A DNA stretch of 64,000 nucleotides from Ruditapes philippinarum (Eukaryota), in the NCBI RefSeq assembly GCF_026571515.1, contig NW_026864613.1, positions 62,001-126,000 on the forward strand, written 5' to 3'. Positions 1 through 64,000 of this stretch are shown piece by piece (the stretch's first letter is position 1; each line of letters opens with the position of its first letter). The position numbers and the translations under genes were made by a program. Below the pieces are notes generated by a model. The model did no database searches. It was not told the origin of the DNA and saw only the letters and a list, made by a program, of their open reading frames with translations.

Positions 1-3000
1 TGAGACACAGCCACTTTTACCAATGGGATAGCACTTCCTTTCTTTCTTCTTAAGATTAGCACGTTTTGAATATATAGATTAAGCTATTGCTAGGTCTGTG
101 AATGTATATATTAATAAACCAATTCGTTACATCAGTTGGGTTACAAAGGATGACACGAATGTTGATCATATACATATATTAGAAAACAAACAAAGCAAAG
201 TTTCCATCAAACACGTCTAGATCTGCTTATGTTTTGTGTGACACTACAAAATATCTCCACATTTATAATAATGGAACAAGATTCCTGGTACATTTTCGAC
301 AACTAAGTAAGCTAAATATTGTTTAGGTTTTACATCATGGCCTTTGCTATATCCATTGGAAAATATCTATTCTCTGAACACAATGGTAAATGTATATTGT
401 GGCAAATGATGGACATTAACGCCGGTCAGTAACAGAAAGCAGACGACACTGGTCGACATCAGACTATCCTCACATTAATTCAGATAGAAAGGATTGATCC
501 ATAACAAATGCATCGTGATTGAACCGGATTTTTAATCAAGCCTAAGCTTTTACTAAAATGTTTTATGCAGACAAGTCTTCCACTTAGCAGATAGAAATTA
601 CTTGCAAATACGTTTTTTTTTCTAATTTATTCACTGTATCTTTTTACATTGATATTCAAGTCACATGTAGATCAAAACATTTAATACTGTTAAGTATAGA
701 AATGAAGATATTAAATCATCAAATTTGCCAATGTTATTAAATTATATTAGACATTACGACAGAGAGTGATTCATTTGTCTTTGTGAGCAGAATATATAAG
801 CCAATGGTTGGTCAGACTACATGGATGTGAAAGCTGGTCTGGCTTTAAATTTGCACTTAAGGCTTGCGCTTTCGGTTCCAGCAGGCTTAGGGTAAATGTG
901 TATGGTGAAACCCGTGTTGCGATATATTGTGCTACAGACAACCCTTATTGTGATATACTGAAGTGTTGGCTGGCCTAGCTCTATGCCAGTGGTAAAAGCT
1001 AATCATTTTCAGTTATAGCAAGTATCCAACCACTGTCAAAACTGAACTTTCGGTCATTTTCTAAATAAAAATATTCGTAGAAAACAGTTGTTGACAAACC
1101 ATTTACCACGTTAAAAAAACTTCAAAGGACGTGCCCATCATTCAATTTGGAAAAAAAGTTATCCTTTCAATAAAAATTTCAAAATTTATGCTGACTCAAT
1201 AGATGTGCCGGCTGATCTTTGTCTGGAAAATTTAATTGTCACATACTTTGAACTTACGGTACACCTGAAAAAATCCCCTTCAGTAAAAAGTGGTAATTAA
1301 GTAAGTTCATTCTTGTTTTTAATTGATTTTTTGCAATATATTGACATTAAAAACCGATACAGAAAATGAAAATTTTGAAATTGAATATTTCACAAAAGAA
1401 AAATATACAGAAAACGTATACAGTAACTACACAAAGGTGTCATACGACTACTTCTGGATCACTCTAACAATCATTTCCTTATACAGAGAAAAGATTAGTT
1501 TTTCTTACAAAAAATCATTTCATTCTTGTTGTATCTTCGCTTTGTTGAAGTTGGAAGTTTAAACATATTTTATTACTCAGGATATATGTAACCTGTTACA
1601 GTTTACGCTATTTAAGAAGCATTACAAATATTCTTTCAAAACAGGATTAGAATGGAAGACAAAGTCTTATAAAATACCATTCTTTCAACTTGTTAGAGCT
1701 GTAAATGATCTTTGAAGCATCAGCAATAAAATGTTTATTTGAGAGTTTTATAAACCACTTTATTGAACAGTGCAAAATATAGTTGTAAAGTATTAAATTC
1801 TGGTGCGTGTAGCTTTAAGTATTACATGTGTAACAAATGATTCCTAGTTATCCAATTACGTATAGTTTATTATATAATAAAACTGTAATTTAATGTTTGA
1901 ATATATTCCCAGAGAGATATTTACTATGAACTATTAACTATGTAGTAAAATTAAAATGTTCTGTCAATTGTTTAAATCATACGTTTAACATGTTAGAAGA
2001 AAACTTCTAATTTCTGAATATGTTAAGTGTTTTTCGAAAATGTGTGGAATGAATTCAGAGAAAAAATAATATCCTACAAAAAATCTAATGACTGCTAGGT
2101 ATTGTTATTTCCAATGCAATTTATGACGTGTAATTGTGTAAGGGACACAAAGTTGTTAAAACGGAAGACGATAATTAGATTGTTTTGTTTGAAAACATGC
2201 ACTACATTTCGGAAGTTCTTGAATCTGATTGCGTTTTATTGTCAAATATCGAAATGAAACCGAACTTGATTAATCTGAATTTTGGCGAGAAATTACTGTC
2301 AATTAGCTAGCGAAGGCAAGTAATATTAGTAATTTAACACATGTGAACACTCCCGTGCGGAAATGTAATCATTTAATTGGATTAAGTTTTAATTGGTAAT
2401 AAAGCTGATTACTGCACGACTTCCTGAAATGGTAATAAGCAGGTTTGAAGAACATTGCCAACTCCCGCTCTTAGTTTCATAATACTCGTATAACATGATT
2501 GTAACTCATGTGTCATAATTTGAAAAATGTCCTCGAGAATTTCAATATCATCTCAACTAATGTATTATAATGTGTCATGTTCGACAAAATGTTGAAAAAT
2601 AAAGTACATATTCTCCTCCACTGATGGAAAGTTAGTCATGAAAGACATAATTAAAACTACAGTTATATGGACAGTTTTTGATTTTTAAAAATACTTAGCT
2701 CAATTCACCAACTGACAGACATTTTCGGGGTAATTTTCTATTATATATAAAAGACAAAGTATGAAAATCAGCAGAAAAAGAAAACAAACGCTTCATGTGA
2801 AATGTAAATTTTCTTTACGTTTTTGAAGAACATATCATTATAGCAATACTTAAATACTTGTGAGAGATTTCTTACATGCGTAATATATTGGTAATGTTCT
2901 CACAAGGCGAAAGGGGGAGATAATACATGTTTTGTGAAAAACCTCTCTACAAATATCTTACAATCAGGGAGAATACAAGATGAAAAGAAAATGCAGCTTC

Positions 3001-3646
3001 CTAAACGTTAGATAACCATATATTCCATTAACGCGTAGAGATCATACATGTTCATTCAATGGTGAAAGAAATTGATTTTAACCATGATTTCCTAAAAATA
3101 AATTACACGTAAATGAATGTTCGTTATCATGATCACGTTCACCAAAGGTAGAAATGTCATATTTGTATTCTTATCAATAAAAAAACGCCATCATAATTGT
3201 TATCAAAGTTAGTATGGACAATTTAAAATTACGGATAAAACACAATCTGTGTAATTTATATTAAAGCGATAGTGAAATTCAAGGTCATATGCTACTGTCA
3301 ATTTGTGGCATCAGTAGTGTGGCATGGATATAAATTTTCTATACACTGCATCGGCATATATTACTACATGTATGAAAAAAAAAAATATATAAATTCGTAT
3401 TTGAGCAAAGAGCAGAAATACATGTATGTAATATGAATAGAAAATTCAAAAGAATATAAAAGCGCATCGTGATGGTTTCCCTTGAATTTGATCAGAGAAT
3501 AATTCAGACATTGAACATTTGCATATGTTGCTGTCTTTGGTCTAATAATTCAGCTCGTTAAAGAACATACTGCATTATAGCTTTAAATGAATGCTAAAAT
3601 GTGGAGGAATCAACCAACAGCTTTGAATGAAAAAAATGTTTCTTAC

Positions 3647-3722
3647 CTCTAACAATGACCAGATATACGGCAGTACACTATCATCACATTTTTTACATTT
3701 CTAAAACCATCGTTCCATCTAT
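3647..3722 (-). other. Candidate isolated 76-nt spliceosomal exon (non-coding or terminal)
   Basis: The minus strand reads ...cttatatttcAG|atagatgg...gttagag|GTaaga, with a good acceptor and donor. All three frames contain a stop and no partner exons were identified. Confidence 0.25.
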
Positions 3723-6151
3723 CTGAAATATAAGAAAATAAAACCGGGATAAGTGATAGAAATTTAAGATACTTTGAAGAGTTGTAACTAAATAAGTTTG
3801 AATATGAATTTTAAAGATTCATTATCACGGCAATACTGACACTATACTTGACATGAATAAGCTCAATCAAACCGAGCTGCAACATTTGTAATAAGTAAGA
3901 GCTAGCTTATGCGTATACATATTCAAATTGGCATGAATAACCGACACTTTCATGATATAAAACTGTACTTTTTTGTATGTAATGGACACGAATGACGGTT
4001 CAGAATTTTACACTGATATACACAAAGAATTAATTACATGACGCTATACATACTTGTATGGAATATTTCCAAAATTCGCTTTTTTATGAAAGGACCCCCT
4101 CTTATAGCAATATATTTGCTAAAGTTTTAACATGTCTAAGTAAGTATGTCTTATAGCTTTTCATCTTAATTCCCTCGAATCAATGAGCCTGTAGTAAATA
4201 TAGCATATTTTAGCACGTTACTTGTACATGTGAAACACTCATTATTGTTGCAAATTGAAATTCATATGTTGCCTAAAATTATTCCATTATATGTGTTCAC
4301 ATCAAAATATTCAATTGAAATACTCTATCATGTCTTGAACCAATTCATTCTGTAGCATAGGGATTTACAATATTAGAAAAGCTGAGATAAAATAAGTATT
4401 ATATTCATCCTGGGCGAAATTGTATTTATTTAGTTCATTTCCTTCGATCATGTAAATCATTTCTGTAGACTAGAATTAAGAACTTTATATTCACTGTCCA
4501 TAAAATTGAACCAAATTCGTGTTTGATTTCTTATGGGAATAAAGCAGTATCGATTGTACCACGAGATGGTACTTCAAAACTAGCACTTATCTGCCATTCT
4601 AAGGGAAGTAGTCGTTTATATGCTTAGTTTGGCGACTACATAATTGTTTTTCGATATATTTTCTGGAATCGTGACTTAAATTAAAAAGAAATCTTGATAC
4701 ATATTTTAAACAGCATAAAATTTATACGTATTTAGATTTAGAAGTTTCCGATGCATAAAAAAGTTCCCGTATAGTTTGATTTGTAATGATTTTTTTTGTT
4801 GAAACGAAAATATGACTTTATCCAACCAATGCCAAGAAATAAAAAGGACGTAACAGATAATGGGAAAATCATCAAGAAAAATAGGAGGATGATCATAGGA
4901 ACCTGGTGTTTCTCTATTATATTTCGGGCCCGTTTAAACATTTAACCATTAACAGTAAAATTACAGAACAAAGAAGTAAGAAATATTATAGGAAACTTTT
5001 CAAATAACATTACTGAGAAAGTTTCGTTATGATTAATCTCAGTTGTGAATTCCAGCACAATAGCCTGTAGATAAATGTTAAGATCTTTTACACGAACATA
5101 CATCATTAGTTTCAAAATCTGCTCTATTTTGCTTAAACGTATTTTGTAAATTTCATTAATCTGACAATTTCTAGCTTTTGTCTAATTGCTGTTAGAAGAA
5201 CAGTACTGCACAAGACGTGATAGTGAGATGTATATTTAAGACTGAATGCCTATATGGAGATAGTTCTGAAGAAAGATCAATATATGTTATCACAAGGGGA
5301 ATGATTTAGTTCCGAATACTGCTACCGGCCTAGACTAGAGGTTTCTCGTAATATCAAGAAGATTACGAACATTTTCATGTAGACGTTGTTCAAAATGTTT
5401 TGAAAACTGTATTTTCTAGGAGAAATGAGAAAAAGAAAACAACATAATAGCAAGTGCACTCTATAGCCCTTCTCTAATGTAAAACTTATACCTGACAGTC
5501 ACAGATTCAAAGCACAATATTTCACTACGATAACGATCATTTCAAATTAAAATGTTTACTTTTCTGGAAAAATGAGTTTTATGTCTATTGTTCTAGAAAA
5601 CAGTTTATTTGCAAATCTCTTTAATAACAAAACATGGACCTTGAGTATTTGTTGAAAAAAAATATCAAATTTTCAAGAAAATGTCTCATAGATACTGAGT
5701 TGCAAAGGAAAGTGTGCACTTGGCTACATGGAAATGTTGGATACTTATTAAGCAAAATACTGGCATATTTGATATCAAAATTTGCAGAGATGCATTGACT
5801 ATGACTGATATTTAATTGATATATGATTAAACAAAACTTTGGGTATGTGTAAAAAATGAGGAATGAAAAATAAAAAATACATAATTTTTCTTTTTGTAAT
5901 TGCCTCATGTGCGTTTGAATACTAAGCATTTTGAAAATATATTTTTTAAGTACATATGTCGTTACGTTAGGTCCATTTAGTCTCAAACACTTTGTTGGTG
6001 CAAGGATAAAATGTACATAGCAAATACTGATAATTTACACGCGCCAAACAAGGCAAGAAAGCGTTAAAATCATAATTTTACACATTTCTCATTTCAAACT
6101 TCCGATATTTATACGAACCTAAAATAAGATAATTATCTTATATCAATACCA

Positions 6152-6473
6152 ATCAAACCATTGTATGGTCAATACATTCTTGCAAATTCTGATCAAACCA
6201 TTGTATGGTCAATACATTCTTGCAAATTCTGATCAAACCATTGTATGGTCAATACATTCTTGCAAATTCTGATCAAACCATTGTATGGTCAATACATTCT
6301 TGCAAATTCTGATCAAACCATTGTATGGTCAATACATTCTTGCAAGTTCTGATCAAACCATTGTATGGTCAATACATTCTTGCAAATTCTGATCAAACCA
6401 TTGTATGGTCAATACATTCTTGCAAATTCTGATCAAACCATTGTATGGTCAATACATTCTTGCAAATTCTGAT
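6152..6473. repeat. Near-perfect 40-bp minisatellite, 8 copies
   Basis: Unit atcaaaccattgtatggtcaatacattcttgcaaattctg repeats at 40-bp spacing from 6152, with a single A>G variant in copy 5 (tgcaagttct). Confidence 0.97.
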
Positions 6474-7583
6474 AACAACTTTGCTAATGTCGTGCTCATG
6501 TATGTATACATACAAAAAATTTTCAGACTGAAAACCCTGCGATACATAATCATCTCCCTTTTTCTCACAAAAAAGTATTCAATTCATAAAGAAATTTTAA
6601 ATTTTTATGCTTAATTACTCATTGTCAGTAAACGAAATCTCCAGGTAAACTCTTTCAAAAGTTTAACTTTCTTCTTATTTAAATTATTTTCATACATCTT
6701 CACATGACATGACTCTTTAGTTTGATATTGCATCATTGTCTACATGTTAATTACCAGTATATTGTTTGAAACTTCATTTTGTGTCATATTGCCCTGTACA
6801 GTATATGAGCCATACATAAATAAACGTATATGTTGTTGTTTTTGAAAATAGACCGTCAGAAAACAATAATCATAAATTATTATAGAAACACATGTATGGC
6901 CAAAATTAACGTTTATTTCAAAAAGTTATCATTGAAACAAAGGTGATTTATTAAAATTTTCATCATTATTAAAATTTTCAATAATTATCTTAACTATAAC
7001 CTATAATAGGACTTGTTTTTATTCAGATATTCTCTGTTATCAAAACATCAAAACAAAGATCATAAACATAAATTAAAAATAAAACAAAACCATTCCTTTC
7101 TAAATTCAGAATAATGAGACCTTTTGTTGCCCTCATTGAAACTTTTTTCTGACAACGTCATTTGAATGAATCGTATATAAAGTAGGGATAAACAAGGTTA
7201 GCTTTTAAAAAAGCTAGTAGCGACTCGCTTCGTAATTTTTTTCCAGGGGTGCGTTTAAATGTAAAAATGACAGTTCTGTTAGCTGAAGAGACTTCAGCGA
7301 ACATCAAAATAAAAGTGACATAAAGTTATGGAAGCCAGTTCTCTCAGTTTAAGAAAGAGGAATATGAGTATATATGAAGATGCATGTAAACAGATATAAT
7401 GAAGTCCCTATGTCTATGCACATTTACTGTATGGCCTGTTGACCTTGACCAAATAAATGTTAGATAGGTAGAATTCATAAAGATGTCTCTTTATACGAAG
7501 TTAAGTCGTAATATGTTATTTAGTATTGGAATGAGTGACAGACATAAGTCCTAAAGTAAACACAAGTTGTCTATCAATTCAGC

Positions 7584-7850
7584 CAGAAAAGCCGGGATCC
7601 TATTAAAAATATAGGAACCCCGGAAATTGACCAGTCTAAGATGTTTTTCAGATAAGCCGGGATCCTATTAAAACATATAGGGATTCCGGGAATTGACCAG
7701 TTCAAGAATTTAGTTTTCAGAAAAGCCGGGATCGTATTAAAATATAGAGAGATCCCAGGAATTGGCCAGTTCAAGAATATAGTTTTCAGAAAAGCTGGGA
7801 TCGCATTAAAACATAAAGGGGTCCCAGGATTTGACCAATTCAAGAATGTA
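7584..7850. repeat. Degenerate 65-69-bp tandem repeat, 4 copies
   Basis: cagawaagcygggatc...attaaaa...ccmgga...ttgrccartt recurs at about 7584, 7649, 7718 and 7787. This accounts for the repetitive ORF 7574..7867. Confidence 0.85.
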
Positions 7851-8511
7851 GTCTTTGATTTTTCCAATTAATTAGGCATATAATTATAAGTATTGTGATT
7901 TCCGCATTTTAAGTTTATTAATAAATAGCTCTAAATATATTTATATCCTAAGTTTAATTAATTTAACGTTTATTACATACAATAAAAAAACTTAATGTTT
8001 AATGGCCTTTCATTACGACAATAATCAACACAAATATAGTTTATTAGTTTTCCCTCTATATCTTATACGATCCCGGATCCCGGCCAATCCGGGGCGTCCC
8101 GGATCCCGGCCAGTAAATGTATACACTTAATACCGGAAAGGATTAAATGACCGGAAAAAAGGAAAAAGAAAAAAATGCACAGAACCAGATGTACACATAT
8201 GTTTATTAACCAAACGAAAACTTACTACAGAGGAACAGGTGAAATGGCGAAATCAAAAGTCAGTGTAAATATTATTTATTGAAAACAAACATTTTAATCA
8301 TCATTATATCTTTGCGCTCAAAATAATACTTGCTGCTTTTTAAAAATGGCGTGAAAATTGAAGGTTTTTTGACGCTATGTAAGATTAAATTTGATTGGCT
8401 AAATAATTTTGGATCCTAGCCCTGATAGATAAATTTTGTGGAAAGCTGGAAGCCAAGCTTCGATTAAATTTTTGGATGGATTCGGAGTTTTAGGTTGTTT
8501 CTCAGTAAAAT

Positions 8512-8555
8512 CCTAACGTAATACCGGCTCGCCGTGGCGAGCCGGCAACATAATA
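8512..8555. mobile_element. GC-rich terminal hairpin of a probable Helentron/HINE-type non-autonomous element
   Basis: Perfect 10-bp stem ccggctcgcc-gt-ggcgagccgg preceded by taata and followed by AT-rich DNA. Same layout as the hairpin at about 51,000. The other end was not located. Confidence 0.4.
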
Positions 8556-8768
8556 CTATTGTGTTGTCATACTGTACGTGCGAGGAATATGATTGATCTT
8601 TACGGTGTCCATGTGGCTCAAAGTCAAACAAATAATATAGTATAACGAAGGAAAGAATGTAGAACTACACTTCAGAAACACCAGAGTAGGTTTCATTTTA
8701 TAGTTAGTGACAAGCCTGTCCGTGCTTCGCCTTGCACCCTGTCCGGTTTTTGTTTTGGGGCCTACTGG

Positions 8769-8853
8769 GCTCTTTGCCATTGGTTCTTGTTGCTGGATCG
8801 CGTGGGGGTTGCGTTCATTGAACGCCGCATTTTCTTGTTGATCTTGTTTATCA
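8769..8853 (+). repeat. Interspersed repeat fragment (copy 1; copy 2 at 53193-53279), likely a retroelement 3' region
   Basis: ctctttgccattggttcttgttgctggatcgcgtgggggttgcgttcattgaacgccgc...ttgttgatctt.tttatcat aligns ungapped with 53193-53279. Confidence 0.8.
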
Positions 8854-9307
8854 TATTATGAGATACTTTTATCGACCGGTTTTGGTCAAACAATGACCTT
8901 CATACATATAAATAAAGTATTTATAGACCAGGGTGTCGATTTCAATTAAATTATACGTAAAGCCCTTTGAAATATTTGTTCTATTTTGACGTTTACTTTT
9001 AAGTTGTGTAAACATTTTTATAACAACTTTACTGTTTAAGTATTAAAGGCGTTTAAAATTAACAAATAAATGTAATACAGCTACGCCGCCTATATATAGA
9101 TATATTGAGCCTTTACATTTTGATGATCCTCAATGACTCGTAACAAAAGGACAATTTGAAAAATGAACCTTTTATAGCAAAGCTGTAACAACACCTTCCA
9201 TAAATACTTTTCTAAGAGAAATAACTTCAAGATAAAACAACTTATATTTTCTCGTTTATGGAATTACATGAAATGATCTTTCGAATAACGAAATATTCAA
9301 GTAGGTA

Positions 9308-9440
9308 TGACACTAAGCCAATCGTAATGTGACAAATGAAAATTGCTTTTACACTATAGAAACATTCGCCACATTTCAGTGCATTATTCGTGTGTATAAG
9401 ATTAGCTGGCATTAATTATTCACATGATAAGAGGTTTTAG
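9308..9440 (+). repeat. Old duplicated block E (paralogue at about 15246-15375)
   Basis: atgacactaagccaat...tgacaaatgaaaattgcttttacact...cattaattattcacat versus atgacattaaaccaat...tgacaaatgaaaatagctttcacact...cattaataattcacat. Confidence 0.7.
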
Positions 9441-9693
9441 TCTCAGATATATAGAATTGTGGCGGTTGGGAATTATACACAAGCTATTAAAGCGATCATA
9501 TTTTATGATTGACTTAATGTTATAAACAGAGAATCCGTATCAAATAATAGAGTGAATGATGTAAAACATGTTACAAAACCACCAGACGGGAAATGTTTCG
9601 AGAAAGCAAATTACATGTATGTATTTATGAGTCAAATGAGAAAATATGAAGAAAGAAATATGCTGCAATCTAAAATGTAGGTCGGAATATATC

Positions 9694-11005
9694 ATATTAG
9701 TTATAAATATTGTTGACAGGTTATATGGCCCTATATAAACGGTTGTTTGAAAATGTAACCCGAGCCTCTAGGCGAGGGTAATATTGCAAACAGACGTTTA
9801 TATACGGCAATATAACCTGTCAACGATCTTTATAGCGAATTTTTAATACAGCAAGCATCATTTTTTAGCGAAAAAGTAAGATTTCTTCATGAATCGACAG
9901 CAGCCGTGTATATTATTAGTTATAAAGATTGTTGACAGGTTATATGGCCCTATATAAACGGCTGTTTGTAAATATAACCCGAGCCGCTAGGCGAGGGTTA
10001 TATTGCAAACAGCCGTTTATATACGGCCATATAACCTGTCAACAATCTTTATAACGAATTTATATTACAGCAAACATCAATTTTTAGAGAAAAAAGTAAG
10101 ATAACTTCATGAATCGACAACAGCCGTGTATATAAAACTATATAAACGTCACGATTATCCAATGAAAAGCGACGTTACAAACGTGCAGTTTTATAAAATT
10201 TAAAAGCGACGTTACAAACGTGCAGTATTATAAATTTATAATACTGCACGTTTGTAACGTTACAAACGTGCAGTATTATAAATTTATAATACTGCACGTT
10301 TGTAACGTCGCTTTTCATTGGATAATCGTGACGTTTATATAGTTTTATATAAACGGCTGCTGTCAATTTATAAAGAAATCTCACTTTTTTCTCTAAAGGA
10401 AGGAAGTTTGCAGTATTATAAATTCGTTATAAATATTCCTGAAAGGTTATATGGCCGAATATAAACGGTTGTTTACAATATATTTACAAACAACCGTTTA
10501 TATAGGGTCATATAACCTGTCAACAATCTTTATAACTAATATTATAATACTGCACGTTTGTAACGTCGCTTTTCATTGGATAATCGTGACGTTTATATAG
10601 TTTTATATACACGGCTGCTGTCGATTTATGAAGAAATCTTACTTTTTTCACTAAAAAATGATGTTTGCTGTAATATAAATTCGTTATAAAGATTGTTGAC
10701 AGGTTATATGGCCGTATATAAACGGCTGTTTGCAATATAACCCTCGCCTAGCGGCTCGGGTTATATTTACAAACAGCCGTTTATATAGGGCCATATAACC
10801 TGTCAACAATCTTTATAACTAATAATATACACGGCTGCTGTCGATTCATGAAGAAATCTTACTTTTTCTCTAGCGGCTCGGGTTATATTTACAAATAGCC
10901 GTTTATATAGGGCCATATAACCTGTCAACGATCTTTATAACTAATAATATAAACGTCATGAGTATCCAATGAAAATCGACGTTACAAACGTGGATTATTA
11001 TAAAT
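9694..11005. mobile_element. Rearranged array of about 5 copies of a ~320-bp hairpin-dumbbell non-autonomous element (family 1)
   Basis: Plus-strand copies start at about 9694 and 9913. Tail-to-tail palindromes lie at 10211-10310, and minus-strand copies at about 10283-10540, 10541-10825 and 10826-10945. Intact copies have a ~140-bp hairpin with apex acccgagcc(t/g)ctaggcgagggt. Confidence 0.9.
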
Positions 11006-11046
11006 ATATAAACAGGGATGCATAATTTGCGAGAAATGTAAGATAT

Positions 11047-11399
11047 ATAGAGGATATTGAATGAGTGTAAGTTCAATACAGAATTTATTGCACGAGTTGA
11101 ATAAAATTATATTATGCGAGCCTCTGGCGAGCATAATATTATTTTATTCAACGAGTGCAATAAATTCAGTAATGAACTTACACGAATTTAATATTCTATT
11201 TATCACATACCAAAAATAAAGACCGTTTAAGGTGAAATAAGAGTCATATTTCATTGACGCGCCTATAGTATAACGCTAACATTTAGCGCGTCTTTACACT
11301 ATGTTTGTATAACGCTAATGACGTCACGTCAAAATATATGCACGGCCGTGCAATACCATATTTACGGAGTCGCAAAATCGGCACGGGTGTGTGATAAAT
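11047..11399 (+). mobile_element. Hairpin-dumbbell non-autonomous element (family 2), possibly Crypton/tyrosine-recombinase class
   Basis: Hairpin 11047-11198 with apex gcgagcc-tct-ggcgagc and three tandem G.A mismatches. Second inverted repeat is atttatcacatac (11198-11210) / gtgtgtgataaat (11387-11399). The class assignment is inference. Confidence 0.8.
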
Positions 11400-11589
11400 T
11401 CTCATATTTCATTTCGAAAAAAAAAATACACGAATGTACATGATTCGTTTTGAAAACTCTCTAAGTATTCATATATCTAATATTCATGTTAGTCTATATA
11501 GATAATTATACATATAATGCAGTTGCTACACTAAAGAATTTCAGGGTGTTGAATTAAGCAGAACATCAGAGTGATCTTATATCATACAA

Positions 11590-11685
11590 CGGGAAGCTGT
11601 TCGGACGCAAACACGGAAATTGGCAAATAATAACGGTCGTGGTACATTAGAAATCAATCATAGATGGCGTGCTGACTACAATTAT
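11590..11685 (+). repeat. Old duplicated block D (paralogue at about 16240-16335)
   Basis: aaattggcaa.taat.a.gg...tggtacattagaaatcaatcata.at.gcgtgct is present at both loci. Confidence 0.8.
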
Positions 11686-12685
11686 CCATTGAGTATCGGC
11701 CTGGGAAGACATAACTATACACTATGATAAATACCGTCTATCCGAGAACATTCCCCACTTTTCAATAGTTTGTACACATATTCAAAGATTTTCTTTGCAC
11801 AAAAATGTGTCAGAATAATTATGGACAATAGTTAATGGATCAATGGATCGAAATAAATGCAACGAGAAGAACAGGAAAAACGAAAAACATAGATGCCTTA
11901 TAGTTTTATTTTATGGATAGTAATAATTCTTGAAACACCATTTTAATGCACAGGAAGTCAACGAAATCTAAAGACTATAAGAAGTATTGCTTGTATCTCA
12001 TTTACAAAATCATTGATAAGTCTTTAACAAGATTAAAATCATAATACAACACTTAATACTTCAATACAATAAAAAGATTCTTAATGCCTTATGATAACCT
12101 AAAATAATTCAATGTAGTAATATCATAGAAAATGTCCATTTATTAATGATATTTGAGTACAAACAACACATTCTGATGAAAAACGTTGTCTCTAAGTACT
12201 ATAGAAATATGTTTAAGTATTTCGTTTGTGTTGTCTACCCTGATGAAACTAAAAGACAATATGTAAATAAAGGGAAATACTATTTCTTGGTTGGAGTATT
12301 TCTAACAACATAAAACCATGTAAAAAAACTTTGATAAATAGTGATTCCTCGCAAGCAATTCTCATTAAACATGTGGTATAATGAAAAAGTACAACATACC
12401 TCACGCCCGTTAGCACCGGCGTGAGCGGTTCTCAGTGTTCAAAACTTTAAAGTGCTGGAATCAATGATCCCAATGGACCAGAAAACTATAACAACACTGA
12501 AGTGTTGAATATTATTGAATATTCAATTATTAATTGATATTCAATAACCCACGTGCTACATGGACAGTTCTATCAATATCCTTCATAATTTTTCGGTTAC
12601 GCTCTGTTAAAAGAAATAGGAGGGATACTCTTTTTTATATTTCAGGCAACTTTTATATCTTATCTTAAACATTTTTAATTTTTTA

Positions 12686-12940
12686 TTTGTCAATCATCAC
12701 CTAAACACAATTTAGGCCATATGGCACTGAAACAGGAATTATGATTTTGGCTAACCACGGATGTTACAATTTAAAGCAACACCTGTGGTCAAAACCATCT
12801 CACCTACTTGAGCTAAGTGATGCATAGACTCTAGTAATTTGGACCCATTCAGGCGCCTCTTACGATCACGCAGGAATAAACGGTGGCTGTGATTCTGATG
12901 CCTCAACCGTTTAACGCAACCGCTCAGGCACAAGGGAGAA
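12686..12940. mobile_element. Decayed SINE/LINE-tail-like fragment
   Basis: Locally GC-richer island with aggccatatggc and gcgcctcttacgatcacgca, resembling motifs I recall from mollusc SINEs. Not database-verified. Confidence 0.3.
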
Positions 12941-13769
12941 GTTAGCAACGATGTACTTAAATAAAAATTAATAATTAAAATTCCTTGCATTGCTGCCTGA
13001 AACAAACTAAAATTAAACCTTATCATAGCATTCATCATAGTATCTTCTTTCGTTTAACAAATGGTATGCAATGAATGATGAAGGAAACATGGCACAATCT
13101 CACTACACAGTTGTTGATTAAGGCAAATTTCAGTTCTGACAAATCATTATCCCCTTTTAATTCAGTTATGTTAGGATACAATCACATCGCATCAATAATT
13201 TAGAAAAAAGAGAAATATTTAAAGCTCACGGAAATAATTCCAAAACGAGAACCAGCATAATTTTGAGCAATTATTTTCATAACTTGTATTAAATTGTATT
13301 AAACCAAAATGCATGGGAATAAAATAATTGTTTTAAATATGTCTCGAACAAACTATTATTTTGACATTTAATTTTCTTTATTTGTCTTTTAACTTTACTT
13401 TTGATTTCAGAATAGATAATGCCCGAAATTGTATTTTTTATGATAACTTAGGATATGAAGTCGCATAGTTCTACTTACTTAAAATACGCAAGTAAAATAG
13501 TTGTATACGCTCATAACATGTGCAAAGACAATATTTTTGCATTATTAGAACACCCATAATTTTCATAGAAAATATAAAACCAGCTTTTCTGCGACAAATT
13601 ACATTTTAAACGTTGTTTTCCTTGTTTAGAGCTTGAATAAGGAATGGATGGAAACTCAAAAAAAAAAAAAAAATTAAAAAATAAATAAATAAAATGCAAA
13701 GTTCATAGTTTTGTAAGTTAAGTAGTCTTACTTTTACAATCCTTTAAAATTCAAGATCTAAATGACAAA

Positions 13770-14900
13770 AGAAAAATGATGAAGTGTTGCACATAAATTT
13801 GTGCCAAGACTTAATCATAGTGATAAAAGTTTTATGCTTTGAAAGTTGTCTTGTCTGATTCAATGCAAGATCGACTTTAGTGAAATTATTGAGCATTCGA
13901 TGAGATAGGAATATCATATAGGAGAAGCTGATACTACTAAATTACGCATAACAATAATTATTTTTTCTCTAATGGGAAAAAAGTAATTATCGATAAAGCT
14001 TTTAAGCTATCTAGACATTTCTAGACCAATGAAGCAAGGACAATAACATTCGCAAAATGATTTTAAAGCTGGTAGTAAATATGGTTGGCAGTGATATTAA
14101 ATTGCATAAACCAAGCTTGACTGTTCTTTATGCTCCATTGTAAAAAACGAGGAAATTATTATTTGAATTTGCAGGGCATCGAATGAATAATAAACCATAT
14201 AAAAAGTTTGATGAATCTTTAGAAAAATATTTTGAGTTATATCTTTTGCGTGTCAGAGTCTAAACATACAAACTTTACTGCCTATCAACAACATCCAGAA
14301 TAATATTTATGAATTTTACTAATCTACAATACTGCAATACAAAAATATTGATGGAAGCCTCTCTTAAATCCATTAATATTTCGAATGTGAATTGGAGAAA
14401 ATTGAAGAAATGGTTTGCAAGTAAATCACTCTGAAAAAACTTGTTCCAATTTACTGTCAACTTTAACATTCCTTTATATCTTTTAAATATTTAAGACGTT
14501 CTATAGGCGTGAACTTTAGTTCCTCCAGTTTTCTTTCAACATGATGATATTTAGTGTATTTAAGTTAAAACCTTAAAGACATTAATCAATGGCATTATCC
14601 AAGTTTTCCTGAGATTCTAGTCTTTTTTACGTCAAAACATTCTCAATTTCCGACCTGAGCGACTCCGACAGAGCTCTGTAATCAATATGTTTGTTGAGAG
14701 ATATTTACACTTTGCTGGACATGTTTAATTTAATAGCAAAAAACTGGCGTGAAATATATAACAGATGAAACTGTGTTTTTAATTTAGTCCAAATCAAGAC
14801 ATTTAATATAAACATAAGTAGTATTTGGTTGCTATCATCAGTAAGTAAAAGGAACATAAGAAAGTAGTACAAGAAATACATTATCAGATGATCCTTATTT
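13770..14900. pseudogene. Possible decayed coding relic of unknown origin
   Basis: Protein-like reading stretches interrupted by stops: + strand about 14057-14263 (MILKLVVNMVGSDIK...*KTRKLLFEFAGHRMNNKPYKKFDESLEKYF) and - strand about 14470-14700 (HIDYRALSESLRSEIENVLT*KRLESQENLDNAID; HHVERKLEELKFTPIERLKYLKDIKE). No family recognised. Confidence 0.25.
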
Positions 14901-17900
14901 ATAAGCATCTTAAGAAATATTTCGTTAATGATTATCTATGTAAATAGTTTTACAAGGTTATGTCAATTTGAAATGAAAGTATCGTTGGGTCATAATTGCA
15001 TCTTTTTACAAATGTCATGAAAAGGTTTAATATACGTTCCAACATAAAACCAGAGTTTCATGACAACATGCCTGAGTAGGTAAAACTTTCAAAAGAAGTA
15101 GTTTTTACAAACAAATAATTATAAACCCAAAATATTGTATTGTTATATATAGAATAAAAGTAATATAAGAAGACCATCCAACATAAAGGCCAATTTTATA
15201 CCAGCATTACACCGCTCACAGGAACTTCAGCGAGACACACGCATTCATGACATTAAACCAATGCAAAATTGACAAATGAAAATAGCTTTCACACTTTGAA
15301 TGCATTATCTCAATGCAATGCATTTTGGAGCCAAATACAATCAGCCAACATTAATAATTCACATAAAAAGAGATTTAATGCTCGTGGGAAGTATTATAAA
15401 GACAATACAGGCAGAAATAATTCAAAAACATTATAGTGATTAATTGTGTTATACAAAAAGTGTGCGAATAAAATGTGAAATAGGATAAATGCAGATATTT
15501 ATTTGAATATTCAAATCAACGGTTTTTCTGGTCAATTGCTACTTGATTAATTTATAAAAAATATTGTCATAAATTTAACGTGAAGGGCTGCACAGTTTGT
15601 ACGAGTATTCGCTCGCCCAAGTTTGAGCGGCATCTTTTGTATCAATATGTGCCGCTGCATGCGGTATTTTATTACATCGATCTTCTTTGATAATCTTTTA
15701 AATTAATATTCAATGACATGTAAGATAAAGCTTTTTTCTGGTATATTTCCATGTTGGTAAATAAGAAAAAGTTTTACTAGTATGTAATAATTATGAATCA
15801 TAAACATCAATTATTTACTGACAAGAATTACTAAATTTTACAATTTTAAGACATTTTTTCTAGAATATAATTATCAAAGTGTGTGCATTTATCACATATT
15901 TTAATGCTGCAACATGAACTTATCTATTCTAACTAATTCAATTACTTTAAAAAGAACATAGAATAATAACTGTATACATGTAAGATAGGAATCAATATTT
16001 AACATTTAAACTAAGGATATTGTAATATAAACACTAAAATACAATGCTGATAACGCTCTCTGAAAATCACCATTTAAAAAAAAAAATCTTTACCGACACT
16101 GTAATCTTTTACGGGTTCTTGCCACTTTTTGTTGTCTGCATTTTGTTTTTGTTAATTTGTTGATTTAAAATGCACGTTTTTTAATCAGCATATACGTTAG
16201 TAATGTGAAAGCACGAACTTCTGAGTTTACTAATAAGGCGGGAAAATCGTTTGATGTAAACATGAAAATTGGCAACTAATTATGGCCATGGTACATTAGA
16301 AATCAATCATATATAGCGTGCTTACATTAATTATTAACGGGCGGTCGCTTGAAGAAGAAGCACGTAAATGCTCGAATCACTCGACCTTTATTTTTCATGT
16401 AGTTCTTTTCCCATTGAACTACACTTTACATTATGTTTGAAACGTTGTCTTAATTGATACAATAAATGAGAATTGATGCATTATTTTGTATTGGTATGAC
16501 TATATCATTGCACTCAAAGAACTGGTGTTAACATCGTGTGAGTAAAGTATTATATAATATTGATATAAAGTCCAGTGAGATAATGTTGTAAGACTGCCTT
16601 AGTTAAAAGAATACGTTTTATTTTTATTTTGGTGACTTGTGATGTTTGCCTTAGCATAACTTTAAATAAAAAGTACACCACACATAACATGATTTAAAAC
16701 AATTGAAATATACAAGTTTCATTTTCAAAAAACTTGTCTCACTTTAAAGGATTTGATAAAAACTTCCTAAGATAACTGCACGTTTTAAGAACAATTTTGC
16801 GTTATTGTTTGTGCTGCAATCGATCGAAATGAGACTCTTGGGACACGGAACATTTGAGTTGGCACATTGCTTTGACGACCTTCTACAATTTCAGTAATAT
16901 CACACTACACGGAGATATGTCTGTCTCTTTCTGGGCGATATTCATTCTTTTCTGTCCAAAACCTAAGTTTTGTTTCTATAGACTGGCCCGGCCGTCAATC
17001 ACTGTTACTATTTTAAGATCTGTTCCACTTGTTATATCCCCTTAACTCGGTTTTTAAGTTTAGAATTTAAATAGTCTATCTGAACGATATTTCTCTATAC
17101 TATTATACATTGACGTCTGTAGATTATATTTTTTCAACGGAGTTACAGAAGTCAAACCACACAATAGATTTTTATATTAAAATAAATGTAGACGGCGTTA
17201 CATGCCGCTATCTATATAAAGCAATATTGACTTTTTTCATTTACATGTGGGCGAAACATTGTGCAATCATTCTATCAGATGAGATTAGCACGCAAAATAG
17301 TACTAGCTTGAGCAATCTTGTCTGAATTAACGTCATAATCAGGGATTCTTATACCATTCCATAATACACGGACAATTTCATTCGTTAGGAATTCATGCAC
17401 AAACCTACAATAGCAGCAAGTCGAGCATCGACAATTATTTACGATGCATTTGTTTTAACGTTTTAACAATCTGATTATCAAAGATCAGTTTAAGAAATGT
17501 AATAAATGTAGGACGAGATAAAAAGCATTAAAATATCATCACAAAAAAAACAACCTTAAAATGTGTTTGTGTGTCTTTAAATTGTATAATGTAAGCTATA
17601 TAAATTTAGATAATATTTAAAAGGAATAGTTTCTATTCCATTTTCATTTCAAGAGTCATACAAATCTTTTCTTAATGTTTAGGTTATTATTCAGGCTTTA
17701 CTATTAGTTACATTTTAAAGCGTTATTACGCTACGTCCGTCGTCGTTAAGAGTAAATCCGCAAAGTATACGTTATACATGTATATACTTTGCAGCCATTC
17801 CGGACTAGAGTGAAGACAAACCCGACAGCGTTTGTAATTTGTTTGGTCAAAACATTAAATATATATAGAATGTACCGGTGTGGAGCTTATTTTGTAAGAT

Positions 17901-18335
17901 CCACTGTATGTAATGCGCATGCGCAAACAGGTTGCAACCATTGTCTTGAGAAAAGCCAGACTTTAAGACAGAAAAGAGTTTAAATCGTTCTAAGAGTCTC
18001 ATTAGGTAAAAAGAGTGTGATTCCTTTTTTTTGTTCAAGAGCACATTGCAATTTCCTATGATATCTCAGATATATTTCGGAAGTAACATAATTGAAAACT
18101 CTAATGTCTTGCTTGTACAAATCTCATGCTTTGTACATGGTTACTTTATAAAGGATTTCTATTTCAATTGTAATACTCAAATAAGGTGAAATTTTTAAGA
18201 AGATTATTTCGACGGCAGACAACACATTTTAATACATAAAATCTTGATCGTTAATTTCGCCGCGTCTCGACACATGCTGATTCTTTTCAATAGATTAGAT
18301 CGCTCCAAATAAGCTACGTGACTTGAATTCTATTA

Positions 18336-18600
18336 TTTATGCCAAATTTCTGGATACGGTCAACTGATAACGTAATCACTTAAAGAGTTCCGCTTAGTTT
18401 AATGCGAATTGTAAAATCTAATACTGATGTTATTTTTTTTTGCAAAATTTGATAACTTTATGCCACCGATTTCCTTTTATATTCATTCCATTCATGAATT
18501 TTACAATTTGTGCCAAATTCTTGATACCGCAACTGCTTACATATTCGCTTAGAGTTTTCCGCTTAATCTTATGCGAATAGGGTAAACCATTTAATACTAA
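18336..18600. repeat. Degenerate local duplication (~95-bp block, ~171-bp period)
   Basis: tgccaaatt..tggatac.g.caactg...cttaragagtt..ccgctta.t.t.atgcgaat occurs at 18336-18430 and 18507-18600. Confidence 0.75.
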
Positions 18601-19299
18601 CATATTGCAAATCAGGAATCACTTTTCATCACAGATTTCATTCCGTATTAGTCCCAGTTGTTCTGCTTATTCAAAATGTGAATATTGTGACTGTTTCACA
18701 GTTATCCGATTATTTTATTACACATGTAATATTATCAAGTGTACATTTTCTCGATATAATCACTGCTTTATGTTTTATGTCCAAATATCTTACAATAGGA
18801 ACGATGCAAGGATTTATGTAATATACGGAACAAACAATGACTTAAGTTGCCACTAGAAAGTTAAATACCCTCTCTCAAATACCATTAATACCATTGGCCC
18901 GTGTAAAACTAACGAAAGCAATCGTAGTGCATGTCGAAAAATGAAATTATTTTTCAATTTCTCTAAACAAAACTGGCAGATACATCAAAAGCGTCTAGAA
19001 GGAAATATATTGTAGAATGGTTAACAAGAAATTCAATAAAAGTCAGACAAAGAAAGTAATGTATATGTTGTTCTAAAAATAATCGTGTATGCTGTGTTAA
19101 GATGGCAAAAGTTAGTGCATGTACTTAGACACAATAAAAAATAATTTGAGAATAATAAATCAAATGATTTAAAAATTTAAAACTATAACTGGGCACAGAG
19201 TCCTAACAATTAGGTTAAATATATGACTATTTCATCGGTTCTTGGAATACAAGCAATGTATGTACTGTTTTATTTGAAAAGTATTTACTGGAAGTTAAA

Positions 19300-19390
19300 A
19301 TAGAGAAAAACAGAATCCATAAAGAACTCCAAAACGACAAAATTGAAAATGTTGCAGGCTCGGTTTGGTTAAACCTGTTCATGCAAAGCC
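19300..19390 (+). repeat. Dispersed block F (other copies on the minus strand at about 22980-23075 and 3852-3890)
   Basis: aaatgttgcaggctcggtttggttaaacctgttcatg matches the reverse complements of catgaacaggctcaatcaaacccagcctgcaacattt and catgaataagctcaatcaaaccgagctgcaacattt. Confidence 0.75.
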
Positions 19391-21925
19391 ATTCTCGTTT
19401 ATTTCAAATGTTTGTGAATTATTATTCATAATGAGAAAATATTGCAATTTAAGTCAGCCGTTTAACAAACTTATTATTAATTCAAAGTAATTTTCACGAT
19501 AAAAAGTCATATTGTCGTGTCGCAATGGCTCTTGGGACAAACAATGTAGCAGATACATCACCAGTGAGGTGTGCAGCGTTTATTGATCATCATGAAGAAT
19601 TATCAATATAAGTTGGAGATGTCGATCTGTTTTAAATGGGAATGACAACAGCAAAAAACACCATTCTAAACACAACATATCTCATCCTATTACATCGATT
19701 AAGAATAATGGTATACAATGACATCCTTTCATTTGGTATTTCAGAGAAGCTGTTAACAATGATATCAAACAAATACCACAGGACCAAGTCGTTATGTACA
19801 CACAAATCGTACATTTTAAGTGCCACGCGTTCTAAAATCAATGCGATACTTCAATAGATCTTAGAGTGGTCAAAGCATTGATCTTAAAAATTAAACATCT
19901 TCATTATCTCTAACACCACCAAAATGAATAAATTAATATATAAGAAAATAATTCTGATAACCTATTTAGTCTTTATACAGAAAAAGCTTGTCATCAATAG
20001 ACAACTCGTTCCCAAATACAAAATGGCTGAGAAACATATCAAAATTGTATGCATTATTAACTAAAAGATAAAAGAAGAACGTCAGCACGACATTGATGCG
20101 ATGCAATTATCAAACAAAATCAGACACTGAAATTAATTTAGATGTGGTCGACTGGATTGCTTATGCATAGGATCTTTCTGTTTAATCCCAAACATAAATA
20201 AGTGATCAAACGTAAAATGTTTGAGTTATTACATTTGTCTGACACGTCAATTTAGATATATAATATTGAACATGAGCAGATTTTGATGACAAAACAACTG
20301 AATTTAGATGTGACGAGCCGGCATACCTTTTCTGTGAGACAGATCATTATACCAAAGAGCAGAGAAATTTGACATTTAATTGTAAACGACAAAATCATTA
20401 ATTTCTTCGTTTGCCCTCTACTATCGAGAATGTAAAACACCAAGTGATATCATTAACACCTAAAGACCTTTGAAATGCAGCGGAAAAATAATAAAGTATA
20501 AATGTTTGTAAATTGACATGTAGAACAGGTGTTATATGTCTGTTAGTCTACAATCTTTGATAATATACCATAACACCATCACAGACGAGTAAATTCTATA
20601 GTTAAATGCTGTACTTTATAACTCAGACAGAAAATGGAAATATTCACAATGACATTGTGTTAACATTGATCAAAATGACTTAAACGTCTTATATCAAACA
20701 TATATTTTCTTTTATGCTATGTCATTTTATATTACTTATGGCACCTAGAACAAAAAATCAATACCGAAAAGTACTTTCAGCTCTGCCGAAATCAAGTTAG
20801 TAGCTGTAATGTAATTATTGTGTTATTTTATCTCAATAATGAACAGTTCTTAAAAATCTCTATGCCCTATTTAATGTTCTTTTCACGAACAGAGTGCGTT
20901 CATTTATATAAAGGTGACCAAATAGCATTGTCACTTCAAATGCATTTCATCACCTTAAGGCTTTGTAAAATGGATATGTATTACAATATGGATATTGGCA
21001 ATACAGGACATTTGGTAGAGGCAGCTAAAAAGCGAAAACAGTGCGTGGATAACTTTTATTTAACATGATGTTTAAAACATCTTTAAGAAAGTAAAATTGG
21101 AAATCTCAAAGGTCGACAAACAAGGTACTAGTAAGTTAAAACCGGTTTGATTGTATGGACGTCAGTGGCGAAATGTAATTTGTTGTGGACGCCCACAGCA
21201 AAACACAAATTTTGTCAAGATAGTTTAATTTTTATTTACTTTTCAATCTCATATGATACCGTGGCACCGGTGTATGCCGGAAATCTTGAAAGACTTGAAA
21301 TATACCTCGTATGTAACTACGTGTATTTAAAATAAGAAAACTTTTTTATCGACGTTTTTCTTTTTTTTATCATTTTCCAATTAAAGCAGATCTTTAAAAT
21401 AGTTGAGAAAGGCTTTAAAGCATATAGTGTCTGCACAATGAATGTTGAAACCAATCAAATAACCTCACTAACTGGATTTAAAATTAGTAGATTTACTAAA
21501 AGCGGCGGTGCTAGAAAATCTTAGCTCATATATGCGTATAAATATTACACTTTATGAGTTTTTAACGTATTTCTACATATAGACTTCTTTTGTAAGCAAT
21601 AATGAATATGTTTACGGCTAAAATGTTTTAAAAGTAAGCGTTAGGGTGAACACGGAGTTGAAATGGATTTTTATAGCATTCTTGGTTTGATTTATGCAAA
21701 AACAATTCGCCGTATCGGTAGTTTACAGCTGGTTACAAAACGTATAAAAAAACACAATTTTACATATGACTAAATTTTGCATTCATTTGTACAAATTCGT
21801 GATATTATCAAAGTAACATTGATTATGAATTAAATAATCTCGTTTTTCAATGAGAATTTGGTAAATGTAACTAAAGCACTGGATATTCATTGCTAACGGT
21901 CAATGTTTTTGTCAAGAAAACAAAT

Positions 21926-22137
21926 GAGCCGCGCCATTACAATAAACCAACATAATGGGTTTGCGACCAGCATGGATCCAGACCAGCCTGCGAATCCGTG
22001 CAGTCTGATCAGGATCCATGCTGTTCGCTCAGTTTCTCTAGTTGTAAAAGAGTTGGTAAGCGAACAGCATGGATCCTGATCAGACTCCGCGGATTCGCAG
22101 GCAAACCCACTATGTTGGTTTTGTCGTGACGCGGCTC
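21926..22137. mobile_element. Palindromic MITE, Sola-like (copy 1)
   Basis: Termini GAGCC...GGCTC, 4-bp TSD AAAT (21922-25 / 22138-41) and long TIRs. 4-bp AWWT TSDs and GRG...CYC ends are established Sola signatures. Confidence 0.88.
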
Positions 22138-25100
22138 AAATAATGTTTATAATTGTCATCCCGCCTTACAATACTTAAATCCCGCCCACTTCCGCAACAA
22201 TATTGTTACTAGAATAGGCAAATATTAATAATCAATTCACGCACCGATCACGCTCTGGAAAGGAATTTCCTTATCCTCTATCTAATCTAATGATATTCTA
22301 TTAATTTTTAATTCTTAAATACAAACAATAAATATGTACTTGCTACTTATTTATTTTCCCTATTTCTGTATTTATTGATATATCCCTATACTGAGGTGTC
22401 AATAACTTATAGATAAAGAAAATGCGTATTACTTTTTAACAGCATGGTACTTTTAAAAATAGATGTATAATATTGAGTTCGTTAAAATAGGTTGCTGATC
22501 ATCGATCCAAATATTCTAATATATCGCCCATATCTAAAGTGCAACTTTGAATATATCTGAAAGTTAGACCCATATATGAACTTTTAGTATTTGCACACAC
22601 AATGTACTATACTCTATGCGTTTAAGCAAAGCAGAGGTTACAAAATACGTAAATTTTACAATTAATAACTTCTCTCACACATTGACGTCATATCTGTGAT
22701 ATGCAAGCTTCATAACCTCTGATCTCCTTTCAAAATTCCATTTTATTTAGTTCTGCCCATTGTTTTCTCGTTTAGGGCACACCATTCTTTTACTTTGGGA
22801 CCATACGCCGCTTTTCATGGAATGACACTTAAGTGACACATTGAAGGTTCCATGATAACCGCCGTATGAACACATCTGCGGATATTTTTAAATTCAAAAT
22901 TTCACCATTACCAAGATTAAATGAGTTCTGCCTAAGCCGGTGCTAGGTGGCGTGGACGGTTACTTGCACTTTCCATTACTATCCATGAACAGGCTCAATC
23001 AAACCCAGCCTGCAACATTTTGAATGTTGTCTTGTTGGACTTTCTTTTGGGGATTCTTTATTTCTCTCTATTTTCTCATACACACTGTGTCGATATGACG
23101 GACAGTGTTTTTGTAAATATACATCATATTTCAAAAATATTTTTATACCAACGTTTTCTATGACATCAGATCGGTTCATCAATCAAAGTTAGCTAGTAAA
23201 TTACAAAACATAAGCCTCAATGATTAAATACTGAATCCTTTAATAGCAATGCATCACTGTTTCGCATTTATACAGACCGCTAAATCTCACGGCTAGTGTC
23301 TTTATAATTACGTGATTTGTTTCCGTCAATTTTATCACGATTCTGATATCAGAAAACTCTAGACAAAAAACCGATGGTAATAAACTTTGCTTCTGATATT
23401 GCATAATTATTGAAGGCTTTAGCCAAGTCCTCTGAGGATTCAATCGAGATTCGTACAGTAAAAATCTATATTTAATATCAAAATATAAAGATAGATATTC
23501 TCCTGTCTTAATATACAATAACACAATGTATATGGATGCTTACATATCGACGTTTGTGCTGTAAAGCCCTTGTTAACATGGTGAAGAAGTCCGACTGCCA
23601 AAAGAATGGAGCATTTACAATTCTTTAGCATATCATGAGACTCGGGTCATTTCTTTAAATTTATTTCAAGCATTAGGCATGACTTAGAATTATATAGGTG
23701 TTACCTCCCGAGACAGATGCCAGTTTGGATAAGGTAGATAAGAAAAATATATGTTTTCCATCAAATTATATTTTCTATATAAAGTTATACTGATTAAAAA
23801 TGTGAATACTTAACATCCGGTTCAGTTTAGAAGTTTTTAAGTGTTCCTCACCATATATCACAGTTTGTATATTTACAATGCAGAAACACGATTTAAAAAT
23901 TAAGATTCTCATTGATAGATTTACTTCCATATTTAGTAAAAATGTGTGTATTTTTATTTGAACATAAATATTTTTGGAAGCAGTGATTTTTGTGGGTAGG
24001 TAGCTGGAGGGGAAATTTTAAGCTTTAATTAAAGAAGACCTGTATTATACGACTATGCATTCATTGTTACGATTCAATAAGCATCGTGTATATCCGGTTA
24101 CGCAAGAATGACAAAATAACGCATGAATTGTGTTAAAGTAAGCCGAATCGATGTAAGGCAATGGGCAAATGAGTATCACGGTAATTTAAGGATCAAAGTT
24201 GTATTAAATGAAACGACTAAGTGGCGCATACGGCTGCAATAACATTATAATTCACCCAGCAATGGATATGTTTACTTTTACTTTTGAAGGTCTTTCCTAA
24301 AAATGGTGATCTAACTATCGTTTTGAAGACGACTTCTGTGTTGTTGTTTGTTGTTAACGCATTCAAAAATTGCATTGATATTTGGTATTCCTTAGATATT
24401 TGTCAAACTGCTAGTGTCATCTTATAATACTAAAAGGTAGCTGATTAAATATAGTTTAGGTAATTTCTATGAGGTAACCAGGCTTGCATTTGTGCATCAT
24501 TCATGAAATCTGCGTTACCACATAAGACTGTCTCAGTTTCAATATATATATGACACGCGTAGTTTGGCAAATGTTTCATTTATGCCGAATATAAACAACA
24601 ATAGTGTTATATACGTTATTGTATTTATATATATCGACGAAACACAAAAGTCGCCTTCATTACGCCAGCTAGATCGTGTTTTCCACGAATGATCTTCATT
24701 TTCACGAATGATCTTCACAAAACAAGCATTTTCCAGAAAGTTTTCCGAATAAAGCTTAAAACATGTTGTCCAAGAAGCCGTATGCGCTTATAGATTTCTT
24801 TTAATTTGGTTTACTTTCAAATATATCAGTTCTTTTACTAACGCTTTTCTCGTCTCGGACCTAGAATTACACAATTCTTGGTTTCTATTGTACATTTCCT
24901 ACTTTATTTTTCACATCCGTGTGTTACTGAATATACACGGTAATAAATGACAAAGAAAGTGTTTATTTGACTATAAAATTTGGTTGTTTGTTATAAAAGT
25001 TGTGAGAAAAATTGTTTTGAGCAACATTAACAAAGTGAAGACTGCAGAAGAGACGGCTTAACTTGCCTGTTCATAACATCGGCTATCAAATTAACACCAT

Positions 25101-25664
25101 GACACTCTAATTCTAGCACTGTGGATCAAACAGTGTTTTTTCTTAGTGTATACAAATTGCAGTGAATATAAATGTGACAAGAGCAAACTGATGTAATAAT
25201 TTCGCCCAAGTTAACGTCTACAAGAGAGTATAGAGTAAATTAAGTGTACAGTATGATGTTTTAAAACTCATGAAATTTAATGGTTTAACATGTATTATAT
25301 TGTATTGTATAAGTTTCCTATATAACAAATAATGTAATATTGAGATGAAAAATACTTTGAACAAAAATCACAAACATTATAAATTCAAGCACGTGTTACC
25401 GTCCTAATTAATTCGTTTCCGGTATATGACCTGCCTTTGATCTTATTTAGAGAAGTCGTGTATCTAAGGGAAAGCGATTTATTAACTATTCTTGTTATTG
25501 TGAGTCACTCTCCTCTACTATAATACGACTCTATTTTTGTGCTTTCCGTTTGAATAAGTTCTAATAAATAATGCAAAGAAATAACTAAATTAAAATGGTA
25601 GTCAAATACGATTAGTAGATTAAACATGTTGTAAAAAAATAAGTGAACAGTAAATGGCGATCGT

Positions 25665-25940
25665 TGATGGTTAATGTGAATATATATTCAATATTATTTA
25701 ATTGTACATGTTGAGGGCAAAATTGGATATGTATTTGATATTATTCATTTATTGATAGAAAAATTGAATATGTATTTGATATTCGTTTTATAATGATGGT
25801 AAAATTTGAATATGTATTTGATATTAGTCCTATGTTGATGGTAATAAAATTGAATAGTATTGATATTCTTCATATGTTGATAGTAAACTTGAATATGAAT
25901 TTGATATGAGTAATATATTTATGGTACAATTTGATTATAA
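25665..25940. repeat. Degenerate ~41-bp AT-rich minisatellite, 5-6 copies
   Basis: aaaattgaatatgtatttgatatt...atrttgatrg recurs at about 25718, 25759, 25800, 25845 and 25883. Confidence 0.85.
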
Positions 25941-26346
25941 GTAGTTAATGTCATACTAAGCTAAGAGAAATAGAGAGAATTGTTAATGTTAGCTGTCGAT
26001 GGACCCAAACGGCATACCTTTCGGCTTTTAATTACGAATTTATTGTTTTGTAACGCTGAGAAATGACATAATTTAATAAAATTTGTAAATGATTGTATTG
26101 ATATAAAAGTATAATCTAAAAATTATAACTATAATTAGAAGTGGCATTTATATAATCTCTGTTTCTGATATTCATCTACAAGTTTGATTAATCAAATTCA
26201 ATTTTAGATGTTCGTAACTGTCAATCAAGTCATTTTCAAATGTCTATTTAGTTGTTTTCATACAGCAATGCAATCAGCAACAATGTGAAAGATATTCATC
26301 AGTAGTTAGAATTAATCACATGATGAAACAAACAGATATAACATTT

Positions 26347-26573
26347 GAGCCGTGTCACGACAAAACCAACATAATGCGTTTGCGACCAGCATGGATCCAG
26401 ACCAGCCTGCGCAGTCTGATCAGGATCCATGCTGTTCGCTATCAGTTTCTCTACTTGTAAAATGGTTGGTAAGCGAACAGCATGGATCCTGATCAGACTG
26501 CGCGGATGCGCAGGCTTGTCTGAATCCATGCTGGTCGCAAACCCATTATGTTGGTTTTGTCATGACACGGCTC
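26347..26573. mobile_element. Palindromic MITE, Sola-like (copy 2)
   Basis: Termini GAGCC...GGCTC, 4-bp TSD ATTT (26343-46 / 26574-77), same family as 21926-22137. Accounts for ORFs 26299..26529 and 26429..26644. Confidence 0.9.
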
Positions 26574-29500
26574 ATTTCATACAGAATTGTTCAGTAATAA
26601 AACGACGACCGATTGATATTTTCGCGAGATTGTTTTATTACTGAAGCATAGAGAAAAAAACACCACGTCATACGTTTACTTAAGGCTTACACAGAACACT
26701 AATATAATTGTCATATATTAATCAATTAAGTTTACATTATTACACGCTCAAAACGTGTATTTTATTATCATTCAAATATACATCTGCTAATTTATTTCGT
26801 CATTAATGGCAAATACAGTTTATAATCATTGTTGTATGGGGTTCTATGACTTAAAGAAAGTAAAAAAACAGGCAAGTTAAGTCTTATTAACATATCATAA
26901 GTAAATGCCTTCCATTAAATCGCTGCGGCCGATGAAATAAGCATACAATGTTTGATTACTCTAAAGCAGACAGATAACATTTCTTTGGAAAGAAAAACAC
27001 TTTTAAACCTTTTAAAGAAAGTTCAAAAATTATTGTTCTAGCCAAAGATTTTATTTGACGTGTGGGGAATATTTATTGCCAGCAGAATTATCTGCTAGCT
27101 CTGATTCAATGAAGAAAGTAAATCCACAAGAATCTTACTAAAATATTTATCATCCACTGCTCGGAACAGTAAAACTGAACATTTACTTCTGTCTTTAATT
27201 CTTACTCTAAAAGATAAGATAGCTCGGAAAACGTGTGATTTATTAGATATCGACATTTCATTCCGAACAGATGTAAAGGCATGGCCTGGAAACAGTAATA
27301 AATTGGAAGGAATTGCTGGTAAATATTTAATGGGTTCCTATCAAGAAAATGTCTAACCGATTGAAATGACTTTTTAATGCCAAAGTAAGTTGATTCGCCG
27401 ACTCCAGCAATTAAAGTCAAAATACATACAGTTGTATTACATTGCAGTTCTTGATAAAACACGTAAGATGAACGACTACAGGAAAACATATGCGTTAAAT
27501 ATTCTGAACCAGCTCATCTGTGAAATAACCATGTTTTTTCTTTCTAAAATACATTGAATTTATTAAAGCAGGAAACAAGTACAGTGAATCATGTAAATTT
27601 ACTTATATACTGCATCAGAGTAAGAATTGCCATAACTTTTGTTTGTTATTCAATGCTTTTAATCAATTAGAATGAAAATATACAAATTGTATAACTCGTA
27701 TTTTACACAAACATTTATATTCCTATCTGTAGCTTTGATACGTGTATGCTGATTTATTGTCAAATCTTCGGATGGTACACGTAGATTACAAAAGAGAAAG
27801 GAACGCTTCACAAAACTTCCAAAGTTTGCTTATTGTTAGGAAGAACAAATGTATGATAAATACGAAGAAACACTGTGGAATTTCGTTCTTCTGCGAGGGG
27901 AAGAAATCAGAATGAAAGTTATTCCTATTTATCACGATTGAAGGACGTTAAACGGGCATTCATGATGAAATCATCATGTAGCAACTGTTTAAAAATGATA
28001 TTATATAAAGCCCGCGATAAAGAGTAAATCAAGAATGAAGGAAAGGTTCATATATTCAAGTGTTGGCAAGTTAACCAGTTGCATCATGCAAGCGTGTCAA
28101 ATAAATTGCGATTTTATTAATGCAATCAATGTATCTCAGTTATTTATGGTGTGTGTTACAGTAATTAACTCTCAATAGTGCTATCATTCAGCTAGGAAAT
28201 ATATTTATTAGCAAGCATTGATTAAACAATGATAGCTGACTCAAGATGTATACGCATAACAATTTATGTACCGTATATAAAATGCTAACAAAAAGCTTTT
28301 TACGGCGTATGTCTCAATTTCATAAACATGAGATGAGTTTTATAAATGAATAATTCAATAAAACGTAGGATGACATGTTTTAAAACTGATAAATATAACT
28401 CCTAGTCCTTCAAAAGAAAAGACAATATTTCACTTACTATGCCAAAAAGACATTAACTTCCATGAAGGAAATGCCTTTCCGGCGTATAGCTTCCTTTAAG
28501 CATTCCGAGTAGAATAATTGACTACCGATAATGCTATTTAATACAGTTCCATTTACTGCAAGTCCTTACAGAATTGTCGCTCGCGGCCATACATCACGGT
28601 TTTATATCACGACTCTCCCTTGGGTTTTCCTCGTCTCCGAGATTTGCGTATCACTTACTGAAAATTGTCAATTTTCTTTCTACCTTTCACGAGAACGTGT
28701 TAGGACAACACCAATGAACGCATTATGTTCCGGAGAAAACATTTTAATAACATACATCAATGAAATTAAATGTCAAATGTTCAGAGAAATAAATCTTAAA
28801 GATATGTCTAATTAGATGTACATGAATAAAAATTGGAGTAAATGAAAAGTTCCTTCTTTCGGGATAAAATGCATTGGAAATGCTATGCCATCCAGTTTGT
28901 GTAAATAAACATATCTAATCTGAAACCGAGACGAAAATATATCTATATTATGTAAAACAACCTTGACAGAATGAAATCTGTTGATAAATGGCACATAAGC
29001 GCATACAGAATCAAAACCAGATTTCAAAATTTCATGCACTCGTTGAGCTAGAATAAATTTTACGAATTTGTAAATAAGTATATTAATAAGATTAAAAAAT
29101 ATGCAAGAATTGTTTATGCTGGTACACTATCGAGTTAAACGTGGAAAAATTCAGTCACGTCAATCGCACTTGTATTTCTTCATGCTAACATGAATTCAAA
29201 AAATAGTTTACACTATCATGACCCAAATATTATTAATTTCGTAAAAATATCGTGGGAAGTTTATTTTATCACTGTTTCTTTTTCTGAAACCATGATTTTT
29301 CAAATGTGTAGCAATAAACTGGTGGCTATTTTTAAGCTCTAGCCTATGTCTACGTTTGTTCTTGTCTCACTGTGACGTACAAAGACATAATCCAATGTGT
29401 TACATAATTCTTGCAAAATTATATTCACTTAACTATTTATGTCAACCATTCAAGCGATAACACTCACACGTTTGTAGTGTTTGTACCAGAAAACGGTGAT

Positions 29501-32500
29501 GACAGAGAAATTTGGTGGCTCCAAAACAACCATCTAGGCATACTCTAACATGTATTTATCACCGAAAATTGCTACATGCAGGCTGTAATTTAATCTTGTG
29601 ATAAATGAAAATAGGGGCATGCAAATCTCCGACGCCGTATCTTTCTATGAGCTTTAATGAAAACCTTTTAATGTTCTATTTGAGTTCTCTATAATGTAAA
29701 TTCTTGTTATTGTAGACAACATGTAATTATGCTCTTACAGAAGTATTGAAAAAGAAGTTAAGTCCGAATAAAGTTTGCTTTTGCTAAATCAAGATTACGG
29801 AATGTTGATTCAAATGGCGATAAGAATAACGTTTTGCACATTAACGAAGACTGCTCGTATCAGTTTATCTTTTCTGTCACATTTTTCATTGTCTGAGACA
29901 TGTTATCACACTTCGTAACATACGACTTTTTAGAGATTTTTAAATTCAGAACATATCTTACATACGATTGGACAGAATTAAAGATAAGACAAATGTTCTA
30001 TACTCATCTCAAATTTATTTCGGGCTCGTGTATTATTTTTTATAAAACAATCATATAATTTGGATTAATTAAAGAAGTTCAATCGTGGTCAATTTATTAA
30101 GTCTGACATGTTTGCATAATACACATTGTAATATAAAACTTGGCTTTTATAGACTGACACTAAGCAATGAAACATGTTTTGACTGAACAAAACAAGAAAA
30201 CAACAAAAAACAAACAAACGGGATAATAACATAATTACATAAAACATTTATACTAATAAGGCAAAAAACTAAAGTTATATTAAAGTAAATGTTCATTTTA
30301 GCAACACAAACATCTTTTACTAAACCTTATCATCGAAATGTAAAAAAGGTTTGTTCACTACTGCAACAATCTCGAATGTCAAATATAAACACAACACACA
30401 TAATCTTTCCCACATATTATTAAAGTCTGAGCATGTTAATAATACACTTAAAACGTAGATTTAATGATTTAATCGCACACTTTTGCATCTGAAATTTCTT
30501 CCCACGGTTTACATAAATGAAAAGTTCTTTACATTTTTTTATCCCTATGTAAATTTTACTTGAAAGTAAAAACTTCTCGGCTTAATTCAAAACCGAGCTT
30601 TATAAAATGTTTCAGAACGTTTGCTCTACCTCTCAAAACATTATCCTTTATTTTCTTACTGACACTATATTTGATCTCATTGATCCATCATTTGTTTTTT
30701 CTCATGTACATAATAATGAAAACGCACATAGAGAAAATTGGTGTAGTCTTAGTAATTTTGTACCTCGTATTAAATTTGTTTACCGATAAAATAACATCAA
30801 TACCAAGAAAGTCGTTGAAAATATTAAGATTTCATTAGTCTATAATATATTATCAATTTAATAAGAAGTTTTTCGTTTGCAAATATATATGTAAATCACA
30901 TGATCAGTACTAGCTCATTCATTTATTCATGGCAATGTCGCGCAGTGTTTTCAAAATGTCCATTGTACCTCAAAATATAATTGATTGCATTTTTAAGTTA
31001 TACATAATTAATACACTGACAGTTCAAAGCCACGTTTTTCATTAAAAATAATATATTTATCAATATTTTTCATTGATTACCTTTACGTTGATAAGTATGA
31101 AAAGATAAATTACAAAGCAATCAAACAAAACAAAAATAATTCTATTAAAGTACAATAAATCGTTTAAAACATACCTCAATAACTGTTCCAAATAGTGCAA
31201 TAGTCCGATTTACGATACCATAACTATATATTCATAAACTTTTGAAAAAAAAAAACTTTAAACTAAGATGATGTGTACAAAGATGAATTGTATATCATTT
31301 ACGCGTACTTTACTGTCAACACTTAACACAAACAATCTTGAGAAAACGAACTTATTCCAGCCAAAGAAGTTCCACGGGATAAAAGCATTAATCAACTCGA
31401 AGAGATCTCTCATAGAAAGAGTACATAATCCGCTACGAAATACAAACACAAATGAAAAAACGACTGTAATCTTAAATTAACCAATATGTTACAGAAGTCA
31501 AAGAGACAATACCTCTCGTTTCATGTGAGAGAACAGTCTTATTGGTCTCGGTTCTCTGGGCAGAATGTGTCTGTAGATAGTACCGACGCTAAAATCAATG
31601 AAGATCAGGCGAACACTGCCAGAATACAAACCGTTATTGACAGAACATTAACTGCTTATAAATACTTTTTCCCATAGAATGAACATTATTATTGTATTTC
31701 TATAAAAAAAAGATGAAATTTGCCATAAAGGATGGGGAAATTCGGGCACATTATCGTCTAAAACTAATATTTCATTAAGTGGATAGGGACTTTTAAACCT
31801 GTTTAATTACAGCTTTTACGTGCACAGTAAATTATGATCCTGGGATAAGCTAATGCAATCATGGAATTTGATATTGAAAATATTTAAAAAAAGTATTTTT
31901 TTTAAATGTTAACTGCAATTTACAGTAATATTTTAAGAAGAAAAAGAACCGGAACTATTTTACAAAATTTTAGTGAGTAATGAAATCATGTTAAATTATA
32001 TGTGGGGGCGGTCTTAATTTACATAACGGGTCCATAATTATTTGATCAGAGAGAAAAAGTAAGCTTTAATGACTATGCAAGTAATGCATAAATTTTGATC
32101 ATATCTATCACATTTAGGTAATCTGTAAAAAATCCATTTGATAAATACCTTATTATAAAGAAAACGATATTTCGGATGGAAAACAAAAATTTCAACAATA
32201 ATTATAAATTTTATGGATGTGATATAAGTATAATGCACAATTAGCAATATTGTAACGTAGAACGATATATTTAAGTTGAAACATATAATTAAAAGTTGGA
32301 TTGAACCAAAAACGCTTGCAGCTTCTTTTAATCACTCTCGAGTCCGCTTCCTGGTTTTGAGGAATTATTGTTCTGGTTGCAGTATCCCGTACCCTTCCTC
32401 TCTTTGTTGAAGATCAAACACATTATCAATAACCAATTATCATTAATGATGTATTGTTTAGCAAGTTGTACGCTGCTATACTCGAAATCAGCCCAATAAA

Positions 32501-33900
32501 ACTATTCTGAGATTTGCAAAAGCATAATACTTTTAAGGCTTTGTCCTTTGCTAAAACAATTTAATTCATATTTTGCGATAATGTATTGTAAATGAACTAT
32601 ATTTTACATAATATTATATAAAACATTTCAAACAACACAGCAGTTATGATACATTGTCACAGTTACAAATCGTCTAAGAGCGTCAGTCTAGTTAAAGAGA
32701 TTCAATAGTTCAGAGTGATAGACTTATCTATATCTTGATCATCATTTACAATGCATTTTCAATTCAGTTATTCCTATTCTTCATGTAAACAAAATGCAAT
32801 GTCGTACCTTTTTATGATTTTTATTAACTCGAAATGGAAATATGCAACTACTTAAATAAGAATATAAAAGACAGAAATCAAAGATTACGTAGTACTCCTC
32901 GTTATTATTGAATAACTGCCATACAATTCAAGCCATATTTGAATTCCATTTATTTCTAGACACACTGGTTCTGCCTGTCTTTCAAAATTCAGTCCCAATT
33001 TTGCTGATTCATTCTTTATAAGCAAGCTCTAAAATGCCAATGAAGTGTGAACGCAACAAAGCAAGAAAAAGTCTATGGAACATAATCACCGCAAATAATA
33101 CAAAGGAGCATAAACAAATAAATCCTTTCGTAAAAGAAAGGAAACTTTTGTTGTTTTAATAACTGTCAACGTTGTTCAATGGAAGACATGGCGAATACTC
33201 TTTTGATTGTAATAATTCAGTCAGATGTGACATGTCAGTGATAATTGAAGCTTGAATTATGGCAATCCTGGGTCCAACTCTTATACTCTGACAATTTTAT
33301 GGCAAAACGCCAAAGTTCGTTTACAAGCGGAGACATATATTGGACAATATTTCAAGCATTATAGAGACAAACAGGTCTTATGATCATAACTATGCTCCTT
33401 TCAATAAAATAAGTGCATATAAAGAAAACTATGTGCACTGAAGAAGTATGGAATTGTTTTATTTTCCATATGGTATAGGAAAGGTTATCCTTATGTTTAA
33501 TTACAATTACAATTACTTTGAAATTACCAGGTCTAACAAAGGGTGCTCCCATTAGGGTAGAGGGTTTAACTGGTGAGAGTCCTGATCATGAACATTGCAT
33601 GTGAGATAATTAAATGTGCACCATATCTTAACACAACCAAGCACTGGTTAAAGCAGTATTCAATTTTTAACACTATTGGCATCGATGATCTGGAGGGACG
33701 GGAAGTATAACATTATTGAGATGAAGGACGGGTCAATTCTTTACGGCTGTTCTGCACAACAGTAAACACCTGCTGTTTTATGTATAGACATTTGATAGAG
33801 ACCACTCGAGAGTACTTAAAACAAAATAAAAAGGAAAAAATGTAGAATCGGTTTGATTAAATCTGTTTAAGAGACATAATAATGATAACATTTCTCATAC

Positions 33901-33930
33901 CCCACCCTAGCACCGGCTTAAGCAGTATTC
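33901..33930 (-). repeat. Dispersed ~30-bp motif G (5 copies in the window)
   Basis: gaatactgcttaagccggtgctagggtgg; variants at about 12405-12438 (-), 22923-22955 (+), 33635-33661 (-) and 63859-63888 (+). Confidence 0.7.
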
Positions 33931-34338
33931 GATTTTCAACAAATGCGGACAATGCTTTTTAATGTTGCAATTAACATTAAAATTCTGTTTTCTCTTAAAT
34001 GATCAAATCAAAATAAACATTTGCATTTATTGACAGGCAATTTGATTGGCTAAATTAAAGTATGTACAAAGCCTGATCATGCATCAGCATGGCAATACCA
34101 CTGTTCCCATCGACAGTGTTAAGCGTCATGCGGATGAATTAAATATAGTTATTTATCGCATCATTGTACATCAGATACAAAGAATGGTCGCTGCATCGTT
34201 CTCATATATCTGCAATTAAATAATGTTTTTATTGTCAAGAGATGCTTACATTCTGATCACTTAAGCTTATTTGTTTTTGTTTCTTTGTCGTTTGTCCTAA
34301 AACAAAATGTTATCTAGTAAACCTTTTTGGTTAAAACA

Positions 34339-34361
34339 TAACCACTCAGCCACGGACGCCC
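34339..34361 (-). mobile_element. 5' tip of a tRNA-derived SINE head (A box)
   Basis: Reverse complement gggcgtccgtggctgagtggtta contains the Pol III A box TGGCTGAGTGG. The rest of the element is absent. Confidence 0.45.
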
Positions 34362-36733
34362 GTCTTAATTGTATCCGGTAAACAGTAAAACGCAAATTTT
34401 AAAAAATATGAGACATGCGAAAGCCGATCATGTCAAATCTGTTATAATAGTGTAAATTTCCTTTATTTTTGAGACTTGTACTTTTCAGAAAAGACGAGAT
34501 TATTTCAAAATTGAAATCAACTGACAACATTCTTTTACGTGTTTCATTTGAATCAATAATTTATAAAATGCGGAATCATTATTTATACCAGGTAACTGAC
34601 ACGTAATCGATACATTTTAAGTATATATTTACCTGGTTGTTTGGTGAAGCATAAACTCTAGGTTATAAATTTTATCCACTAGAAAGTGATACAAGTTCAA
34701 CGATAACGGAAACTCAAATAAACAAGAGAGTTATTTGTAACTGTAAAACAACAATTATTAATTATTTACATGTCTCGCTCTCATCTCAGACGCAAATAAT
34801 CAAATGGACCTGTCATTGTTGCAATGATTTAATGTGCGCAGGTCCTCTTTCCATTGCCCATATACGACGTTCTGATGTTAAATCACTGGTTGTTAATTAC
34901 CGATGTATTGGCAGTATAGATAACAAGCTAACAAGAAAAGACAATAAATATCTTGATCCTTTCATCGGGAAAGAAAACCTAATTTAGTACTCGTGTATAG
35001 CAGCAAATTTGCCCTGATGTATGTTACAATGATGCTAGTAAACTACTATCATTAATTTACCATTTGTTGTCTTTCTATATCAACTTTAATTGTAGAACCC
35101 GACAATAGAATGTACAATGCTAAAAATCCTAAAAAATTCTCAATTTGTATATTATAAGCATATTTTATTAATGAAAAGAAGTAAAACTTTGATTAATGAG
35201 AATTTTCATAAACTTCGTATAAGAAAATAAACAATAATTTAAAAAAGTGAATGACAAAAAGTGTCTTATTCATTTCAGACATTTGCAAGATCAGATAACT
35301 GTAAATCAAGCATTTGATTTTTAAAAATTTCTTATTATTTCATATATAGTCATTAAAGACACTTCAATACTATTCTACGACTCAATTTGCTTTCCTTCAA
35401 TGAGTAAACACACTGCATTGTTTTTCATCGAAAAAGCAACGGATGCAAACTAGAGGAGAATTTCTATCATCTCGCCTTAGCAACACTTTTTAATTATGAT
35501 TCTTTTAATCAAGCAAAGTTAAAAATATCCACGCTAGTTTGAATTTCCGGCGTTGTCTTTGTTAAAAATTTTGTTAATGTAAGAAAATGAAATGTAGAGT
35601 GGAAAAGTAGATGAAATAAATAAGATCTAATTAAATTTCTCGTGAAATAATTATATCAGAACTTGAACTCCAAACGCAAGTGAAATGTAAGCAATGTTGT
35701 AAACCCTTAATAAATGAAGCGTGGAGCAATTCATATCAAAGAACACGAAACAGAGTGATTCTTAATTTATCTTCAAGTTCCACTTGCATAATTATGTTCA
35801 AAATAATTGAGGGACAAATTTTATTTAACATAAGATGCTGAGCCAGACAGATTATTTAAGTATATCCCTGTGGAGTGGTTAACAATAAATGTAGTAATAT
35901 GAGACGTTATATGCACAAGCCTGTGATATAAAAGAAGCTTATTCAGAAGTTGTGTGTTTTATAGACAAATATTAAGTCAACAACATATCGTAGAATCATA
36001 CTTGGGTGACTTCTCACTGATAAAATACAAATTCATGATTGGTAGTTTTCAATGCATTTTACTTAACTATTAAGAAAAGCGAAAATGTGAATGTTAGCAT
36101 TGACTCTCGAGAAAACCATAGGAAATATAACTCACGATTCTAAGACAGAACCTATCCTTTACACTAACTATTTGTTGATTGATTTTACTGGCAATTAATG
36201 TGAAGCAAGGCAAGTGATAACCAAGGACATTTAACTTGGAGAATAATTGACGTGACTTCAAAGACATTGTACGTTTTAACTCGCTGTTTGCGAGCACTTA
36301 GAAAAACATTGCATTGTTAGTCTACTTAGTAGTAAATTTCCTTATCTCTTGGATCTTGACACATTCACGATGATTCAAACCGTTTAAACAAGGAATGCTT
36401 ATTCCATCTTATAAGTGAATAAACTAAATAAATATAGATGTATAGGTCTTGAGCATTTTATTAATTGGGATGCAATAATTCAGTTAATCGTTTGTTTCAT
36501 ATATATCATTATTATATTACTCAAAATAAGTCTTATAGCACAAAATTATACAAAACATAGATTTGACTTGGATACCTTCTTTTGCTAAAAAATACATGCA
36601 CATCTCTATGTAAATCTTTATAAAGACAGTGTAAAGGGCCATTGAATATCAAGATATTGCATTCATTCAAAGAAACAGAAAGAAACTCTTTATTCATTTC
36701 AGTAACTACACTATTCTGGTAGTACCCCTAAAT

Positions 36734-36920
36734 AAACCTTGCTAACGGCGTATGCAATGATACCGATATAAACAAGATAGGTGAATCCTAACATTAATCT
36801 CGACAGACAATTCCCAGTAGAGTGATTTAAAGAACGCGTGTAGCAATTCATACAAACTTTACTACGGCGAATTAGGCAAAGTCACTGCAATTAAAAGTAT
36901 CATTAAACAGAGACATCTTT
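36734..36920 (+). repeat. Old duplicated block A (copies at 40446-40625 and 46605-46785)
   Basis: tgctaacggc.ta...aacaa.ata.gtgaat.c.aa.at.aatc.cgaca.aca.ttcccagt.ga...attta.agaa.g.g.gt.gcaat.catacaaa is present in all three copies. Confidence 0.9.
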
Positions 36921-38379
36921 TCAATGTCTTAAACGGAGCCATCTTTTTGAGGTCTTCTTTGTAGTAGAAAAAATGACAAGCATATTGACATAAAACAAGG
37001 TACTGCTCTTATTTAAATGAGGTACACACTGTGATGAATACTGATTCTTGAAATTTTATTCTGATATGTCACTTCTTTGTTACAGTAAACAAAGTCTTTC
37101 AATTACCTGACACAGACAGGTTACATTGTTACCTTCATTTAAACCTCTATAACGGTTAGGGGATATTGAATTTATTGAGGCTTTCTTAATCACGTTTACA
37201 AAATAGCTTTTCGGATCAATCAATGAGACATTAGTTAAAATGCATGATTTAAGCTAGCTTATTCTTCCTTTTAACACGATGATTTCAAAATACGTTGTAA
37301 TAGTTTATGTCCTTTGATGCGTAAAACAAAATGATATCATATAGGCTCTCATAACTGTGGAAGTAATTCGGATATTTTAAAATAATGAAATAATGAAAAA
37401 GCAATCTCAGAGCAGCATAATGAAATAAAAACATGATAGAAAACAAAAACAACGTTCACCTTCCCCACCAACACAAAATTAATAAAATGATAAAAAAATA
37501 TTAATGAATAAATCAATCTTTCACTCTTATGACATTTAGTATAAAAATAGTTTATAGCGATGGTTGCTTATATTGTTTGTCTCTATTATACCGTCAAATG
37601 TTCGAATTTTCGAATTGCTACATGTACAACACTTATATATTTTAATCAATTATGCTGCCATAAGACATCTAACACCTCAGATTTATCTTATGTTAAGCAG
37701 GGACTTCAATGAAATTTGTAAGATTCTGATTACTAGTAGTCGAATTACTTAATATTATTATCATACTTCTTTATCGGAACTATTTTGATACTGGCATTTC
37801 TCAAACATGTACGCCTTTCTTATGGTATCAAACGGGAAGAGAAGTTATTCGCAAATATATTTTAATAGTTTGTTTGATAAGAAATCGAAAACTTATAATG
37901 ATCTGCATTCTCAGCTTCATCATTGTGTTGTGCATCAATACCACTGCCTAGCTTTGATTTAAAAGGTGGACAATATAACCGGCCTGTCATTGTTCTCATG
38001 ATTTAATAAGCTCGGATATTCTTTCCGTCCCTCTTTTACTGCCTTTCTGCAGCTATTTAGCTTATTGTGAAAGTCATTAGCAATTTAAAAAGACATTGCA
38101 TCAACAATTGCGAATAATTTGTGAAAGAAATAACAGACATGCTGATCTTTGTTGTCATATTTTTATCCCCCAAAACAGTTGAATATGATGCTCATATAGA
38201 TGAGTCTGATACTACTAGTATTGCATTCACTTAAGACAAAGCATGTATGACACCAATGATCTTTTGTCGCTACTAGTACGCAACGATAGATTTGTTGCTC
38301 ACTTTATAATACAAATTTCAAACTAAGATACAGAGAATGTGATAAAAGTTTATTTTATGAGAAAAACATCATCTTATTT

Positions 38380-38625
38380 AGCTCAACATTTTCTCCATAT
38401 TTGCACCTCGTTTATGCAAGGAAGCCTAATATGTCATGTTCCAGATTTACATCAAACTCCATCTAACTAAGTGCTTCGTGTTTTAAAACCCAATTCCATT
38501 ACCACTATTATATTTCTTAACATTAAATGAAGTAAATTTTGCTTTAGATTAGATGCTGTTTCACAAATATGCATTGAAATAGTTCCCACAGGGACGGTAA
38601 CAAGAAGGCGTGCATTTTGCAAATT
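38380..38625 (+). repeat. Old duplicated block B (copy at 46065-46320)
   Basis: Shared atatttgca.ctcgtttat, ctccatctaactaagtgcttc, aattccatta, atgaagt.aatt.tgc.ttagatt.gatgct and ccacagggac.gt. Confidence 0.9.
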
Positions 38626-40675
38626 GAGACAAATAATACACATGCGTTCTTTGCAAATGCACTTTAAAATACATTGTAGTGCGTGTTACATTTTATTATT
38701 GAAAATTAGGTAGTTATCGAAAACAAATAGTAATAATGTATTAATTGCGTATAGAAATATTAAAAATCAATTTGGAAGATCGAGTCTTTCAGAATAAGAA
38801 CAGAGGATTATATGATAATATGTTTTAATAATATCTTTTGAGTGCTTATCTTCTTCTTCAACATTTTACATTATTTCTAGCCAGTATACTTATAAAAAGA
38901 CCATTGAATATTAGTGTGCTAAGAAAGATATTCAAATAATATCAACAAGAATGATAAATGTCTCATTATTATTTAAGTTGTAAAAATCCAGTTTCTTTAG
39001 GAAGGATTGCTAATTATTGAAACAAAGTTGAACTTTTAACAGAACCGTTAGTTTAATATCAATAGCAAGATTTTTGTAATTCTTTTTAGATCTTAACTTG
39101 ATATATCGAATATTAGGATACCGTTCAAGTCACATGGAAAATAAGACACATCTTCAATTGGATTCAATTTATGGTAACGCAAACTAATTTTGTAGCAGGT
39201 CGCGTCCTTTTTTTTTGTATATTATAACAATTGATTTATTACATTACTGTTAAAATTTCAGCAGGGTTAATTTCAAGATTTGGCATTAATGTATGAAAAT
39301 CAAATACATGATACTAATTGTAATACAGTTATCAAGCAGCAACGCTACAAGTAAATCAAATAGACAATATTTAATTAATTAATTCTCCATTCACAAACGC
39401 ATACAAAAAAGAATTTTGTGATCGTAATGTCTAAAAACATAGCTGAAGGCTGATCGAATGACTCAATATATGTAAATCACAAAATTAATAGTGGCAAATA
39501 CTTCCCATAAGCTTACAATATAAATAAATTAATGCACTTTGCAAAAACATGCCTCATATGAAAAAAGACAATAACCCTATAATTTGAATATTAATAAATA
39601 AAAACAGCTTTTTACTTCAGTTTTTTCTATAATAACATAGGTTGCTTTTATGCATATCGACAGCATTCACAAAAATTCACTGCATATAAAGATAATCAAG
39701 TTGTTCCATGCCTAGTCCCTCGAGATATATAATGATCAATACATGTCTGTTAGTATTATATCTTCATTCCCTTTTCATTGTAATATTTATTCTAAAATAG
39801 GATATGTATAAGATAATTTTTTTCGTTCAGAGTAAATTGAATTCCTCCTAGAGAACACAAGACATTATTACGTCATGCATTGGGTAATAGCTGGCTTTAA
39901 CATGTTAATCTTGCTATTCATGTTATGCCCTTTGTAAAATTTAAAGACAGTTTTTGAATGAGTTTTAAAATGTTTTTAATGTTTTTATATCAAAGAACAC
40001 CCCCCCCCCCCAAAAAAAAAAAAGCAAAACAAACAAGCAAAGAAACTAACAAACAAAAATAGCCCATAAAAACATCATTTTTCACGTTTGTTAAGATAAA
40101 ATTGTAAAGCATTATTGTCTGCTAAGATCCGGGGTAAGGATTTCAATTCAATTTTAACAGATTCATTCTAGAGGGTAAACGAATTTAAATACTTACTCTT
40201 TTCATAATATCATGTTACATTATCAAAATATCTATGAATATCTAAACATCAAGAAACCCGAGTCAATACCAAGAACTAAAAAGAATATTCTACTATAGCA
40301 TAAGTACATAAATGATAAATGATGACTCAGGTTAAATGATCAAACCAGTGTACACAAAGATATTTCAGTTGACTCGTGAGAAAGATTTAATATTCTTCTT
40401 CTTATTTTCCAGAAAAACATAACCTGTGACTGAAAGGCTTTTAAGAAAACCTGCTAACGGCATATAAAGTGATACTAATATGAACAAAATAAGTGAATCC
40501 CAAAATCAATCCCGACAAACATTTCCCAGTGGAACTATTTAGAGAACGTGGGTGGCAATCCATACAAACTAGACTAACGCGAAGAAAGTAAAGACGCTGC
40601 AATATATATTATGATAAACGGAGATGATTGTTCTTATAGAGGAGTCATATGTTGGACACTGCTTTCACATATCTA

Positions 40676-40832
40676 CAGCAAACACGTATCAAATTTAAAG
40701 GACAAAAATTTAAAAAAAATCGATGTTTCTTACAATTAAAACAAATATATATCCACAGCAAACACGTATCTAAGTTAAATGACGAAAGTATAAAATTCGT
40801 TGTACACAGTTTATTCCAATTAAAACAAATAC
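40676..40832. repeat. Short degenerate tandem duplication (~80-bp period)
   Basis: acagcaaacacgtatc.aa.ttaaa.gac.aaa...tcg.tgt...caattaaaacaaata occurs twice. Confidence 0.75.
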
Positions 40833-41026
40833 TCAGCGGTTTATCTCACATGTATCGGGCAACATTAATTATTACTACAAAAAGAAAAAGTTCGTTTCAA
40901 TTAGAACAAACACTTTATTGATTGTCTGAACGATATTGAGAATACGTGTATCTGACTTCTTAGTGTGAAAATATCGCTATAATTATACATTATTAAATGT
41001 ATGCACAATCATAAACATAAATGTAC

Positions 41027-41393
41027 TTGTATCATAGTTTGGAGACCTTTCTGTTGAAAATGTGTCAGGGTTAAATCGTTTACATATACATGCACAGTGC
41101 GTTAACTGGAGTGCGGGTATTAGTTACCCGCACTCCAGAGCATGCCCATTGATTGGCTCATTTTTGCTGGGGTTTACATACTGTGACGAGCGACAGAAAT
41201 GTCATATTCAGATGTTCGTTCATTGGTTCATTTTTGCCGGGGTTTCATATTGTGACAACAGGGAACATGCTTTTATGTTTGACTATGATACAAAAGAGAA
41301 AGAACACCAAAACACTCGGCAATCTGATTAATACTCGGGGCTACGCCCCCTCGTACAAATCAGATAGCCTCGTGTTTCGGTGCTCTTTCTATT
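41027..41393 (-). mobile_element. Hairpin-dumbbell non-autonomous element (family 3), minus orientation
   Basis: Hairpin about 41294-41393 with CTCG/CTCG mismatches on + (CGAG/CGAG on -) and a minus-strand C-GTA-G apex. Second inverted repeat is ttgtatcatagt (41027-38) / actatgatacaa (41282-93). Confidence 0.75.
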
Positions 41394-44243
41394 ACTTATC
41401 TTGTATAGACATGTGATATGCCCTAAACACGCATATGGTTACATATTTAAATTGCATGTATTTTGTTGTTTCACGTTTTCTTTTTAATTCCATATCACTA
41501 AATAGAATTATAATTGTACTTTTTCTAGATTTATTATAACTATAATCACATTATATTAATTATGGAAAACGAAATATATGTTATATACAATACAACAACG
41601 ATGTTTTGCAGTATCAAAATAAATGTCGTAATGAACATTTTTTCCATTCTTTCGTTATTTTATTGTGCTTCTATTCTATTTTGTCATGAAAACCTACATA
41701 AATAAAGCTCCTTCTTGTAAAATACAAATGGAATGGAAATAAAGTTAATGACATTTAAATGTCCTTAAGCACTGCCTCTTAAAGATTGAGCAATTAATAA
41801 TTGATAAAATCGAAATCAACTTTATCTTAATATAAGACAGAGCAAAGTCTCAAAGGAATTATATAAAACTATACAATTTGTATATGCAAGGAATATTTTA
41901 TTTCGTAAAACTATCAAGATTTACATAAAACTTCTATTTTATCAAGTGCTTCTTATTTACAATTCTATTTCCATTATCAGGATTCAATTTAAAAGTGAAA
42001 TTGAGTGGTTAAAAGTAAGCTCACAATTTCTATAGCGAGACAGTATAAACAAGCTGACGACATGTAAAAGCTGTACTTAAATACAATGCACTCAATGTTT
42101 CTATAATTTGATATTTAAATTTCAAAACCTACAAAATGCATTTATTAACCCAGTCGGCTTTTCAACAAAACAATTGTGGCATGAATGACTAAATCGTGAT
42201 TCATCAGTTTTATTTCGTAAGCGTAAGTTGTAAGACCTAGAAATGATATAACCTTGTTTCACAAAATCTTTCTGTTTCCTTGTTTCCAAAATGTTACTCG
42301 TGGACTTTATTGCTGAACCTTTTCCTTCCCCCTTAACATTTTGAAATTTAATGCAGTTTAAGTGAATAAGTATTTTGTATTGACATCAAATACTCAACAT
42401 TTCTATTATATAAAAAAGAAACTTTTATCATTTTTAATGTTTATTTATTTGATAACTTTACAACTGCATAAGTTTTTGTATACCAGTTTTGTATTTATAT
42501 TAACTGGAAATGAAATATTTCCAATCAAGTCTTTTTTGTTGGATAAATACAAATGTTGTACGAGTTCAATTTATCGAATGAAATGTTTAAACTTAGTCGA
42601 AGTACCACTTTGTTTACATTTGGATACTTTTTAACACATTATTCTTACTCAGTGAATGGTTTCAATTGTCAAAATTCTCTAAATCCATTATCAAAATAGT
42701 ATAGACATGTTTGAGCTTTTTAAAGAAGACAAATGTACTCATTTCTGAGGAGGTTATGCGTGCGTTTAAGTACTTGTCAACCAGACAATGAATGATTGTC
42801 AATGCTCAAGCAACTACACAACGTAAAAATCCTTGCACTTTTTCATTATCACTCTTGTACAGACTCAGTCAAGTCAAGCCGAGTCTGCAATTTTCGTGTA
42901 ATTCATGTAATTATAGAGACAAGCCTACTAATGTTCAACAATTATAGTAATAGTAATATACTTTTCTTTGCACGCATATGACACTTAGCACTTTACAAAC
43001 AATGATCTTCAATGTTCTTAATGCTCGTACAAATTATGATCAATGGCATACTCTTATTTTACGTTTTTAAGTGTAGTAATATAGAACTAGAGAATTCCTT
43101 TCTGTTATAGCACGAGTTAAACTTTGTGATATTGTTCAATTAACGTTGTTTGCAAATGTAATTTAAATAAATGTGAATATTTTGTTTTCTTAGTCTAATT
43201 AGTCAATAAGACTGTATAGTCCGTCTTTTCTATTAATAATTGTACAACTTATTTTACAAGAATTAAATGTTTAACAAAAATCATCCTCGGCTTTTAGTAT
43301 TTGATTTTCGTGATCAATGTGTATATACTACAATCTACGATACAATATTCACAAAAGGTCATTCTCAAATTTCATAAAGTGCGATGAATATGTGTGCCGA
43401 TGATTAGTAAATTAAACAAACAGTAAAAATCTTTTTTCAAAACACATCAAAAATATAGTTAATTATAATTTTTTTTTTAAACACATCATTAATATAGTTA
43501 ATTAGAAAGAGTACAAAGCATATGCTTACCGTTGATTAAGCGCAATTAATAATGACGTTATGATGCATTGTCGTCCTCTTATGCGTGAAACAATTGATAT
43601 TAATGATAATGAATTTGATCATCTACGCGGAAAGTTTAACATAACTAAAAATGCAAAAGGGATTGATTTGAACAGTGATTTTATTCTTTAATGCACATAT
43701 TTCAATGTTTCTGATAATCGCATTTTGCATGAAAAATCTTGAACAACAAACTGAAATTAAAGATTTTAGCATATCATTCAAAAGAAAAAAAAGGGAAAGA
43801 AATGCAATGCTTCACGCGTGTTCAATAAAAAATTACGTATCAAAGTTATATGTAAATATTCAGGTTTTTCAAAAATCAAACATTAAGGTTAGCCAGTTGT
43901 AGCATATTTCTGACTCATAAGCCATGATGTGAACTTTCTTTAAATATGTGACTATGTATATAGTAGTTCTTGAAAGTCAAACGAAAGTTTTGCTGCACTC
44001 AACACGTTCCACCTTAGACACATTAGGATCACTGTACTGACATGACGCGAAGCTCAAGGGATTAACTATTATCTAACTTCTAAACGTTAATTGATGAAAG
44101 TGCCAGACTTGTTAATATTCTAATTGGTCACCGAAATCATATAATATAGACCCAGGCTTATATGATACATATTTTACAGCAAGAACAACGTTTAGACTAT
44201 GGGGATAACACAATTATAATCTGTTTGTTTTTGCTTTAAAAAA

Positions 44244-44278
44244 TGCACTGATGAAGGCATATAGCCGAAACGTATGCA
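44244..44278 (+). ncRNA. Minimal type I hammerhead ribozyme (Penelope-like element type)
   Basis: tgca-CTGATGA-a-ggc-atata-gcc-GAAA-cg-TA-tgca. The catalytic core is complete, with stem I tgca/tgca, stem II ggc/gcc and palindromic mini stem III ACGT. Predicted cleavage is after GUA (44274); AATAAA follows. Confidence 0.7.
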
Positions 44279-44318
44279 ATAAATAATTACTGAATGTTCG
44301 TGTTTGTGTGGCTTGTCT

Positions 44319-45204
44319 CACGGGGGAGGAAGTGTTACACGAAAGATGGAGTTCTTATGATAACTTGTTTGGAGTTCTTATGATAACTGTCACTGAGTTC
44401 CTGGAAAACGTTACGGATTTCTGTGGAAAACTTTTCTATATACTTGGAGAACTCGCGTAAAAAATGGTTATTTTTAACTTTAAATGAGGAGTTTGAGGTG
44501 CTAAATTAAACTTTGATAATTAAGCTTGCCCTACATATTGTATTTTGTTTCAGAAAAAATCCTTTAGTTCATTTTGTCGCCTTTTTAAAAAAAATCTGGT
44601 AGTTTTGAGAAAAATTTCCGAATTACTCGCTAATTCGTACATATTGACCTTTTCATTTGTGATCTTCTTCGTTGCTATACTTAATTACCTAATTATTATG
44701 GAGAGTTGCAAACATAAAGCCCACGCTAATAAATTTATACCTGATTTTTCAAATGTTACGGAGTAACATTTGAAAAATCGGGTATACATTTATTAGCCCG
44801 GGCTTTATGTTTGCAACTCTCCACTATAATTAGGTGATTATGTATAGTAACGAAGAAGATCACAAATAAAAAGGTCAATATGAACGAATTAGCGAGTAAT
44901 TCGGAAATTTTTCTCAAAACTACCAGATTTTTTTAAACGGCGACGAAATATGGACAAAAAGATTTTTTTCTGAAACATAATACAATATGTAGCGCAAGCT
45001 TAATTATCAAAGTTTAATTAAGCACCTCAAACTCCCCATTTAAAGTAAAAAATAACCATTTTTTACGCGAGTTCTCCAAGTACATAGAAAAGTTTTCCAC
45101 AGAAATCCGTAACGTTTTCCAGGAACTCCGTGACAGTTATCATAAGAACTCCAAACAAGTTATCATAAGAACTCCATCCTTCGTGTAACACTTCCTCCCC
45201 CGTG
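44319..45204. mobile_element. 886-bp spacerless foldback DNA transposon, Transib-like
   Basis: Termini CACGGGGGAGGAAGTGTTACACG...CGTGTAACACTTCCTCCCCCGTG, 5-bp TSD TGTCT (44314-18 / 45205-09), and ~440-bp arms meeting at aatgttac-gga-gtaacatt (44761). Confidence 0.9.
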
Positions 45205-48200
45205 TGTCTGTTTATTTTGTTTTTGCTTACACATTTTAACCAAAGTATTCAATTATCAACATTAAATTGTATTGCTATGTGCGTGTTTTAATGCTTTTAA
45301 TCAAACACAAATAAATGCACAATTTATTTACTGAATTCAAGATAAACTTTTATGCAATTCTTTCTTAGATATGCATTGACTAAACCTATTTGTAAATTAT
45401 TTCTCCTGATAGAACGGTTATAATCAATAATTTGTATATTTTACTGCTTTGTTCAATGAGATATCGGATATTGATAATGATCGTCTGTAGCGAGCTTTGG
45501 AAAAAAAAAGAAAATTTACCATATAAAAGGAAATGTCAATAATTGATATCCATTAATATAATTGTGAAACAGCATTTGTTTCATCATTATTAAAGTCTAA
45601 CCTTTATTTACAGCGCAAACAATCAAATGCTCTTGTCATTGTGTTCATGATTTAATTGAGGTATACATGTTTCCCATTACCAATACTGGACTTTTCGGTA
45701 ATTGACTTAAAATAGTTTTAGACGTCGTAAATAACTGACTTGGGAAAATAAGCTCAATTTTAGCAAATGATACCGATGAGTGATACCCTTATTTGATTAC
45801 ACATAACCTGTTTATTGATAATATGGACATTTAAATTTAAAAACCGAGCAAATTGTATTAATGGCTACTTTCTTAGTTATGATAAGCATGATCTGATATA
45901 CTGCATGCAATAAATACACAAACATAATACATGTAATTTGGTCAAAATAGACAATATTTAGCATTTTAGGACTATATGTCTCTTGAAACAGCAGCTGAGC
46001 ATTTTATTTAAAACATGTCGACAGCGCTTTAGAAAATCTTCAGTACTGTTCTTTTGCAATATAAGCTCATGCAATTCAACATTTCTCCGATATTTGCAAC
46101 TCGTTTATTAAATGAAGCCTTTTAGGTTATGTCCCAGATTCACACACATCATTCTCCATCTAACTAAGTGCTTCATATTTCAAAATCAAATTCCATTATC
46201 AATATTACGTTTCTCAACATGGAATGAAGTGAATTATGCCTTAGATTCGATGCTACATCAAATATATATTTTACAATGTTTTCCACAGGGACAGTGTCAA
46301 ATAAGCGCGCATTTTGTTAAAGAAACACGTTGTCGACAGAGAAAATTTTCTTTAAATGATACATATATGTACACTTATTATACAAAAGACATCAACTGAA
46401 TGTAACTAATAAAGCAATGCATTAATTGCATATTGAATAATTATTTGGAGACCATCTTATATTTTCCTCAAATAAGCAAAACACAACTGTACCTTTGATT
46501 CTGAAAAATGCAATCAAATATATTGTATATGCGGACAGCAATGCAATTTAAAATGCACTACGTATTCGCCCTTTTATAGCCTCAATACTTAGATATTTCA
46601 AAGAAAACTTGCTAACGGCATAAAATGAAACAAATATGAACAAGATATGTGAATACCAAAATTAAATCCGACAAACAATTCCCAGTAGAGTGATTTACAG
46701 AATGCGTGTAGCAATCCATACAAAAGTTGATTAATGTAGAGATACTAAAAACTCGACAATTAAGATATCGGTAAACGGAGACAGGTTTATTGTAGCTTCA
46801 ATTTGCAAGAATTAGAACTATACTTGCTCGTCTGTTCATCTCATTTTGTAGTACGTTAATCATTGTACATTGACAGTAGGAAACTCTAATTACAATAAAT
46901 AAAACAACAACAAAGCAACGTGCTGAATAAAGAACTTGAAAATAAATCAAGTGACAATAAAAATATGTTTCCTGAGATTTTTATAAGCATTCCTTTGCGT
47001 TTTTTTTTATTTTCTTTTGAAATTGCAATTGATATATTACATAAACGATTATATATTTATAGATTTCGATAACTGCGGCTAACCTATCACGATAATAAAC
47101 CTGTGACATTATCAAACATTTCTTTCTTGTTTGTGGTACAAACATCTTTCGCTGATATAGCCTCATCTACAACAGCCTATCGGTTTTTTTTTATAAACCA
47201 TCATCTTTATTCTCCAATCAATATAATTATTATTTTTTATACTGTTATGGTTAAAGTTACATTAAATAAATATGTAAAAATATTTTGCCGTCGACCTAAA
47301 AATCAAGCATTTTACAGTATCAGTAACCTGTTTAACAGTATTGTTGTAAATATCATCAAATATTGTTCATAAATTAGGATTTAAAACGGAAAACCCCACG
47401 GTAACACTAAAGTTCGTATACGAATTTTAACATGCAAATGAAGATTATAATCGGCTTGTGTATGCGCTACGTCACAGTGTTATAGCAGCTCAAATATGAA
47501 ATTTTCTTGTGCAAACACATTTTAACCGTTTAACTTCACGGTGCATTAGGCCCGATGTTCAGTAAAATGTAATCATCTCATAAAATCAGAATGAATTTGT
47601 ATGAAAACATCCGTTACAATGCGGAAATATACCGTTAAACTAGAACTGCTACTTATAGTCATGTTTGTTGATTTAATATTGATGTACGCATGATCTGAAG
47701 GCGGAGTTTCTCATGCAAACAGATATTGTACTTCCGAATTCGCCACAATGAGGTTGTCCATTTTTATGCTTATAAAACTCATTTTGGTTGTCTGGACACC
47801 AAAATAAGATCTGGAGTCGATATGAAACCCAATTTATTAATGAAATGTCGCTATTTCTCTTTTTATGAATTTTATTAAATGTAACTTTAAATCATCCGAT
47901 AAAAATGTTTAAATACAGGTATGCTAATGTATGTACACAAAGTGAAACATCCACGTTAGAATTTTCTTATGTGAACACATTGATAAATATGAGGAACGAC
48001 AAGAGTCTGTTTGAATAAAAAAAACACGTTATTGCAACTTTATTCCCTTGCGTGTCAATATTAATTACTTTCTCATATTTAATATATTTAAATCTGGATC
48101 TGGAAACCTCATAGGTATATTACATACCTATTCTTTCCAATTTGTATTGTTGAAATCACTCCTATTTTACGTTAATATTAGATATAAGTCCTTCAGCACC

Positions 48201-50989
48201 ACTTTCTCAAGAAAGAGTTATTAATAATTAATAAAGGAGAAATGAACTTCTTTTCAATTAAAGAAAATACACTTATGGGTATTCAGTACATTACACTATT
48301 AGTATTCGCAGATATTTGCAGATATTCAATAAAATAATCGTCTAACATTGGTGTGGGAATGAATAATTTTGATCAATATTATATAAAAACGAACTCAAAG
48401 GCAACATATTACCTAAACTGAACTGTCCAAAAAGCCTTTTCATTTATAATATTCATGACTACCAGTTAATCGAATCACATACATATGAACATAGCCTCTC
48501 TCGAGACTTAAAAGTACTATTTTACTCTATACATTCATTATATAAGGACATTATGCAAAGATTTCCCTTTGCAGCTAGAGGACCAGCAGAAATATAAAAT
48601 ATTTAGTGATTAAATACAAGGAAACGTTTCATATCAATGCCATTCCCTTGAGCTGTAGATGTTATATTACAAGTCTGTAAGTTAGTTCAGTGATACTACA
48701 ATAACTTCATGTGTATGATTTATGTCCTTGAATACAGGGATACAGATTAATTTAATGTCACACTTATTTTCTTTTTTTCTTCTATTGTTATATCTTCTGA
48801 TCTTTCTGCGAAAAAAGAACCTCTTTTATAATCAGAAATCTTTCAGGAAATAATCATTCAAACAGTCTAGACGCAATGAGCAAAACTAATATTTTTGTAT
48901 TAATAAAATAAACCCAGAACTATGTTCTGTAACAGGTAATGAGTCGAGATATTTAATAGAATTAACATAATGATGAATATTGTCAAAAAATACTCATTAA
49001 TACAATATAGATTTTCATCTCGATCAAAAATATTAAATGAAAAATAAAATAAAGTAAATAATGAAATCTGTAATTAACAATCAAACAGAGCATGTATAAT
49101 ATTCAAGTGTGCCATGCTGAGCAAACATAAATCCATTTTCTTTTGAATATAGTTTTCGGTACTACAATTTTCAATAAAATACATATACAATGTAAGTACA
49201 TTTTCATATTCTAATTAATAATACTGATTTATTTATTTAACATTTAATAGCATGTTAGATTCTTAGAAATATATACAATATTCAAGTACAGTATATATTT
49301 TATCCAAATATCAAAAAGGAAGAGCAATTATAACAGGCTAATGTAATATCGACAAGAATAGAATTGCGTTGCGGGTAATGTGATTTGTAGGGAAAAGCTA
49401 TCCATAAAACTGGACTTATAATAGATTAGGTGTAAGAGATCAATTACGGTCCATTTTCAGACATTTTGCGAAAGTATAACACAATTACTTCGCTACGATA
49501 TGCACTCTGGTGAAAACGAGTGGCTACACATTGACCCAAATCACCAAATATCAATGACGTACAACACATACAGTATCAGGTATGATCGAAAGTTACATGT
49601 GGAAAGTGGAGAAAATTTTGTTGTTCTAGTTCGATCGAACGTATCACTGACTTTACACATGAGTGTTTCTGATTTATTTGTTTTATAAAATGTTTGTCAT
49701 AAATTTTGGAACTATTTTGTAAGTTCACATCATGCCCTCAAACCATAAAACTGTAAATTAACTAACTTCTATTAGATGATGAGCGCAAAGATACATTAAG
49801 ATACATGCAAATAGAAAACGAACGAAAGATTAAGGTTTAAAAATACACGTTTTATTCCAAAAGTTGACTCAATACATTGAAGCAATCATTTTGTGTTTCT
49901 GTGAGTTACATTATTTTCGACATGGCACATTTTCCTCATTGTATACCTCTCGAAAACTAGATGATTTATTTAATGATAACTTCCCGCGCATCAGGTTGAT
50001 TGGCAGTCTGCAGGATTGAATGTCGACCTAACTTGTTTACCAAACGGATTGGATGCGCTTCAATTAAAGAAATTGACAAGACATGCGCTGCTGGAGAAGT
50101 TTAATTTTCTATCAAATTCGATTAATACTGTATTAGAAAGATTCGAATGACTTAGTTTGTAGGGTAATGTAGGAGCAATAGCAACATATATCTGAATATT
50201 ATAAGCAAGAATCTTCTTTAACTTATCATGGCAAATCTAGATATTATTCTAACTTAAACGGACAGAAAATAGAGAAAACCAGAATCTGTGCGGTAAAAAC
50301 ATAATGGAATATTCAGAAAAAAACATGTTTTAAGAAACATATTATTGATACTTTTTGTTTTTACTTTTGCTAATTCATGACATTATTTCAATCATATGAT
50401 TTATATCTCAAGTGAATATAAAATGGCCGATAAGAATTGAAAGTCAAACTGTAGTTCGACTTAAAATGAAACCCATCTTATAGACGTTTCGGATAAGCAA
50501 CTTAAATAACAAAAAAAATCAAAACAATACGATCTTGAATGGACACCGGGATGAGCAAATCTTCTTTCAGCTACTATACAAATAAATCTGATATTTTCAC
50601 TGTATTTCATAATTGTTCTAAAAACTAGAGAAAATAAGGAACGAACTATCTTTATCTTCAGAAAATGTTTCACAGTGTGACAAAGCAATTAAAATGCCGA
50701 ATATAGAAATCAAATCTTGAAGGCTTCAATTTGTTAACAATTAGATAATAGTTTTTCTATAAATTCTTTGTTGCGTAACATTCTTCTGGCTTATCGACAT
50801 TTAACACGGAAGTCTGTCCGACAAACAAAGATTTATTACCTGCTAAACATGAAAACTCGTAGGAATAATTGATAATCAATAAATGTCTCTTGTTCTGCTA
50901 TTTAGTTTTATCGTGACACTTTATTGTGACATTAAGAAGAAGTTGTAAGGCTTAGATAATGGCAATATAGATAAGACGCTTCTAAAGAA

Positions 50990-51100
50990 TAATCATTCCC
51001 TGCGGTCTGGAGACCGCAGGGTATTAGTACGCGTTTAACTTTTGAGGCATGGAGGAGCACGTGACCGGTTTTCGGTACATGGAGGAGCATGTGATCTGTA
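50990..51100. mobile_element. Terminal hairpin of a probable Helentron/HINE-type element
   Basis: Perfect 11-bp stem ccctgcggtct-gg-agaccgcaggg followed by tattag, then a direct repeat catggaggagcaygtga x2. The far end was not located. Confidence 0.4.
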
Positions 51101-53192
51101 AACCGTACATGATTGGTTAATTGACCTTTTCGAAAACCTAGCTAAATACCGTTTGCCGGTACGTTACGGATTTACCTGTAGGGAATTAGTCCGAATTACA
51201 CCTAATTAAGAACAAAAAACTATTACGTGATATTTCTAATTTTCTATAATTATTTTACCGTTTAAGGTGGAAAAACTTGAATGATGTGTTTGAAAATTAT
51301 CAATGTTTCTTTAATATCTATCTCAAATTTTACAAACAATAAATTGTTTATACTGAAAATCTACAAAATTAAAATATTTGTAGTGGCATCTGCCATAATA
51401 AATAGAGATATTTTCTGCGTAAACTTGTGTGTTTACTTTATTTATTGTTTGCTCGGAATTATTCATAAAATGGTAGGCCTATTTAATCATTTTCTTAAAA
51501 AGAAATAATTGTTTTATGTTCGACCTTCTCCGGTCTTCAACGGTCACCAGTTTCCAAAGACCTTCTTCTATATTGATCGTTTATTCAATTGTCAACTATA
51601 TTCCTGATACAAACGTTTATTTATTCCCCATCCCCAAATAATGTTGAAAATAGTTAAATGAAATATCTTTATATCATTAAAATGTTCACCACAGGAAACC
51701 ATTTTACTTGTACTCTCTTTACATTCAATGTGTATATAACACTGCATGTTTTAATAAAATTGTCTTTTAATATGGTAGAAACACATCTGTTTGGTAAGTT
51801 TTATTTTATACTGACATTATGAAGGTTGTAAAGTGGATCGTTACGAGAGATGGTGGACGTCTGGTGTATAGTAGAAAAAGAAGCTGAAAATAGTTAAGTT
51901 GTGACATCAAAAAACATTAAATATTCGTTTCAATAAATAACTAAATTTTGTAGTAAAATTAGTGTAAAGAGAAAATATTATGCCTGTTATAGCTTTAAAT
52001 CGTCACCATAACATCCTTTGAAACAATGTTGTATTACACTGTTTTATCATTTTATTACACAATATCAAATAAAAATAAGCAACAACAACAACAAAACATA
52101 ACCATCCTCCGACAAAAATCAACAAAACGACAGAACACCCCCCCCCGCAAAAAACAGAGAGAGAAAAGACAACACAACAGCATTAACGACCCGCTACTTA
52201 TTTTTCGTGGGAGTCAATACCGGTATATTGCAATGAAAATTTCTCGTACTTTAGATTCATAATCTTATAAATGACAACTTGAATTATTTCGTACACTACC
52301 AGTCAACATATATTAGAAAAGAAATAACACCATGAAAATAAAATCAATAAACATGCCCCTATATTGGCTGCTCCCATTCAAACGATGCAAAGAAATATAA
52401 ACATACCGGTACTTGATTAATGCAATATTTGCATGTTACCAGGATTATGCTTTTGGATGAATCAATGTTTCGCTTACATAAGAATATGTTCCATATAAAT
52501 TCAAATCAATCATTAATGAATATGTGATTTATCAGAAAAGAAACGCTATTACCTTCCAATCATTGTCATTAGATTTAAACAGCAACAAGCTTATAATATA
52601 CATGTACAATTATTGTATGGTGATGAGGATCAAAGGACTTGGCTAATGTGAATATCATATTAGCATGGTCTTCACCGATTTTATTATATGACCAAATTAA
52701 AATTCTTCATTTGGCAAGTTTCCCTTTTCACGAAAACAAATCCTAAGAAGCGTAGAAGTTGTAAACCTTTTTTTGGGCAAGCGTTTCCATTTTAAAGCGG
52801 GTATATAAATGTTTCTAAAAAGCGCATCAAATCGCTTTTTTAGTTTAGGTTTTACTCTCTGAGAAAAAATGCTGTCTGAATCTCTAATTTACACATGATG
52901 TATGTTTTATGTAACGTTGTTTTTGATTGGTCGGCTTGTACCCTACATGCCGTAAAGCCATTAACGATTGGTTTCTTATAAAAGGTTTAATGTAGCACAA
53001 CCCATGATGTTACAATAGTTGTAGTGTTATAATTTCAAAATTTCATCTTTACTAGAATTGTTTTACCTTAAAGTAAATTGTTCTACAATGGACACATTTT
53101 CAAAGTGTATTTCAAATTTTGACAAAAAACTATACAAATGAATTACTTGGGTATTTTTATAAACTACTGCTCAAGGATAAAAAACGTTGATA

Positions 53193-53279
53193 GGCTCCTT
53201 GCCACTGGTTCTTGTTGCTAGGTCGTGTGGGCGTTGCGTTCATTGAACGCCGCCTTTCCTTGTTGATCTTCTTTATCAT
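53193..53279 (+). repeat. Interspersed repeat fragment (copy 2 of 8769-8853)
   Basis: Ungapped similarity to 8769-8853. Confidence 0.8.
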
Positions 53280-53626
53280 TTTTAAGTGATTTAGTAATAA
53301 CATTTTTTTTAATGAATAATGATATTTTTTCTAGACATACTAATAATCTGATGCATAATTATATGATACCGGATCATGTATTTCACACTTGCCTAAAACA
53401 TCTACATATAATTCTTTTGTGGTTTATTATGTGCGATACTAAATTCTATCAATTATTTATCGTATAACAGGCGTATGTCTAGTGTAGACCAATTCACTTT
53501 AAACGTTAATAAATGTATTTGCACTAGTAATGCATTTAAACTGAACATTTTACAGTTTTTCAAAAGTTTAAACACCATGCTTTTAGATTAAGTGAATTAA
53601 TTCACAGAACTTGTCATACAAATATT

Positions 53627-55159
53627 TATGGAACGCCGTGACTGTCTTATGTAATCAATGTTTTTGTTATCTTGTGAAACGATGATATTATTTTGTCGTA
53701 TGAGCATGTTAACATGTGCAATTTATATCATGTCTTGTCAAAGGAACATGCTTACATGTACAAACATCATGTTAACTTGTCAAATTATTATGATGACATG
53801 TGCAGACAACCTGCTAACTTGTCAAAGTATCGTGATGACTTGTGCAAATGACATGGTAACTTGTCAAAGTATAATGATGACTTGTGCAAATGACATGGTA
53901 ACTTGTCAAAGTATAATGATGACTTGTGCAAATGACATGGTAAATTGTCAAAATGTATTGATGACTTGAGCAAACGACATGTTAACTTGTCGAAATATTG
54001 TGATGACATGTGCAAACAGCTTGTTAACTTGTCAAAATGTCATGATGACTTGTGCAAACGCCAAGTTAACTTGTCAAAGTATAATGATGACTTGTGAATA
54101 GGACATGTTGACTTGTCAAAGTATAATGATGACTTGTGCAAACAGCATGTTAACATGTCAAATAACCATGATGATCTGTGAAGACAACATGTGAACTTGT
54201 CAAAGAATCGTGATGACTTGTGCAAATGACATGTTATCTTGTATCATGCTGACATGTCAAAACGTACTGTTAACTTGTCAAAGTATTATGATAACTTGTG
54301 CAAATGCCATGCTAACATGTCAAAATTCCATGATGACATGTGTAAACAGCATGTTAACTTGTCGAATTATCGTTATGACATGTGCATACAGCAAGTTAAC
54401 TTGTCCAAGTATCATGATGACTTGTGCAAACGACATGTTAACTTGTCCAAGTATAATGATGACTTGTGCAAATGCCATGCTAACTTGTCAAAATTTCATG
54501 ATGACATGTGCAAACAGTATGATAACTTGTCAAATCATCGTGATAACATGTGCAAACAACATGCTAACTTGTCCAAGTATCATGTTAACTTGTCAAAATT
54601 TCATGATGACATGTGCAAACAACATGTTAACTTGTCAAGGTATCGTGATAACATGTGCAAATGCATTGGTAACTTGTCAAAATATCATGATGACTTGTGC
54701 AAACGACATGTTAACTTGTCAAATTATCATGATGACTTGTGCAGACAACATGTGAATTTGTCAAAAAATCGTGATGACTTGTGCAAAACACATGTTAACT
54801 TGTTAAGGTATTATGAGCATGTCATCACAATAATTCGACAAGTTAACATGCTGTTTGCACATGTCATCATGAAATTTTGACAAGTTAACACGTCGTTTGC
54901 ACAAGTCATTATGATATTTTGACAAGTTAACATGTCGTTTGCAAAAGTCATCATGATACTTTGACAAGTTAACATGTTGTCTGCACATGTCATAATGATT
55001 ATTCGACAAGTTAACATGCTGTTTGAACAAGTCAGCATTGTCTTTAGACAATATATGATGTAAATTGCACATGTTAATATGCTTAAATGACAAAATAATA
55101 TCATCATTTCACAAGATAGCAAAAACATTGATAGCATAAGGCAGTCACGGCGTTCCATA
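53627..55159. mobile_element. 1.5-kb non-autonomous TIR element with internal 42-bp satellite, IS3EU-like
   Basis: Termini TATGGAACGCCGTGACTG...CAGTCACGGCGTTCCATA flanked by AATATT on both sides (6-bp TSD; palindromic, so the boundary is ambiguous). Internal 42-bp units (2x21) invert at about 54810. TAY...RTA ends with 6-bp TSDs are recalled IS3EU signatures. Confidence 0.85.
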
Positions 55160-56063
55160 AATATTGATCACTTTACACCTAACGTTACATTTTGAACCTG
55201 ATGATTTATTAGTTTCTTTTCTTCGTCATACTATTATCTAATTCTTTACTCAAACAAAGACCTTTTTGCAAATGTCATTTTCTCCTGGAATAAGGATCTT
55301 ACAGGCAGATGAATTTTCGTTATGTGTAAATGACGCTTGTAGACACTATATTTCTGCCGCTGAGTTTTACCTGTATATTTACATGTATGAATATATAAAA
55401 TACAAGCAGTTGATAAGATCTTTCAAAATGAGTTATATATTTATTGTTTTAATATCTACTTATGATGGAATGTATATTGTTTAAAGTAAATAAAAGGAGA
55501 AATCCTGAAACAATAACTAGCATAAGTCTCTGGAATTATCAATGGATTAAGTTTAAAAAATGCATCGTTACAGTTATGATACCTTAAAGTCAAATATTCA
55601 CATAATGAAAAATAAAATCACCTATTAAAAGCAAATTATTGTTCTCACAACCAATGCCATACCTTTTTAACGCTAATCAAGGGCATCATTTTCTGTCTTT
55701 ATTTGAATCTTAAAGCACAACATTGTGAGGAGCAAAAACCAAAACTATTGCATAACAATGCAATTTCTGAATTCATTGGTAATCTAATTCCCCGACAGAG
55801 CTATTCTGGATGAATATTTAGGAATAAATTTATTTATCCACAAAAGGTCGTTTATAACTTAATTATGGATAAAGTATTTTATATTACATGTTCATGGAAT
55901 TAATATTAAGTTTGATTATTAAGATTTGTTAAATATTGCTGACTAAGCATGTAAATGTTATTCCATCAAAGTAATTATCAGCAAGGCTAGTATAACTTAT
56001 TATTTTGAATATTCTTCCAATGACTTGATTTACATTGTTAGAGTACAAACAAAAACAAACTTA

Positions 56064-56112
56064 AATAATAAAAATAAATGAATAAATAAATAAATATATA
56101 AATAAATAAATA
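56064..56112. repeat. (AAAT)n simple repeat
   Basis: Imperfect aaataaataaata tract. Confidence 0.7.
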
Positions 56113-58800
56113 CTTGACGAAACGCATAATTAGATGTAAGTCTATGCTATGTAATTTACATTTCATTCAAATATACAACAGAACAACTTGAAACACTTCA
56201 GCATTTTGCAATGGTTTACACACAATTCCTTGAGCTTATACTTATGTTTCTGTTCGTTTATAGTTTTGTCTGGTAACAACAACAAAAAAGCATTACAAAT
56301 AATTCAAACAATAAGTTATATATTAAAAATACATATATTTATCATTGTATTGGATATTTTATATCAGACATACTGTACACTTTAAAAAATCTGAATTAAA
56401 AGAAAATTGAATAAATAACAAAAATATTTGATTTATATAGTGATAAAAATGACTTTGAGATTGCACACAGAACAGTTAAAGCTGTGTTTGTTTTGTTTTT
56501 AATTAGCAGAGAAGTATTTTAAGAAAGGTGGTGCATTTCGCTTTTCGTCTGAATATCAAACGTACAGAGGAGAAAAACAGCTATCTTTTATTCCATTTAT
56601 ATTGCATGGTTAACGGTATCGCATATATCGCTGAAAACAGGTTTATTAACCTTTTTAAACAAAAATAGATATTATCAATCAAAAAAGAGAAAAAATAGCT
56701 TCTATTGATTTAACTATAAAGTTCGATAGCTTTAGATGCCTGGTTGTACTCATTGTATTATTTATTAATGGAGGAAAACTACGCACGCGATCAAGTGAAC
56801 TCCTAATCATTCTCTTTCCTGAAAACGCAAGCTTTCTCACCTTTTTCCAATTTTATCAAAGCTCTCTAATATTTCGCTTAAAATATAACTGGTACTTATT
56901 TCACATAAACTGCTAAATTATGAAAATACTGGGAGTTCGTCTATTTAGGATATTTAGGGCTTTTAAAGAAAGCATTAAGTTAATTAATTGGTATTCTTAT
57001 TATATGTGAAAACAGTTTAGTTTTCTATGAAACAATTTGATAATTTATTTAACATAGCAAATGTTATGAATCCTTCCTAGTGTGTCAGGAAACGTTTGGC
57101 GAATGTAACAAATTTAAAACAATATATTCAAAACATCAAGCATATACGCATGTATCATCAATAATAAATAAATGATCCTAAGACACTTCACACACTTCCT
57201 TTCTTTTGACAGACTAAGGAAATGTATTTGAATGTATTATTACACAAAACTTAACACGCTATGAGGCGTCGGATGCTACGTCAATAAACCAAATGAAATT
57301 ATGAAAATTACATCTGTGCTCAATGAAGTTCACCATCGATTGCAAGAACACGCTAAAATAATACATATTCTCTTAATGAAGATTCAAATCATACAATAAC
57401 ATAACATTTCATCATTTTTTCTAATTCATGTGATTAAAGTTATATGAATATATTGTAAAAAATGCATCAACCCCTAATGACATGCACTCACTTATATTGG
57501 TTTCTTTTAAAATGCAAGGAATAAAACTTTTACCTGTTCTCAATGTAAAAACTCCACAGGACAGTAATGCAATTGTTTACTTTTAACAACTACTGTATTA
57601 AATTATGGCATGCAATTACTTTAAAAAATCAATTTATGTGCTCAGTCTTCCCAGTGACATTGATAAAGTCATTGTAAAAAAAATACGTGAATGTAATTGA
57701 TTTTATTTATTCATGGGACACAGTTTATTAGTTATGGACAACCTGGTACTATTCAGACATTAGAGTATGTTGCATTTGTATGTTGTTTAGCTTTGTTAAT
57801 TTGAGTACTTAACCAACCTTGATGAACCATCGACAAATAAACATTTCGCACCTATATTTCTGAAAACTTCAAAGGATGAGTCAATTGAAATTAAAGATGT
57901 AACAAAACTGAAGCAAACATATCGTTATAGAAATAAAACAATAAAATTAAATGTGGCTTAGTGCAAAGTAATTATTTCTTCTGGTACGATACAGTGTTAG
58001 CAGTAGTTTAATTGAATGACAAACGAAAGTGATTGTTTCCGATCACAGACGATTGATTGCTCCGCATGATTATTATAAATACACCCAGGCATTTTTCTGC
58101 TTTATAGATATTTCACAAATTGATTTTTAATTTGACTTTTAATTAACTCTATGGAGATGGTAGATTTACAGAAAGTCGGCACTGGCACCGTATTAACCGA
58201 GTTTAAACTCAAAATTTTAATTGCGATGGCAATGCTTGCAACATTTTGATTTTTTTCGTGTAAAATTGTGAAAATCGTTAAATTATTATAAAATTTTCTA
58301 CACATACGTCCGTATACTTAACTAAACATAGTATACAATCATGAATCTATACAACATATGTCAACTTTTATCAGTATCATCTATGTTTTTAAACTCGAAT
58401 ACTACTTTTAAAAAATATAATTTCATATCTTTTAACGATATAATATGTCCATGTTTTGGTATATGATTTTTATTGCAGACGTATATATGAAAATCTTAGA
58501 AAATCTTATTGAAAATGCCCAACTTAGTATAAAAGACTGCATGAACAATGTTTAAGGAAGCTTTATTTGGAAATGTATATGTGTTTTTTTATCAAATAGA
58601 AGTGCTATACTCCTAATGGAACTTTGTATTCATATTGACTGTGCTTACCTTAAGTATGTAGAGTTTAAAAAAACAACACGTCTTTTTTGTGCTAAACAAA
58701 TTTTTATTTTATAATTAAGAGACTGTAAAGCAATCACCGGTAATTTCAAATATCAATTTTGAGCATATGGTAATTTATCCTTGAATCAAATGCATTAAGA

Positions 58801-59040
58801 TGTTTGTTTGTTCTTGTTTGTTTTGGGGTTTACGTCACACTGACACTCGAATAGGTCATAGCGACGTTCAAACTTTACTGGTGTACCTCAGGTACCCTTA
58901 CATGCATTATTTCAGGCACGAACGGGTCCCTGAGTAGAATCGCCGACGTTTCGTTAGCTAGCTGGATAGTTTCCTCACATGAAAGAATCCAGTTCACATA
59001 GTAGAATGTTCGATCAAGAACACCACTACGCGAGGCGCAC
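58801..59040 (-). mobile_element. Decayed tRNA-derived SINE with (AAAC)n tail
   Basis: tgtttgtttg tail followed by tttacgtcacactgacac...ataggtcata.gcgac...tgcattatttc...gtagaa.c.ccgac.tt.cgt.agc.agctggat...ttcctcacatgaa. This matches a common bivalve SINE body from memory; the head is eroded. Confidence 0.65.
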
Positions 59041-61359
59041 ATCAGTGATTAAAATATATTGCATGAAATTGATGTCATTTTTATTATAATCTTCTCAATT
59101 ACATGATAGCTGGATGAATTACTTAAATATTTGCTATTTTATAACATTTTCGGAACAGTATGGCTGAAAGGGAGGAATGCATTTGTTTTATATTGTTTAA
59201 TGGGTTTAAACACAAAGACGGCAAAACTGAATAAAATTCTAGCGGCCCAAGCTCACGGAAATGCATGAATACTATTCATTGGACAAAGGAATTTGAATTT
59301 TTAGTAAAATGTAACATCACACTCTAACTTTACCGGCTAAATTACAAATATGAATTTTGTCATTACAATATTAACTTTTTCAATACAAATTAAATTAATA
59401 TCCGTATTAAGATTATGGATATTCAATATCAATTTCGCGCCATTCTGATAAACAAGGTGCCTTAAGCCCGATTAGAAGAATAAATGAAGTAATGTATAGA
59501 ACGATCTTTTAACTCGTATGATATTAACATCATTTGTTTATCAAGGTCTTTAATCAGCAGATGATCGATCTTGACACGATTATTGTCTTTTTATTATTAA
59601 GATTCCTACAAAAACAGATTAAGATTAATATGTATTTGTCAATAAATCACTTAAACGATAATTAAATTAGTGAATTACTGTAGCATTTGGTTTCAAAATT
59701 ACTATATGATTAACCGATACTTTTGATTCTTTGTGTTCCGTTACTAAATCAAATAAATAATGCAACGATCTACAATTTCGTATTTTTATCCATAGCATTA
59801 TCCACAAAGATATTTGAATGGTATTTCATTTTTATTTACCAAACCATATCAAGTATGTATTGTTCTTTGTAATAAATTTCTTTTATTCTCATTTTCTAAA
59901 TTAATTTTGAGAGCTTTTTCGTTTTTGTGTGTTCGTATTTTCACCGGTTTAAGCAATAATGCAAACAAGATACAGTTGACGTCAATATGACAACCTCTTC
60001 TGGAGTACTCTTGATATAATTACCACTCATAAACATGTCGATTTTACCTAGCAGTGACATGAAATTTAGTTATAGACTGTACATTCTGTAAATATCAATT
60101 TGAAAGACACAAAGAGACACACACGCTGATATTAAGAGAAAACTCGCGTCTTTACATGGAAATGTAATCAATAAACCATGCCAGTAAATTAAATAAACAC
60201 GCCATTCAAATCCAGGAGAAGAAGAAAATATGAACGGAAATATCAATTTATGACCTTGTTTAATTATAAAAACACGTTCCCTAACATTTATAACGTCAAA
60301 TTGTATAATAACACTTACTAATGCCCTGATTAATATATGAAGAAATATTTTAATCAATGATTGTTATCTGATCTCTCTCAAACAGCAAAATATAAGAAAT
60401 ACCTTAGATGAAGATGGTTCGTTGTAATATATGCACATACCTATTTAAAAAACAAGAACTTTTTATCTCATAACTCATTATCTTTCAATTTATTTCAATT
60501 TAAATCCGTTTATTTTTTTTTTCAATATATGTACATGAGACTGATCATGTTTAGTTTGGTAACGGAAAAATCATTCAGTGCAAGACGTAATATTCATTCA
60601 TAAATTGTAACAACAATGGAGACGATGATGCAATGTAAGCCATAACATAACTTAATTTATCGTTATGGGTGCGTTTGTAACGTTTAAAAACAGAACATCT
60701 AGCTTAATAATGCATTATGATAAGTTTCCAATCGCATTTGATGTCAATTTTTAAAAAATTAGATCTAAAGCATAACTGACTGAGATGATATTACAAGTCT
60801 ATAAAGTCCATGTTAAACAGACCAATTACCTGAAAACATTCCAGAATTACTATACACTTGGGATTGTAGTTTTCAAAATCATACATGGCGATGACAAAGA
60901 CAACAAAAACAACTATAAAACCACACACACAAAAGGCAGATACACACCGATGAATACCAAATATTCAATGATTCAATAACATGATTAAACAAAAAACAGC
61001 TTCTCTATGTTTACCTTACCATAAAACGTAAGAACCTAAGTGCATATCGATACGAAATCAGTAAAGCATTTTATTTCATTTTGTCGGGTTCTAAGTTAAA
61101 CTGATACCATAAGGGTCATATTGCTTTACTGGAATAGAGAATTATTATTCTGTCAGGTATGAATGCTTACCAGAGCAGAACAAGTTAACTGGATAATTTC
61201 CCTGTTTACACTACCATAGTCACTGGATGATACATTAACTATACGTACCCAAGGAGGCCTCTAAAATGCACAATGTCTATCACATAAACAGGTGAATCTA
61301 TTAACATATAATTATCTTAGTAATTTCAGGAGTCAATATTGTGATAATAAATTATAAGT

Positions 61360-61694
61360 AATAGATATACCATTGCTGCGTTGACGATTTCTGGGTTTGC
61401 GTAAATTATACCATAATCACGTGACCTTTCTTATGCCTTAACCTCACGAGACGAAGTCGAGTGAGGTTGCATAAGAAAGGTCACGTGATTATGGTATAAT
61501 TTACGCAAACCCAGAAATCGTCAACGCACCAATGGTGTATCTGTTTTAACCTATAGCTCCGCCCAGAAACACTTACTCCTTCGATTTTCAAAACTGAAAA
61601 TTATACCATAGTCTGGGTATGGTATAATTTACGGTTATTGGAAATTATACTTGGAAGAATTTTACATAAGAAGCGCTGAAGAGCTATAGGTTAA
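61360..61694 (+). mobile_element. Hairpin-dumbbell non-autonomous element (family 4), apparently young
   Basis: Near-perfect ~90-bp stem 61360-61545 with apex ctcaCGAGac-GAA-gtCGAGtgag. Second inverted repeat is ttaacctatagctc (61546-59) / gagctataggttaa (61681-94). Confidence 0.9.
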
Positions 61695-62256
61695 GAGACA
61701 ATAGTGAGCAATTTAAAGTGTCTATTTGCCATTTCTAAATAATAAGGATATATAATTTGAAATAAATAAATATTGGTTACATTGATTTCATAGTATGTTT
61801 GGGTAGGAATGTTTTGAAAGCCTTACAAGAAAATTCACCGCAATCCACCTTAATTGATATACAGTATTGAATAAATGCTACAACATCTGGGAATCAATTT
61901 TTTGAAAACTTGATCAAATCCCATTAAAAAAAACAATAAAAGAAAACTAATACAAACACCCGATTTTATATTAATAAAAGAAATAGAAACAGTAGCGATT
62001 ATGATAATAAATTGAACATTTGTAGATGGCATCAATACTTTATGAGACCAACCTCAATTCAAAATCAAAGCACAGAAGGCGCTGAATTTGTTTGGGTCTC
62101 AGAATGTAAGAAAGTTGCAGGTTGTGAGATTATATGTATAGTGCCACCAATGCTTTCCAGCATTTTAATTGTAGTAATTGGCTATAAGACTAATTTCACA
62201 CTGATATTCAAATCCAATGTTTATTTGACTTTAACAATTTGAAAAAAAATGAGTTA

Positions 62257-62323
62257 CCTTTACTGGGATTTCAACTCCAGACCTCTCGCTTCCTAAGCGA
62301 GCCCGAAAACCCTTCAGCCACGG
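62257..62323 (-). pseudogene. tRNA-Pro(AGG)-derived sequence, degenerate copy
   Basis: Reverse complement ccgtggctgaagggtttt...ctcgc-ttaggaa-gcgag-aggtctggagttgaaatcccagt has a tRNA-Pro-like anticodon arm and a damaged B box. Confidence 0.55.
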
Positions 62324-62732
62324 TGAATTTATATGTGAACAGCCTAAAGAAAACCATATTATTCTAAATTAGGGCTTGTAACGACTTAACTGTTGTTTAA
62401 CACAGATGTAAATTATCCTGGAGCTTACTATAAGCATGTATATTTATAAAGAATCAAAGGGCTGCAAGTTCTGTGGTATTTTCTGATCTTTGCAATCTAA
62501 ATCGTACTGTATATCTGTATGCATTTTCCTGTATAAGTTTATTTTATGTACATGTATTATAATTCATTTTGCAAGGCACCAGAGTTTGATACATACGGAA
62601 TTCTGCATAACTAGAGTTGCATCAAAAAATCATTTATGTTCATTTTTTACGACAGCCACACTTTATCCTTGCATATCATGGCTACTTCCTTAACAAAGAC
62701 ACTTAAAAAAGAATTTAACAAAATAAAAAGTT

Positions 62733-62804
62733 TCCTCGACTGGGATTCGAACTCAAGACCTCTCACTCTCTAAGCGAGCCGCGTTACCACTATACCACGG
62801 ATGA
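62733..62804 (-). pseudogene. tRNA-Pro-derived Pol III cassette (pseudo-tRNA / SINE-type head)
   Basis: Reverse complement ccgtggtatagtggtaacgcggctcgcttagagagtgagaggtcttgagttcgaatcccagtcgagga has an A box and B box GTTCGAATCC, followed by a TTTTT run. The acceptor stem is mismatched, so it is not a functional tRNA. Confidence 0.7.
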
Positions 62805-64000
62805 AGTTATACACGCAAAGTCTGAATAACATCAAGTCATTCTAAATTTAGAACTTTCATTGCATTTCGAGTTTGTAATCCCTTATTAATTTCGAGGTAT
62901 TTTGTTCAGGATAAACTGTTGTTAAAAATTAAAGTAAATTTTAGCGAAAATCTCTCGCCCAAACAGTCCGACATGTAGAATCTATATATTCCACTACTCG
63001 GTTTTGTGTAGTATTCGGTAATCCACATCGCTAAAAATAGTTATTTTCATTGATAAAATCATATTCATCCGCCCGTAATTTGTGATTGTGCATTTATTGA
63101 CAATTCTATAAGCCAACGCTATTGTTTAACTTGAATGCGTTGTAATTTGTTGGATACTTGTAACCAAAATAAAATATTTCTTTCTTTTAAATCGCTAGTT
63201 TTTAGCTGTTTTGAAGAACTACTTGTTGTTAGGTTTGTCGTAAACTTCTGTGTCAGAGATTGAATTTCCGCTTTGTAATTTACTTATTTTTTCGATTCAG
63301 AAAATACAATAAAACAATATTAGAAATCTTCGACCATTCGGAAATCACTTTGCTTGAAAATTAACGCGCCTGTCTTTGACCATCTTTACGCAGTGATCTC
63401 CCCTGAATTTTTCGGCGTTAGTGTACATACAAAAGGGAAGTAACCGTTTCAAAAAAGTGGACTACTTTCGGCATTTGCAATTAACAACATTAGACTCTGA
63501 AATTTCGCTACCATTATTTGTTTGGTCTGACGACCCAAACAAATAAAACAATTAAGCATCAAATAAGTCAGATGCTATCCTTCTGTGTTCCGGCAAATTC
63601 ATTCTCAAAAGTAGGTCAGTTTTATATGTCGTGCGAATGAAAATATTTTTGAGTTGAACATGCTTAACAATGTGATACATGTTGTTCTATTAAAATTAAA
63701 ACAAATATTATCTGTATATTTCCCTACAAAAATAAATTCAAAACTGCGTCGTACGTGAAGGAATGTTTGCTTTCCAATTATATAATATGATTTCGTATGT
63801 ACGATTCTACGATACTTAGATAGAACTTAACCTTTTTTTCTTTAAAAGTTTAAATACTGAATACTGCTTAAGCCGGCACTAGGGGTGGACTGAAGCTTTC
63901 AAAAACAACTAGCGTTCATGAAAAATGAACAACATTTTACCGAAAATTTACTGAAACATTTACTCTGCCTTATGTCATAAATGAATTAATTGAATACGTG

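Follow-up and report, generated by a model that had tools for sequence, protein, structure and literature searches.

How would four small repeats, each carrying in its interior the complement of its own two ends joined together, move through an animal genome, and are they one kind of element or four? The question is raised by elements E1 to E4 of the window, i.e. the whole 64-kb stretch of Ruditapes philippinarum DNA analysed here. The explanation we propose, with moderate confidence, is that the four are non-autonomous members of one superfamily, which would move by single-strand cut-and-rejoin through a dumbbell or a circle.

The four elements are real repeats. A first look through the whole genome gives 375 candidates for E4, 1969 for E3, 1841 for E2 and 2681 for E1, far above chance, and the 40 scored per family are near full length, with identities of 94-100% for E2-E4 and of 86-98% for E1. 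These include 29 distinct copies of E4, each with other flanks, 32 copies of E3 in differing flanks and 34 distinct copies of E2; a lower-copy relative, the L078 family, has more than 400 candidates. The first-pass annotation of this DNA was thus right about the presence of the four elements, but the empty sites and the genome matches shift its coordinates. E4 occupies 61358-61694 of the forward strand (337 bp, from its copies, a nested empty site, an empty allele and the fold) and E3 occupies 41027-41395 of the reverse strand (369 bp, from its copies, the empty sites at L060 and L050 and the fold); their earlier limits, 61360-61694 and 41027-41393, had left out the 5' GT of each element (61358-61359 and 41395-41394, respectively). 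E2 lies at 11047-11397 on the forward strand (351 bp, from distinct copies, empty sites and the mismatch table) instead of 11047-11399, and E1 at 9914-10196 on the forward strand (283 bp), the ends at which the genome matches stop, the earlier 9913-10235 having taken in a piece of a second copy.

The ends were set by paralogous empty sites and by one empty allele in another individual. In 15 aligned empty-site comparisons, corresponding to about nine insertions, the insertion is clean and nothing is duplicated. Ends defined in this way, as the first-pass annotation had recommended, do not run on into terminal inverted repeats (TIRs) with target site duplications (TSDs), and the termini are not mutually inverted, which upholds its statement that the elements have neither. 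The E4 of the window is missing from a contig of another sample (run X12), whose empty allele lacks exactly 337 bases, with a four-letter ambiguity, TAAG. Copies with identities of 98-100% and this insertion polymorphism between individuals show that the elements are still moving. The left flank reads T-A-W in 26-28 of 29 copies of E4, 25-28 of 32 of E3 and 32-34 of 34 of E2, and the right flanks hardly depart from background composition, save for the AT that follows E2; in the window, E4 stands between ATAA and GAGAC, and E2 between ATAT and AT. The right ends are TTAA, ACAA, ATAA and ATAA, so that YAA is common to all four. Insertion is 3' of TAW, and the YAA right end mimics this target.

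Between these ends, every element is laid out as 5'-(0-2 nt)-L-tip-L'-R'-spacer-R-3', and L'R' is the reverse complement of R joined to L in all four families and in one diverged relative of E2. The order of L arm, apex, L'R', spacer and R first read from the sequence is therefore borne out, now with exact ends, and L' abuts R' consistently across the four, with a junction bulge of 0-2 nt (GT in E3 and E4 and a single nucleotide in E1; E2 has no bulge). In E4, the L/L' hairpin (61360-61545) carries the tip CGAG-ACGAAGT-CGAG at 61447-61461 and is followed by R' (61546-61559), the spacer (61560-61680) and R (61681-61694); as in the worked example of the first-pass annotation, the last 14 bases are matched exactly, as reverse complement, by 61546-61559 (TTAACCTATAGCTC), and the left end pairs with the bases that run up to 61545. 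On the reverse strand, E3 has its hairpin at 41393-41294, the tip CGAG-GGGGCGTAGCCC-CGAG at 41353-41334, R' at 41293-41283, R at 41037-41027 and a spacer holding two direct repeats of about 39 bp and a hairpin with a 14-bp stem. The hairpin of E2 (11047-11199) contains three tandem G.A modules, the tip at 11117-11131 and CGAG at 11093 and 11152, and its R' and R lie at 11200-11211 and 11386-11397. In E1, the hairpin (9914-10059), with the tip CGAG-CCGCTAGG-CGAG at 9980-9995, precedes an R' at 10060-10071, one base off exact abutment, and an R at 10185-10196. When 360 kb were scanned for this geometry, with offset controls that discriminated poorly, E1-E4 alone rose above noise.

For E3 and E4, the minimum-energy structure and the centroid given by DNA folding are both the two-hairpin dumbbell, with z-scores of -8.7 and -21.1, respectively, equalled by none of 100 shuffles. 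In the predicted folds, both helices are closed to the last base. The contiguity of L' and R' would let the helices stack and place the terminal bases of the element next to each other, like a nick opposite an unbroken complementary strand.

The four families had been taken as unrelated and devoid of obvious primary similarity. This view has to be given up, since they share the 5' start (GT)AATAGA or ATAGAG, the YAA 3' end and, on the same strand in every family, a tip of the form CGAG-miniloop-CGAG with tandem G.A pairs, whose GNA and CGAAG mini-loops are known DNA mini-hairpins. Common termini and a common tip motif argue for one superfamily instead of four convergences.

The stems also distinguish the two strands. 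Read on the L..R strand, their mismatches comprise 11 G.T or T.G against no A.C, and 19 G.A or A.G against two C.T or T.C; five more families from the flanking DNA give eight G.T against one A.C. This bias indicates that one strand has been selected to remain foldable. R' and R covary (GG:CC replaced by T:A), and among E2 and its diverged relatives three pairs of the L hairpin are altered on both sides, a weak signal that 73 of 500 shuffles also attain. By nearest-neighbour DNA energy, the two strands are almost equal, since that model ignores G.A pairs, and the mismatch spectrum was used in its place. RNA, too, gains stability from G.T pairs and from G.A pairs in tandem, and a transcript is therefore another candidate for the folded strand.

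The R-L junction predicted from the geometry is present as genomic DNA. Exact head-to-tail dimers are found at L041, L035, L070, L069, L083 and L091 and at 10284-10824 of the window; in the tandem E1 pair of L091, the junction reads TATTATAA followed directly by TATTAG. The partners of a dimer are 97.4-98.2% identical, against means of 97.9-98.4% for random copies, and being no closer than random copies they must be independent insertions at the end of a resident element, which rules out a read-through origin. The read joints listed include no R-to-L back-joint, although rare forms are invisible in contigs, and neither circles nor dumbbells were observed as molecules.

The ends, the target, the splint geometry, the genomic R-L junctions, the polymorphic insertion and the selection on one folded strand, all observed here, would be best explained by single-strand chemistry and a circle. 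In the model we propose, L would pair with L' and R' with R, the internal complement thereby acting as a self-splint that holds the two ends together. An enzyme would cut the L..R strand at two points, just after the TAW of the left flank and just after the YAA that ends the element, and the partners would be exchanged, which would seal the donor backbone and release the element as a single-stranded circle folded as a dumbbell. Run in reverse at any exposed TAW, the reaction would insert the element on its 3' side, and a resident copy could likewise receive an insertion at its YAA end.

Our first candidate for the enzyme is a Crypton-type tyrosine recombinase acting on the folded strand, by analogy with the integron integrase on attC, and the second is an HUH Rep of the Helitron2 type. 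As in Cryptons, TIRs and TSDs are absent and there is a short microhomology between target and element end (the TAAG ambiguity; TAW against YAA). Conservation sits 5' of both cut sites, a pattern no less suited to HUH enzymes like those of IS200/IS605 than to a tyrosine recombinase. The genome contains 98 Phage_integrase matches and 94 Helitron_like_N matches, many of the latter within open frames of 2000-2640 aa. In the window and the copy loci (360 kb), a Pfam scan of 65 ORFs of at least 100 aa gives RVT_1, GIY-YIG and others, and neither a recombinase nor a Rep; by coordinates compared by eye for the 40 listed copies per family only, no copy lies within 10 kb of a listed recombinase or RepHel place. 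Tentatively, the folded single strand might be moved by animal Crypton-type tyrosine recombinases or by an unrecognised animal HUH enzyme: the element would then be its own recombination site, a dumbbell whose active strand is marked by tandem G.A pairs and which inserts 3' of TAW and duplicates nothing. If so, it would be a eukaryotic counterpart of the chemistry of integron cassettes and IS608, with thousands of active copies in this clam.

The strongest competitor, possible but in our judgement unlikely, is that these are non-autonomous rolling-circle elements of the Helitron2/HLE2 type, relatives of HINEs, mobilised by one of the many intact RepHel genes that this genome carries. On the complementary strand, the elements read 5'-TT, a TIR of 11-14 nt, and at the 3' side a second TIR with a terminal stem-loop directly after it, and HLE2 is described with a 5' ATIR 0-2 bp from the end, a 3' ATIR immediately upstream of the hairpin and ATIRs of 8-15 bp (Bao and Jurka 2013, PMC3627910), a layout matched in the HELIANO paper (PMC11417382). 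In the clam elements, R/R' (11-14 nt) would provide the short TIRs and L/L', abutting R', the stem-loop, on the non-foldable strand only. Helitron2/HLE2 elements resemble them further in the lack of TSDs, in asymmetric TIRs of 8-18 nt, one of which is immediately followed by a hairpin, in small high-copy derivatives, in central repeats (those of E3, in tandem, resemble the repeats of bivalve HINEs; PMC7492417) and in tandem copies, and HLE2 is abundant in bivalves; the Helitron_like_N matches and the conservation on the 5' side of both cuts, which suits an HUH nuclease, point the same way. HLE2, however, inserts between T and T and has T runs at its ends (PMC4067079, supplement 2), whereas the clam target is TAW followed by any base, the ends are GT or AT at the left and YAA at the right, and terminal T runs are absent. 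The foldable strand is moreover the complement of the one on which the HLE2-style reading is made, and known HLE2 3' hairpins have 5-10 bp and stop short of the terminus, whereas the clam hairpin arms of 45-90 bp reach it and abut the TIR exactly, so that the joined ends are fully templated. The dimer partners, too, are independent insertions and not read-through products. The Helentron supplements share no terminal words with the clam elements, and their subTIR and empty-site tables follow another target rule. To our knowledge, a tandem G.A code has not been described for HLE2. The likeness to HLE2 had not been raised in the first-pass annotation.

A quite improbable alternative makes the elements non-autonomous partners of DIRS, in which L'R' would be the internal complementary region (ICR) on which a terminally incomplete cDNA is closed into a circle before integration by a tyrosine recombinase. 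An internal stretch complementary to the joined termini is indeed the geometry of the DIRS ICR (background in PMC13465315), TSDs are absent in both, the genome has many tyrosine recombinase genes, strand-specific pairs of the G.U type and G.A pairs are a usual feature of RNA, and E4 is covered by RNA-seq reads. That coverage, however, does not differ between the strands, and 84% of it continues into sequence unlike the window, which makes read-through from other copies a possible source. Beside the ICR, DIRS elements have ITRs, whereas the clam elements have an ICR-like stretch but an L and an R that are not mutually inverted, and the tips are GNA and CGAAG mini-loops, which are DNA mini-hairpin types. 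DIRS elements measure 4-6 kb and encode RT and YR, whereas the clam elements have 283-369 bp, encode nothing and show no visible promoter or poly(A) features. No Rfam family, the hammerhead and other self-cleaving ribozymes expected of retrozymes included, reaches its gathering score anywhere in the 64-kb window.

It is very improbable that two adjacent foldback MITEs (L..L' and R'..R) gave the junction complementarity as a by-product: each half is itself an inverted repeat and the R'..R half of E4 resembles a TTAA-flanked mini-element, but about nine insertion sites and one allele have or lack L..R as a single unit, which rules out two nested MITEs, both halves occur together in dozens of copies with unrelated flanks, four families share one geometry although their arms are unrelated, and the mismatches are strand-biased. 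A MITE of a DDE transposon (e.g. piggyBac, Tc1 or PIF) is ruled out by the lack of inverted termini and of any duplication at about nine sites.

The self-splinted dumbbell we propose thus combines traits of several known systems. Animal Cryptons (CryptonA/CryptonI) likewise have neither TIRs nor TSDs, their non-autonomous derivatives exceed autonomous copies (PMC3212892), and PMC13465315 describes a short microhomology between one of their ends and the target. Bacterial IS200/IS605 elements (IS608) also have no TIR or TSD, hairpin ends, insertion 3' of a short left-flank sequence and a fixed right end, and they are strand-specific, with a circular single-strand intermediate of joined ends whose clam counterpart would be the putative circle; the likeness is one of design only, since they are prokaryotic and have small subterminal hairpins and short guide sequences instead of a full internal complement. 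We know of no Y1 transposase from animals, and of no published terminal hairpins, internal junction complement or single-strand step for Cryptons. Integron attC sites are imperfect palindromes active as a folded strand, in which unpaired or non-Watson-Crick bases set the strand, the crossover falls within the folded site and head-to-tail arrays arise from separate insertions; they differ in being bacterial, of 60-140 nt and placed beside cargo genes, whereas the folded site of the clam elements is the whole element.

We know of no eukaryotic transposon whose recombination site is a folded single strand, as it is in integron cassettes or IS608, and our observations suggest a single-strand mode of movement not described in animals. 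How animal Cryptons, with neither TIRs nor TSDs, have their ends recognised is an open question, for which the clam families offer a testable system with exact ends, a three-base target rule, a predicted R-L junction and a strand prediction. Should the partner be a Rep-helicase, the Helitron2 design would gain another target rule, new to it, and a joint of the ends that is fully templated. Either way, the families form a sizeable, still active share of the small repeats of this genome and merit annotation as one class.

The surroundings of E1 are themselves built of E1 sequence. A partial copy on the forward strand (positions 1-220 of the element, 91% identity) lies at 9695-9913, immediately upstream of the full element, and 10197-10281 holds right-end fragments with their right ends facing, tail to tail. 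The two copies of the exact head-to-tail pair at 10284-10824, both on the reverse strand, occupy 10824-10542 (97.5%) and 10541-10284 (82%), and three more fragments follow at 10825-11003 (element positions 172-220 and 1-77 on the reverse strand, 227-283 on the forward strand). A tRNA scan gives one tRNA-like match, in a neighbouring repeat.

What the present analysis adds to the four small elements of the window is an internal splint, exact ends and a target rule. The elements (E1, 9914-10196; E2, 11047-11397; E3, 41027-41395, minus strand; E4, 61358-61694) are those already recognized in the first-pass annotation, with corrected coordinates, and a genome-wide search places each of them in a big repeat family of the 1.41 Gb genome (31% G+C, 15,874 contigs), with 375 candidates at first look for E4, 1969 for E3, 1841 for E2 and 2681 for E1. 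The 40 copies scored per family are nearly all full-length relative to the query, at 94-100% identity in the case of E2-E4 and 86-98% in the case of E1; since the flanks vary between copies, the mobile unit is the segment running from L to R. The flanks of each copy were joined and compared with the rest of the ~360 kb formed by the window and the copy loci, which yielded 15 aligned comparisons with paralogous empty sites, representing about 9 insertions. These sites assign the GT preceding AATAGA to the element in E3 and E4, and establish ...GTGTGATAA as the right end of E2. None of the 15 comparisons reveals a target duplication and none of E1-E4 carries terminal inverted repeats. Furthermore, in a contig of X12, a sequencing run of another sample from another study, 61354 is followed directly by 61692. 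The 337 bases left out, with a four-letter ambiguity (TAAG), match exactly E4 61358-61694 inserted after ...ATAA, and another individual's contig therefore lacks this E4 copy.

The elements had been regarded as unrelated, without obvious primary similarity, a view contradicted by the 5' starts, the 3' ends and the hairpin tips that the families have in common. E3 and E4 both begin with GTAATAGA, E2 with ATAGAGG and E1 with TATTAG, YAA closes all four families, and all four hairpins bear at their tip, on the same strand, two CGAG stretches separated by a mini-hairpin of 5-12 nt. Where CGAG faces CGAG, the pairs are C-G, G.A, A.G and G-C, so that sheared G.A pairs stand in tandem; the opposite strand would have C.T and T.C instead. 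E4 has CGAAG as its mini-loop and E3 has C-GTA-G, both being classic stable DNA mini-hairpins, and the E2 hairpin contains three such tandem G.A modules. A scan of the flanks uncovers five further families with the same tip in loci cut out around element copies: one in L070 (minus strand, 850-930) and L019, two in L076 (1171-1189, plus strand; 2398-2414, minus strand), one in L078 (150-400, minus strand) and one in L079 (3317-3329). The L078 family, with more than 400 candidates, starts with AATAGA; the plus-strand L076 family has an E2-like start, ATAGAGGATAT, and often hosts E2 insertions. Judged by sequence, E1-E4 form one superfamily rather than four convergent families.

Once the ends are corrected, each of the four families has an L'R' junction that reads as the reverse complement of its right end fused to its left end, as the first-pass annotation had proposed. 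The match is exact in E2; in E3 and E4 a GT stays unpaired, and in E1 the L' arm lacks one base. This geometry is retained by a diverged relative of E2 (84%; in L065, L076 and L032), whose R'/R stem has a two-sided change from GG:CC to T:A. In the L hairpin of E2 and its diverged relatives, three pairs are altered on both sides and 92% of cells pair, a covariation that is weak against shuffles, 73 of 500 attaining the observed value. The two abutting helices are predicted as both the MFE and the centroid structure (ViennaRNA, DNA parameters; z of -8.7 for E3 and -21.1 for E4). When all the non-Watson-Crick positions of the L/L' stems are tabulated on the L to R strand, E1-E4 and the E2 relative show 11 G.T/T.G against 0 A.C/C.A and 19 G.A/A.G against 2 C.T/T.C, the corresponding values for the five further families being 8, 1, 9 and 4. 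If such a palindrome were decaying as duplex DNA, G.T and A.C would be equally frequent; the bias therefore indicates selection on the L to R strand to pair as a single strand. The two strands have almost the same nearest-neighbour energy, because the model leaves out G.A pairs.

The three bases 5' of the insertion point are T-A-W, found successively in 28, 26 and 24 of 29 E4 copies, 25, 28 and 32 of 32 E3 copies, and 32, 34 and 30 of 34 E2 copies, for a chance expectation of ~0.1 for T-A-W at this base composition; the base on the 3' side is free in E3/E4 and A-T in E2. The right ends of the elements are TTAA, ACAA, ATAA and ATAA, and thus mimic the TAW target, the likeness extending 1-2 bases further in E2 and E3 (A at -4 in 28/34 and 22/32). 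Exact head-to-tail dimers, in which ...GATACAA is followed directly by GTAATAGA... in E3 and ...GTGATAA by ATAGAGG... in E2, exist for E1 too and include ~6-10% of sampled copies. TAW occurs about once per 25 bases, and random insertion would hardly ever strike an end of a copy already in place. The two partners of a dimer are no closer to each other (97.4-98.2% identity) than random copies (means of 97.9-98.4%); the dimers are therefore separate insertions drawn to the resident right end rather than read-through or local duplication. Nested insertions are also observed (E4 in E4, E3 in an E2 relative, E2 in an L076-type family), a member of the L070 family directly follows an E2 end, and the window at 9695-11003 is a nest of E1 pieces.

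Three loci deserve mention. In L020 (G000:C8107:599999-600671), the terminal 70 bases of E4, starting after an internal TAA and including the right end, are present as two tandem copies beside an E4-in-E4 insertion, and it looks as if the internal TAA stood in for the left end. In L023 (1113-1408), an 85% E4 relative lies where the stem of a host hairpin passes into the loop, and the two flanks of the relative are mutual reverse complements; this may be a hint of a preference for exposed loops as targets. In L065 (1914-2585), two copies of the E2 relative in opposite orientation meet at a perfect palindrome, TTATTACACTAGTGTAATAA, and may reflect template switching at a hairpin.

The most likely route of movement would be a single-strand cut and swap through a circle or a dumbbell. 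In the folded strand, the stacked helices would hold the 5' end next to the 3' end on an uninterrupted complement, with the scissile bonds following TAW and YAA at the joint. Cutting at both bonds and swapping partners would seal the donor and release the element as a single-strand circle or dumbbell, and the reverse reaction would insert it after TAW or after a resident YAA end. Copy numbers in the thousands require the coupling of this reaction to replication. No R-to-L back-joint appears among the listed contig joints, contigs dropping rare forms. The strand bias, the exact R-L junctions and the empty allele lend real support to the mechanism suggested in the first-pass annotation, which is plausible with a putative intermediate and a putative enzyme.

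Neither a recombinase nor a Rep is encoded in the window and copy loci (~360 kb). Among 733 Phage_integrase candidates in the genome there are 98 scored matches, and many of these lie within intact frames of 330-410 aa; Helitron_like_N has 94 matches, of which many belong to open frames of 2000-2640 aa. A Crypton-type tyrosine recombinase is one candidate: animal Cryptons have neither terminal inverted repeats nor target duplications and possess abundant non-autonomous derivatives (PMC3212892), and Cryptons display microhomology between the target and the element end (PMC13465315). At 11-14 bp, the R stem is about as long as the arms of recombinase sites usually are, and the dimers are built by separate insertions, as are integron arrays. 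The other candidate, an HUH Rep, would account for the conservation on the 5' side of the two cut sites, a feature shared with IS608, and the complementary strand reads as a Helitron2/HLE2 layout (PMC3627910, PMC11417382); however, HLE2 elements insert between two T residues and have T-run termini, both lacking in E1-E4, whose foldable strand is the wrong one for that reading. An RNA/cDNA route of the DIRS type, which uses an internal complementary region of this kind, is possible but less likely, the elements having no ITRs, no ribozyme, mini-loops of the DNA type and the same RNA coverage on both strands.

The E3 spacer (41106-41256) contains a perfect hairpin with a 14-bp stem (41106-41138) and direct repeats of ~39 bp (41149-41187 and 41219-41256), which resemble the tandem repeats at the centre of HINE/pearl elements in bivalves. 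ACGTCA/TGACGT-type motifs, e.g. aatgacgtcacgtcaaa, occur in the spacer of E1 (10140-10180), in that of E2 (11280-11300) and in that of the E2 relative (L065), and could be a protein-binding site or due to chance. Elsewhere in the window, the segment 54195-55170 is tandemly repetitive, with open frames of at most 216 aa in several frames, and is satellite-like, a gene not being obvious. Finally, a repeat of ~700 bp at 62062-62760, whose read depth is ~10x that of E4, has at its end a sequence resembling tRNA-Ser (62730-62805, minus strand); the repeat is probably a SINE of tRNA origin.
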